Shown here one piece after another: positions 1 through 64,000 of a stretch of 64,000 nt of DNA. The number at the start of each line of letters is the position of its first letter. The stretch's first letter is position 1. Position numbers and translations under genes: made by a program. The DNA comes from Raja brachyura. Lineage: Eukaryota. The stretch covers positions 17,732,001 through 17,796,000 of the forward strand of contig OY740784.1 of NCBI GenBank assembly GCA_963514005.1. The letters run 5' to 3'. Below the pieces are notes generated by a model. The model had not been told where the DNA came from, made no database searches, and saw nothing but the letters and a program-made list of their open reading frames with translations.

Positions 1-343
1 ATTCCACCAACTTCCTAAAGTAGATCACCAACTCTTCTGTTTAGCTGATATTGACCGTTAGCTTGTTGTCTTAACACCATGCTACAAATCTCTATCTCCA
101 TCTCCCCATTGTTCGAGATCTTGCCGACTGCAGTGGTGTATCATCTACAAACCTGTAATTGGGATTGCAAACATGGTATTGGATGAAATGAATCTGTCTT
201 TCATTACTGTGACCCTCTGCAATTTTGTTCCAACATTGCTTTGACCATTGGTCTTTCATTTAAAGGGAGTATCCTGCAGTCTTTCAAATTTCAGAGTAAG
301 TATCAAGGAAAGTAAACTCATTACTGAATTCAAAGGAGTTTAA

Positions 344-582
344 AGGGCCTGTCCCACTTTCACGACCTAATTCACGACCTTTTTTACTCGTGGACATTTT
401 GCATCATGTTGAAAAAACGCCCTGACCTACTTGCTGCCACGAGTACCTATGACTAGCATCACAACCTGCTACGACCTACCTATGATCTCCTACGACCTTT
501 TGACGACCATGCTGCAAGTATGAGTCAAGGGCAAACTCGGCATAGGTTGTGAATTATGTTGTGAAAGTGGGACACAGACCCT
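344..582. mobile_element. Harbinger/PIF-like MITE copy 1
   Basis: TIRs AGGGCCTGTCCCACTTTCACGAC / GTTGTGAAAGTGGGACAcaGACCCT, TAA TSD on both sides, internal (C/T)ACGACC repeats. Confidence 0.8.
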
Positions 583-902
583 TAAGTACGAATGCATGGA
601 ACTGCAGCAAATAAATTTATTAGAGACTTTTTGTAATTATGCGTAAGGTAGGGAAAACATGGAAGTGAGTTTTATCATTATCATAAGTTCTGGTGAATTC
701 AGTGAAAGCTTTCCTTTTACACCAAGCAAAACGGCATGTTTTCTTTATGACAAACTGTGTTTTAAGAATTTGGAAATGTTTTTGTTTCCAATGTATATTA
801 TTCATACCTTTCATGATGGTAAATCCCAACAACCTGTTTAATTTTCCTCCTGATTAATGTCACATCCTGTATTGATAAATCTATCTTTATATTTTCTGAC
901 AG

Positions 903-1007
903 AAACGAGCAAAGGGACAGGTTCTCTTTGATAAAGTATGTGGGCAGCTCAACCTTCTGGAGAAAGATTACTTTGGACTGACATTTCGGGACTCTGAAAA
1001 TCAAAAG
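903..1007 (+). CDS. EPB41L3: Protein 4.1B FERM exon ([35 protein letters not shown])
   Basis: cag| acceptor after a pyrimidine tract, |gtatgt donor, 105 nt, phase 0-0; matches the 4.1-family FERM F1 motif [11 protein letters not shown]. Confidence 0.96.
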
Positions 1008-1661
1008 GTATGTTGAACTGTTGGGTTGAGTGAATGATAATACATTTTGTGGAAAAAGGAGAGGTTTTTTTTCTCAGTCTTGCTACAGCTGTCCTGGCAT
1101 TCACTTTCTTGATATCGTACCTGTGTCGTTTTGTGTACTTTTTCTGTCTCACTCCATTGATTTTGAGGGAAATTGAGTTAAAATAGGATTAACATGAAGA
1201 CCAAACATCAAAAGTGAGTGAATTTCGGAAGTTCAGAGGTTAGTTAACACGCACGTTTTAAGAAAATGAAGGATCAACTTTCCATTGCATTCTGTGTAAT
1301 CTAGGCAAGAGGTCACCAAATCTTTCAATATGAATCTAACTTAGATGCTATATGTTTTGTTACTCCAGTTTCAAAGGTCTTTGTGGAACTGGATCTAAGA
1401 ATGGTTACAGCAGATTTCCACTAAGGTGTGAGAGGTGGCATTGTAGACCCATCTTCAGCTGATCCACATAAATGACAAGATCTTTGTCAGATGGGGTTCT
1501 GCAGCAGTCTTAACATTTGACAGCTGATAAAGTGCTCCTTAATTCCTGGAGGGAATGAATGGAGCTGATGGCAAGATCAGATGGCAATCATTATGCCATT
1601 CTATCTGATGTCTGGGACAATCTGAAATTGTGGCACATATCTGACTTGTCCATTGGAACTG

Positions 1662-3156
1662 TTTAAGAAAGAACTGCAGATGCTGGAAAAATCGAAGGTA
1701 GACAAAAAAAGCTGGAGAAACTCAGCGGGTGAGTCAGCATCTATGGAGCGAAGGAATAGGTGACGTTTCGGGTCGAGACCCTACTTTAAACTGATGTCGC
1801 GGGAGGGGGGGACAGGAAAAAGAAAAAGGAAGTGGTGGAGACTGTAGACTTTTCCCAATTCCTCCAAATCCAAGGCTTAGCTATGGGCCTGCGCATGGGC
1901 CCCGGCTATGCCTGCCTCTTTGTAGGGTACATCGAACAATCCTTGTTCGAGGCGTACCATGGCCCTATCCCCGAACTCTACCACCGCTACATTAACAAAT
2001 TCATTGGTGCTACCACCTGCACCCATGCAGGTCTCACTGACTTCATCCATTTCACCACTAATTTCCATCCGGCACTCAAATACACCTGGACCATTTTCCA
2101 TCTGGCACTCAAATACACCTGGACCATTTCCAACATCTCCCTACCATTTCTAGATCTCACCATCTCTATCGCAGGTAGCAGACTACTGACCGACATCTAC
2201 TACAAACCCACTGACTTCCATGGCTATCTGGGCTACACTTCTTCCCACCCTGCTTCCTGTAAGGACTCCATCCCCTACTCCCAATTCCTCCATCTACGCT
2301 GCATCTGCACCCAGGATGAGGTGTTCCATCTCCCGACTCGTAACAAGGACAGAGTCCCCCTTGTCCTTACCTTCCACCCTACCAGCCGTCGCATACAACA
2401 TATAATCCTCCGACATTTTCGCCTCTTCCAACGGGATCCCACCACTGGCCACATCTTCCCATCTCCTCCCCTTTCTGCTTTCCGCAGAGACTATTCCCTC
2501 TGTAACTCCCTGGTCAATTTGTCTCATCCCACCCAAACCACCCTCTCCTCTGGTACTTTCTCTTGCAACCGCAGGAAATGCTACAGTTGTCGCTTTACAT
2601 CCCCACTCAACTCCATCCAAGGACCCAAGCAGTCTTTCCAGGTGAGGCAGAGGTTCACCTGCACCTCCTCCAACCTCATCTATTGCATCCGCTGTTCCAG
2701 GTGTCAACTGCTCTACATCGGTGAGACCAACCGCAGGCTTGGCGACCGCTTCGCCCAACACCTCCGCTCAGATCCTAATAACCAACCTGATCTCCCAGTG
2801 GCACTAGCACTTCAACCCCCTCTCATTCCGAATCCAACCTTTCTGTCCTCGGTCTCCTCCATGGCCAGAATGAGTTCCACCGGAAATTGGAGGAACAGCA
2901 CCTGATATTTCGCTTGGGTAGTTTACACCCCAGTGGTTTGAACATTGACTTCTCCAATTTCAGGTAGTCCTTGTTTTCTCCCTCCTTCCCCTCCCCTTCC
3001 CAGCTCTCCCAAGGCCTACTGTCTCCGCCTTTTCCTTTCTTCCCCACCTCCCCCCGACATCAGTCTGAAGAAGGGTCTCAATCCGAAACGTCGCCTATTC
3101 CTTCACCCCATAGATGCTGCCTCACCCGCTGAGTTCCTCCAGCTTTTTTGTCTACC
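1662..3156 (+). mobile_element. Penelope-like retroelement (Neptune-type), 5'-truncated, with inverted pLTR
   Basis: ORF 1832-2905 has RT motifs GLAMG..GPGYACLF and degenerate YHRYINK, DIYYKPTD, a Zn knuckle CNRRKCYSC and GIY-YIG nuclease NLIY-CxxC-LYIGET. 1662-1845 is an inverted copy of 3016-3156. 15-bp TSD TGTCCATTGGAACTG at 1647-1661 and 3157-3171. Confidence 0.9.
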
Positions 3157-4077
3157 TGTCCATTGGAACTGGTACTGCAATTAATGTGGTTGAACCAGTT
3201 TACCCCACGTTCAGAATGGGCAAAGACGTACTCTCCTTCCCCTCCAAAGATGGCAGGTCATGCAGGAATCAAGGAAATTTACTGCACAGGAAATAGTCAC
3301 TTGATCAGTGAAGTTCACACTATCAAAATGTGTCCGCATTTGGCTGCCTTGTGTACAGTGTAGAGGCATTCTCCATGGTAAACTCCTCACTTACAGGTCA
3401 AGTAAGGACTGTCCATTTTACTCATGATTGTCCTGGCCTTCACTCTCCTTGCTAGTGGAGTCTCTCACAGTTTCACCCTGGTACGTGTAATGAAAAGGCA
3501 GCACCAAATGTTAAGTGTGCTTCCATGGCCATTGCACTCACAGTGTGCTCACTGCATAGAACACTGTACATGGAAACAGATTTTCATTCCTGTGAACTAT
3601 GAAGCTTTGTGACACAATTAAATTTAAACGTCACTACCATCAACTAGTAAGTGTTTTTACCTTGGACCAAAATCAGGTCTACCGTGGCTGGTAGACCTGA
3701 TGCATCTTTGGTCTAACAGCCAAAATTCAATACAGACCCCCGGCACTGTTTGTGGACTTCTACAGGGAGCTCTGGTTTCCTCTCACTCAAAAGATGTGTG
3801 GGCTTGTGGGTTACTGTAAATTGTCCTGAGTGTGTAGGTCATGATTGATGGGATATAGGAAGATGAATAATTGGTGACCAATGATCAACATGGACAAAGG
3901 GCCTTGGAAGGGTCCTGACCCAAAACGTTGCTTGTTCATGTTCTCCAGACATGCTGCCTGAGTTACTCCAGCACTTTGTGCATTTTGTTGCAAGCCAGCA
4001 TCTACAATCTCTTGTGTCTAATGAGTCTATGCTGTATGACTATGATTATCTATATATATAAAACTCAATTATATATT

Positions 4078-4300
4078 AAACACAAAAAAACTGGAGTAAC
4101 TCAGCGGGTCAGACAGCATCTCTGAAGAAATGGAATAGATTCCGTTTCGGGTCAAGACCCTTTGAATTTGTTCCGAAGAAGGGTCTCGACCAGAAACATC
4201 ACCTATTCCTTTTCTCCCAAGATGCTGTCTGACCTGCTGAGTTACACCAGCTTTTCGTGTCCATCTTCCGTTTAAACCAGCATCTGCAGTTTCTTCCTAC
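4078..4300. mobile_element. Palindromic Penelope pLTR-derived element
   Basis: Head-to-head copies of the pLTR (ctggagtaactcagcggg...gacgtttcgggtc and its inverse). Confidence 0.8.
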
Positions 4301-4463
4301 TAATTATATAGAGGTTTTATAGTAAACTATTATCAATTTAATTGTTTTTCTGAATTAAACTAATGCTTCGTTTTTGTGGTAATCATAAGAAAAGATTTGC
4401 TAGAAAAGCTTCCAATCTATATATTCTTTTCTAAATTAACCTATTAAAATTCCATTTTTTTAG

Positions 4464-4506
4464 AACTGGTTGGACCCAGCCAAGGAAATTAAAAAGCAGA
4501 TCCGAA
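4464..4506 (+). CDS. EPB41L3: 4.1B FERM exon (NWLDPAKEIKKQIR)
   Basis: tttttttag| ... |gtaagt, 43 nt, phase 0-1; hallmark WLDPAKEIKKQ motif. Confidence 0.96.
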
Positions 4507-5994
4507 GTAAGTATATTTTACTACTGACTTGAAATGCTACTGACATGTAATGATCACTGAAAGAATACATATCTTCTGCTTATGTAGAGAATATTTCTTT
4601 CCTTCACATTCTGAGATTTTAAGACTCGTAACCTTCAAAGGGTTTTCTAAAATGTTTTTTTTTTAATTTTCCCGTTTAAGACATTTTTGTTTTCATCTTA
4701 TATCAGAGATGAACCTGCATTGAACTATGGATAATCCGCCGGCTTTTCTGAATTACTATTTAATTGTAAACAGTAACCAGAGCTGCTGAACTAGGGATGA
4801 ATGATATGGCAAATGACAGAATAATCACAATGCAGCTAACCAAACAAACATTACAAAAATCTGTCTATTTAGGTCTGCAAACTAATTGGGAACAAGGATG
4901 CAGATGTAGAATGCTTGGGAAATTAAAAATGGAAGTGATTATGTACTTACATTATGACAATCTTTTAAACATTAAATATTTTATTGGTTCTTAAATATTT
5001 TTCTTTTTACATTCGTTAGAATTTGAAGGGTGTATAATGGCCACACTGTTGAATACAGTGTTTGGATTCACTGTTATCCCTCTCTTAGAATGTTGTATCT
5101 TTATGGCGCTACACTTGTATATGAAGGTGCAATTTGAAATGAGATACAATGTCCATATTAGACCTGTTTCTTATATCTCCTGAAACCGATTCCATAACAG
5201 GGTTTGCTTCAGCATGGGTCTGAAACTCTTATCAACTCCTTGTCATCTCTGAGGTTTCCCAGTTCTATCCTGACAGGAAACCCAGCTCTGTGAACTCTAC
5301 CGCGACAGCTCTGCAATTTTTCTTCGCTGACTTAGTGGCTCCCTAACCTTCAACTCGTATATAACAAAATCCAAATTTTCATTTGTAATCCATTTATGAT
5401 TTTAGTTACCTCTGTAACCTGCTTTAAATGTACATCACAGCCCAGACTCCTTTTGCTTTAATACCAAACTGCCCTACTCTTTCTGCTTCAGATTTGCATT
5501 GACAAACTCATTCATCAAAAATGTAAGGTTGTAATAGAGGTTATGTTGCATGACTGACAATGTAGAGCTCCAGACTAATAATAAGGAGACGTGTGTTCTG
5601 CAGTGGTTATTTGATTAGCAAATCTTTTCACGTGGCTGTGGAACTGTTCAGAAAGGTGACTGCATCAAGAAAGACATGAACACTACCAGGCTTGGCAAAA
5701 ATAGTGTTGTGGACTTTTACAGACTCTCCTAGGTCTGGAAGAATTCAGATATTTCAGTGGGATTTTCTTTTCGAAAGAATAAGCTCCAAATTCATTAACT
5801 AACAACATTAAAAGTTTAGTTATTTATCTGTGTTCATATATAGAATAGAATAGAACAGAATGCATTTTATTGTCATTCAAACAGCTTGGTTTGAGCGAAA
5901 TTGCATTTTCTACAGTCTTAACATTACAAAAAAACAAACTACAAATTACATTATAATGACACATTGCTCTGTTATACATGTTGCTGTAGTAAAT

Positions 5995-6431
5995 ATCCTG
6001 GGATGTCAGGACTTTCATATGAAGAAAGACTGGATAGACTCGGTTTGTACTCGCTGGAATTTAGAAGATTGAGGGGGGATCTTATAGAAACTTACAAAAT
6101 TCTTAAGGGGTTGGAAAAGCTAGATGCTGGAAGATTGTCCCCGATGTTGGGGGAGTCCAGAACAAGGGGTCACAGTCTAAGGATAAGGGGGAATTCCTTT
6201 AGGACTGAGATGAGGAAAACATTCTTTACACAGAGAGTGGTGAATCTCTGGAATTCTCTGCCACAGAAGGTAGTTGAGGCCAGTTCATTGGCTATATTTA
6301 AGAGGGCGTTAGATGTGGCACTTGTGGCTAAAGGGATTGGGGGTATGGAGAGAAGGCAGGTATGGGATACTGAGTTGGATGATCAGCCATGATCACATTG
6401 AATGGCGGTGCAGGCTCGAAGGGCCGAATGG
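5995..6431 (+). mobile_element. CR1/HER1-type LINE 3' fragment
   Basis: LSYEERLDRLGLYSLEFRRLRGDLIETYKI...TRGHSLRI...FFTQRVVNLWNSLP, the CR1 ORF2 C-terminus. Confidence 0.92.
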
Positions 6432-7563
6432 TGCAAGACCTGGGAAGAGAAAGCAATGATGGGAAAGATACACTAAATGGTAGACCTTATGTAGGGGTAG
6501 AGAACCAATGATTCAGATGATTATAGGGAAAACATTATTAAGTGTAGTGTGCTTGTTTGATAAAGGTGTCTTTCTACCCGTAAAGTTGTTAATCAAAATG
6601 ATGAGTATTTTGAAGAAAAATCCAAATTTGTGGCATATTTACACTGACCTCTTGTAATTGCAGTTTTAAAAAAAAATGTTTAACAATCTGTAGCTGTAGT
6701 CCGCTTTGTGACATATATTCTAAGTGTAACTGATATAGGTCACATCGTTCTGACGTCCTGTTTACTGGAGCATGCAGATATAGTGTTGAACTACATTTTT
6801 CCTTAGACATCAGTTTTTTAAAGTTATTGTTCACTATTAAATTGGCAATGGGGGCGGATTGAAATCATGAGCCATATTGCTGTAATTTAACTTTTTATTT
6901 TATCACACTTCAATCAATGTGAAGGTTGACAATAAATCAGAGAATTATTGCAGGCTGACAACCGTGATGTGAGATGAAGTCATTGCAGATCATCGTCCTG
7001 ATTTGCATATCAAGCTAATGCTTGAATTCTAATCAGACATGTTTATGGTTCCTTTCACTCTGAGCAGCTGTTCGCTTGGGTATCAATTGGACATGTACTT
7101 AGTTAATTCAGGCCTGGAAGTTTTCTTCCCCACTATGGAACTTTCTCCTTCCTAAGTGAGAAAAGAAATTCCATAGTGGGGAAGGAAACATGAAATCAGC
7201 TTTTTTTTTTAACTTAACACTTTGAAAACTGAAACAATTGCATATTGCTTCGGTCATTTTACGTACTCCTGTGGTCATGATAACAGGTTCACAAAAACAT
7301 CAGATGCACATTTTGATAAAATGATTCACCACGTTAATACAATAGTAATTTCTCGAATGAAACCGACACGAAAATTGGGGAGAAGGACATTTAGGACAAT
7401 TTCTAATAAAGAAGCAAAGACATGGGTATCTTTTAATTCCAGAATTGATCTGAGGTAAAGTTGTCAAAAAAGCGTTGGTCGTATTACTAGTGAAAAAGCA
7501 TTTCTTAAAAGTAATTATTTCAAAGGAAAGCTTAAATCCTTTTATTTGTTTGTCTCTATCTAG

Positions 7564-7639
7564 GTGGTTTGTGGCAGTTTGCATTCAATGTGAAGTTCTA
7601 TCCTCCGGATCCCGCTCAGCTCTCTGAGGACATCACAAG
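7564..7639 (+). CDS. EPB41L3: 4.1B FERM exon ([26 protein letters not shown])
   Basis: ctag| ... |gtgagt, 76 nt, phase 1-2; VKFYPPDP motif. Confidence 0.97.
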
Positions 7640-7861
7640 GTGAGTGGGAACAATATTTCCTTTGCATCCAGTTGAATCTACTTTGGAAAGAGCTGTTTTG
7701 TAATGACTTTCTATGGAAAGACCGTGCATGCATTGTGTGAAATTGGGTGTTGAGGCCCATGAAATCCCTATCATCCCATCAGTTACTTTTAGTTAAAATC
7801 AGTGGTAATCATCAAAGCAAAATAAAATCATGATAAGCAGGAATTTGGAGTCAGGAAAAGC

Positions 7862-8445
7862 AGTCTTTGGACACGATCTACCACGGAGTACTGAGATTTG
7901 TTACAAATTTTAAAACCCTCACGCACCACTGCTCTTTGTATGAACAAGTTGGATGGTTTGCCCTGTCCACCCGCAGACTCCATCGTTGGCATATCCTTAT
8001 CTATAACACTATCCTCGGTGTTCTTCCTTCATACCTGCAGAAGTATGTAATTCGAAAAAGCACAGGAACTTATCAGCTCCACTCTGAGGACTTGTTCTTA
8101 CTAACTGTACCTAATGTCCGTACTGAACTGGGGAAAAGGGCATTTAGTTCTGCTGCTCCCTTCACATGGAACCAGCTGCAGAATGAATTGAAACTTAAGG
8201 AGCTGGTTTCTATAAACAGATTTAAATCTCTTCTTAATGATGTTGAAGCGGGCTCTTCTGTCTGTATTGCTTTGTTTGATGTTGTTATGACTGTGACTCT
8301 ATTTATATGTTCTCTTATATGTTTTTAAATTGTTGTCTGTAACTGGGGAACTGTGCTGCTGCCTGTCTTGGCCAGGACTCTCTTGTAAAAGAGATTTTTA
8401 ATCTCAATGAGACTTCTCCTGGTTAAATAAAATTAAGTAAAATAA
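7862..8445 (+). mobile_element. L2/Crack-like LINE 3' fragment
   Basis: ORF LDTIYHGVLRFVT..THHCSLYEQVGW..L..RR..VPNVRTELGKRAF.AAP.TWN, followed by a 3' stem-loop and cctggttaaataaaa tail. Confidence 0.8.
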
Positions 8446-8995
8446 AGGAATAAAATCAAGCCATACACGAGAATAATAAGAAATGGAAAGAGAAAAATAT
8501 CAGTGTGCAGAATATAGTTTTACAACATCACAGTGTTACAGTTACAGAGGCAATGCAGTCTAAACTAAAACTCACAATAAATCAGAACTACATGCCAGCT
8601 TATGGGAGGACTGCTCAGTTGGCTAACATCGGGAAGGAGCTGCTCCTGAATCTCGTGGTATGTGCTTTCAAACTTTTGTATCTTCTGCCCGATCAGAGAG
8701 GGGAGAAGGCGGAATGATTGAGTTGAAAATTATTCCTGAGGGCAGCGTAGTGTGTACAAGGTGTCAATTGTTAGCGGGGGTGGGGAAGGCTGTAGGCTGG
8801 TTTATGTGATGGACCGGGCTACATCCACATCTCACTATAATTCTTTGGGCAGAGTTGCTGCAAACCAAGTTGAGATACATCTCAATAGGATGCTTTCTGT
8901 GGTGCAAATATTGAAGTGGTAAGAGTTGTTGGAGATATGCTGAATCTCCTTAGTCTTCTTAGACTAAGGAAGTAAAGGCATTTGTGTGCTTTATT

Positions 8996-9750
8996 ATAGA
9001 TAATAGACAATTGGTGCAGGAGTAGGCCATTCAGCCCTTCGAGCCAGCACCGCCATTCAATGGCTGATCATCCCCAATCAGTACCCCGTTCCTGCCTTCT
9101 CCCCATATCCCGTGACTCCGTTATTTTTAAGATCCCTATCTAGCTCTCTCTTGAAAGCATCCTGAGAACCTGCCTCCACCACCCTCTGAGGCAGAGAATT
9201 CCAGAGACTCACAACTCTCTGTGAGAAAAAGTGTTTCCTCGTCTCCGTTCTAAATGGCTTACTCCTTATTCTTAAACTGTGGCCCCTGGTTCTGGACTCA
9301 CCCAACATCGGGATCATGTTTCCTGCCTCTAGAGTGTCCATCCCTTAACAATCTTATATGTTTCAATGTGATCCCCTCTCATCCTTCTAAACTCCAGAGT
9401 GTACAAGCCCAGCTGCTCCATTCTCTCAGCATATGACAGTCCTGCCATTCCGGGTATTAACCTTGTAAACCTACGCTGCACTTCCTCAATAGCAACAATG
9501 TCCTTCCTCAAATTAGGGGACCAAAACTGTTCACAATACTCCAGGTCTGGTTTCACTAGGGCTCTGTACAACTGCAGAAGGACCTCTTTGCTCCTATATT
9601 CAATTCCTCTTGTTATAAAGGCCAACATGCCATTCGCTTTCTTTACTGCCTGCTGTACCTGCATGCTTACTTTCATAGACTGATGTACAAGGACCCCCAG
9701 ATCCTGTTGTACTTCCCCTTTTCCCAACTTGATGCCACTTAGATAGTACT
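8996..9750 (-). mobile_element. CR1/HER1-type LINE 3' fragment
   Basis: Minus-strand ORFs QDLGVLV...KKANGMLAFI...LYRALVKP.LEYC; (CTATTGT)n-type tail. Confidence 0.93.
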
Positions 9751-10659
9751 TATTGGTATAGTTTCCATGTGGTCGGTCCAGGATAAATTGTTGGTGATAT
9801 TTACACCTCACTTCCTGAAGTCATTAAACTACCTGCTTTGGAGAGGTTAAAGATGTTCGCGAATAGTCCTGCTAGCTGATCTGAGAAAGTTCTGAGGCAG
9901 CTGGGGACCAGACCAGTTGTTTTCCACAGTATATAATACCCCATCTCTCACAGAGGTATGAACATGAGATGAGAGGAAAGAGAATTGAAAGAGGAAGAAG
10001 ATGGCGATGAACCTGCAGCATGTTGGAAGAAATAAATTCCAAAGAAACTTTCAAAGTAACAAATATGTCAGAAGAGAATGGATGAAAGTTTGAATTAGAA
10101 TGTGATGATTACAGAATCTTTCTTATTCCCCGATTGCCTGAAGCAAAGACCTCACAATGTAACCAATAATCTTCCAACCCAAAATATATCCCAATGATAT
10201 ATTATACAGATTGCAATGTTCTTACCATCCTGGTGGAGCTACATCAACGATAACGTCATTTATTTTTAGGCTGTTGGACATATTAAATATTGCCATCTGC
10301 CTCTTTCCTGCTGAGTGCTTTGAACCTGCCTTCTCAACAATCGGCAATGTATTTTATTCGGTGTGATTCTCCAACATCTTTCTGAATGCTTTCCATAACC
10401 CAGAGGATGTACATTAGTAAATGTGAGAGTTTTATTTCACTTCAAACTTCATGTACTTTGACAGCTTCACTCAACACCTTGATTCAAAGCATATTTTAGA
10501 AATACTTAATTCATGTTATCTTACAAACGCATTAAGGAAGTGTACTTTTTAAAATTTCCTCTATCGACAAATTAATACCACCGATATATATCAGCTAAAA
10601 TTTCCCAAAAAAGGGAAGAATCCACTACTTAAATATGATAATTTGGACTGCAGAGAGAG

Positions 10660-10905
10660 TTACAGTGGTCAGTACAACTCTGGACACATCACGGTGAAGG
10701 AGCGTGTATGTAGCCCGGGCATTGAGCTGATGGCTGTGGGTCTCTGCTTATGCTGGGTGCCCTGGGGATTTGCACGTGCCGCTGTGGTGTTTAAGTCTAT
10801 GTCTAATCTTTATGTAGTTATGTATCTTGTTGCTTTTTTTTTTGGTATGACTGTATGGCAAATCAAATTTCACTGTACCTCGGTACACGTGACAATAAAG
10901 AACCA
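10660..10905 (+). mobile_element. Internally deleted Rex1/Babar-like LINE remnant
   Basis: Endonuclease-region peptide RVCSPGIELMAVGL joined directly to a typical 3' end (aatttcactgtacctcggtacacgtgacaataaag). Confidence 0.55.
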
Positions 10906-12189
10906 TCGAACCTTAATTATATCTTTATGGTCAAATTATGTTGGAGAGAAGCAAACTGATCATCTGTTGTTGGAATTGAGCGTTATTATTTTCCCACTCA
11001 ATAACAATTGATCCTGGAGGTGGGCATCTTAATTCCACTTGTAGGCCCAAATCTGCGGCAACGGACATCAGAGCATAAGTTGAACATTCTGCAGCCAGCT
11101 AGAAGTAGAACAACACTTAAATTTAGTTGGTATTGCTCTAGATTCATGTTTTACTTCCTGCTATAGAAGCTGACAAAAGAGTGGTAATGAGAACTTATCA
11201 ACACCTTCTTCTAAAACTAAAAGAATAAATAGATACATGGTGTAATAATGTTAAAATGCATTCAGCATTTTAGCATGTTAAAAATACAGTAATATTGTTA
11301 AAGGCAATTATGTTTGAGATGCATATCTCAAATGTGTCTTGCTATTATTTGGACTATTTACTTTCAAACAGCAACTTACATTTTCATCATTTATGGTTCA
11401 GAGCAGGGTGCTGTATATTCCAGTCAGAGAAGTGGAATTTAAATAAAATAGGTTGTATCACAAAAACAAGTTATTTGCAATGACATTCAACTGGTATATC
11501 TAAGACTCTTCAAATTTCTGGCTTTTTGTTGTTGAAATATTGGACAAATAAATTAATTTTGCACTTTTCCCTTTAATAAGATACCTGATTTATGGCCAAT
11601 ATTCAGTAGGTTAACGGTGCAATGTGAACTTCTAGAACTTGGGCATAGTTGAAAGTATCTCTTATCAATGGGCTTCATGTCTTCCTTCAACAGTCATAGT
11701 TGATTGAAAAATAAAATTGGGACTGCAATTGCAAGGTAGCTAGCGAAAGTCATTACAACTCATTGAAGGGCTTGTAACTTTTGGTTTGGATTGTGAGACA
11801 TGGACACATGCAGCATCAGATAGTATCTGGAGTTACAGCCAAGATTATTACTGGCAAAAAAAAGGATGAATTGGCACTGATGATTTTGAGCCAGGCACCT
11901 TCTATTTGCATGTTTTCCAACTGAGCCAGTCCTTTGATAGAGTGTTGGGAAGTGTCATCTTCTGACCGTTCCTTTGGTCTGCATTCCACACCATTCAGGT
12001 GTGGAGGTGAATCCACACCATTCACTCCTCCACACTGGAAATGTGTGGCAGTAACTCTACTTGCTGTACTATTGCTTTATATAAATGAAAGTTTGAAATG
12101 GAGTAAATACTCAAACCTGCAAAATATAGGGGAGCCCAGAACAGGTGTCTCAAAACCAGCTAGTAAATTTGGAAATAATTTGTTATTTG

Positions 12190-13223
12190 TAGGTATGTTA
12201 CAAAACTTACCTTGAGCAGCGCTGCAGTTCTGCCGCTCCCCGTGTGCACGACTTTGACGCCTTTCAGAGGGGGGCGGGCTTAAAGTGCCGTTTTTCTTCA
12301 GACTGGGCAAATCGATCAATGTCGGCCGATTTCGTTGCGGAAGAAAAATCGCTTCGACATTTCATTAATGAAGGTATTTTTAAATTACGCTAGATTATTT
12401 ATTATCTAGAATAATTTAAAAATCATCTTCAAAAGCCGTGAGTGCCAATAACGGGAAGGATTTTGCGTAGGGGAGAAAAAAGGGACACAGTTTATTTTTA
12501 TATTAAAAGTTGGTTTTTATGGAGGCTTTAATAATATTTTCATGTTGCGAAATGGGGTCCAAAATAAATGTATGAACCGTCTGTATTTTTCATACCAACT
12601 TCACAGCAAACCGCAACGTTCCAATCCACCGCATTCCACTAAAACCCACTCGCTAGTTGATTTAAATTGCCATTAATTTACAGGCAGTAAACACTAAATT
12701 CCTTCCATTTGGCCCAGAAATTCATGAAAATGAGATTTAAAAATGATGTTATATTGTGGATTATTGTGTGAATGTTATTTGGACACTTAGACAATTTAAA
12801 AAAAGTTTATCTTTTCTTAAGAAATGGATAGATGTTTAGATCTACTCATTGAATTTTGTAATTAGCTACAATTACATAACTAACTAATTATATGCTTTAA
12901 TTTCAGGTCATCCAAGTAAGATTGTTTCATATTTGTTTCAGAATGCTTCAATCTATAATAACTGGAAATTACATTGAGTTCTCTTAATTTTTAAGAAAGT
13001 TATAGGCTTTTAACGGTTCTAGATCACAGCTTTTGGGTTAAGTCAATTGAAAGGCAATGGGGAACAAGATGCTAATTTCCGAGTATGAAAATGGTCATAA
13101 CTTTCTTAATACTGAAGATATGAAATTGAATTAGGTGTCAAATTAAACTTATTTTTATGCTTTATCTGATGGGATAAATTGCAGACTTGATTTTTAAAAT
13201 CTCAAAATGTTGTAAAATTGCTA
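12190..13223. mobile_element. Non-autonomous DNA transposon (~1 kb) with imperfect TIRs
   Basis: Ends TAGGTATGTTACAAAA and its inverse TAGCAATTTTACAACA; flanked by direct TTATTTG (12183-12189, 13224-13230); CpG-rich left arm. Confidence 0.6.
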
Positions 13224-15647
13224 TTATTTGCTTGTTTCTGTTGAATTCGCACATGCAACTTAATCTTTGTGCAAATTGAGACACAATTGACGGCTGATGA
13301 TGGAATCTTGAACAAGCAGCTGGAGCAGTGTCTTCTGAATAACTCGAAAGGTCGTCTGTCCATTTCCCTCCGCTGATGCTGCCTGAGATTCTCTGGCACT
13401 TTGTAAATTGTTTAATCCCTGTGCACCCTGGGTGTACATGGAATCCATGGAAGCCTGGAATCTCCACAACAGTTGACCACTGGAATATTGGTTTCGTACT
13501 TGGGAAAACCATCTAAAAGACTGCAGTTAGCTACTTGGATAATTTCTAGAGATTACACCAATTTGCATTGAGGTTATGGCTGGGGAAATGGGAAATAGCA
13601 GCAGAAATTTAGGGTTATATTAACATTTGAAAATTAATGGCAGGATTTGTTGGAAAAATTCAGTTGTCCCCTATTTCAGATGGCAGATTGTTGGAAATAC
13701 AATTGAAATTATGTGAAATCCAACATGAGATATCACCGGCTCAAACTGCATTATGTATCATATTAAATAGTTGCATAAAATAGGAGGAGGGAGTTGAAAT
13801 GGCATGCAACCGGAGCTGAAGATGGCCATTCTGGACATAAGCTTAAAAAATGTGGAATTAAATTTAGAAGAACCCTTGGAGGCCATGTCACGAGTGCCAA
13901 ATGCATTAGACGATATTGGATAAGACGCATGTGAGCCTCCTGAGTTCTTCTAGCAATTTGTTTTTTAATCCAGATTCCAGCATTTACAGTCTCTCTTTGT
14001 CTTGGTTTGCATTCCTCATTTGCCTTTGAAGAATTGTATTACATTTTGAATGGCCTGAAGGCATTTTGAAGATCTGATCAAAACCTATTGGACTTCTGAA
14101 AGTTAAAGTAACAAACTAACCGATCTCACTGGTGAAATTGAGTCATGCTTGTGCATTTCTCCATGGGAAGTTGCTCATAGGAGCTGGTTCCAGCAGTCGT
14201 AGTCTGCCCTGTGTTTCATGGGATTGGAGAAGAACAAGTTATGGCTAAAAAACAAAAAATATTTGACAGTTCATTTAAGCTTTGGAAGTTGGCACAGATT
14301 TTAATATTTCTCATGTCCAGAAACCTTCAGAGCTGTTTTAACTCCATTAACTGATTAAATTAGTTAAACATTTAAAAGTGAATTAATTAAGACTGAAATT
14401 AAATAGTAAATAAATCAAAACACTTGAAAGCAATCTAAAAATATGTACAGTCACCTTAGTCCCTTTCAGTCTTGATGTGGTATCTTCCAACTTCACTTTT
14501 CCCATAAGTCGGAGATCAGTTGGGAAAGTTCTGTGAAGAGCTGCTCCATTTTTGGGATACTGTAATGGCAATGCCAAAATTACTACTTTAACAGGAACAT
14601 GTTGGTAGTTATTCAGTGGACTGCTAATGTAATCCTTCAACGTAGGGAGAGAAATGTAAGATTTGTAGTAGTATGGCAATGAAGTATACCAAACATGTAA
14701 TTTAAATGTCTGCATTAATGTTTGAGAGATCCAACTCTCATCATGTAGTTTGAAAAAGCGAATGCAGTTCCTGTATTTGGAATCAAAATCTAGTGTCAAT
14801 TATAGCCGCTGTATAAACCATTAATCTGGACTGCAACTATCCTCTGAGTACGGAAATGGGTTTTCTTGGAGATAAGACTGCAGACTCTGGAATCCGGTGC
14901 AAAAAAATAAACTGGAGGCACTGAGAGGGTCAAGCAGCATCTGTGGAGCGAAATGGACAGACAACATTACAGGTTGAAATCCTTAGTTTGGACGGATCCA
15001 GAAGAAAGGACTCGACCCGACACGCGACTGTCGATTTATCATCACAGATCTGCTGAGTTCCTCTTTCAGTTTGTTGTTTACAATGGGTTTTCCTTACCTG
15101 GTTGGGTATGTTACTTTTAGATCCAAAGCATTTTTCCTTGAACTCTTTACAGCCATCTGACGCGGCCTAGCAACATTAACATTTGTTCTAATAAATCGAT
15201 TTTTAAACCTTTTTCTCGAAATGCTCTTAAAATGGAGTGTTTGAGTTGGATGGTTTGATGCTTTAACAATTATCATTCTTAATGTCATTGTTCACAGCAA
15301 GACTTCACTGAAAGCAAAGAATGTCTTCAGTGCTGAGAAATGTTGAAGCTGCAAGAAGGGAATACCTGTAATTTTCTGTGTTGCATTACAGTAGTTCAGA
15401 ATAACCAGTATGGTATCTAAATCAGTCATATACTTCTTTAGACGATAGTGATTTAAGAAAAATAATTTGTGCATATATACCCTTGGATAATTTGGCCATG
15501 CAATATAGGCATTTGCTTTCAATCATTTCATGAAGAATATTGATTGTAATTTCCTAACTCTGAAGTTAATTATGAATTTCAGTTGTACCCCAAAATCACA
15601 CAAATGTTGAAAGATCTCAAGCTTCATTGTCTTTTCCCCACATGTAG

Positions 15648-15866
15648 GTACTACCTGTGTCTGCAACTGAGGGATGACATTATCTCTGGACGATTGCCGT
15701 GTTCTTTTGCTACACACGTCTTGCTTGGTTCCTACACAGTCCAGGCGGAACTTGGAGACTATGACCCAGATGAGTACGGCACTGAGTACATCAGCGAGTT
15801 TCGCTTTGCTCCGAATGAAACAAAGGAACTGGAAGAAAAAGTGATAGAACTACACAAAAGCCACAA
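15648..15866 (+). CDS. EPB41L3: 4.1B FERM exon ([20 protein letters not shown]...[13 protein letters not shown])
   Basis: tgtag| ... |gtacgt, 219 nt, phase 2-2; lies within ORF 15583-15894. Confidence 0.97.
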
Positions 15867-16607
15867 GTACGTCAAACAATGTGTAGGCATTTAATCTGAT
15901 ACTTGAAAATTGCCAGGTGGCTTTCAGCAAGTTACTTACAAATGGATCCACAAATTCAGTCCTCAAATCTTGTATGTATTTAGTAAACTTCAATAGGCAA
16001 GGCAAGTCACGTGCTACTAATAAATCCTAATTCCCTAGAAAGCTCAATAAATTGGTGTTTTGGCATTTTAACTCTTGTCATCATCGGTGCTCTCCTCAGC
16101 ATAAGGTGCGTAAGCTGTGTTTACTGTATGAAACCTGTGAATAAAACATTATGGTAATACCCATAATTTCAAATTACAATACTTGTAAATTTCAGATTTT
16201 ATCAAATGCCTCCCTGGATATGCTCCTTTCCTCGGGCACTGTCTCGTGTCTTTTCATAACTGCATTCATCACCTCCTATGTTAAAAACCCAAACTGTTGA
16301 CCCATACATCCTCTGCAGTCAATAACATATCTTTATTTGATGCCCCTGACATCAGTCTGAAGAAGGGTCTCGATCTGAAACGTTACCCATTCCTTCTCTC
16401 CAGAGATGCTGCCTGTCCCGCTGAGGTACTGCATCGTTTTGTGTCTACCTTCGACATATCTTTAACCCTGGTTTCCTCACAAATGTGTTCTCCCATCTCT
16501 ATATCCCCTGATATTCTTTAATATAATTCTTTAAATCCCATTGGTCACAGCACTGATTGTTCTGTTGGACCTCAAATTTGTTATTTTGTTTAGCACAACC
16601 ATTTTTC

Positions 16608-16896
16608 TAAGAATAAGGGGGAATTCCTTTAGGACCGAGATGGGGAAAACATTATTTCCACAGAGAGTGGTGAGTCTCTGGAATTCTCTGCCACAGAAGG
16701 TAATTGAGGCCAGTTAATTGGCTATATTTAAGAGGGCGTTAGATGTGGCACTTGTGGCTAAAGGGATCAGGGGGTATGGAGAGAAGGCAGGTACGGGATA
16801 CTGAGTTGGATGATCAGCCATGATCACATTGAATGGCGGTGCAGGCTTGAAGGGCCGAATGGCCTACTCCTGCACCTATTTTTCTATGTTTCTATA
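16608..16896 (+). mobile_element. CR1/HER1-type LINE 3' end
   Basis: agaataagggggaattcc...gggccgaatggcctactcctgcacct plus a (CTATGTTT)-type tail. Confidence 0.92.
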
Positions 16897-18740
16897 GTCA
16901 GTGATACCATGACCCTAACCTTTCTATCTCCACCAATAGCTCAATAAATTCCTACTCGAACAATAAATCAATCAATAAATTACCACTCGTATGTCCCCAT
17001 GCCATTGTTGTGTTCATCTATGCAACCTCTTGAAGATTTATCCTGAACCCCTGTGTCACTTGTTTCTCTGACTCAAAGTACCTACACCTTGCCTTCTGGA
17101 AAGTTTTATAGGAAACAGTAATGTAGTTGTTATGCTATAAACTAATAATCTTGAGGCTTCGACCTGGAGAAAATGAGTTCAAATGCATTCATGGTTAATT
17201 GAAATTTAGAATTAAGTTTGTAAATTAGCCATTGCTAGAGAAAGTGACGATGAGCCTGTTGTATTCGTATAAAGACATAATACCTTGCTTGTGCACGATT
17301 AAAGTCTCAACTGACACATTAAGTTTACAGAATTTACACTCAACTGACAAAATTAAGAGGGTGTGGCCTCTTAATGTTGTTGAATGGGGATGTGCATCCC
17401 TGATAAGGCTTGTATCCAAAAACTAAAATGTTTTTTTTTTAATGTCCTCCACCTAAGTACACTCTTTTTTAACCTTTTTTGTCCAAGCATTCATTGATCC
17501 CATCAAAATGCAACTTTGCAGCTTATTATATCCCATTAAACCATTTCATACTTTCAGCAACTTTGTGAAGATTCAAAGTCTTTTCCCACATCCTTCCTCT
17601 GTCCTCTACAATTGAACGTCTGCGAGATGCTTATTCTGCTTCACAGCTAATATCTGTTCTCTACAATTTCCTGTTCACTTATCATAGATTTGAAAATCTT
17701 CCTTTCCCCTGTTGTTCTCAGTCATTATCTCTCCAGTTCCCTTTGTCTTTGCACAAAGTATCCAGTGTATCTTTTTTTCTCATTTTGTACACTGAGACAA
17801 CTTCTGAATGGGAGGGTCAGGTGGGTACAGTTTAGGGACAAGAATCGTGAAAATAACTTAACTTGTGAAAGCAGTATTGTGAGGTGTTAACACTGTGCTG
17901 TGGCTGTAGGGATGCAGGCTTTACAATCTAAGGAGCAGACCTACTTGGTGAATATTAAAACACAAATAACAACAGCAACACACAGTATATGCAGAGTATT
18001 CCTTGTGGATAACTTGTCACTGGGCTTCACAGTTGCTAAATACTGTGATATAGAACAGTTTATCAATGGTATTCTGTAATTAATGTTGGGCTCAAAGTAA
18101 TATGCTGTCTGTGCATTTGTGAATACATTTGAGTTACATTGAACAATCAGTAACGATAAGTGATTTTTTTTTTTTCCTTAACTTTCTATTAAGAGATCTG
18201 AAATCTTTCTTTAAATGAATGCATGTTGTGCAGTGCTTGAGGCCATAAATAGCATTGCCCTAGGACAGCTTATTGACTACCTGGTAAAATTCAGAAGAGA
18301 CTGATTCTTTGACTATTTGTGGCCTGCGTTTCATTTCTCTGAGGATATTACAGTTTTCCCTTTTGCAGTGATGAACCAGAGTCTTCAGTTCATCACACTT
18401 GGGAGATGCATCTGCTGTCAGCTAATCCAGGTATTGTTGTGTTAGGAAACATGTGGCTCACTTGCCTAGTCTTGAAAATGTAGGTTGGTCTCTCAGTCGG
18501 GAATTATTTGTAGGCAAAGCTTTTATATTTCTTTTCTAAGCATAAATATAGCCAATTTGTGTGATTTATATTCTTCTCCAGATGTATAAACTGATTATTT
18601 CAGAGGAAGATATGAGCTTGTGAGAAAGTGTACACAATTGTATCAGTTTTTTCCTGTTTTTAAATAAATGTATGAAATTCAAAATGTTGCAGTTGATAGG
18701 TGAGCATAATAAAATTCCAATTTTTGCTTGTACATTTTAG

Positions 18741-18828
18741 GGGCATGTCACCTGCTGAAGCAGAGATGCATTTTTTGGAAAATGTCAAAAAGCTATCTAT
18801 GTATGGAGTGGATCTACATCATGCCAAG
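18741..18828 (+). CDS. EPB41L3: 4.1B FERM exon ([29 protein letters not shown])
   Basis: ttttag| ... |gtacat, 88 nt, phase 2-0; FERM signature LSMYGVDLH. Confidence 0.97.
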
Positions 18829-20387
18829 GTACATCAACAATTAAACTAAGTGGGATAGTATTTTAGAGTGTTTCCATCTCTGCTTGAAGTGACTCAACTG
18901 ATTAACTGTTGGAACGTTTTCTTTGAATAAAAATGTGAAAGAACTGACATACAGTATAAAAGGCATCAGCAATGGTTTGCTATTTAATTAGAAATGTACA
19001 AATCTGATTAGCCCAAACTCCCCATCATTGCCATCCCTCAGTAAATGTCAAAAGCACAACCTGGTTTAAATATAGGTGGTTTGTGGGTATATTTTGTATC
19101 TATATTTCATGTTGAAGTTCACAATGTTCACAATGCATATATTTTACAGCTGATTAGTCGCTACCCAAGTTTGCAGCATAATCGCAAATCAATCTTGCAG
19201 ACAGGGCTGCCTCAAAAATTAGCGTCAGCTGTGGCTTGTGTGAGAAGGTTGTCAGTTCTAGTGCCACTCCAGTAAGGTGTTCAGAAATCCAGTTTAACAA
19301 TTATCTGTAGGTCGATGGGATGGCTTTATTGTTTGAGCATCTGCCTCTTGGATGCAGTGTTAAAATGAGATTTGATCCATTGTGTTGGATAGATGGCAAA
19401 GATCAGATGCTGTCATTTCAAAAAAGAGCAGGGATGCCACCAATGAAGAATCCTAACCCAAAACGCCACCTATCTATGTTCTCCAGACCAGAGATGCTGT
19501 CTGACCTTCCGAGTTATTACAGCACATTGGATTTTTTTGGTAACCAGCATCTGCAGTTCCTTGTGCCTCACTGTTGATGAATCCAAGTTGTTTGTCATGT
19601 TTTCTATCGCACAAATGTGACTGCACTTTATTATCAGTGCAGCAAGGGTTTTTGTTTATATTCAATCAGAATAAGTATCATATAATGTGGAATTGGTGAC
19701 ACTGGTTACAGAAAGTATAGCACTTGTTTTTGTCAGCTGAGAGTTGCCATTTTATATTTTAAATTGCTTGCTCTTTGTCTTGGCTGAAACCCATATTTCA
19801 GAAACATGAATATATATCAAGATGCCATTGCAATTCAACAAAGCTTAAATGGAGTTGCTTCCTCGTATAGTGCCTGAGCAAGATGCTTGCTGCTCATCCA
19901 GACAAGACCAAGTCAGCTGTTAGGGAGTGAGTTATTTGGATATTGCCCATGAATGATTCCAACTTGAATCATTCACCCTTGAAAGACATTTTACAGACTG
20001 ACAGGTTAATCATCAATAGGTGACCAAATGCCATCATATATCATGACCATTTATATCATGGGTCTTGTTCCAGTTGCATTTATAATGCACATTGAATATT
20101 ATGAAGCATCCCTTGGATCCTCACAGATGTGTTATCAGGCAGATGAAAAATGTATCTGATGCAAAATATAACAGAAACTGAAGGAAAAAAATGAAGATGT
20201 TGCATCTAAAGAAACAGAGTTCATTGAGGTGACATGTTCGCAGATGCTGCCTGACTTGTTGAGAATTTCCAGAGTCCTTTGTTTGTATTGTTAGTTAAAA
20301 ACTGACATCAGGCAGCCCGCAGTAGGGGAAAGTATCTAAAAGTTTTGTCAAAAGGTAGGTTTTAATAAGTCATTTAAGGAAGAGAAA

Positions 20388-20547
20388 ACATTTAAGTAGG
20401 AACTCCAGATGCTGGAAAAATCAAAAGTAAACAAAAAATGCTGGAGAAACTCAGTCTGAAGAAGGGTCTCGACCCGAAACATCGCCTACTCCTTTTCTCC
20501 ATAGATGCTGCCTCACCCGCTGAGTTTCTCCAGCATTTTTTGTCTAC
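20388..20547. mobile_element. Penelope pLTR-derived short element
   Basis: Inverted arms, hammerhead-like core at 20456-20483, 13-bp TSD TAAGGAAGAGAAA (20375-20387, 20548-20560). Confidence 0.85.
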
Positions 20548-20579
20548 TAAGGAAGAGAAAGCTGTAAGATAGGGAGCAG

Positions 20580-21268
20580 CCAGCATTTAGAGGCTAACTT
20601 AACTCACACATTTGTAAGTTGTATAAAAATTAAAAACTTTTGGACGGAAATTTTAAAGATAATTTCGGAAGTTGTCAACACCCAATTGGATCCCGACTCA
20701 AAACTAATAATATTAGGAATATCAGAACAAAGTCTAACACTTACTAGAAGCCAAAGAAACGTTATCGACTATAGTATAATAATTGGGAAAAAAATTAATA
20801 TTAACATTTTGGAAAGGTTCCATATCCCCCACAATTTAAATGTGGATTATGGAAATGTCGGAGACCCTACATTTGGAAAGAATTAGACTTGTCTTAATGG
20901 ACAAACAAGGACTTTTTATCAGAATATGGTCTCCATTTAATAACTATTTGAAGGGGCAAACTGGTTCGGCACGAGAACCTGACTGAAGCTCGAATCAAGG
21001 ATTAGATGAAAAGTTATACTTTGCAATTTACGAACCTATCTCCAATGTTGTATTATTAGTAAATTATTCCATTCTTCTTTATCATGCTTTTTGTTTCTCT
21101 TTCTTTATTATTTTCTATCTATATTAAAATATATATATATATATAGAAGCAGAGTCATTAAATAATTGATAATATTGATAATATTAGCAATGAATGACTG
21201 TTATACATGATATGTTCTTATTATTTACTTGCTTCCAATAAAAAAATACTTTAAAAAAAATTTAAAAA
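20580..21268 (+). mobile_element. 5'-truncated L1-clade LINE with poly(A) tail
   Basis: Degenerate ORF2 C-terminus (LILTFWK..P...W...MSETLHLE...F..IWSPF), AATAAA plus A-rich tail, 14-bp TSD AAGATAGGGAGCAG (20566-20579, 21269-21282). Confidence 0.8.
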
Positions 21269-21488
21269 AAGATAGGGAGCAGTAACCGAGAGATGGAGGG
21301 ACTTGAAAAGTAGGCAAGGCTTTTAAATTTGTCTGTTCTAAACTGGGGTTACTTTAAGTCAGCAAGCACGGGGAAATGGAGGCAAAGGGGATCAGTGGTG
21401 CATTGGTTTGGATGAACAGTATATGGATGGGGAAGATGGAAAGCGGGCAAGCTGCATATTACGGTCATCGAAACTGGACATAATGAGC

Positions 21489-21633
21489 TTCTTCTTCTTG
21501 CGTATGGCGTGCACAGCCTAAAGTTGTAGGACAACTTGTTCTATTTTATCTTATTTGTTTGTGCACGCCAGGTTGAAAGCATTCGTCGAAACAGGAAGGT
21601 TGCAACCACATGAAGGTTGCAATCTCCCACCCC
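21489..21633 (-). mobile_element. Short Ingi/Vingi-like non-autonomous retroposon with HDV-like ribozyme head
   Basis: 11-bp TSD ACATAATGAGC (21478-21488, 21634-21644); 3' end ...CCATACGCAAGAAGAAGAA; 5' end fits HDV-like ribozyme element order. Confidence 0.7.
21575..21633 (-). ncRNA. Degenerate HDV-like ribozyme
   Basis: Minus strand: GGGGTGG (P1) GA GATTGCA (P2) ACC (P3) TTCATGT (L3) GGT (P3') ... CCT G T-TTCG-A (P4) CGAA (J4/2) TGCTTTC (P2'). P1' is disrupted in this copy. Confidence 0.6.
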
Positions 21634-21734
21634 ACATAATGAGCAATGGTGAGGGTTCAGCAGCAATATTTTGACCACCACACTGCTTTACTGGGGTCAG
21701 ATTAGTTCAGCAATGATATACTTGAGATACATTT

Positions 21735-22080
21735 GTTTAATTTAATTTAGCTTTGTTTACCGTGACGTGTACCGAGGTTATAGTGAAACGCTTTTGTTGC
21801 GTGCTGACCAGTCACCAGAAAGACAATAAATGATTAGTGCAAGATATAGCCAGTAAAGTCCAATCAAAGATAGTCTGAGGGTCTTCAGTGAGGTAGATAG
21901 TAGTTCAGGACTGCTCTCTAGTCATGGTAGGATGGTTTAGTTGCCTTTTAACAGCTGGGAAGAAACAGTCCCTGGATCTGGAGTTGTGCGTTTTCATACC
22001 TCTATACCTCTTTACCTCTTGCCCGATAGGAGAGGGGAGAAGAGGGAGTGGACAAGGTGTGCTCCAGAGAGATAGGAGAG
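21735..22080 (-). mobile_element. Rex1/Babar-like LINE 3' fragment
   Basis: Minus-strand peptide KRYRGMKTHNSRSRDCFFPAVKRQLN and 3' end ...cttttcacta..cctcggtacacgt..ggtaaacaaa. Confidence 0.7.
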
Positions 22081-22310
22081 GGCGACTCTGTGCTGCATAT
22101 AATTGTTGGTCCACAGCCTAGTGTGGATTAGGAAATTGTAACAGGGGTAAGTAGGGTATCTAGCATTTATTTATGGATTTTAGGAACAATTGAGGTAGCT
22201 GACAAATTGGAAGTGTGTTTATAGTCTTGAACCTAGATTACTCCCAGAGACTTCTGTTCCTCTACAAGGAAGCCAATTGTTCATCACACACACGATGAGC
22301 ATGTCATTTA

Positions 22311-22538
22311 AAGGCCTGTCCCAATTGGCAATTTGTTTTCGGCGACATCAGTGTCGCCAAAAGATTTTGAACATTTCAAAATCCAGCGGTGAAAACAAAA
22401 TCCTGCGACACTTGAAAAAACACCGCGCGCCGTACGTCATCACGCCACATCACGCTGCAAATTTTTCGGTGACCTGATAATTGGTGTCAGTCAATTATGC
22501 CGGCAGTCGCCAAAAAAATTGCCAGTGGGACAGGCCCT
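22311..22538. mobile_element. Harbinger/PIF-like MITE copy 2
   Basis: TIRs AAGGCCTGTCCCAATTGGCAATTT / AAATTGCCAGTGGGACAGGCCCT, TTA TSD. Confidence 0.8.
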
Positions 22539-23904
22539 TTAGCCTTTAACCACGGCAGCTGCCAGGAAAAAAACAATGTGGAATGTCTAGGATGTGGAGC
22601 CAACTTCTTCCAACAACAGGAACATGCTTTGACTTTTGAAGCGTTTCCATGGGGCGGGTTCCTGAACTTCAGTTACAGCTGATTGACTGTGCAATGTAAT
22701 TGTAGCTGGCACAGACCCCTGGATGTATGTGTTGTATATTTGTACCTAGCTTCCTCCAAGAAAGACATCTCAAATCACACATCTATTGAAAGCACACATT
22801 GACTCACATTTGAACGCAGACTTTTAAAGAGACTCTAGTTGTTGTGCAAGTGAGGGAATTGAACCTCAAATGGTTTAGCTCCAGTACTACTGAAATGGAA
22901 ACCCATTCATTCCCAAGAATGGTGAACAATGAAGTAGGTGGACAAACAAAGGAAAGCATGAAATGGAGTGGAGGTGCTGTAAAAACCAGGAAAATGGGTT
23001 TGAAAGTGGGAGAGGCTGGGGACAGAGGAAATGTCAACAGATTAGTGGATTTGTGGCAAAGGAGGCAAACCAAAATGGGGGAAGAATTGGAAAGAAACAG
23101 AAAAAGAAGTATAGCACAGGGAACAGGAACATACCTGTATACATTCAGGTGCTGATAAATGTAGAATAGAGCCTGGAGCAAAAAAGCTATTTCCTAACAA
23201 TATGATGTTTCAAGTCAGGACCCATCTTCAGACCTTCAGATCCCTTTCCTCCATTAGTCTGAAGAAAGGTCCCCAACTGAAATTTTAACCATCTATTCCT
23301 TTCACAGATACTGACTGACCTGCAGAAGTTATTTTTTTGCATATGATTTCAGCATCAGCAGTCTCTTGCGAATCAAATTTACTGCTCCACAATGAAAACT
23401 CGATCAAAGTCAGCCAATTCAGATATTCTCCTCCCCCCCCCCCCTCTCCTCACTAGTCTGAAGAAAAGAACTGACCCGAAACATAATCTTCCCATTTATC
23501 TCCATAGATGCTACCTAAGTTACTCCAGCAGTTTGTTTTTTTCTAATGAAAAAGACTAGTTTGCTTTTCATTTTAGATCCAGGCATTCCCATTTGTGGTA
23601 GTATTTGATGGCATTTTTTTGTTCCTCTGGCCATCTGGCATGAAATTGGTGGATATTGGATAACGTGGCCGATGTGGGTGTAGGCTTCAGGTTTTCTGCC
23701 ACAGTTGCATTATTCAGTCAGAGTAAGCATAGCAATTCAGCAGTATTTATGATACTAGAAAAATTGAATTGTAGGGCTTCTGATGGGCTTGAGTGCACGA
23801 CTACAGAACCCTACAGCATCCAAAACAATGCCCATTGAATCTGTCAAGAAGAACCAGGCAATTAGCTGCTACCTGGACATCATGAGTGACTGTTGCAATT
23901 GATG

Positions 23905-24182
23905 TAGGGGGTAAGCTATTTAGAGCGGAGATGAGGAAATACTTTTTCACACAGAGAGTTGTGAGTCTGTGGAATTATCTGACTCAGGGGGTGGTGGAGG
24001 CCGGTTCTCTGGATGCTTTCAAGAGAGAAAATTAGATAGAGCTCTTAAAGATAGCAGGGTCAAGGGATATGGGGAGAAGGCAGGAATGGGGTACTGATTG
24101 TGGATGATCAGCCATGATCACAGTGAATGGCGGTGCTGGCCCAAAGGGCCAAATGGCCTACTCCTGCACCTATTGTCTATTG
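23905..24182 (+). mobile_element. CR1/HER1-type LINE 3' end
   Basis: ttttcacacagagagttgtgagtctgtggaa...ggcctactcctgcacctattgtctattg tail. Confidence 0.9.
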
Positions 24183-24427
24183 ATGTAGAAATTGGTGGAC
24201 TGGTTTCTGGGTACAACCAATTGCTAGGCCTTGAGTTAGAAACTAGTTTTGACTGAAACCTGACAGAACTGTTGCACTTCATTTTAATGTCCTGTAACCT
24301 TTTCAACACTGAGATTCCTGAAGGACCTGCATACAATTTCAGACCATTACTGTTTTGTGAATGTGGACAAAATGTACTCAACAGTACTGTAATATTTGCA
24401 TGAAATTTTATGTTCAGTGATAACTAA

Positions 24428-24721
<294 letters not shown>

Positions 24722-24774
24722 TAAATGAAATGCTGTCTTGATTCACTGTAAAAGGGCATTATATTTCCTTTATG

Positions 24775-25065
24775 ACAGAAGGAGGCGATTTGACTTCACT
24801 GACGTGCACAGCACAGAGCAATCCCATTCCTCACTAGTTTCCCCTTGAGCTGATCTCTCTATATTCCAAATAGTTTCCACTTGCCTATACACTAAGGGCA
24901 GTTTACAGTAGCCAATTACATTACTAACCTACATGTATTTGGGGTGTGGCAGGAGACTGGAGAACTAGGGAGAAAATAATGTGATTACAGGGAGAGAATG
25001 CAAACTCCACAGACAACATTGGAGGTCTGATTTGAACCAGGCCATGAGCTATGAAGCAGCAGCTG
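24775..25065 (-). mobile_element. Degenerate HE1-like SINE
   Basis: Similar to the 39958-40275 copy (acactaagggcagtttaca...gggagagaatgcaaactccacagac). Confidence 0.6.
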
Positions 25066-25277
25066 TGTCCCAGTCTCTGAAATGTACAGTATAGAAGATG
25101 CCCATTGAGTTCTGCAGGCCACTAAACAAATTTCCCACCATAATGTTATAATAAGGAATCTTTACTCGTATGGATATGCATTAGTTACAATAGCATCGTC
25201 TCTGTTCGTGTGACTTGTTTGGAATTGTAGTTTTAATTGAAATGTTACTTAATGCAGTGTTTTCCCACGTGTGAAAA

Positions 25278-25354
25278 TTGAACATTAACATAACATTAAC
25301 ATAAACAATAACATTAACATTGAACAATAACATTAACATAAATTGAACATTAAT
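25278..25354. repeat. AACATT/AACATA minisatellite
   Basis: Tandem variants of (t)gaacattaacataa. Confidence 0.8.
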
Positions 25355-27455
25355 TACTCAAAATACAGAATTAAATAAGTTAATATTGTTGAGTAACTAC
25401 CCCTTGCTGCAAGCGGTTGATCAGACCTTTTTTATAGCTGCCACAATCTGGATTGCAAAAAATATCTTGTGAATATCTTTTCTTTGTAGCTTTGAAGGGA
25501 TCCATTTCAACTATTTCTAGAGATTATAAACGTCATATTTTGAGATATGTGACAAATAGCCAACGCAGGAAGCTGAAGGGCTCAGTTTTTAGTTTGATTG
25601 TGAGACATTCGGGATTAGACAGCCTAGATCCAGAGGGAGAATGCTGGCAGTTCTGTGTGCAGCTGCAGGCTTCTGCCCACCTAATGCCAGAATGGTTGGG
25701 ATTTACATTAACCCACAAGTCATGAAACTGCAGACAGCTATTCCCTGGCCTGCCTTTAATTGCACTCTGTTGAGCTCCTCATCACTTGAACAACTTATGT
25801 GGGATTGCATCTGGAACAGAAGTCTTATTATTTTCAATAGGAGAAAATGGCTGGCAGGGGACTAGGACTTTCTATTTTTAATCTTTTAATTGGCTAGGAT
25901 TTAAAAAAAATATTTTGAACTGTTTGGAATTTTATGTGGTTTGGTTTTATTTCCGTAATAATTTAACAGTTTGAAAAATGTTCAGTATCATTTACTAGTT
26001 ATGTGAATGAGGACTGCTTCTCGTACCACTCGACTATGTACGGCTATTTAGATCAGATGAAGATCCTGCCACTGAGGACAGGGCAAGTTTTTTCGAGTAA
26101 CCTTTCACTGAGGGAGCCACAAGATGTTGAAAAATGTTTAGTGGGTCAGCAATGAGAAAGAACAGTACACCAAAATAGCAAATTCTGGGGCAATGTGAAG
26201 CCAATTTTGAACCTGCTCTAGATATTGCTGCAGAATAAAAACCTCACAGATATTCTGGTGTCCATTTAAATTAATACATTTGTCATTACAAAATTCAAGG
26301 CATGCAGACCAGAGCATGCTATTTTGATGCTTTCCACCAATTCTGCTTAATAAGAACATTTGAACAAGAATTATTTTGACAGCCTGTTTATCAAGGCCCT
26401 TTCCAATATTGACGAACAGACAACACAATTGAATAGACAAAATACATTCACAACAGATCATTACAGAATAGTTCTTAGCTTTTTTTCATTCCATAGTTCA
26501 ATGCCAATCACTTTGGATCGGTGCCAATTCTTTTTGTTTGTATTTTGAGTGGCTGACTGCCAGCCTCACATTTTGTATTTTAAAACCTGCTGCAAATTTT
26601 TTTTTTTGCAGTTCAGTAGGATGAATGGTAGACTACTTCCTGGTGCAATGATAACATTGTGGCCTGTTTTATTTTATATTTTGATGAGCAATTTCTCAAT
26701 CTTTACCGTATAGGCCAATTCGCATTGAACAAGTATAATGCTATCATAAAATTTTAGTTTTATATTCAAGGAATTTGTAACTAGTGTCAAATTCACGCAA
26801 ATGCAAATATTTCAAAATTTGGTACCATCACTAATCACATATAAAGAATGGAGACCATATATACAATAGGTTTTCACTGAAAACTATGTTTCCAAACATT
26901 TTGCCTAATTTTCACCCTTTATCATTTTATAAGCAAATGGCATGTAATTAAGAGACAAAAACTGAAGAGTGCTAGTTGGCAAACTGCATCCTTGCTACTT
27001 GTTTGGAGGTGAAAGAGTGGCCATCAATCAAGAATTTGGTTCCAAATCCAACAAAATTTCAACTGAAGACCATTGTTTAGAGGGAAATGTAATTGGGCGG
27101 TAACTCAAAACTGCCAGTTGTGCAGTGCTAGCTCACTTGATAGCTGGGCTTTTTGTTTCAAAAATACGGATGTGAGTTGATGATGCAATGCAATTTCAGC
27201 TGCCTTTTTTATATTTTGAAGTGCCACTAAACAACTTTTTGCCCTATTCCTTGTAGTGTATCCTTAAAAGCGATTTTATTTTCACAAAATGTAGCCAATG
27301 AACTTCCACCTAACTTGCAGTCATAGATTCATGCAGCACAGAAAGAGGCCCTTTGGCCCAACCCGCCCATGTCAACCTCGATGCCCCGTGGACACCAGTC
27401 CTGTCTTTCCGTGTTTGGCCCAGATCCCTTTAAACCGTTCTTATTCATGTACCTG

Positions 27456-28171
27456 CAGGGGCGGAAACTCGCTGTCAAAACATGGGGGGGGGGGGGGAAA
27501 CAATTTCTTGGCAGCCGCACGCACGCGCACACACACACATAAGAGGCTTCGGCCATGGGCCCTGTGGAAGGTAACATCGGCAGCTGACCTGGTTGGTGAC
27601 CGACTTCGAACTCCAGCAACAGCAGCTTCGTCCTCCCCGAATCATGGGGCTTCAATCGGCCCATTCGCAGGATCTTCCATCGCCCGGCGGGGCTTCAACA
27701 TCGGGAGCCTCGATCACCTCGACGCAGCAATTTGACCACGGGGCGGTGGAAGATCCCGTGGCCAATTTTAAGCCACGCCGGGCAATGACAGGCCCCGCGA
27801 AAGGGGCGATTCAAGCTCCGCTCTATGATCTTTGCTCCACCAAGAAGTCTCCCTCCTCCAATCACCGCGCTCTATCCTCAGTCCCAACCCCCCCATACTT
27901 CCGCCTCTGACCGACACCTCCTCCAATGATCACGCTGAATCATCATGTCCCGCCCTCGCACTGCCAGCTGACCAACGTCTCTGTCGTCCAATCGGCGCCC
28001 TCGATCATCAGTCCCAGCCCCACTGTCTAGCGGAAAGCAGAGATTTTTAACAGATTTTTGTTTTCACCGAATTTCAAAATCCGGATTACAAAACATGGGG
28101 AGGATTGTCCCCCACCTCTCAAAACATCAAGGGGACGTGTGTCCCCTGTCACCCCGGGAATTCTGCCCATG
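27456..28171. mobile_element. GC-rich hAT-like non-autonomous element next to a SINE tail
   Basis: Imperfect TIR CAGGGGCGGAAACTC vs inverse CATGGGCAGAATTCC; repeated caaaacatgggg. No clean TSD found. Confidence 0.45.
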
Positions 28172-28827
28172 CATGTTCTAAACAATTAATTTCACTTTTG
28201 CATCAAACCTTTTATGAAGTGGTTTCCATATTTAGAACTTGAAGTTTGTATGACAAAGCACCTTGATGTTGCCAGCACACACTAGAAATGCTCAAAGTAG
28301 TTCCATGTCACCACCAATGTGTCGCTAAGTCCCTCATCTGTCCTTAACAAATGCCTTCCAAAAATAGTACTGCTCGTTTCTAACCTGTACAGTTAAGAGA
28401 AGGACAAAGACAAGTAGTTTTTGGTGCCAGAATCTTTACTCATGGGTGGGTCAACAAGAAGTTAAATATCATTAGCACTCATGAACTATATTTAAAAAAA
28501 CAAACATATAATGAATCATGCATCTTTCTGGAGCTTCAGAGAACAAAGGTGCAGATCTGCCAATATCTTGAAGGTAGAAATTGTCACAGAAATCCACCCT
28601 TTAAGCAGGTTCCTCCATTTTTGTGCCTCTTTTGGGACTTATTGCAGCATTGTTCAATTAGATGACCCACTAATAGGAATTGTGGGAATTATGAAGAGAA
28701 TGACCTAAATTTCTGGGCACATAATGAATGGCATAACTAAAGCTCAGGTATAAGGAATATGGTGAAAAGTATATTTCCCCTTTCTTTCATACAACAGGAA
28801 GAGGTGGGAGAGATGTACTTTATCTTA

Positions 28828-29086
28828 AGGGCCTGCCCCACTTGGCCGTCATTTGCGCGTCACACAGAAGGCGTGCGAAGATTTTGTGCACCCCAAAATC
28901 CTGGGACCCCGCGCACGACCGCGCATCACTGCCTATGTCACCACGCACCATGGACACATAAAGCACACCATGCGCACGTAATGCGCACCATGCGCACATC
29001 ATGTGAGTGTCACGACGCATGCGCCGTGACGCATAAATGATAACGTGTAAATTACGCGCAAATGATGGCCAAGTGGGACAGGCCCT
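28828..29086. mobile_element. Harbinger/PIF-like MITE copy 3
   Basis: TIRs AGGGCCTGCCCCACTTGGCCGTCATTTGCGCGT / ACGCGCAAATGATGGCCAAGTGGGACAGGCCCT, TTA TSD, internal GCGCACCAT repeats. Confidence 0.85.
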
Positions 29087-29515
29087 TTACAAACTGCAGC
29101 CAGTGGAGGGCATTAGTTCACCATTACAATCTGAGGATTTCCAACCCAATGCTTACAATTGTTTAGATACTTTTGCAGGCTCAGGTGACAGTTCAAAGAT
29201 ATTTTACAAATCTTAAAGTAGATATGTTTCTCATTATGGAAACTTGCTGCAGTTTGTAAAGGGCCTGTCCCACTTGGCCATCATTTGCGCGTAATTTACA
29301 CGTTTCTCATTAATTTGTTACAGATAGGTACAGAAACATTAAAACAACCCAAGGGCAAAGGTTGAGGATGTTATAATGATGTTATAATAATCAATATAAT
29401 TTTAAAAAATGTGTAGAAGGAAGGGATTGATTTAGGGGAGACTACAATATCCTAGTTATGCTATAATATTTTAATCAACTTTCTCAACATTTACGTCTCT
29501 GTTTTTCCCTCCTAG

Positions 29516-29613
29516 CATGAACAGTTTGAAAGTACCATTGGATTTAAACTTCCAAACCATAAAGCAGCAAAAAGGTTGTGGAAAGTGTGTATTGAGCATC
29601 ACACATTCTTTCG
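29516..29613 (+). CDS. EPB41L3: 4.1B FERM exon ([33 protein letters not shown])
   Basis: cctag| ... |gtgggt, 98 nt, phase 0-2; LWKxCxEHHTFFR motif. Confidence 0.97.
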
Positions 29614-30762
29614 GTGGGTATAAGTTGGCTTTTTGACATGAAAATTGACATGTTGAAATGACTTCAACCAAGTTGTTTTAAGTTATTCGAATTCTATGAA
29701 ACAACAATAGAATACGAGTTAGATCTGACATAATATCTAAATTCACTTATCACCGAGCACCATGTTCTTTATAATGTTGTGAACAAAGTTAATGAAGACT
29801 TGAATTATCACAAATTTCCCCTTGTTGCACTAACTTAATTTGCTTCACACCTCTAAAAATAAATGAAGTTATTGGTGTAAGCCATGAAATATTGTTGTAA
29901 ACCATGACTGATATAAATGTTCAGATATTGAACTCTTGAAATTTGGTGTACATTAAATATAACCCAATATGATTAATTAGAATCAATGTTTCATCATCCA
30001 ATCCTGCCATAAATGCAGTAGTGGATCTGGGTGTCAATGTGCACAGCAGTGGACTATCAAATTGGTTGTTGACCTCAGGGGGGGCGGACACACATTATCA
30101 ATGGAACTGTTGGAGAGGTGATGGAAAGCTTCAAGTTCCCAAACATCCATTCATCAGTAACCTAACCTAACCCTCACACACTGATCCGGAGATCAAGAAA
30201 GTGCATCAGAATATTTACTTCCTTAGCCATCTGAGAAGATTCAGCATGTGCACAAAGATTTTCCTAAACTTCTGCGGATGCATTATTGAAATATCTGATA
30301 GGATGCATCTCATTTTGATGGGAAAATATTCTGATGGGATAGTTAGGAAAGGTATGGAGGGACACAAAAAGCTGGCGTAACTCAAGGTACAGAGGGATAT
30401 TGGCCAAATGTGGAAAGTGGGACTAGCATAGATGAGGCATTTGGTTGACATGCACAAGCTGGGCTGAAGGGCCTGTTTCCTTGCTGTATGACTATGACTT
30501 AGCTTGATAGGAAACAACTTTGTTTTTGACCGCCTGAACCTGCAGGGAGTAGTGAACACAGCCAAGTCCGTCACAATCTTGTCACTTCCTTCTATCCAGT
30601 ACATCTTCACAGTGCATGGCATTAGGTTGGCTGGAAGTATAGACAAGAATGCCTGCCACCCAGGAATTCCCTTTTTATCCTCTGGGAGAAGATACTTATT
30701 TTACACCCCTTCCTAGAGATGCTGCCACGTACTCTTTCTCTTACCTTTATCTCAATCGGTTA

Positions 30763-31045
30763 AACCTCTGTCCCACGGTACAAGTTCATTGCAAGAGTTC
30801 TCCCGAGTTTGCCCTGATTTGAACTCGGAGATTTACGGTAATGGCCACTCGTTGAAAAATCTTCACGAGTCTTCCCGGGCTTACCTGCCGTTAGCGAGTC
30901 TTCCCGAGTACCTGCCATTAGCGCTAGGAGACGTCCCTGAGCTCCGACGTACCCGCTACGCTCATTCGGCATGCTTACCACGAGTTTGATTTTTTTTAAA
31001 CTCGGGAGAGCTCTTGGAATGAACTCGTACTGTGGGACAGGGCTA
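30763..31045. mobile_element. Harbinger/PIF-like MITE copy 4, nested in a Rex1-like fragment
   Basis: ~47-bp TIRs containing CTGTCCCAC.GTAC.AGTTCATT.CAAGAG.TCTCCCGAGTTT, TTA TSD, internal CCCGAGT repeats. Confidence 0.8.
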
Positions 31046-31842
31046 TTATTCTGTTACTGCACTTACGGGGTATTTTTCGGATTGAACTAAATTCTTTGCA
31101 TCATTTATGCTGTTTTGCATTTGTGGTTGCATCTGTCATTAACGTGTATACTGTGTACTCTAAACTTCATGCGAACAATGAGGAATTTCATTGCAAGTTC
31201 AGGTTCAGGTGGTCAAGAGCAGAGCAGTTGCTTTTCCAGGCAATGAGGGGGCATTTATGACAATAAACCAGCCTGAAATGCCAGACGTATTTTCACTTTC
31301 TGAATTTGGAGTGTGTCAAAAGTCTGAAATGAGTTGCCTTAATGTGATTATTATTATTATTATTATTATTCCAGCATAACTGCACACAGAGTTTGTAGAG
31401 CAATAGTTTATTTTATGATTTGTTTCACAAGTCTGATGTGAACAATGACACCAACAGTGGAGGAAGCTCAGTGTCGGTCTGGTGGAAGCAGACCGCTGAA
31501 TGAGCAGAAATAGTGGCCTAGATTTTCAAGTAGATTTAGGAAATTTGTTAATGCCTAAATTAAATAACACGTTGTGAGAAATGTCCAGTTAGGAAACTGG
31601 TAAGGAAATGCAAAGTAATTCACTAAATTACAAGCGAATTTTGGTTAGCCAACATTCCACAAAAGATCATTGATTTCTAGTAAAGAATATATATTTGTTG
31701 TTACTGAAGATCCAGATAGCGGGCCCGTCCCGCTAAGTTACTCCAGGTTTTTGTGTCTATCTTCAGTTTAAACCATATCTGCAGTACCTTCCTACACATT
31801 GTTGTATTTATATCCAAGTTGATAAATTAATGAAGCCAAATA

Positions 31843-32703
31843 CAGGCGCTCCCAAACTTGCGTACTACTGACCCTTGCGTAGGTCAGATGTTACATAAGT
31901 CGGAAACAGAAATTCTACTGCATGCGCAAAACATTAATTATTCTCATTATGCATGTGCAATACTGCACAACAGACACTATAATAAATGGAGAATGATCTA
32001 ATCTGAAACTGTGGCACTACCTAAAAACTATAAGTTTGCAACAAGTAGAAACGGTTGAGACAATTAATGAGCATGTATTTATATTTTTTCAACAGAATTG
32101 ATTCTTCTTTTAATTCTAAATTTAAATTTTTGATGCAGTTTATTTATGGGCTTCTTTGGACCAATTTTTACACAATAGCTATGTGTGTGTGGACCTGTGA
32201 ATGAGTAAATTTAGTTAATGCTCTTGAGCTTGCAAAACTACCTAAAAAAAATAGTTTGCCGATTAAAAATAGCTTCCAACAATGCCAGAGAAAGTAGTCA
32301 CCACAAATAACATGTACAGCTGCAGTCAACTGTCCGAGGGCTGTCGCAAAGTAAATTTACAAAACTAAGTCCAAAGTGTTGAATATAAATATATAATGCC
32401 ACAGACTGTTCAATAATGAGTTAGGACGATGACTCTGGCAAGTTCAGCCAGACACCGTCGACAGACCAAATACCTAATGTGGATGCGGAGGCCACTTAGG
32501 AGCTGCGACGTAGAGACTACTTGGTTGCACCCACAAGAGCAGCCAACTAGCTAATTGAAAAAGCTGCATGTAGTGGCAGTTACACACCATTACCAAGATT
32601 TCCGATAAGCACAACTCTTGAATAAAGCAGTGGGCTTGGAGAACTTCTTAAATAAAGTGCAAGTTTATGTAAGTCGCCTATTACACAAGTCGAGGTGTAC
32701 CTG
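31843..32703. mobile_element. Possible old Tigger/pogo-like element
   Basis: Ends ta-CAGGCGCTCCCAAACTT and inverse CAGGTACACCTCGACTT; subterminal (c)gtaagtcg motifs. Confidence 0.4.
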
Positions 32704-33692
32704 CAGAAATGCATCCAAGCGCACCAAGCCAATTACTATTAATTCCACCCACGAATGCCGAATATTATTTGGTGCCCTTTTAATAAACCATTTAATAAAC
32801 CATTTTGGTGCCCTTAATAACAAGTAAAATATATTTTTCTTTTGGATGTTAGTGATATTTTCTACTCAAATGCCACAACTTTAGTATTTAAGAACAAGTT
32901 GTCCAACAATGAGCTTCTTGGTGTAACCATTTCACTGTGTATCCTGGGGTATACCCAGTGGTATTGCAGAAAAGGGAAAATGCGGTGCCCGAGTGTGTAA
33001 AGGAAGATGCATTTTGAGGAAGGCTTTACAGATTGAATAGCATCTATTTATAAACTATTGCACCATTTGCGCAGTATTTTGTGAAATACATCATTAAATA
33101 AGTCACTACTACAAGACGTAATTTATTTAATAATTTGGCACAGTATGTCTCAAATGCTGCAACCAATTTATGTACAATAAGATGCCTCTAGACGAGAAGT
33201 GATTCATTAGTTGATTTGTATTTGCTGATGCTCTGGAAGGGCTGGATATTATGAAAATATATTTCATTGAATGAAGGTACCATCTTTGATCTTTCAGCTT
33301 AGCAGGCAGAAAGAAGACATAAAAACAGAAAAATAGGAGCAGTGGTGGTCATTTGGCTCTTCATACCTGTTCATCCATTCAGTTTAGATTTATGGAGGGT
33401 GAACACTGAAACACTATTAAGGAAACATTGGGGAAGACTTGATATATTATGTATGGTTATTGCAACCTTTGTATTTTCAGATTTACAGCAATGTATTCAT
33501 CTCCTCAGCTCCTTCCCCCAAATATCAGAACCTGACTTTGCCAAATGATTTGTGCTGTTGCAATGAATTCTGAAAATAATTATATGATTATTGTTTATTT
33601 TCAACCTTTGTACAATCACAATCAATTTGAAGTGTATTGTTGGAATAGAAGGTGATCCATTTTAAAACAAATTGCCAATTATCTCTTTGCAG

Positions 33693-33868
33693 ATTAGTTT
33701 CACCTGAGCCGCCTCCAAAGAAATTCCTCACACTAGGATCAAAGTTCCGCTACAGTGGAAGAACACAAGCCCAGACTCGGAGAGCCAGTTCCCTTATAGA
33801 TCGCCCAGCCCCATACTTTGAACGTTCTTCCAGCAAACGTTACACCATGTCACGCAGCTTGGATGGAG
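33693..33868 (+). CDS. EPB41L3: 4.1B FERM-adjacent exon ([29 protein letters not shown]...[10 protein letters not shown])
   Basis: ttgcag| ... |gtaagg, 176 nt, phase 2-1; [11 protein letters not shown] motif. [11 protein letters not shown] is characteristic of 4.1B. Confidence 0.97.
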
Positions 33869-33980
33869 GTAAGGAAACTGAGTTACAATCTGTTGTGGAT
33901 TTTTTTTATTCTTAATGACATTGCTTCATTGTTCACAAAGTTAGTTAGTGTGCAATTTCAGTTCAAAATAGAAGAAAAAA

Positions 33981-34669
33981 AAAACATAGAAAATAGGTGC
34001 AGGAGTAGGCCATTCGGCCCTTCGAGCCTGCACCGCCATTCAATGTGATCATGGCTGATCATCCAACTCAGTATCCCGTACCTGCCTTCTCTCCATACCC
34101 CCTGATCCCTTTAGCCACAAGTGCCACATCTAATGCCCTCTTAAATATAGCCAATGAACTGGCCTCAACTACCTTCTGTGGCAGAGAATTCCAGAGATTC
34201 ACCACTCTCTTTGTAAAGAATGTTTTCCTCATTTCGGTCCTAAAGGAATTCCCCTTTATCCTTAGACTGTGAACCCTTGTTCTGGACTCCCCCAACATCG
34301 GGAACAATCTTCCAGCATGTAGCTTGTCCAACCCCTTAAGAATTTTGTAAGTTTCTATAAGATCCCTCCTCAATCTTCTAAATTCCAGCGAGTACAAGCC
34401 GAGTCTATCCAATCTTTCCTCATATGAAAGTCCTGACATCCCAGGAATCAGTCTGGTGAATCTTCTCTGTACCCCCTCTATGGCAAGGATGTCTTTCCTC
34501 AGATTTGGAGACCAAAACTGTACGCAATACTCCAGGTGTGGCCTCACCAAAACCCTGTACAACTGCAGTAGAACCTCCCTGCTCCTATGCTCAAATCCTT
34601 TTGCTACGAATGCTAACATACCATTTGCTTTCTTCACTGCCTGCTGCACCTGCATGCCTACTTTCAATA
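33981..34669 (-). mobile_element. CR1/HER1-type LINE 3' fragment, young
   Basis: Uninterrupted 199-aa ORF 34068-34667 (LYRVLVRPHLEYCVQFWSP...RVVNLWNSLP) and (CTATGTTT)-type tail. Confidence 0.95.
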
Positions 34670-36118
34670 ATTAATAAGGATTTTGTTTATTGGGGAGGGG
34701 AAGTGAATTGAGAAGAGCAAATGCTGTGGTGAATGTTAGTAATGGGGGAGCTGTGAGTTCAATTGGGTTTGAATAAAATATGTATGGGTTACTTCCAGCA
34801 ACCTGCAATAAATCCAATTAAGTCATTTTAATCAGAACAAATTAGTTGCTGACACAAAATGCCAAGTTGGTCTGCCTGGCCAAGGTGGCATGAAGGGCTC
34901 AATGAGTCCATCCAGAATGGTATTTCCAGAGAGGTGAAACTAAATATGATCTTGGGAAGAGCAGCAATAGAGGGTAGGTGGTAATTAGACCACTCTTAAT
35001 CCATTCCACATTTCAAGTTGGCACTCTATCTCTAACGGTCAAAAACACTTCAATATAATGTAAGCTCTCTTGCTGCTGAGTACTGATTGACAACACATTT
35101 TTTTGTACAGCAATTGAAGTTTCCAGTGTATAAGAGCTGTGTAGGTGTGATGTTTTTTTCCAATTGAATTCATCAGCCTTTCTCTGCAAATATAGATACG
35201 TAGAATTGTGGGTGCAGATCATCTGTAAACTAGTAGCAGGATAAAATACACTCGAGGGACTCGAGAGTCTATTCCAGTTCACATAATGCTATCAGTAGTA
35301 ATTCATATTTTGGGGTCAAATTCCCAACCTTTGAACTTTCCATAGTTTCACTGTGTAAACCTTTAGTCATGTGACTTTTTCCATGATGCGTAGATGCCAT
35401 CTGCTGACATTTTGTATAATAATACAAATCCACCATGCCTAAAACCCATGTATCTGCTGGATTTGGCATATTATCTCCCAGATCAGATTCTTTCAGCACA
35501 CTTGTAGCTGAACTCCTTCAATTATAATCACCTGTAGCACATTCTAATTTGTCAGTCAGCATATGAAAATCTATAAAATCTGAAAAGACTGGAAATCTGA
35601 AATGGTGGAAATAGTCTGGCAGGTCAGCTAGCATCTGTGGAAAATGAAATAAATTGACACTTCCAATCCAAGACACTTGACCAGACTGGTAATTCTAAAT
35701 TGCAGAGAAGGTGGTGAGAGACTGGAGAGAAAAAAGGAATACCTGTGATTGAGTGAGGCCAGGTGAAATGGGTGAATAGGGCAATTGGAGGCTGATGATT
35801 CTTCATTGTGTCATGAGAAAGAAGTAATGAGGGTAGGCGGGAATTGGACTACTCATAATCTATACCACACTTCAAGTTGTGTACTCTATCTTGTTTGGTC
35901 GAAAGCACTTCACTACAATGTAAGCAGTCTTGCTGCTAAGTACAACAGATTTAGAACAAGAAATGCTATTATTCTTTATAAAGTTCTTGAAGGATCATGG
36001 TGACCTGATGATATCACCATGTCACGCTGTTCTAATTGAGAGAGAAAAAAAAACAACGGCAAAATCATAGGTGGAGGATCAGCTAAAATGTGCACTTCTG
36101 ATGCATACTAAAAGAGTA

Positions 36119-36445
36119 GCCGAGTGGAACTGCTGCCATGTAGCACTGAAGACCCAGGTTCAATCCTTATCTTGGGTGCTCTCTGTATGGAGATTGCACA
36201 TTCTCCTTGTGACTAAATGTGTTCTCTCTGTGCTCTAGTGTCCACCTAGATCCCAAAGACATGTGGATTGGTAGATTAAATAGCTGCTGTAAGTTGCCCC
36301 GAGTGTGTAGGGAAGGGGTAGGATCTGGGGGGCTTTGATGGGCAACTGGAAGGAATAAAAATTGGGATCTGTGTAGATGACTGAGTGATTGATGGTTAAG
36401 TCTGCTGATGGGCCCGTTTCCACGCTGTATATGTCTCTTACCTAA
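36119..36445 (+). mobile_element. Degenerate HE1-like SINE
   Basis: B-box-like ggttcaatcc, central tttgcacattctccttgtgac domain, 3' gggcccgtttccacgctgtat. Confidence 0.65.
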
Positions 36446-36840
36446 ATTTGGAGAATTTGATACTGAATCACGAAGGCTGCAATTTGTCCATAGTGAAAAA
36501 TGAGTTGTTAATCCTCAAGCTTACATTATGTTATGTTAAATTTGCAATCTAAATATAAATTGTTTGTTGTAGTTGCTACCACGAACCAACAAAGCAAGTG
36601 TGTTTAAGTGACTGTGGATTATCAAAACTGAGCCAAATATTTCCTCTCCAACATCCAAAATTCCTGGGGTCATCACTAAATAACTGACATCCAGGCAAGA
36701 GAACTCAGTGGCTTTGGATGGTGGCCCCTCTCTTGTCTGGAGGTACTAAGATCAATTGTAACGACGATTGTTAGCCTGCCAAGTAAATGCCAATTGATTC
36801 ACGAGTCCAGACTGCTGAATTACGTTTTGTGTCCTTAAAG

Positions 36841-37061
36841 CCTCGGTCACCGAAAATCATGAGATGCTCATAAAAGACTCCATTTCGGCCTCAGAAGTGG
36901 CTACTGGTCATTATGGTGCAGCCAAGAGCCTAGTCTCAACCAATTTAATAACCACAGTGACACCAGAGAAGAAGGCAGAAGAGGAGAAGGCAGAGGAAGA
37001 GGATAAGAAAGCAAAGACTGGCATCACTCCATTACTCACACCAGCCAAGCATGAAATTAAG
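36841..37061 (+). CDS. EPB41L3: 4.1B U2 exon (ASVTENHEMLIKDSISASEVATGHY...NLITTVTPEKKAEEE...HEIK); alternative acceptor at 36895
   Basis: ttaaag| ... |gtagtg, 221 nt, phase 1-0; NLITTVTPEKKAEEE is 4.1B-specific. Confidence 0.92.
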
Positions 37062-37762
37062 GTAGTGTGCACTGGGGCATGAAATATGTTAGGGGTACTG
37101 ATAATTAAACAAATTACAGATACAAAAATCAATTTGAAAAAAATAATACTGAACATTAATTGATGAAATTAGAACAAATTATTTTGCTCCAATGTTAGAA
37201 GTATATGTTTTGAGTATAACCAATTAGAACAAAAATGGTTGAATACATAGTTTTAAGTTGACATTTCTCTAATTATGAAAGAAAATAACTGTGAGCATAT
37301 CAAATAAGTATCTACATGATAAAAGTGAGAGAATATTTTGATTTAATATTTTAAAGGGACAGGTTTTTTTAAATATTATTAGCACAAAGCAAAAGTTTTG
37401 ATTTTTGAGAAATCAATTCCACGAACACTTTTGATTTCGTAAATAGTTTGAATGCGTTATTTTGGAATTACTGCGTGCAAAGATTTTATGAATTGCAATA
37501 TTAAAGCTCAAATTCTCTTCACATATCTGTTGTCATAAAATAGTAAAGTGAAGTCTGAAAAAATGAATCATGATTTCCCACCTGTGGGAAAAACTGTCAA
37601 TAATTGGAAATCCAAAATATTTAGTGTTTAAAATTTGTGATACTAGTTGAATAGTCTGCTTTTTATGTTTCCATTTTGTTTAAAATCATTGGCAGACTTT
37701 TTTTTCCAGATTTGCAAATATTCATTTTATGAAATGAGTTTGAACAATAACTAAAGAATTTG

Positions 37763-38510
37763 AAGCAGGAGTAGGCATTTTGGCCCCATGCTACGTGATT
37801 TCCTTAATATCCAAAATCCTATCAATCTCTGACGAGATACTGAGTTTCCACATTCTGCTTGAACAGAGAAATCCAAAGCTACACAGCTTTCCGGCTAAAG
37901 AAACATCTTCCTACCTAGGCCTTGCATTAAGCCCCTTATGTTGAGCCCATGCCACCATAGTTCTGGACCCTTCTGTATTTATTCTGTCAAGTCCTGTAAG
38001 AATTTTGTATATTGCAATGAGATTACCATTTATTTCTCTGAACTCACAATAACATAAACTCGTTCTATTTACTTTTATTCCTAGTACTACAAACTTGTCT
38101 GGGAATTAATCTGGCGAATGTTTACTGCAATCTGTCAATCATAATTTACATTTCCATAAGTAGTGGGATAGGCCCTGTACAAAATATTTCAGATACGGTC
38201 GCAGCAGGATAATTGGAGTAAGGCATCTGTACTTTTCTACTCCAATCCTTTGTAGTAAAGGCCAACATGCCACTTGACTTTCTAAATGCTTGCTGTGACT
38301 GTATATTAACTGTAAGAAAAATACACCAATTTAATTTTGAACATCAACACCTTTTAAGCACTCTTCAATCAAAGCATACAGTGACAATTTATTCTTTCCA
38401 CCAAGATGACCTTGTATACAGTATTTTCATTTATCTGCCATACCATTCACCTAGTCCATAAATTTCCCTTCTCCCAAACCATAATGTCAGCCAGTTTTGT
38501 ATCATCAGCA
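37763..38510 (-). mobile_element. Old degenerate CR1 fragment
   Basis: gcaggagtaggc at the end, aaggccaacatgcca and tcatcagcaaac (inverse FADD) remnants. Confidence 0.6.
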
Positions 38511-39957
38511 AACACATATATCATCTTGTTTTTGTTTGTCAATAGATTACTCTAGCTTTATGCTTTCCTTCAATAGTTTTTTGATCCACCATTGCTAAAT
38601 TTAAGATTTTTTCAAAGCTTATACTTTTTTCAACAATAGTATGAGCCTTTCCTTTGTTCCATTACGATCTTAAACTTACCTTGATAGCCACAGCCAGACT
38701 ATTTATTGCGTGTTTAAAGGGAGGTATATTAGTTGCAAACTTTGTATTAAATCTTTCAAACGTTAGCCACTATTGCTACACCATTGAGTTTATTGGAGCA
38801 TCAAATATGTTTGATTAGCATTTATAATATGTTAAGTAACAAATATAATATTTGCAGGTCGTAGGTGCACAATTAATGTTACTTATCACCACCAAAGAAT
38901 AGTAAGACCCCAAGACTGCCACTTGGTAATACTTAAGACATGGTTTACCAATAATTTTTCTGGGGAATGATACGAGAATGGCAGAAGAGGAAAGAAAATA
39001 ACTTTTATTTCCGATTGGTAGAAAGTATTCCAGGTTAAGATTTTGATATGTTTGTTTATTATCTAATCTGAATAAATGAGAGTTTTTTTAATATGACTCT
39101 GATGAAATAGATGGAACAGTACCAATCCAATTTCCAGTCAGTACAGGGTAGCATCAGAAACTGCCAATGGTTTGACACATAATCACACATTCTATAGTTA
39201 TAGGATGATTGTCGAAACAAAACTTTCAAAAATAAAATGTTGTGTGATATTAGCAAAAATGTTAAGCCAAATTTATAAACATTTTTTTTAAGCTTTACCA
39301 TATTTCACCCATATTTGGGTGTCGAGTTGGAGTATTTGATATTGGTTGGTGATTGGTTTAGGGATGGTGTATTTTGCAAAGTATAGATCTGTGAGACCAG
39401 ATAATATTTTAACCCTTGGCATTGAAATATTTTGGTTAGTTGTATGCAAAGTTACTAAATGCTACATTTTCTCTGTTCTCAATACTACACATCTCAGCCT
39501 TAATTATTTCTTAAAAACAAGTTGTGTAATCACATTTGTTGATGTTGAGGACATTGTTTAACCCTTATTGTGCTGTTTCCAAATTACCTATAGGTCATTT
39601 TGCCAGGATATCTACAGTTCTTAACATTATTTCTCTTTGAATAATCTCAGTTTTTGTTAACAGGAACTTCAATCCGAGAGATCATCTTGATAAACAGCCG
39701 CAGCAAAGACGATAACTTGTTCCTGCAGCATTTGAGCAATACTCTGATCACTGATCTTTTCACAGTGTTTAGATTTCTGCATTAAATAGTCTGTTTATAG
39801 AAATATCTTAACTGTTAAATGTGATCAATTCAAGTTTGGGATTGCAATTCAGATCCTGAGATAGATTTCCTCATTTACAAATCAACAGAAATAATCGTTT
39901 TGGCAGAGAGAATATTGTCTTTGGAGAAATTAATGTCACAATGGAACCTACCAAATT

Positions 39958-40275
39958 CAGTTTAGTTTAATTTAGAGATACAGCTTAGAAACAGGCTCTT
40001 CCGCCCACTGAGTCCGTGCTGACCAGCGATCCCCGCACATTAACGCTATCCTACACACACTAGGGACAATTTACGCATACACCAAGCCAATTAACATACA
40101 TACCTGTACATCTTTGGAGTATGGGAGGAAACCGAAGAACTTGGAGAAAACCCACACTGTCACGGGGAGAATGTAAAGTCCCATATATACACCAGTAGGC
40201 GGGATCAAACCCGAGTCTCTGGCACTGCAAGCACTGTAAGGCAGCAACTCTACCGCTGCGCCACCTTGCCACCCC
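39958..40275 (-). mobile_element. HE1-like tRNA-derived V-SINE, full length
   Basis: Minus strand has A box TGGCGCAGCGG, B box GGTTTGATCCC, central domain, CR1-like 3' end and (CTAAA)-like tail. Confidence 0.88.
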
Positions 40276-40585
40276 TTTTTCATTTTTCATAATCTATAAA
40301 TGGGAGGTAGACCGCTTTCTGCCATAGGCTAATTTTTGGCCAGTAGAGGAAAGTCATCAGTTGGAGTAGAGTATGAGCTGCTCGCACGCAGTCCCCTGCA
40401 TTGTGTGGTTTCCTGTGAATAGATTGACAATTAGGGAAAACACAAATCACTTTAATCTTGCTTATAAATAATATTAAATATTCAAATTCTTCAGGTATTT
40501 TTAATTTACACTGTCCTTTTATTTGTACCTCCTGTTTCTTTTGTTTTCCCACATTTCCTTATTACTTAGAATGAGGACACACATA

Positions 40586-40690
40586 ATAATAATAATAATA
40601 ATAATAATAATTAGAAAATATATTTATAGGGCACCTTTCAGGACTCTCAAGGACACCTTACAATTAAAACAAGCATGAAACAAAAATAAC
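40586..40690 (-). mobile_element. (AAT)n microsatellite that is the tail of an L2-like 3' end
   Basis: (AAT)8 followed by tttatagggcacctttca...ctcaaggacaccttacaa. Confidence 0.55.
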
Positions 40691-43600
40691 ATATACAGCA
40701 ACAATACACAATCCCATGCAGTGATGTCAGCAATCCCATTCCTCCACTTTCTCACTTATGTGTATTAACATCTTCCTCATCCAGCCCTGCTTTGGAATGT
40801 GGGAGGAAACCAGTTTATCAAGGGTGAACCTAAATTTTGTTTTTCTTTCAAAATTTCAAGTAATAAATATATACAATACAGGAACCATGCAAAAAAAGTA
40901 ATCTGACATTCTCAGAGGTTATACAAACATTCAATACTGTTTGCACACATTACCCAAATTTCACAAAATTCTCCCCCACCCTTGCCACTCATGTGGCCCA
41001 CTGGCATGGAATCCCCTCCCTTATTTTTGAGGGGCGTCTCCACCACACTCTGCCCCCCCCCCCCCCCCATGTCCAGCAGCGGAAGGACCCTAGACTGTGG
41101 TCCTCACCCACAGAGCCTTGCCGTCGCATACAAATTCCACACAGATTGCACCGGGGGTTGGATTTTGAGCCTGTGTCACTGGAGCTGTGAGACAGCTGTA
41201 ACATTTGCAGCACACTGAGTAGATAAAAGGAAGTCTAACCTGCAGGACCTCTCAATTGGATTAATTGCAGGTCATCGGCTGATCCAACAAGAAGCATAGT
41301 TTCGGAAGAATAGGTAGGAAGGAACTGCAGATGTTGGTTTAAACCAAAGATAGACACAAAAAGTAACTCAGTGGGTCTGAATGTCTTTCATGACCTGACT
41401 GACTAGCAAACAGATGTAAAGGGAAAACTAGGTTTTTAACAGTCTTCTAATATTTATAAAAATTATAAGGGTCATAATGTGAGACCCTTGCTTGAGCTGT
41501 GCTTTCTGGATTTAATTGTCTTGAAACAAATGTGGACGTCAGGTTTCCAATAAAGAGCAGGTTTAATGAACCCATTAGCTCTATAACCAGTCGTAATTCA
41601 ACAGATGTTATTAGCTTGGCAACAGAGAAAGTAGTTTGTCAACAAAGCAACTGACCTTCCTATCAATGGCATACAACCACATTGCTGGATATAGAGTAGA
41701 ACAACCCATTCTCTAATACATTCTTTCCGAATGCATTCTTCTTGGTATGCATATAATTGAACTCCAAAATGAATTCAAGTTCTGTGCCTTATTTGAGAAG
41801 CTCTGTTAAAGACTTAACCTCGGGGTAAAGATCAAATAATTCATAATTTGTGCTGCAGTAAAGCAGAAGTTTGTAACAAATGTTATGAGATCCATTCATT
41901 AAAAGTATTTTTCACGTAGCATTTAAAATGTTTTGAAAATTACCGAAAGTCTTATTTTGCAGTATTGTCAGCCTGATATGTTACTATTTCTATTATAGTG
42001 TCTAAAAGGCAACAGGTTTGGACAACATAATAAGAATGGTAACATATGAATATATAGGAAATATAGTAATATATAATGAAAACAAAGCTTTAGGTATTTT
42101 CTTTATGTTAAGATATGGTAATTAATGTCCATTGTCCAGTTGTCTCATGCCTTGTTGATTGATTTGGCAAGAATCTTGATCATAGCTCCATGTCCATGCT
42201 CACTGCAGTTGGTTATTGGGAGTGGTCCACATGAAGCCTGGAGTAAATCTGGCTACAAATCCTATTCAGACAAGTGCTGGTTCTCTTTGCTTGGTCTCAC
42301 CTGCAATGGCAAACCAAGAATCAGACTAGACTCCTGCTTCTAGCACCATTGTGTCCTCCTTTGTGGAGGAGAGTTATAAATATCAAGGGTGATTTCAGCA
42401 TTCCTATCATTAATTCTAAATTAAATAAGCCAAACAATTTGAACAGTTAAGGAAGATTTAGAATTGGGTGTGATTATTTGACCCAAATGACTTTGAAAAA
42501 TCTTCTTTGTAGGTATTTTGTGTTATCTTGTTCTTCAGCTAAAATGCCGTTTCAGAAGTAGTCTTGTTTTGCTCGATTGGTCTTTCTACAAAAAGGTTGA
42601 ATTTGATTCTTATGAATAGTCAATTGCTTCTTTGAACTATTTATAATTCCTAAATTGGTACTACAATACAAATTGATGGATTTCTATCCTGTGTATTGAA
42701 TTTTTTTATTTTTTAATTGCATGCTACTTTAACCATTTTAGCTTGGCCACTTTGTGGTAGATGGGTGGCACATGAGTTTGAAATGTATCCGCTTATCCAT
42801 AACTGAGCATAGATTTGTTTAATTCCTGGACATGATTTAAATTCAATTGCCATTGACTTTGCACCAATTTCTAGTCAGAAGCAAGGGCATTCCTTGCAGC
42901 TCTGAGAACATCTGCTGATACGAGGTGCTTGCTAGGATTGGTTTCCATCCCGCAAATCCTATCAATTTAGTGGTGCTTGAAGAGTGAGTAACTGGGACTC
43001 TGTTAGCGTCCCACCACTCTATTCCACTGGATAGATGGGACTAAAATCTACCCTATGTTAGTGATAATGTCTTATTAAAAAAAGGAATGGGGTAATTTTT
43101 AATGAAAACTTAAATAGCAATTGCTGATCATTGTAATTTTATTTGCACTTTAGCCGAAACATTATTCTTAAGGCAAATTGTCAGGGTTCACATAGTTTGA
43201 AATTATTTGTCATAAAGCATCTGATTTTTGAAGTGAATATAAAGTGTTCCACATTTCATATTTTCAAGCAATTTGGCAAAATTCCCCATTCTTCCTTGCA
43301 TGGGTTTCCCATTCCTCTCTGTGGACCTCATAATTCCAAGTGGGTTTCTATTAAGATGCTGGGCTTGGGTACGTGCATCGGCTTACAAATAGGAGCAGCA
43401 AGAAAGCACACACCATTGACTTGACACAAAAGCACGAAGGAGAAAATCTAAACATTTGAAAATTCGAATGGCATTGAATAGGTCAAGTGCTGGCAACAAA
43501 ACGCAATTAATTGGGAGCAAGGAGTAAATAAAGTTAAAGAGAGAATAGTAGCAACTAAAAAATAACTAGATGGCTGGATTAAGTAAAAACAAAGTAAGTG

Positions 43601-43935
43601 AGAATTGAAGACATCAAATGGGAAAACTTTGTTGTAATGGGTCCAGTGAGTGCATATGGTTTGTGTGTGTGTGTGGGGGGGAGGGCAATAAAAAGGGAAA
43701 ACAACATGTGAAAATTCAAAATTGTATTTCTACACAATTGTTGTGGGAATTGGTGCAAATTGGCTTTTCCAAATTCTGATTTCATGTTTCTGGTTAGCTC
43801 AAGCATAGACGCTTTGGAAGAAAAAATGTTATGGGATGCAATAACTAATTTATTTTCTTTTTTTTTTTGTCTTAATGTTCCTGCTCTTTTGTGTTGCCCC
43901 TGCATCTTCTGGGATTTTCTGTTTTCCCCCCATAG

Positions 43936-44502
43936 ACTACCTATGATGAAACAAATTCATTTTGCTCATCCTCTTATCCTTTGCCTTTGCATTGTGACTC
44001 TCCTGCATCATCAATGGACATTCATAGGAGATGTAAAGAGAATGTTTCAAAATCAGCTGATAATGGGATGAACGAAGACCCCCTAAGTATTTGCCAATCA
44101 CAGGTTGACCATGATCCTTCAATGTCAATTGATAAGAAAGCAATGGGTCTAAAAATAGACCAGGATCTGGCATCTAGAAAAGATGGAACCTTCTTTTCAT
44201 TCTCCATGCATCTCCCAGCAACATTTTCTTTGTTAGATGATGATGGCTACATATCCTTCCCGAGCTTCTCCGAGGCCAATTTCTTACCTGAAAGTTTTCA
44301 GTGTTACCTCCCTATTCAATCACCATCACTTGTCCCCTGCTTCCTTTTCATTTTCTTCTTCCTGCTTTCAACCTCTTTCTCTGTACCGTATGCTCTCACT
44401 CTCTCATTCCCCCTTGCTATGTGTCTCTGTTATCTGGAGCCCAGGGCAGCCTCCTTGAGTGCCTCTGTTGACAATGACCTGAGTGACAGTTCAGAGGATG
44501 AG
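43936..44502 (+). CDS. EPB41L3: 4.1B large alternative U2 exon with hydrophobic segment (…LLDDDGYISFP…SPSLVPCFLFIFFFLLS…DNDLSDSSEDE)
   Basis: cccccatag| ... |gtgtgt, 567 nt, phase 0-0, in frame with ORF 43981-44520; closely matches the human 4.1B LLDDDGYLSFP/LVPCFLFIFFFLLS segment as recalled. Confidence 0.92.
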
Positions 44503-47500
44503 GTGTGTACCTCAGCCTGAACACAATTCTCTGTGTTCAGTGCTTGAGTGTCCTGCACAATATACTGTCCTGCAAAAGTATTATTTTCAGAACCTCATTG
44601 CTGCCTTTGATTATTTTAAAAGTTGTGTTTCAAAGAGACATGACTAACTTGACGCATCAGATTAGACAAAAAGTTTTTGTATTCTTGGGGAGAAAGGTTC
44701 TGGAAAGCAGGTCCCGTTTTTAATGGTGGAAAACATGAAGTAATTGGCCTGTGGTACATACTTTGTATTCTTATAGATGTAAATTCCTAAATTGAATGTA
44801 GTCATTCAAAAGAGCCATGCTGACATTTCCCTAGGAGTTGGAGCCAGTTGATAGTCAATTAATTTAAATTCTCTAGTGTGAGACGACAGTCACAACCTCA
44901 TTAGTGTTACAGTAGATCATTTGTTCCTAAATGAACATTGTGTTCATTTGGTTCAGTCAATGGCTGAGTATGATTAGAAATACCAGACATGAAGGGCTTG
45001 ACTATTCACCTTTTAAAAAAAAAGACCAAAATGCCTCATTTTACATTTGCCATGATTTATTAATATTTGTTGATAATATGATGGCATGTTTAAGTTCATG
45101 AACTATCTTATTGAAAGTTGCTTTGCGTATTTAGTCCAGGAATTGACTGCATGAAATACTGTAAGTATGACCTTATTCAGTTTCCTGTTTTCATCCAAAA
45201 GGAAACAAAAGAAATACCTTTGATAAATAATTATAGTTTCTGCTTTACAAGTGGACCTATAAAGTTTTGGATCGAGAATATTGCATATACAGGCTCTAAA
45301 AATGATTCAAGGCATAGATTAGGTTAATGACTGCACTGCTGGTTCCGAATGAAAACTTGGTGTCTAATCTCAAATCATCCAGTATTGCTGATAGTGAAGT
45401 GTATATGTTTATATTAATGTGCATGCTCTGTGTTTTTCTTGGAAGTTATGTAGGAAATTTAATCTAGTGGTCATTGTTTGGTCCAGATTGCATGTACGGA
45501 CTGTTCAATGAATAAGGGTCTGTTTGCATCATAACCTTGTTTATCTGTACATTTAGGAGGATGTCAGAATTGTAAAATAGTTTAAAGTCCTTCTCTTACA
45601 CTATGTTGCACTTACCATCTCAAGAGCAGAGCTTAATTTTCATACTTAATTCACTTCAGACTTTTGTATTGTGGGATTCTTCAGCTATCTATATCATAGT
45701 ACGCTGAAGAAAGTTTGGTTAATTTAATTGGGTAAATGTATTATACACTGAAAACCTTCAGTGTGATGCTGTTGACGTATTTTAAAGAGTCTTCCTTTTT
45801 TTAAACAACTGGCTATAAAATGAGATGGGTATTATTCAGTTGATCTTGAACATTGTATTAACCTATAAAATGAAATACTAATGTCCTGTTGTTATTAGCC
45901 TGACCATCCCTCTTTTGCAAGTTTACACACCAATGTATCTTCAGCATGTATTGTTAATAGCTAAATGTGCTTGGATAAAGAAAACACAATTTTCCGTTGC
46001 TTCACAAGTGACCTTTCATTTTTCTCAAAAAAATAGGAAAATAATATTTTGTTATTATGATTTTTTTTAATTTGAGAAGGCTAGCTTTTCAATACTTCAA
46101 CGATCTTGTTTCCATTATGTGAAGTATTGCGATGTCATGAAGTAAAAGAATAAAATGTAGTTCTTTTTTTTAAAAAGTACACTCTTTTAGTTATTAATTG
46201 TTAGCCAATGAAAAATCAATGTTGAAGGTACCAGTTTTTATTTTCTTCTAATAGATATGTAACAAAGTACCCTGACAGTAAGATTGTCCAAATCTCATAC
46301 AGTTTAATTCCAGCTTGAGCTGCTGGACTTTTTGACCTGTTACAAATCATTCATTTTATAGAAATGTTGCAAGCAGACCTGTGTATGATTACTGTATATT
46401 TTAAAGAAAGTAATTCTACAAATGAGGGCCTGAAAGTTGGGCTACTCTGGCTGATTGTAAATAGTTGTTGAGTAAGCTTTGCTTCTGGTGTAAATGAGCT
46501 GCACATTATTATCAGAAATAGTTAGTTACAAAATTGTAATATACTGAGATTATACCATGCAAATCAATTATGTATCTCAAAAGAGCTATGTAAGCATTTT
46601 GAAGAAACTGTGCATTATTCTGATTTGAAATTGGGATAATGATCTAATTTTGAGTGGCTATATCCCAAGGTCACCTTATGTCCATTCAGCATCTTAGTTT
46701 TCACTGGTGACCATATTCAAGACTCATTTAACCATTTGTGAGCAGATGCCAGGGTCCTATCACATGATTGTAAGGACCCCTCTTGGAAAGTATTCATTAC
46801 TAAAAGGAACATTTGCTGGGTTTATACTTATTACAACTGCTTATCAATTTGTCATTAAAAGGACTGCTAGAAGGTTAGCGATATAAAAATCAATTATTTT
46901 AAAAGCTGCGTTAGGGCTAGAGTGCACTAAATGATCCCATGGCATTTCTGCGAGCCAGTGCTGACGTGTGCTTTCACTTCTCAAGACTGGCAACCCTCAA
47001 GACTGCCGCATTGCAGCTGCTCAGAATTGGTGGGGTGTTAGTCAGTGAATGTTTTCTGGATGCCCAATTTCTACTCATTACTCTTTTCCTCAAGTAAAAT
47101 ATTGTGCATATTTTTATCTCTGTAATCACAGGATTTGTGAGTGTGTGAAATTGCATCTCTATTTGGTGCATTGGAGTATATTTAGCCGTCGCTTTCATGA
47201 TCACTTGTTGACACTTTGTCATTAGTTTGAGATACACCATTGATTATTTAGCTCTGCGTGCTTAGCCCACACATTATTTATTCAAGTTATTTCTATTAAC
47301 CATCTGCTTTACTTTGGAAAGGGATTCTCACTGCTTGTTATTTTCCCCATTGATTGGAATGAATTAAAATGTGATTCCCTTGGACTGGTATTTCCAAATT
47401 TGTTGGTGAAAGTTACTTGTTAATATTTGCCTTCCTCCAAAAATTAAATTTTTAGATCTATTAAAGAACAACTGAAATACCATTTTGATGAGGGCTTTAA

Positions 47501-47762
47501 AAATTGTGAGTTTCTTTTTAAAAAGATATTCAATCTTGTAACTTGCTATTGCACTTCCCATTTTGCCTTCAGCCTTCCCCTAATCCAGTTCCATTCATTT
47601 TATTTGTTTGTGCTTCTAATGAGCCTCTTTTATTTTTGTTACTGAAGCAAAGGCACAATGAGTAGTACATCTTGCTTCAATAAGCTTAAATGTTCTGACA
47701 AGGCTGATGTATTTTTATTCCTGCTTTCCTGCTGGACATCTTGGGATGTTGCTGACAAATAG

Positions 47763-47819
47763 ACTGACAGTGAGCAGACTGACACTACTGGTCCTGCTGA
47801 TGGGGAAACCACCGCAGAG
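47763..47819 (+). CDS. EPB41L3: 4.1B small exon (TDSEQTDTTGPADGETTAE)
   Basis: aaatag| ... |gtttgt, 57 nt, phase 0-0; resembles mammalian TDSERTDTAADGETTATE. Confidence 0.9.
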
Positions 47820-48173
47820 GTTTGTACATTCCACAGGCCGACACTTCCCATGGAAATTGTCCTTGTGATCTCACTCGTTTGCCTGAGAGTTTAAAGAGTG
47901 CAGCTGTTAATTTGACATTAATGTAGCCACAATGTGGTTTGCAGATTAGAGTGAAGGAGTGCCAACTACAAAATAACAAAGTGCTTATTCTAAGTTAAAG
48001 TAAGAATTAGCTGGCAAGAACAGTAGGCCAGAATGGTTCAAAAAGACACTGTAGAAATATGGTGCATGAAAATTCGATCTGTGGCATTTCCAGGAAGCCC
48101 AATTCTACAATTGATTCAAGAGCCTCTGTGTTTGCTCTTATTTCTTCATTTATTCATTCAGTGTGCCTCCTTA

Positions 48174-48683
48174 AGACAATAGACAATAGGTGTAGGTGTA
48201 GGCCATTTGGCCCTTCGAGCCAGCACCACCATTCAATGTGATCATGGCTGATCATCCCCAATCAGTACCCCGTTCCTGCCTTCTCCCCATTTCCCTGACT
48301 CAGCTATTTTTAAGAGCCCTATCTAGCTCTCTCTTGAAAGCATCCAGAGAACCTGCCTCCACCACCCTCTGAGGCAGAGAATTCCACAGACTCACCACTC
48401 TCTGTGAGAAAAAGTGTTTCCTCGTCTCCGTTCTAAATGGCTTACTCCTTATTCTTAAACTGTGGCCCCTGGTTCTGGACTCCCCCAACATCGGGAACAT
48501 GTTTCCTGCCTTTAGTGTGCCCAAGCCCTTAACAATCTTATATGTTTCAATAAGATTCTCCTCTCATCCTTCTAAACTCCAGAGTGTACAAGCCCAGCTG
48601 CTCCATTCTCTCAGCATATGACAGTCCCGCCATCCCGGGAATTAACCTTGTAAACCTACGCTGCACTCCCCCAATAGCAAGAA
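48174..48683 (-). mobile_element. CR1/HER1-type LINE 3' fragment
   Basis: Near-identical to the 8996-9750 copy (RSKPFRTETRKHFFSQRVV); (CTATTGT)n tail. Confidence 0.93.
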
Positions 48684-50045
48684 TTGAGTAGGTCTAATAT
48701 GACTAATTTGAAAATGCAGCAGTGCACAGTCTTTAATGGCTGATCAAATGTTCCCAAGATGAGGATACGGCCCATGCAGGGTTATTTTCCTGCAGAATTG
48801 ACCTTGTGCAACTTGTCCTTTGGTGCCCTTCCATGTTTGCATGCAAAGACTTGATTAGCGAGCTGATATCAAAACTCATTTTGTGATATATCATGGACAT
48901 GAGTGCTTTTTACTACACTGTGGGGATAATGGATCCTGCATTACCATGCTTCTACTTTCTGCTGGTTTTGTAAACGAACTGTAACAGTTCTAGAACAATG
49001 GTAATACAAGCTGTGAAAAATTGCTGCTCAGTCCTCTTGGTATGTAACAAAATAGTGCTTCTATCCTGCTAATTTCCTGCCGTCATCTCATCTTTTATTT
49101 CCCTATTTGAGATTTACATGTCTCATTGTTCTACTGTGTTAGCCAGTGGTCTATTCCTTGGGTAATCTGAGAATATATAAATCATTGCCTAGTGGATTTC
49201 ACATTTTTGAAACTGGAAGGTGAGTGATTGCTGGAGACATGGAGTTACAGCTCTAACCATGATTTTATTTTTGTCCTCAAATGGTTCACTTAAACTTAAT
49301 TCACATTTCACATAGTCACTCAATGTTACTCGTACTTAAGGAATTGTATTTTGCTTTGTTTAAATGATGTGTTCAGCTGAAATGTTTTCACCTGTACCAC
49401 TTTGTGGTTTCACCAATTACTCAGCACCCTTGCTGAATACAGTATTCACTAAAATGGGAAAAAGTAAGTTTACATTTTATCTATCTTAGTGGTGACAGCA
49501 ATTGAGAACATGCATGGAACTAATAAGAATTTGTATAGTTACAACATTTTTAGGTTTATCTCTATTTAAATAATGTATTAATAGTGTCCCTGAGCTCATA
49601 CTGTACATATATATATGTACATGTAATGCAAATTGTGTGAACAGTGTTAGTTGTAAGAATTTGGACTGTGACTGAATATTTTATGTTGGTTTGTATTCTC
49701 TTCTTTAAGGAGGAACTGTTGACTCTGTAGATGGTAGATTATACTCCACAACTGTTTTTAAGGTGGCAAGTCTCTTGGCTTTTGTTTTCCATTGGTTATT
49801 TTCAAGTTTTCAAATATTGTCATCTATCACCATCAGGGGTCATATCAACCAGACAATTTGATCATGTTCACCGATTTCTTAACCTTGCCATTCATACTTT
49901 ATATAATTTCACATCCTTTCAAAATAATTCCAAACTATGTTTGGTTAAATTGGTAAGGATTTTCTGACACCATAAATTTGAATGTTGACATATGTGATTA
50001 AATGTTGTTAAAGCTATGATTTTAAATCCTCCTTCATGCTATCAG

Positions 50046-50081
50046 TCTGATCAAGAGGATGAAATGGAATCCAAGACCCAG
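50046..50081 (+). CDS. EPB41L3: 4.1B 36-nt small exon (SDQEDEMESKTQ)
   Basis: atcag| ... |gtacaa, phase 0-0; resembles mammalian SDQEEDAELKAQ. Confidence 0.87.
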
Positions 50082-50319
50082 GTACAAGAAAGTCCTTTTT
50101 ATGTCAATGACTAGATTTTAGTGTGGTCTATCAAATAAATTATTATTTCCTACTCCCTTTCCATTTCTGTTGTAAACGTATGTTTTCCTGAGCTTAGCTT
50201 AAGAATTAGAACTTGTTCGATATAAATAGCGTTTCCTCCTTTGCCAGCATTTCATTCCAAATACCTACCTTTGTAATTCTTCCACAATTATGTCCATTTT
50301 ATTTTTGCTTTTTTTGCAG

Positions 50320-50385
50320 AATAGTCTTGTAGAACGAATCAAAGGTGAAAATGTATATGTCAAACATAGTAATCTTATGTTAGAG
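50320..50385 (+). CDS. EPB41L3: Spectrin-actin-binding cassette exon, paralog of 4.1R exon 16 (NSLVERIKGENVYVKHSNLMLE)
   Basis: tttttgcag| ... GAG|gtttgt, 66 nt, phase 0-0; GENxYxxHSNLMLE motif. Confidence 0.93.
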
Positions 50386-50494
50386 GTTTGTATGTATTTA
50401 TGCTGCACATTACTATTTATTTGTGCACTCTGGTGGTTCAACATAGCTAGCGATTAGATGATCTGTCATTTAACAAGGATTGCTGTGAGTTTAA

Positions 50495-50500
50495 TGCATG
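50495..50500 (+). promoter_or_regulatory. Rbfox (UGCAUG) site downstream of the SAB cassette exon
   Basis: TGCATG 110 nt after the weak GAG|gtttgt donor, as described for 4.1R exon 16. Confidence 0.55.
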
Positions 50501-52204
50501 TAGTGCATTCACCCTGACTAGCCACAATAACACCACCCAAAAGAGGTTGTGTGTTCCTTCAAACTGTCTATAATTAAAATGTAAGTAAAATAATGTGTGT
50601 TAATAGTGCTGTGTAACGTGTAACATATTCGTAGTGTGCATATACTTTCTTAACTCCAGCAAAAGTTTCAGTTGTTCAAGTTAATTGTTTTCTTCTATGG
50701 AAATTAAAACATAGTAACACTTATTACTGAAGATTCTACAAGGGCCATCAAAGAGTATGCAAAGCTGATTTTGTATTCTTCAATTCAGCTTATCTGTTTA
50801 GAAAATTATGTAACTTGGGCAATTTGAATGGAAGACTAGTGCTAATGATTTCCATTGCCTGATTTAGGATGATCAGCCATGATCACATTGAATGGCAGTG
50901 CTGGCTCGAAGGGCCAAGTGGCCTTCTCCTGCACCTATTGTCTATTGTCTATTGCCTTCCAAGATATTCCTGCAGTATTAGGGTTCAGATATGTACAGCA
51001 ATATTGCTTTAACAATGAGCCCAAAATTATGGTTGGAAAACTAGGCCATAAACTCTGTTCATATTTCCTGTGTGGAAGGTTTGACTCCTTCCTGGTTTAC
51101 AGTTGCACAAATAGCAGGGGCAGTCTGCTCAATCGATGTTCCTGTACATCAGGGTATTATGATGCAGTCAGGCCATAGCCTTCCCTTGATTCTTCTGCAT
51201 GTGCATACTTGCAGTGATATTAAGTCAGAACCTGCAGCCAAATATGATCACCCCTCTATTCTCATTGCAATTAATTTAAGGAATTCAGAAGCATTAAAGC
51301 ATCCCCCCCACCCCCACCAGTTTTGGCTGATATAAAATATAGGCATTATTAAGTGTGGTCGATAGGGCCAGGTTATTGTTTAATCTCCTGGATGAGCACC
51401 AACTCTTAGAATGGTTTTGGACAGAATAGAAAAAAATAAACCATTTGCAGGGCTGTGAGAATGAAGGCAGGAGATGGGGAAGTGAAAATAATCACTGTGT
51501 TATCTGCGTGCCGATCAGCACAATGTGCCAAATGGCCTCTGTTGTTTAATGCTGAGGCCTATCTTTGACAGGAATGGTCAGCAGTTCCACATATATCTGC
51601 TACCATTTCTTGATTTTACTGCAATCTTATGGGAAGAGAGTTGTTGTTTGCAATAGTTTGCTTAGATAGGGAGCGTGGAGCCCTGTGTTTGAAGGCATTA
51701 ATTCCTCATTGGGCTACAATTGCACTGGCACAGAAGCATTCAGATGACATCTCTTTCAAACTCCCATCACACTCTTCCCCCCCGCCCACCCCCCCGGATA
51801 TACGTCAGTATAGACATGATCTGTGACATAGGCAAACCTGGACCTTTTAATCCTCATCCACTTCCGGAGATTCCACTGTTTCGGGTCTGCAAGTCATCAA
51901 AGTAGATGATCCTCTAGTAAGATTCTCCAACGCGTTATTTTTTTAACATGATGAAGTATGTCCAAAATTAATTTTTGCTGTTCAGCTTAAAAAATGCTGC
52001 TCAACACAAGGCACATGTATTATAAAGGCACCTTCGATCGATCTTTTGATTATTTAAGTGGCCATCATATAATGATTCACGTTTTCAAACAAATGGAAAC
52101 ATCCATACTAGACTTTCGTTAAGAAGACATAGAAACTCACAGTTTGATGAATAAAATGTTGAGATAAAATGCTCTTTATTTTTTGTTTTTGATATGTGAT
52201 AAAG

Positions 52205-52393
52205 GAATATGACAGAACTCAAGAAGAGGTAGTTAAGCACCATACCAACATAAATGAGATGAAAAGAACATTTCTGGAATCAACCTCAGAAACTGGACCT
52301 GATGAATGGGAAAAGAGGCTATCTGCCTCTCCAGTTAGATCCTTTTCAAAGACCGATGATTTACCTATGATTGAACCCCTTGTGCCTGAAGAG
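52205..52393 (+). CDS. EPB41L3: 4.1B SAB core exon (EYDRTQEEVVKHHTNINEMKRTFLE...EWEKRLSASPVR...PMIEPLVPEE)
   Basis: ataaag| ... |gtaatt, 189 nt, phase 0-0; EWEKRLSxSP and PMIEPLVPEE motifs. Confidence 0.95.
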
Positions 52394-52557
52394 GTAATTC
52401 TGTTATTTTAATACTAGTCCATTCAAAATTCTGTGGCTTTGCACATGACAACACACCAACCATTTTTTAAAATCTCTTTGTCGCTAAAGTTATACATTGC
52501 AACATTGTTTAATCTCTTTAGATTACTTTATTTTTGCAAGTGTAGTTATCTAAAGTT

Positions 52558-52862
52558 GGGGCGGCACAGTGGCGCAGCGGGAGAGTTGCTGCTTCACTGT
52601 GCCTGGGGCCCATTTTTGATCCTGATCGTGGGTGCTGCCTCTGCGGAGTTTGCACGTTCTCCGAGTTATCACGTGGGTTTCCTCTGGGTGCTTCCATTTT
52701 CTCCCACGCTCCAAAGATATGCGGGTTTGTAGGTTAATTGGCTTCTGTAAATTGTAAGTTGTCCTTAGTGTGTCGGACAGTGCTAGTGTACGGGGTGGGG
52801 TGATAGTTGGTCGGCGTGGACTCAGTGGGCCAAATGGCCTGTTTCCATGCATTATCTCTAAA
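52558..52862 (+). mobile_element. HE1-like tRNA-derived V-SINE, full length
   Basis: GGGCGGCACAGTGGCGCAGCGG A box, degenerate B box, gagtttgcacgttctcc central domain, ggcctgtttccatgc tail. Confidence 0.88.
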
Positions 52863-53791
52863 GTCGATTGGACAACAATATGCTTTCAAAGATGGTATTG
52901 TGGTTATTTTGTGTTTCTGTTTTAATGTTACCCATTCTGAAAGATTTCATGCATGTCACTGAAATGTTTTAACATGTCAGACCAAAGCAGATGTTGGTGA
53001 GATGCAGCAAAGCAAGTCGGATAAACAGACTGTTGCCACATCTGACACTGTGATGAAAGATGATGGAAAATTAGCAAAGGTATCATATCTGATGTATTTT
53101 TTTTATTCTTGTGTATAGCACAGCTTTCTTTTCGCTTAGTTTCCTTCATCTCTATTTCATATTGGAACGTAACCACCATTGGGATAGAATTGAGATTTTG
53201 ATTCTGGACACTGATCAGAGAGTTTGCTATGTTGAAGAACAGGATCTTGTGTTCCTGGCTGTATTTTTGAAACACTGACAATTTCAGTGCCACAACATAG
53301 GCTCTATTTGCCGATTGCTATGATTAAGCATTGCCAGTAAATTACATGAAAAGTCATTAGGACTGACAAGGATCTGGACCTCCTGGATAGATCTTTGTCA
53401 ATGACTAAGTATTTATTTAGAAACAAACCAGTTGCCAAAAGTGTTCTATCGTTTGTGGCCAGCATCTCTCATTTTCAAAGCCCGTAAAGGATAACTTTGA
53501 AAGTAGGTCAGACAGCATTGTTTGTTGCAAGATTTTGCTGGATGAGCTGATTTGCGTTGAATCCTACCACCGGTGTTGATTGCAACATGCTTGTTCAGTG
53601 CCATTTATTTGGATTGAAAATGAAAATGCTTCACACAGCCCACTACTTACTCAAAATTAAGTACTCAATTTTTTAATTCCCATTTATTGAAAAATGTTTC
53701 TTTGAAAAAACAAAAACAAAAACAGGAGATAGTGGAAGCATGTAACTGATTAGTCAGCATGTGCAGAGAGAACAAATATAGATTCATCCAG

Positions 53792-53972
53792 GGTAAACAA
53801 AAATGCTGGAGAAACTCAGCGGGCGAGGCAGCATCTATGGAGTGAAGGAAACCCTTCTTCACCTGAAACGTTGCCTATTTCCTTCGCTCCATAGATGCTG
53901 TATCACCCGCTGAGTTTCTCCAGCATTTTTGTCTACCTTCGATTTTTCAGCATCTGCAGTTCCTTCTTAAAC
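53792..53972. mobile_element. Penelope pLTR-derived palindromic element
   Basis: Inverted arms; 14-bp TSD ATAGATTCATCCAG (53778-53791, 53973-53986). Confidence 0.85.
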
Positions 53973-54323
53973 ATAGATTCATCCAGCTCATCTATGCTTG
54001 TGCACTGGCCCATTTTGAATATTTTCATTAAATGTTTGTATAGAATCCAGTTAATTAATTGTCCTAATGTGAAGCCTTATCAGTCACAAATGTACAATGG
54101 GGAATATTAAGAATGCTCCATTCAGTCTTCCGCTTGTGAAGGGAAAAACAGCACCCATTTACAAATCCCCACATGCATTGTGGCAGCTAAGGATCTGTGT
54201 CTGAAAATTATTCCACTGCACTTTTTGTGCTGCTGGTTTACTTGGAATAGTCATTGGAGCTTGAAAGTTACTAAAGCTATTAATTGGCTTGTAAATTGAT
54301 ATAATACTTTTCTTCTCACTCAG

Positions 54324-54428
54324 GCTGAAGAGGAGCATAAGGAAGTAGATAAGGAGCCAGCTACTAGTCACAGCACATTGGTGACTAATGAAATTGTGAT
54401 CAGCAAAACAGTCTCATCTCCCCCAGAG
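54324..54428 (+). CDS. EPB41L3: Candidate in-frame cassette exon (AEEEHKEVDKEPATSHSTLVTNEIVISKTVSSPPE)
   Basis: Strong pyrimidine tract plus cag|, purine-rich open frame, GAG|gttgtt donor, 105 nt, phase 0-0; no homolog recalled. Confidence 0.6.
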
Positions 54429-55717
54429 GTTGTTACCTTTATTAAATTCATTTTTGCAAAAAAATCAATATTTGAAATTATTGGCAGGAACATTTCAGCA
54501 TATAATAACTCAACTCTAAGCTATGAAAGGAAAATTAATGATTGATTTGAATATATGCATGCTCTCTTGGTCAGCAGAAATGTTAAAAAGTTATAGTTAT
54601 TCTTAACTAATCTCAATACGAATCAGAAGGGAAAAGTGCAAGAATAATGGGTTGTTTACGGAGCAAAAAATAAGTCAGTAAGTGCTTAAGTGAGCTTGCT
54701 TAATACACTGTAGCCCTGCTTTGGTGACTGGTGTTCCTGTGGTATGTGATGGATGTTTGCTCATTTTTGTAGTGTCAATAATATTACATGAAATTAGATT
54801 AAATTTGAAAACCCAACACAATTTGCCGAATAAAACATGGGGAAAAGATGATCACATGCTGGGTCACAAAGTTGTAGACACAAGGAACTGCTGATGCTGG
54901 TTTGTACAATAAAGGACACTAAAGTGCTGGAGTAACAGGTGATTAGGCAGTGTCTCTGGAGGAAATGGGTAGGCTTTGTTTTGAGAGCGGACCCTTCAGA
55001 TTCTGAAGAAGAGTCCTGTCCCAAGATAGCCTATCCATATTCTCCAGAGATGCTGCCTGACCACCTGAGCTATTCCAGCACTTTGTGTCTTTTTCTGGGT
55101 GACAAAATGCTTGGTCCAAGAGATGAATTTCGGGGAGAGCCTTAAAAGGAAGAAGGGGTTGGAGGTGAACTATTTAGCAGAGGTGGATCGGAGGATCGGA
55201 AGACATGGACATCAGTAACTGGTGCAGGAAATGTGTAATTAGTCAAAGTCAGAAGGGTGAAGTTTGAGAAATGTTTGTGAGGTTAGAGTTGGGGAAGGGA
55301 ACACCATGAAGAATTTAAACAAGCGAATGCTTCCCTTTTTTATTTGATGCTTTGGGGGGGCAGTGGTTAGTATATATGAAACGAGCCTGATCAATGAATG
55401 AGACAGGATAAGCAAAGACCTTCGCAATCAATTGGATGTGTAACGGAGATTACTGGAGTTCCCTAATCTAGAAGTAGCAGAGGCACGGAGTTTAAATAAG
55501 GAGTGCAATAGAAGTAAAGTAGATATCCATGAAAGTTTATGGCATTGTGTCCAGGCTTTGATTCACCCTGAGATGATGACCAGAGGTGGGTAGGAAATTG
55601 GTGTAGCAAGTTTGGGCTTGGACTCTAGATGGTGGCTTTGATCTTCTCTATATTTTTGTGAATAGTTGTAAAACTGGGCAGGGCCTGTACCACTGGTCCA
55701 GACAATGAAGTTGGAGG

Positions 55718-55930
55718 ATAGACACAAAATGCTGAAGTAACTCAGCGGTCAGGCAGCATCTCTGAAGAAAAGGAATAGGTGATGTTTTGGGTCAAGACTC
55801 TTCATCAGACTGATGAAGGGTCGATCAAAGTTCTTGACCCGAAACGTCACCTATTTTCTCCAGAGACTGACCCGCTGAGTTATTCCAGAGCATTGGTGTC
55901 AAACAGCATTTGCAGTTCCTTATTGCACAC
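55718..55930. mobile_element. Penelope pLTR-derived palindromic element with back-to-back hammerhead cores
   Basis: Inverted arms meeting at ttcatcagactgatgaa; + strand CTGATGA-A-GGGTCGA..TTGACCC-GAAACGTC at 55810-55848. Confidence 0.8.
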
Positions 55931-57024
55931 AAATTAAGTTTGAGGTATTGGAGGAGGCAAGTTTTGCAAATCATGGCAAAGGCTGCGAAGGGAATGAAAG
56001 ACAAAAAAAATCAGTGATTTGTTTCATGAGAATTTATTTCAACCTTTTAAGGCACATTATTAAGGTACATTTTTTATGTACATTAAGGTACATTTTTTAT
56101 GTATATTAAGGTGCATTATTCCTATTTACAGTGCCTCCATGATCTTGTTGCATAGCCAACATGGTTTACTAGCAAAGGATATAATTTCATTTCATACTAC
56201 AGTTTCATACTGGATCCTGAGCAGGGAATGGTGGATATTCATTTTGTTCCTAACTTTTAAAATGTGGTGATTCTATTTAGGTGTTTGTTACAGGCAAGTG
56301 ATCTAAAGGTTTATGAAAGACTTGTGATGTTACAACATATTTAGTTCTAAAACAGAATCCCCATGTAGTGCCTATGCATGCTTGTGTGCTTCCCCCTTTC
56401 AAATGGATAAATAATATATTACAGCAAATAAAGGGATAAAAAGATTGTTAAATTTAGTTTCAAGCATAATGTCAGTGTAATTTCAATGAATTCTTTGTTG
56501 TTTAAAGCCCTTCCTTACAAAATAGCTAGTAGACCTTTCAATGCCATGGACTAAAACTAATTTTGTACACTAAATCTTATATTCCTTTGGAAACATCCAA
56601 GTAATTGTGGTTCACCACGTTGCTGCAAATCTGGCTGATGTTTACCCATCAGTTGCAGAAGGCACCAATTTCTATTCCATTGATTAATTGTAGCATGGCT
56701 GGCTCAACCCGGGACTGCTGCCCTGGAAACGAGGCCAAACATTTAACTTCTGCGTTCAAGGTTACAAACATGTTTATCGTTTTACACATGCTGCATTGAA
56801 CTTTTATTAATCACTGAAAAAAATCCCAATCTAGATCAAAATGACTGTTGAAAGGCAAGTTTGTAGGGGAGGGAGGAGAGGAACTCTGCCAATAGGCCGA
56901 CGCCATTGACAATGCTATAGTTCACATTGTTTAGCAGAGATGGAGAAAGTTGAAGATGAAGGGAGATGTATGTTAGTCAAAACAACAACAATTGGTAGAT
57001 TTTGTGTCATCTGTCAAACAACAG

Positions 57025-57261
57025 AAAACTGTGCTGTCCACTCTGGAAGAAACTATCATTTCAAAGAAGGTGGCAACAAAAAGTGATGATGATGAAGGTA
57101 GTCTGAAACCTAAAGAGATTGCACGACAGAAAGGAATTGAAAGCTCTGATATGGAGCCTGCCATTGTGACTTCAATGACCAAATGGAAGACTGGTGAAGA
57201 GCCTATGTTTACTATTGCCACAGCACACTATTTTACTGAGACAACGGGATCAAGATTTTTG
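57025..57261 (+). CDS. EPB41L3: Candidate in-frame U3 cassette exon (KTVLSTLEETII...EEPMFTIATAHYFTETTGSRFL)
   Basis: Within ORF 56992-57339; aacag| acceptor (alternative tag| at 56977 is also in frame), TTG|gtaact donor, 237 nt, phase 0-0. Confidence 0.65.
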
Positions 57262-57611
57262 GTAACTGTTGCCTTTGACTGTCACAGTCTAAAGATAAAA
57301 CGCATGACTTTCAGGCAGCACTTGCTTCAGTACGCTTAAAACAGCTAAAACCACCGTTGAGTTTACCTGCAATTTGCTTGTACCCAGCCAGTGATCCTCC
57401 AATATGGTTTTTACTTTTTTTTTTTGCTATTACAAATTGTTTTGTTGAATTATCCACAAAATTTAGGCTTTATCGTGCTGATCCTGATTTTCATTTCACC
57501 AGATAAACACTTCATCGACTACTGCGACTTTTTGCACAGATTGTTCACTTAAGATTCTTTTGCATACCCCTTCCTCCAAGCAAATTATTTGTAATATGTG
57601 ACTTTTCTAAG

Positions 57612-57756
57612 TACTAACCTATAATCTCATCCTCTTGCCTGTTTTCCTTACACTCCTCCTTTATTTTGCTTTTCCATACATTTCTATTTAATCTCTTGCT
57701 CTCTTCTTTCCAATCTGTATCTCTGAAACAACCTTTTGTCTGTCTAATGTTGACCT
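57612..57756 (+). promoter_or_regulatory. TACTAAC (branch point/QKI motif) with long AG-free polypyrimidine tract
   Basis: TACTAAC at 57612-57618, then no AG dinucleotide until 57757. Confidence 0.5.
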
Positions 57757-57806
57757 AGTTATGTATGTCAGTTAGCTTTATATGTTGACTTTCTGTGTCT
57801 ACACAG

Positions 57807-57929
57807 ACAAAGCAGTCTGGTTCTGAAGTAACCTCAAAAAATGTAGACGTCTCCAATCTAATAGATTCGGCACGAAAACAAATGGATGGAAAGGAATGGG
57901 CTGCTGCTTCATCTTACAGCTGGGTTCAG
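57807..57929 (+). CDS. EPB41L3: 4.1B U3 exon (TKQSGSEV...LIDSARK...SWVQ)
   Basis: acacag| ... CAG|gtgttt, 123 nt, phase 0-0; matches mammalian TKQSS...LLESARK...SWVQ (41 aa). Confidence 0.92.
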
Positions 57930-60900
57930 GTGTTTTTTATTCCTTTAAGAAATCTTCCACCCTTAATTGGTCTTGCCATTTTTGTTATTTCTACTTCTAG
58001 CTATTTGTTGTGCTTTGTCTTTCTAGTATGTTTTCTGCATCAAACAAAACATACTGGGCTCAATAGGACTCTCCTTCCCTGTGAGGCTGATGGTTTGCCT
58101 TTTAACATAATCTTTCCCAGTTACATGCTATCCTACTTGTACAGATTTCTGTAGATTTCATCGTGATGATTAGTCTCCTTTCTCCCATACTCATTGTTTG
58201 CTGGGCATGGTATTCCAACTGGGAAATGATTTGACAATTTTGATGATGAGTCAAGTTGCTGTATTTTAACAAACAAAAATGTTCCTTTTTAAAAAATTAT
58301 CCTTGTTATCTCAAGTTCCTTTTAAAACATTTCATTACTTCCTGATGACTCTTAGACAAAGTTAAGGCATGAGGGTCTCCATCAAGTTTCCACAAGGAGC
58401 CTGAGCTGCGTCCATGGTATTAAACTACTTATCGCTGACGGTCATTGATATTTAACCTGTGTACAGGCGCTACAAGGGATACAAAGGAACATCACCCACC
58501 CCACCTTGTGCAAATAAAAATACTTTGAAGCACAAATCTCTGGTGGACAAGCTCTAGATTTATCCTTGAGTGTGATCTCTTCTATCCTCTTGCCTAACGT
58601 TACTTTCCATGCCCAAACCAGAATGATGGCCGCTGTTACCTTCCCTTCCACTTTTTTTAGTTTGAGCAGGGAAGGATCTGGCCTCTCCGTGCTGCTTTCT
58701 CACAGTTAAGCAACTGGTAATCAGGAATTAACGGCAAACCTGCGCTGAGGCCACTGAGCCACGACAGATCATTTGTAACAACACTTTAATTTTGGTCACA
58801 CATCAAAAAAGCACATCCCATGTGTAAAATATAATGGTTTAGGCTCCTTGTAAATTTGCTTTGTGCTCCTTATTGCCTTAACTGTGCAATAAGTGTGCAA
58901 GAATCTTTTTGATTGGAGGTGGACTTTCTATGAATCCAAGGATGAATTTATGATGCTTGAATAAATAATTGGGAGTTTTCAGCCTGTATTTAATTCCCCT
59001 GTTCCACGATGCTCCGCCAGCAGGGGAGCACAACTGGAGGCGGCAGAACAGTGGCATACATCTGAGCGTAATTGTTCCTGGAAAATCCACAACATTGAAA
59101 CTTTGAAGCTTCACGACATGAATATGAATATTGTAATAGACGACGCCTGCTTGGTTATGCTTTCTATCTTTCCTTACCAAATAAACTAATGATCACCCAT
59201 GATCAATATCACTTTGATGAAGCATGCGATTCATGAAAGTATTTGGGAGTGAAGCATTAGTATATGACCATGCTAAGTGTGACCACACTGAGTGTGTGTG
59301 AACAACACAAGGCCATTTGGGGAATGTTAATTCACCCTCGTGTAATGGGGGGGGGGGGGGGGGGGAGACACATCTTGCACTGAGGATGCCCACCCTTTTA
59401 TTGTTTGGGATGCATCCTTCCATAACCCTTTCAGTAGTACTAAACTAGATCAGTTCTGAACATGCCTAATACTCTATCTTTGCATCCTTGAAGCAATGTA
59501 GACAGACCATAGGTGATCTTGAAGACCTGTCATGTCCCTTCCTTTACTGTGCTCCTCAAGCCAGGAGGATCTCTTCATTTAGGGATGATGGGCTATGCCA
59601 TGAAGCTGCTTCAAGAACACCTTAAACTTAGAAGTTGTTACAACATGGAAATATTCTATGTAAATCAGCAGTCTCTGGATGAAGCAGTGTAATCCCATCA
59701 CCAAGTCAAAGTTCTGCACTTACCAACTGGATATCATAATGGATATGATAAAAATTAACAGCAACAAACCCCCTTCCAATATATTGTCAAAGATTGCAGA
59801 GCCATAAAATAAATGGAAAAGATAAATCTGCAACTTTTGTTGTCAATTTCATGCTTCCTGGTGAGGTCCCCACCATCATAGAGCTCATTTTTCAGATCAT
59901 TCAACTCATAAAGCCATAAGACTTAAAAAATAATGGGTTAGCCATCTTATGACCTGCTGCATCTAGCAAAAACTTCAATTACACCATGGTCCAAAACCAG
60001 TATACTTGTCAACATGCTGTTAAATTGAATCTGAAGTTTAATGTTACATGTTATCTGGCTGTTCTTCCCAATAACAATGCATATTTTGGATTTCTGTCTC
60101 GGCATTGTGATGTGTGACCTCAGCTTTTATTCATTTATGATCAAAATTGTTGTATAAGTGACAGAGAGTGAGAATAACGATCACTGACATGAGACAACCT
60201 TTGAGCAACGGAAGTATTTATGACCACTCGTAAAAATTAAAGACGGGAAATCAGTAAAACCCTTTCACTAGCTGGAAATATGTCCAGTGTAAATCCTGGG
60301 ACATGTCTCTGGAATTCTTTAGGGCAGTGTCACTTGGCCCAAAAAGACTCTGGCATTAGTAAATTTCCTTCCATGTCATGCTAGAAGCAGGAATGTTTGC
60401 TGATGATTTCAGTTTTCAATTCCATTTGCAAGACTTCACGTGGCCAAAGCAGCAGGACTCAGACAACATTCAGACTTGGCTGAATGAAGGCATAACGTTC
60501 ACATACTACAAGTGCCAGAGCTATTGGCAGTTTCACCACTGACCAGAAACCTATCAGCATCAGCCATGTTAATCCCATATCTGCATTAATCCCATACCTG
60601 CAAGATCAGTTCAGAGACTGAGAGCCCTGCCCTATAGTAAGTGACTCCCGTTCTGACTTTCAACCCCTTTTCACTGCAGACAGGGCACAATCTAGAAGTA
60701 GGAGTGTAGCTCCAACAGCAACCCAGAAGCTCCGGACAATTCTGGACTAAGTAGGTCATTTGTCTGGCATTCCTTCCCATCACCCTCCACAATCACTCTT
60801 AGCGTCATCAGCAAATTACAGGTGCAATGTTAACCTTCCGCAAGCAGCACTGGGCGCATGTCCTTTCACCAAGTGCACTGCAGCGGGCCACAACGCAGTT

Positions 60901-61893
60901 CCCCTCATCACCTTGAGGACCATTTAGATGGGGTGTAAATGGCCATAACTATGACGATAGTTATTAATCAGGTTGAATTGATTGTGCTCAGTGGTTCTGA
61001 GTGCACCTGTCACAGGGGCATCAGTGATATGAGGACATCCAAAGGCAAAAACTTGGAGACGCTGAATATCTGAAATGAGCCCAGAAAATGCCAGAAATAC
61101 CCAACTGGTCAGGTGGCATTTATGAGGGGTAAAAACAGAACCACTCTTTTGGATTGCTGGCCTTCCCATGGAATAAGTCCATTAGCAGATTATCAGAAGG
61201 TGGTTGTATGCAAGGTGCACATGAGAAAAGCCATTAAACTTGCTGAATTAGATATCACGGTGTGTGTAATGTGCATATCTGTCCATTTGATTTAATTGCT
61301 TCTATTACCAAAAAATATACTTATGCTGTGGCAATGAAATTCTTCTTTGAAGTCCACTTTCAAGAAGAGATGTCCCAGTACGCCTTTTATTTTGTATCTG
61401 GGCTGATAACCTATTCTATGACAGCAAACATTTTGCATCAACCAAATCAGCCGATGGTTTGAAAACTCTCGGTGACGTGATAATGTTTGAGAGGAAGGAA
61501 TGTACATAAAAATGAGTGGCAGGGTCATGAGAACAATACCGTGGAGAAAAATGATTGACTGAGGAAGAAAAACTGCCTGAACATTTTTGATATTATAAAC
61601 TTTACTTTGTATACATTCTGTGCCAAAAGCATGCCATGGATCAATTGACTACATCAATCTGTGCCGTGCATATGGAATATCTTACACAGCTTTTGACTTT
61701 AGATTTTATCATACTTCCACAGACACAATAAAAACTGAATTTTATAAGTGTACTCTTTCCATATTTAGATTTTAAAACACGCTGGTGAATTAAAGAGGGA
61801 GTTGGCTGATAACTCCGGACACAACGTGTCACCATAGTAGCTATTCGGTTTTTTATTTCTTACACTTTCTCACAAGAGTTTTTATCTCTCCAG

Positions 61894-62289
61894 AAACCTG
61901 ATATGAATTTGGACGAGATGGTGCAACATGAAGTCCACAAGCAGGAGAAGGCCATGAAGATTATTCAGGAAACAATGGTGATGGAAAAGAAGCATGAGAT
62001 GAATGTGCATGCAAGCGAGGATGCTTCTGCTCTGTGCGCTAAGCTGGCAGGAGATGGGAGGGAAACTTTAACAGAGGCGAGCAAAGCTCACTCATCTGGT
62101 GATGCAAGGGGTCTAAGTTGCATGGTGACCGTGGACACCAAAGAGGACAAGAGGGAGGCAGCAAGTTCCAAGGTGGATCAACCAGGAGATGAAATTCTAG
62201 AAGGGCCACCTTCTGCTCAAGGGTGGGAGGATCAGCCAGAAATGGCAGGCAAACCTGCAGAAAAATCTGAAACGCAACCTCAATTTGAG
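61894..62289 (+). CDS. EPB41L3: 4.1B U3 exon (KPDMNLDE...KIIQETMVMEKK..MNVHASEDAS...QPQFE)
   Basis: ctctccag| ... GAG|gtaact, 396 nt, phase 0-0; resembles KVVQETVLVEE..VHASGDAS...KPHFE. Confidence 0.9.
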
Positions 62290-62627
62290 GTAACTGGTTC
62301 CCCTCACCTCCTTACCAACTTTCATAACCATCCCCATTAATCCACTTGTTTCCACAGACACCAATATCAACATCAGCACTGTTTATTATTTTACAAGCAA
62401 AATCATAGCAAAACACCTTCAAATGCTTTGCAAGTAATGCATGTGTTGAGTAATTGCTATTGAGTTATAAGATTTGTATCACCCATTACACACACCTGAT
62501 ACTCGGGTGGTTTCAAATTTAGAAACATTGGGAGCAATTTGAATCCAACATGGCTGGTAGGAAACTGATGCCAGCTCAACTTTAGTTTCCTTCAACGTCA
62601 AAATCAAATAACAATATCAAACAGTTA

Positions 62628-62911
62628 AGAATAACGGGGTAGCCTATTTAGGACTGAGATGAAGAAAAACATTTTCACCCAGAGAGTTGTAAATCTGTGG
62701 AATTCTCTGCCACAGAAGGCAGTAGAGGCCAATTCACTGGATGTTTTCAAGAGAGTTAGATATAGCTCTTAGAGCTAACGGAATCGAGGGTTATGGGAAG
62801 AAAGCAGGAACGGGGTACTGATTTTGGATGATCAGCCATGATCATATTGAATGGCGGTGCTGGCTCGAAGGGCCGAATGGACTACTCCTGCACTTATTTT
62901 CTACGTTTCTA
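62628..62911 (+). mobile_element. CR1/HER1-type LINE 3' end
   Basis: Same 3' sequence as the other CR1 copies. Confidence 0.9.
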
Positions 62912-63864
62912 AATTTGCGCAGGCAGCTGACATTTTCTTCCATGAGCAGATAAAACTCCTCATTTGGCATGCCATCTTATCAACATTAATTTTGAAACAA
63001 CATGTGCAGTAAGCTGCAGCTTAATGTATGGCTTCCGCACACCTGCAACGCTCTGTCGCTGTGATGCATTCTGTTTCTGATTTCATTTTGCTATAGTCAG
63101 ATTATTGCAAATGACTGAGAACCTCCTGTGGTTATCTGAAACTTAGACTTCATTCCTGAATTGATGAATTCTAATTAGGCCCAAGAAATTCTGGGTGTTT
63201 GACTATGAAAGCTTTTGAGTTTTTATTTATATATGTTGAATACATTTTTACTATAATTTATCTTTGTATTAGAACATATCTCAAAGCAGTTAAACTTTGT
63301 CATTGGATTTATACACAGTATTTTTAATCTCTTTTTGGGACAGTTTTGGTGATTTATAATTTTATAGTTATATCTTGAACAACTTGTTTGGATCAGGGAA
63401 GCAAATAGCAATCCACAATTGAGTTTTAATAACAACTAGCATAGGCCTTGGGAACCTCAGTGCCAGGCTATGGGAGAGATGTGCCGCTGAAAGTAGATAG
63501 TCTGCACTTTGTGCCAGAAAAGAAAAACGAATCTAAAATGTGTTTTATATAAAAATTGCTGAATCCTGGCCTTAAACATTATTTGCAGAATATTTTCAGA
63601 AGTGCAAATAGAGACTTCTTGCCCCTTTAGTGTTCTTGGTCACTTGAGGACTACTGGACGTACTTTGGCACGAATAGCACTTGATGTTCTCTCACAACTT
63701 CTGTTTCCTTTATGCTGTGTACATTTGCCACATTTACTGTGAAATAGCACAGATGTAACTGGAGTCCTCGCAGTGTTAGTGAGAGAAGGCCCCCAACTGG
63801 TCACTGTATGGAATAGCAAGGAAACAATTTATTTTCCTGCCCCAATGATCACTACTTCAAATTC

Positions 63865-63980
63865 TGAAGTCTGAAGAAGGGTCCAGTCTGAAGAAGGGTC
63901 TCGACCCGAAACGTCGCCTATCTCCTTCGCTCCTTAGATGCTGCTGCACCCGCTGAGTTTCTCCAGCTTTTTGTGTAACC
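63865..63980 (+). mobile_element. Minimal Penelope pLTR-derived insertion
   Basis: 15-bp TSD CACTACTTCAAATTC (63850-63864, 63981-63995); tandem agtctgaagaagggtc. Confidence 0.88.
63888..63915 (+). ncRNA. Minimal type-I hammerhead ribozyme core
   Basis: CTGAAGA-A-GGGTC-TC-GACCC-GAAA-C-GTC: core boxes, perfect stem II, palindromic ACGT stem III and GUC cleavage triplet. Stem I is very short. Confidence 0.65.
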
Positions 63981-64000
63981 CACTACTTCAAATTCATTCA

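Follow-up and report, generated by a model that had tools for sequence, protein, structure and literature searches.

The introns of a skate gene contain repeated motifs that resemble minimal hammerhead ribozymes, which raises the question of whether they act on the transcript that carries them. We addressed this in a 64,000 nt stretch of Raja brachyura DNA (GCA_963514005.1, contig OY740784.1, 17,732,001-17,796,000, forward strand), called here the window. The gene on the + strand belongs to the protein 4.1 family: FERM_M, FERM_C, FA and SAB domains were found, and the top PDB match of the FERM_M exon is Band 4.1-like protein 3 (134 bits vs 120-122 for 4.1R). It is thus 4.1B (EPB41L3)-like, in line with the host proposed in a preliminary description of the sequence. 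The same description reported an array of hammerhead cores, mostly sense to the gene, and suggested that two of them might dimerise in cis and cut an intron, affecting splicing. Judged from the sequence, it is very probable that the copies in the window are truncated or inverted end-copies of a genome-wide Penelope-like element, that the motif serves the RNA of the element, and that the copies in introns do nothing and are in decay (Table 1).

A Penelope-like element with a minimal hammerhead

The motifs lie in 3′ ends, each made up of pLTR and tail, that derive from a Penelope-like retrotransposon carrying the published minimal hammerhead. The exact 28 nt core occurs 50,946 times genome-wide (25,542 forward, 25,404 reverse; control, 0); the expectation for 64 kb is 1.2 exact cores, and one is present in the window. 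We examined 10 loci with long open reading frames. At three of these (L044, L045 and L048) two exact cores lie about 3.98 kb apart and flank a 1,203-codon frame, and at a fourth (L042) the upstream core is a one-letter variant; this is the pLTR-ORF-pLTR partial tandem of EN+ Penelope-like elements. The 1,203-codon frames match reverse transcriptase (RT) and GIY-YIG domains, in the EN+ arrangement of a single ORF that holds RT and, at its C terminus, a GIY-YIG endonuclease, and in the 1,190 aa ORF of L044 the two matches (RVT_1, E 5e-4; GIY-YIG, E 1.8e-3) are both below curated cut-offs. Elements with intact frames are present in the genome, with the first Met about 160 nt downstream of the core. 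The RT-EN linker in the L044 translation reads C-X4-C-X2-C, and fits the CX2-5CxxC given for the Neptune or Nematis clade in the relevant part of PMC8557442; by linker motif and layout, the element is a candidate member of one of these clades. An inverted 5′-truncated copy with an optional 30-40 bp tail, also typical of EN+ elements, was found, for example, at 1662-3156 in the window. An opposite-strand neighbour lies within 300 nt of 49% of intragenic copies, and the 3′ ends of copies cluster near +90-95 and +125.

The family core and 4 of the 28 window copies have the features of a minimal type I hammerhead, namely CUGANGA, GAAA, the extra nucleotide, G10.1-C11.1, palindromic 15.2-16.2 and NUH; in the family core stem II has 4 bp closed by a tetraloop, and stem I has 2 bp. 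The cores, the anatomy of the element and the account in part of PMC4209133 therefore agree with the earlier statement that Penelope pLTRs carry such ribozymes with a palindromic stem III, and both the extra nucleotide after CUGANGA and the 2 bp stem I noted at the time recur in the family core. A longer stem I was seen neither in the flanks of either subfamily, on inspection, nor in predicted folds. Rfam scans gave seven matches at E<=5 in the whole window and six at E<=10 in 63800-64000, with no hammerhead family among them, and the core differs from the canonical hammerhead of curated covariance models, in which helix I is about 6 bp. For a motif lacking stems I and III such an outcome is expected, and it is hence no argument against the motif. 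A literature search found no paper joining Penelope, skate and ribozyme.

Table 1. Host gene and Penelope-derived features of the window (TSD, target-site duplication; pairs are head-to-head where so described).
Feature	Position	Strand	Remarks
Protein 4.1B (EPB41L3)-like gene	900..62289	+	extends beyond window at both ends
4.1B coding exons	near 900, 4464, 7560, 15650, 18740, 24480, 29516, 33690, 52200, 52980, 54320, 61892	+	
Penelope insertion, 5′-truncated	1662..3156	+	inverted pLTR, ORF remnant and hammerhead-bearing direct pLTR
15-bp TSD of this insertion	1647-1661 and 3157-3171		
Its inverted pLTR and tail	1667..1800	-	CUGANGA box decayed
Its open frame	1790..2902	+	RT C-terminal part, Cys linker, GIY-YIG start; internal deletions; PF01541 E 3e-4, below curated cut-off; 75-85% identity to intact-frame copies
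Its minimal hammerhead	3065..3092	+	boxes intact; one G-U weakens stem II; 2-bp stem I; intron bounded by exons near 900-1010 and 4464-4510
pLTR stub	3906..4013	+	decayed
Head-to-head pair	4077..4296	4162-4077 (-) / 4166-4296 (+)	both cores broken; long hairpin predicted
Two stubs	13319..13993	+	13319-13408, 13936-13993; decayed
Head-to-head pair	14876..15085		includes listed site 15000; both cores broken; 11-bp duplication candidate
Solo stub	16344..16458	+	11-bp TSD
Core of solo stub	16357-16384	+	boxes intact; GUU triplet; G-U-rich stem II
Stub	19443..19562	+	decayed
Tail stub	20239-20300	+	within 20239..20549
Pair	20455-20396 / 20448-20549	- / +	core 20456: palindrome ACGU lost (ACAU)
Pair and stub	23203..23549	23234-23203 (-) / 23246-23367 (+); stub 23447-23549 (+)	every core broken
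Tail-only stub	31723..31791	+	
Weak decayed stub	35601..35692	-	profile search E 0.0055; not on earlier list
Tail-only stub	41318..41378	-	profile search; not on earlier list
Head-to-head pair	53785..53966	both	no complete core; 14-bp duplication
Head-to-head pair	54881..55100		includes listed site 55003; both cores broken
Head-to-head pair	55712..55921		+ core 55810-55848: boxes intact, stem II with 11-nt insertion, no stem I
Weak tail stub	61053..61134	-	profile search E 0.0027
Young stub	63865..63980	+	short 5′ duplication; sole exact window core, 63888-63915
15-bp TSD of young stub	63850-63864, 63981-63995		

Strand, density and decay of copies

All 14 motif sites listed previously are present at, or within 1 nt of, their reported places (23260 is at 23259), and the C17 positions given for the printed cores (3092, 55848 and 63915) are correct. 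We scored a core as intact when it had both boxes, at least four pairs in stem II and the self-complementary ACGU. By this definition only four of the 28 copies in the window are complete (3065, 16357, 55810 and 63888), each in a different intron. The term hammerhead core thus holds for four of the 11 listed + sites, fails for the other seven, and applies to none of the three listed - sites. The description 'mostly sense', drawn from that list of 11 + and 3 - sites, does not survive the full census of 17 sense and 11 antisense copies (p=0.35); copies covering the core number 10 sense and 4 antisense (p=0.18), and intact cores 4 and 0 (p=0.125). 'Array' is also a misnomer, as the copies inserted independently and lie scattered, several of them having a target-site duplication of their own, at a density within the range of our samples. 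The motifs are well above chance, the profile search having returned 973 copies in 1.764 Mb vs none in a reversed control. The exact core of the window belongs to the youngest subfamily, with a mean divergence of 2.3%. A relative is represented by two contigs, from two samples, whose match ends at 63864, where the left duplication also ends; this hints weakly that the relative lacks the insertion.

We compared the window with 1.4 Mb from 21 other gene spans. These contain 438 sense and 421 antisense copies, with intact cores at 48:42 and no association between intactness and sense orientation (Fisher p=0.66). Of 52 alignment starts in a peak at the GAAA box, 45 come from tandem arrays in four stretches of one gene; redone without those four stretches, the strand test gave 379:403 and 48:40 (95% interval 0.44-0.65). 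Neither enrichment nor depletion of the sense orientation is therefore seen in the strand counts of the 21 spans. The test rules out strong bias only. A cut within an intron may be tolerated, leaving no strand signal. Copies and intact cores per 64 kb were 28 and 4 in the window, 39.3 and 4.1 in the other genes, and 15.7 and 1.3 in random stretches.

Decay of the core was measured in 469 copies that span it, by comparing non-CpG core positions with invariant flank positions. Changes were found at 288/4,599 core positions (6.3%) and 1,282/18,218 flank positions (7.0%; p=0.07), so that inserted copies lack excess conservation of the CUGANGA and GAAA boxes over the rest of the pLTR, an outcome that the preliminary description had named as one half of what would refute its proposal. 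The core is kept slightly, not significantly, better than the flank. The catalytic G12 is altered in 131 of 448 copies, and core decay is 10.5% in sense vs 10.8% in antisense copies (p=0.72). A domesticated intronic ribozyme would be marked by sense bias and by purifying selection on the core of host copies, and neither was found. Between the five largest subfamily groups the boxes do not vary whereas the tail does, a pattern consistent with selection acting on the element and not on host copies. In stem II, the pair-breaking variant accounts for 1,691 copies and the pair-restoring double variant for 154, a frequency close to the 0.11 ratio expected for independent changes (44/397); between subfamilies, only one-sided compatible changes were seen, with U-A replaced by U-G in both stem I and stem II.

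Where copies begin

Young copies begin preferentially just before the ribozyme: 36 of 63 start at -6..0, that is 0-6 nt upstream of the core, with a peak at -4 to -2, and none starts at +26..+45, around the cleavage site. Across the cut site genome counts go down only from 51,146 to 38,562, whereas immediately upstream of the core they drop from 38,562 to 12,313. This pile-up, with none at the cut site, suggests that copies are made from uncut RNA that starts immediately before the ribozyme. RT would begin within the tail, some 95-125 nt downstream of the core, in the way that the relevant part of PMC11167929 shows for the anole element, and would then copy towards the 5′ end of the RNA; if the uncut transcript has its start at the initiator-like CAGT that immediately precedes the core, the resulting stubs would measure about 100-130 bp, and head-to-head pairs could come from self-priming, or from template switching, at the CAG-T-CTG palindrome. 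Against a start at this point, none of the 10 long-ORF loci has a 5′ end at -6..0 within 400 nt upstream of the ORF.

Other origins of the pile-up were considered. Cleavage at the upstream GUC (-2..0) was rejected, since starts peak at -4 to -2 and not at +1. So was an origin of the stubs in ribozyme-cut RNA: in a set of 95 copies that includes seven loci picked for their exact core (the count of 63 being the unbiased one), only three start at +27..29, and two of these are extension artefacts with the core upstream. A possible though less favoured alternative is that the pile-up marks a preferred stop or self-priming point of RT at CAG-T-CTG, or the 3′ splice site of a pLTR intron, and not a transcription start. 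Among 47 copies that start at -6..0, 16 are inverted at CAG-T-CTG, and self-priming is held responsible for palindromes at inverted junctions (PMC3846280); the other 31, however, are uninverted, and the letters upstream of them share no common exon. As to splicing, a pyrimidine tract precedes the CAG, and the pLTR intron of Drosophila virilis ends at helix I according to part of PMC4209133. Against this, no GT..AG joint into the CAG was found among the 15 joints listed of 170, on which ground it was rejected; the GT-starting contig joints have no AG end, and also occur in the run taken as DNA control. Either of these readings would alter the origin of the stubs only, and not their inertness.

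As a useful by-product of this analysis, the stubs form a genomic record of Penelope self-copying, and their start just before the ribozyme, not at the cut site, is consistent with the finding in vitro that insertion uses uncut RNA as its template. The record also predicts a precise RNA start.

Proposed cutting of the host transcript, and comparison with known systems

In the tandem transcript of the element, two cores 3.98 kb apart could join through a stem III of four ACGU/ACGU pairs and cut, for which the help of protein would probably be needed. The proposal that two intronic cores likewise dimerise in cis through ACGU, cut the 4.1B pre-mRNA co-transcriptionally and tune splicing or intron turnover has in its favour that all four intact-box cores are sense, that minimal PLE hammerheads cleave somewhat as dimers in vitro (reported in part of PMC4209133, where activity is low even so) and that conserved intronic type I hammerheads are known in amniotes (part of PMC6155905). 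We nevertheless consider it extremely improbable. No intron has two intact sense cores; they lie in four introns, 8-39 kb apart (successive spacings of 13.3, 39.5 and 8.1 kb), strand bias is absent, cores decay like their flanks, and the sole exact copy is the young insertion that the relative may lack. In the folding model, the active dimer is placed at -6.7 kcal/mol, 13 kcal/mol above the best dimer of a 35 nt fragment (-19.7), and compares with -37.2 for two folded 103 nt monomers. The predicted probability of stem II is <=0.03 for the 3065, 16357 and 63888 cores, and for the 55810 core the model predicts a hairpin with its inverted - twin that would lock it. A genuine element copy, L044, folds equally poorly in the same model, and the folding result therefore cannot separate working from dead copies. 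With the few intact cores in separate introns, competing with stronger local folds or paired with inverted twins, cutting of the 4.1B pre-mRNA is predicted to be negligible.

Intact intronic cores might instead be cut occasionally in trans, with element RNA and protein, when the element is expressed, as an incidental and not a regulatory event. This seems very unlikely to us. Cleavage by the anole PLE hammerhead requires the protein of the element (part of PMC11167929), and the skate genome has intact-frame elements and tens of thousands of exact cores; yet intact sense cores are not depleted in the 21 gene spans, no stubs start at the cut site, and the anole data, in the part of PMC11167929 used here, include no reads at the cut site. 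A bolder version, in which a capped ribozyme at the 5′ tip of a transcript starting 3-4 nt before the hammerhead pairs in trans, licensed by the protein of the element, with any of some 50,000 identical cores, so that each time the element is expressed host introns, those of 4.1B among them, are cut, we regard as a highly improbable conjecture. If host introns were cut in trans, nascent RNA would be affected across the genome under the control of the element, but nothing here indicates this. For 4.1B we expect little consequence: the window is an ordinary sample of an abundant retrotransposon, and its stubs are likely without effect on the transcript.

Among known systems, the closest is the minimal hammerhead of metazoan PLE pLTRs, as described in part of PMC4209133. 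The skate family shares with it CUGANGA, one extra nucleotide before stem II, G10.1-C11.1, GAAA, palindromic 15.2-16.2, the lack of loop III, presence in both pLTRs and an occurrence mostly as dispersed singles or inverted neighbours from truncated elements, and with the D. virilis variant a 2 bp helix I. It differs in its 4 bp stem II with a tetraloop and in a copy number far above the approximately 4,000-9,000 given there for coelacanth and Xenopus; the sections of PMC4209133 used here name no cartilaginous fish. Neptune/Nematis-type EN+ elements (part of PMC8557442) share the single RT and GIY-YIG ORF, the linker, partial tandems, the inverted 5′-truncated copy and the optional tail, whereas the skate ORF has a long Pro-rich N-terminal part. 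The PAc (Poseidon) element of Anolis (part of PMC11167929) likewise has its hammerhead immediately upstream of the tail, the inferred starting place of RT, and is copied from uncut RNA; its ORF, however, starts at stem II, and the skate linker is of another clade. Amniote intronic type I hammerheads such as that of RECK (part of PMC6155905) are also intronic and sense to the host gene, but are single, deeply conserved and full, with tertiary contacts, whereas the skate copies are multicopy, decaying, minimal and strand-unbiased. Non-LTR retrozymes, known from one chondrichthyan according to part of bioRxiv 10.64898/2026.07.22.740005, are also PLE-derived and hammerhead-bearing, but form head-to-tail tandems with a complete ribozyme in each consecutive unit, whereas the copies in the window are dispersed or head-to-head.

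The Penelope-like element and its copies in the window

The hammerhead motif represents a Penelope-like retrotransposon's 3′ end. The RT-end and GIY-YIG remnant of one insertion in the window (see table) has at least 249 scored matches in the genome, several of them lying in open frames some 1,203 codons long. At three of 10 long-ORF loci examined, exact cores flank the ORF on both sides, about 3.98 kb apart, and at a fourth the upstream core is a variant differing by one letter. The element's protein gives weak RT and weak GIY-YIG matches, and has a C-X4-C-X2-C linker; linkers of this type mark the Neptune and Nematis clades (PMC8557442).

Genome-wide, the exact 28-nt core is present in 50,946 copies, split evenly between the strands, with 1.2 expected per 64 kb as compared with 1 in the window. 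A profile made from natural copies (0 hits in reversed sequence and 973 real hits in 1.764 Mb) detects 28 window copies, of which 17 are on the + strand and 11 on the − strand (P = 0.35). All 14 sites of the preliminary description are present in the sequence; its impression of a mostly sense array was mainly a sampling effect, because eight minus-strand copies had been overlooked. Only four of the 28 copies have intact cores (3065, 16357, 55810 and 63888), defined as retaining both boxes, the ACGU sequence and a stem II with four or more pairs. At 63552-63864, two contigs from a relative lose their match precisely where the left target-site duplication ends, which hints at a lineage-specific insertion at 63888.

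Four sampled genomic stretches (L106:3515-4679 on contig G000:C42, L101, L103 and L110) contain head-to-tail 66-bp arrays in which the pLTR is represented from GAAAC to the tail. These are minisatellite-like, occur in both orientations and lack the CUGANGA box; possibly they arose from repeated RT template jumps.

Repeats and probable exons in the window
Feature	Coordinates	Remarks
Typical Penelope insertion	1662-3156	inverted pLTR, RT-end + GIY-YIG remnant, direct pLTR with core at 3065; 15-bp target-site duplication
3′ ends of a putative CR1-type LINE family	5922-6431, 9003-9680, 16606-16882, 23897-24182	both strands; in the family as a whole (this row and the next), several form inverted pairs, ~96% complementary
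3′ ends of the same putative LINE family, further	33977-34671, 48170-48684, 62621-62908	both strands
Long inverted repeat	7121-7188	unrelated to Penelope stubs; weak Rfam matches under gathering scores
Open frames	7837-8325, 20551-20883	appear similar to what is left of the C-terminal part of other non-LTR retroelements; Pfam gave no match at E ≤ 0.01
Probable alternative 4.1B exons	57022-57260, 43936-44517	first: low-depth contig cover, skipped by the major joint

The host gene and the strand of the copies

The host gene on the + strand belongs to the protein 4.1 family, with FERM_M, FERM_C, FA and SAB domains in Pfam matches (4 of 13 scanned frames) and Band 4.1-like protein 3 as its top match among solved structures. 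Other exons were located via splice signals and short motifs. GT..AG joints 52391-52979 and 54426-61892 (the major joint) were present in contigs from 4 of 4 runs, likely RNA runs, of relatives.

Strand and density were compared across 140 stretches (1.4 Mb) taken from 21 gene spans, which may include nested genes and whose strand was assigned from myosin and ion-channel exons recognised by Pfam. Sense and antisense numbered 438:421 for copies (P = 0.59), 48:42 for intact cores (P = 0.60) and 30:27 for solo intact cores. When four tandem-array stretches were removed, copies stood at 379:403 and intact cores at 48:40 (95% interval 0.44–0.65), and therefore at most a mild bias is possible. Intact-core density in the sampled genes, 4.1 per 64 kb, equals that of the window; 20 random stretches gave 1.3 per 64 kb (4 cores). 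The proposal that intronic cores regulate 4.1B finds no support. The motif is real, and the copies are ordinary retrotransposon debris.

Folding, decay and the origin of the stubs

Dimerisation in cis within a 4.1B intron, as had been suggested, is not borne out, the four intact cores lying in four separate introns spaced 13.3, 39.5 and 8.1 kb apart. The core at 16357 has a GUU triplet; for the one at 55810, which has no stem I, complete pairing with its inverted twin is predicted. With three different lengths of flanking context, stem II has a predicted probability of ≤ 0.03 at 3065, 16357 and 63888. In predicted folds the active dimer reaches −6.7 kcal/mol compared with −19.7 for the best dimer of a 35-nt fragment. 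Because the model lacks tertiary contacts, and the genuine element's copies fold equally poorly in it, these predictions show a need for help rather than inactivity. In PMC4209133, minimal PLE hammerheads are described as having no activity in monomeric form and only weak activity when dimeric. For the anole PLE, PMC11167929 reports that hammerhead cleavage requires the element's protein, that the hammerhead is dispensable for insertion in vitro, and that RNA-seq ends are absent at the cut site. In the youngest subfamily (window 63916 onward; L044:2471-2510, a full-length element), a G after the cut site permits a competing CGAC/GUCG hairpin, which abolishes stem II in predicted folds and could be a ribozyme off-switch.

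Decay was scored in the 469 copies that extend over both core and tail, out of 896 left after dropping tandem-array stretches. The boxes, whose excess conservation had been proposed as a test of function, display no significant excess in these inserted copies: non-CpG core positions depart from the family majority at 6.3%, compared with 7.0% for invariant flank positions (P = 0.07). In 131 of 448 copies the catalytic G12, which is part of a CpG, is altered, and core decay is the same whether copies are sense or antisense (P = 0.72). A pair-breaking stem II variant is present 1,691 times and the double variant that restores the pair 154 times, in line with independent mutation. Comparison of the five largest subfamily groups shows identical boxes, pair-compatible stem changes and a divergent tail. 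The pattern fits an active element under selection whose copies decay neutrally once inserted.

Of 63 copies with at least 92% identity to the full-length element, 36 start within the 0–6 nt that precede the core. None starts between +26 and +45, an interval that contains the cut site (+28). In a separate count, 47 of 95 start at −6 to 0 (16 inverted, 31 solo) and 19 reach further upstream. Genome 30-mer counts, influenced by upstream sequence variants and by four CpGs in the middle pattern, are 12,313 just upstream of the core, 38,562 over it and 51,146 on the downstream side of the cut; relatives' contigs have loose ends at the same place upstream of the core. Together, these observations suggest that stubs are mostly copied from RNA uncut by the ribozyme.

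On the simplest reading, run-off at an RNA start just before the core would yield the stub 5′ ends, for which we consider the chances even or slightly better. The sequence at the stub start fits an initiator pattern, and internal pLTR promoters are described for Penelope elements in PMC2377424 and PMC3846280. Alternatively, the same starts could come from a 3′ splice site or from self-priming, for which the palindrome CAG-T-CTG would be the place. A pyrimidine tract and CAG immediately precede the core in every subfamily seen (L044:2430-2470) and could form a cryptic 3′ splice site in sense copies keeping them; among the contigs shown, no splice joint falls at this CAG. An RNA start just before the core would also account for the 2-bp stem I.

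Comparison with known systems

Rfam scans match no hammerhead family in the window, and the motif does not qualify as a canonical Rfam hammerhead. The window copies differ from a retrozyme tandem, and from the domesticated intronic ribozyme as described in PMC6155905. Because a literature search returned no publication joining Penelope, skate and ribozyme, the family in the window may be undescribed in the literature searched. Its kind is known: in sequence, the motif matches the minimal hammerhead carried by Penelope-like elements of metazoans, and it would work in the same way.

Follow-up and report, generated by a model that had tools for sequence, protein, structure and literature searches.

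A damaged two-ended derivative of a Vingi-type LINE in an intron of skate EPB41L3, headed by a predicted minimal HDV-like ribozyme, with a predicted helix between its two ends

The window, by which we mean the whole 64,000-nucleotide stretch of the Raja brachyura genome analysed here (contig OY740784.1, positions 17,732,001 to 17,796,000 of the forward strand), carries the gene EPB41L3, whose best named protein match (97%) comes from the skate Leucoraja erinacea. Retroelement coding fragments at 1790-2905, 5922-6392, 7837-8328, 9329-9820 and 34068-34670 are presumably Penelope-like, CR1-like and Rex1/L2-like, as judged from their motifs. The short element studied here lies antisense in one of the EPB41L3 introns, and the features that matter in what follows are these.

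900-62289, plus strand: EPB41L3 (band 4.1-like 3), at least 16 exons in the window
18739-18828 and 24479-24634, plus strand: EPB41L3 exons flanking the host intron (tblastn, approximate borders)
18829..24478, plus strand: host intron of EPB41L3, with the element antisense in it (tblastn)
21634..21644, minus strand: 5' target-site duplication, 11 bp, GCTCATTATGT (read from the sequence)
21489..21633, minus strand: whole element, 145 bp, a damaged copy of subfamily A (alignment, fold)
21549..21633, minus strand: block from the first ~80 nt of a Vingi-type LINE (LINE alignment)
21575..21633, minus strand: predicted minimal HDV-like ribozyme (descriptor, helices, same head on the LINE)
21627..21633, minus strand: P1 5' strand (fold)
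21618..21624, minus strand: P2 5' strand (fold)
21605..21617, minus strand: P3-L3-P3', with one CpG-type change in L3 (alignment and fold)
21595..21604, minus strand: copy-specific 10-nt duplication, five P1' bases replaced (alignment, fold)
21582..21585, minus strand: J4/2 CGAA, predicted catalytic C at 21585
21575..21581, minus strand: P2' with two substitutions, 5/7 pairs (alignment, fold)
21560..21569, minus strand: 5' arm of the predicted end-to-end helix, from the LINE 5' UTR (LINE comparison, pairing test)
21521..21537, minus strand: inner 7-bp hairpin, formed at the deletion junction and absent from the LINE (fold)
21489..21529, minus strand: LINE 3'-end block, comprising last codons, stop, 3' UTR, terminal motif and GAA tail
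21506..21515, minus strand: 3' arm of the predicted end-to-end helix, abutting the terminal ATACG motif (fold, pairing test)
21478..21488, minus strand: 3' target-site duplication, 11 bp, GCTCATTATGT (read from the sequence)

An earlier, sequence-only reading had described this locus as a retroposon made of an HDV-like ribozyme, a stem-loop and a GAA tail, and for the window copy its account stands. On the minus strand the element starts at the first G, 21633, immediately before which cleavage is predicted; P2, P3 with its 7-nt loop, GTTTCGA in the place of P4, CGAA and a P2' with 5/7 pairs all lie where it had put them; the 10-bp stem and the GAA tail are both there, the tail ending at 21489 for a total of 145 bp; the 11-bp target-site duplication is present at 21644-21634 and 21488-21478; and the absence of Pol III boxes was borne out by searches that returned 0 exact A or B boxes and 0 tRNAs. 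The TAG stop codon of the LINE-derived block is at 21520-21518. The inner 7-bp hairpin, which is enclosed by the 10-bp stem, had been overlooked. The proposal that P1' is overwritten by a local duplication was likewise correct: by alignment, element positions 13-22 are repeated as a 10-nt stretch that replaces five P1' bases, and this duplication is present in only one of 30 aligned copies, that in the window. With it the predicted ribozyme measures 59 nt, versus 54 nt in intact copies. Since P1' is lost to this duplication the window copy, which diverges from the family majority by 5.3%, is predicted to be inactive as a ribozyme; a nested P1/P2/P3 descriptor does not match it, P1' being overwritten, and its predicted fold is a plain hairpin.

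The majority sequence of the 30 nearest copies, on the other hand, folds as a complete nested HDV-like structure of 54 nt that lacks P4. P1 has seven pairs and opens with G-U, P2 has seven, P3 has three pairs around a 7-nt loop, CGAA follows, and seven nucleotides occupy the position of P4; the P1/P2 complementarity of the consensus, which the earlier reading had named as a test of its idea, is thus found. Its forecast that P1' would be CCACCCT was wrong for the short family, which has CCGCCCT with a U-G pair, and right for the parent LINE described below. Its suggested check against RNA models had a divided outcome, in that an HDV-like descriptor matches both the family majority and the LINE head, whereas an Rfam scan found no model that matches the short-family head in the window or at five intact-copy loci. 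Of 29 unselected copies, which were drawn in genome order with one duplicate locus dropped, 28 retain the predicted catalytic C of J4/2 (C-N-R-A). The sequence permits at most one C-G pair in a P1.1 mini-helix. All differences between the LINE and short-element heads are compatible with the fold (U-A to U-G in P1, changes in unpaired J1/2, CUAA to CGAA). Intact copies are likely to cut themselves from longer transcripts.

The short family is large. Exact matches to its 22-nt core number 12,318 genome-wide, versus 0 for the reversed control, and two patterns laid over the stretch after the core have 5,335 and 7,491 exact matches. The family comprises at least 12,800 copies of a unit of about 140 bases, and a hand count in the first 20 Mb of contig 1, where 45 of 75 copies were matched by both pattern sets, suggests that the true number is about 20,000 or more. 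It was also found in public sequencing runs of eight organisms, and both main subfamilies were seen in the assembled contigs of three of the four runs examined. The 30 nearest copies, window copy included, are on average 3.3% off their majority, and short copies have a median identity of 93.5% to their subfamily reference. Heterogeneous 5' ends had been named as evidence against a ribozyme-defined start, and the ends proved not to be so: 20 of the 29 unselected copies begin at the first G, 23 lie within two bases of it and all 29 within six. A tail is recognisable in 21 of these 29, with a target-site duplication of 7-14 nt in 15 of the 21, and 23 of the 30 nearest copies have a target-site duplication. 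Among the 30 nearest copies 25 have a T ahead of G1, but this reflects a bias of the query, since 20 unselected copies have T in 9, C in 6, G in 3 and A in 2. A 3-nt insertion in the 5' arm marks a small subfamily (L113, L116, L117, L119, L120), whose copies cluster towards the ends of contigs 3, 17 and 18. On contig 1 (14.79-14.95 Mb) about 20 core matches of alternating orientation lie within 160 kb, probably as part of a tandem segmental repeat that includes the element.

The sequence-only reading had also called for an autonomous LINE that shares both ends with the short element, and such a LINE exists in the same genome. Three exclusion patterns, with 43, 264 and 19 matches, brought up nothing but indel variants, shortened copies and a small subfamily; they missed the parent because the LINE has the tested stretches too. 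A further exclusion pattern, placed on the 3' end, had 405 genome matches, and among the 30 of these that were examined were two copies whose upstream sequence encodes the end of a protein, which gave the route to the LINE. The genome has 684 candidate 3' ends of it. In 30 LINE loci the last ~35 bases and the GAA tail equal those of the short element, and TAG is the stop codon of the LINE. At its 5' end the LINE has the same ribozyme, in a version with CUAA and a fully paired P1, and the short element matches this end to about base 80; in one copy (L299) both ends are present at a distance of 3.1 kb. The short element thus consists of some 80 bases from the start and some 35 from the end of a Vingi-type LINE of 3.1 kb and, since it has the same 5' and 3' ends, is an internal-deletion derivative of it. 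The LINE partner of the SINE-like family proposed earlier has thus been found, and the word SINE falls: the element is no Polymerase III SINE, with exact A and B boxes and tRNA absent and a head that is derived from a LINE, and internally deleted LINE (SIDE, or bipartite non-autonomous LINE) is the better term. Derivatives with other junctions (L038, C2:149362677, C4:33733860, L442, L501, L508 and L509) are independent, which indicates that internal deletion happened several times; L442 is reduced to ribozyme, tiny hairpin and tail. One short-element copy (L284:216-345) has landed within its own parent LINE, in the part that encodes the endonuclease.

A search with the 5' UTR of the LINE found 41 matches, versus at least 12,800 short copies, and every LINE copy examined is broken. 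Copies are about 5.5% from the LINE majority, so that LINE and short element, given the median identity of 93.5% in the latter, have similar ages. LINE starts are ragged, at G1 in only 4 of 18 and at base 8 or later in 8 of 18, and exact starts are for this reason a property of the short element. Pfam, run on seven natural LINE fragments, recognises endonuclease and reverse transcriptase and gives no hit, RNase H included, in the three that lie downstream of the reverse transcriptase; PF00075 is also absent among the 120 homologues listed, most of which are proteins of ~1,000 aa. The LINE translation is collinear with residues 19-1019 of the best homologue (1,019 aa), and its coding layout is one frame of ~1,000 aa. 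In PMC13708176 the Vingi clade is described as compact, with a single ORF, endonuclease and reverse transcriptase, and RNase H absent. We accordingly speak of the parent LINE as Vingi-type, a putative assignment by domain architecture.

An RTE-clade LINE of the same genome (L171-L200, L121-L170) was considered as the mobilising partner instead. It ends in a GAA tail, directly after the stop codon, 25 of 30 loci of its 5' region have an HDV-like head, and 17 of 19 core bases are held in common with the short element. The RTE head begins with C (C-G as first pair), however, its P1 differs and its P4 is long; there is no common 3' sequence, and the Vingi-type LINE matches both ends of the element base for base. 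We consider it most improbable that the RTE-clade LINE moves the element.

Heads of the same general kind occur in relatives of the parent. Among 75 metagenome loci encoding relatives of the LINE protein, which were used for a survey of the clade, a strict HDV descriptor matched 3 of 28 relative 5' regions and had 0 matches in 276,305 nt of reverse strand. A relaxed one matched 7 of 20 distant loci, all no more than 140 nt upstream of the protein match, against a background of 1 in 276,305 nt. The P1, P2 and P3 sequences differ among these 7 of 20 loci, where the fold lies at the position expected. As the descriptor itself demands pairing, the control for helix covariation lies in position and in the reverse-strand background. 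The terminal A(C/T)ACG motif is present at 11 of 28 relative 3' ends. Viral contigs yielded no relative, and prokaryote contigs four loci. PMC5786205 names six clades with 5' ribozymes, Vingi not among them, and no mention of a Vingi ribozyme was found in the titles and passages covered by a literature search on Vingi.

A search of the genome with the model of the CPEB3 ribozyme, RF00622, gave 41 matches, 32 of them above the cut-off and the top one at 65.8 bits. These fall in four further families; for three of them (V2, V3 and V4) a connection to Vingi-like coding sequence was established.

L423-L443 and L498-L510: V2, V3 and V4 loci, with CPEB3-like heads of up to 65.8 bits
L444, L446, L447 and L449-L452: S5, a short family of ~170 bp with a P4-less HDV-like head, a 12-bp stem between its two ends and a GAA tail

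The head of V3 resembles the CPEB3 consensus in P4 as well, and that of S5 scores at the RF00622 cut-off with an HDV-like fold of its own that lacks P4. These sister families suggest that the CPEB3 ribozyme derives from a transposon.

The 10-bp stem of the short element joins a 5' arm from the LINE 5' UTR to a 3' arm from the LINE 3' UTR. In the full-length LINE these arms are 3 kb apart and would form 9 of the 10 pairs, the tenth being completed by subfamily A. To examine the pairing, the 35 nt that follow P2' were set against the 35 nt that precede the terminal motif, using each family's own ends and swapped ends; two of the family end pairs combine ends from different contigs. For the first seven families, which like the window sizes were picked after the signal had been seen, own ends beat swapped ends (4/5,040 permutations), and five of the seven are significant alone. 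V2, V3 and S5 were fetched later and run with the same windows, their ends having been looked at by eye before the computation, and gave shuffle p values of 0.006, 0.03 and 0.001. For V4 the expected 3' arm was written down before its real ends were examined; these match the predicted arm with one bulge (shuffle p 0.0005). Across the 11 families, 0 of 100,000 permutations were as good at any of five windows from 20 to 40 nt, and at 35 nt nine of the 11 Vingi-like families rank their own 3' end above all others, with a permutation p of about 1e-5, p-values that overstate independence because the families are related and not independent on the tree. L361 and L375 rank another end above their own, and L406/L402 is weak. 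The register is fixed, in that pairing begins 5-6 nt past P2' and stops at the base before the terminal motif, and the arm sequences are unrelated between families (e.g., CGCTACACT with AGTGTAGCG in V2). The RTE family of the same genome shows no excess pairing of its ends (shuffle p 0.275). The 10-bp stem is thus not a local accident; it is a predicted end-to-end helix that appears to be kept in distant relatives. An ungapped form of the V4 arm pattern was discarded, as it had 79 matches versus 265 for its control and its recurrent match was the end of an unrelated inverted-repeat element. That false match (L469-L494) is the end of an abundant GC-rich repeat, which we take to resemble the terminus of a miniature inverted-repeat transposon.

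Complementarity of this kind might instead be a by-product of repeated or palindromic protein sites or of template switching, in which case no RNA helix would form. The arm of the short family does contain a 6-bp palindrome and can be read as a repeated site, and the signal is absent in two families; yet the arms of V2, V3, V4, S5 and L354 are non-palindromic and of unrelated sequence, and they keep the same register with G-U pairs and bulges, which makes the by-product account quite unlikely. The length of the retained head bears on another alternative, that it is also an internal polymerase II promoter like Pr77 and that the ribozyme only trims the start. According to PMC3383444 and PMC4035085, the first 77 nt of L1Tc and NARTc are promoter and ribozyme together, and the short element keeps ~80 nt, which exceeds the 54-nt fold; against this, the extra 25 nt are accounted for by the helix arm. 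A promoter in the head is a tentative possibility that would be compatible with our preferred reading and would conflict only with the description of the family as "promoter-less" in the sequence-only reading.

What the helix would do for the element is a separate matter. It may be real and yet serve the translation or stability of an uncapped, non-polyadenylated LINE mRNA, with the short derivatives as passive carriers. In several families the stop codon lies in or adjoins the 3' arm, and copy number does not follow stem strength: of the two subfamilies, the one whose 10-bp stem is improved has fewer exact matches (5,335 versus 7,491), and a stronger helix hence brings no visible advantage. 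Non-coding short families nevertheless keep or extend the helix, and a second argument, for pairing during insertion, comes from copies whose 5' end is flipped. Twin priming is known from L1, where it produces 5'-inverted insertions. In a sample of 30 LINE copies chosen by a reverse-transcriptase probe, six have an inverted piece, which in four of the six is the first 72-80 nt; the sense part of those four begins 300-1,100 nt into the LINE. Among ribozyme-bearing loci of V2-V4, 11 of 30 are inverted heads joined to 3' pieces, though selection for the ribozyme inflates this fraction and favours short inverted heads, and leaves the LINE count unaffected. The inverted V2-V4 heads end 17-55 nt after P2' (one border was set by eye), and seven of the 11 are framed by a single duplication of at least 9 nt whose last bases overlap the inverted piece. 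By analogy with L1, these flipped heads would be products of twin priming, with the priming site immediately behind the 5' arm. Breaks at that position are expected if both RNA ends are held together during insertion, and with them a function in translation or stability alone becomes an unlikely reading.

Our preferred reading, to which we give a probability of about 0.7, is that the window holds a damaged copy of a two-ended LINE retroposon that would be released by its ribozyme and copied by the LINE protein, with an end-to-end helix taking part in recognition. In such a scheme the element would be transcribed by read-through or from an internal promoter, and the RNA would be cut before G1 by the predicted minimal HDV-like ribozyme. 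The 5' arm would then pair with the 3' arm, so that the 3.1-kb LINE RNA would form a loop and the short RNA a hairpin. The LINE protein would bind the helix and the terminal motif, nick the target and prime on the GAA tail, and the 5' end, held near the active site, would sometimes let the second strand prime behind the 5' arm and so flip the head. A bolder form of the idea, for and against which we judge the chances to be evenly balanced, is that a helix of 8-13 bp loops Vingi-type RNAs and admits only RNAs that have both ends, which would account for the two-ended mini-elements and the flipped heads of this clade, and that a head of this kind became the mammalian CPEB3 ribozyme.

If it exists, an end-to-end helix would give a testable reason for the two-ended form of short Vingi derivatives. 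An all-RNA tool for gene insertion is being developed from the anole element Vingi-1; its donor RNAs contain both UTRs, and truncation affects part of its insertions (PMC13708176). A 5' ribozyme with an end-to-end helix would bear on the design of these donors and on inverted by-products. The family furthermore amounts to thousands of natural variants of a predicted 54-nt, P4-less ribozyme in a vertebrate.

Set beside known systems, the element alone is of a known sort, and the conserved end-to-end complementarity is the new part; no description of such a helix was found for related bipartite elements in the available portions of the literature. The flipped heads are like twin-primed L1 copies in being single insertions with a single duplication, an inverted 5' piece and an overlap of a few bases at the priming edge, and differ in that the second strand has primed time and again at the extreme 5' end, as much as ~3 kb from the stop of the first strand. 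The mammalian CPEB3 ribozyme (RF00622) has the same L3 loop as the short family, which is itself unmatched by RF00622 and is linked to it through the sister families. Members of the Vingi clade, as described in PMC13708176, are like the parent LINE in having a single ORF, endonuclease and reverse transcriptase without RNase H, and a length of ~3.1 kb; unlike the LINE with its predicted head, the clade is not on the list of ribozyme clades in PMC5786205. The drz-Mtgn and theta ribozymes share the nested double pseudoknot without P4 and the catalytic C in J4/2; by PMC10879173 they belong to gut phages and are linked to tRNAs, whereas the family here heads an animal retroposon. Internal-deletion derivatives are known for RTE, Ingi, Vingi and R2, and SIDEs (the Vingi-1_EE derivatives, RIME of ingi, NARTc of L1Tc and the R2 SIDEs) are of the same bipartite non-autonomous kind (PMC5786205, PMC3414825, PMC4035085). 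The skate family differs from these in belonging to a vertebrate, in its dispersal in at least 12,800 copies, in its P4-less 54-nt fold and in the helix predicted between its two ends.
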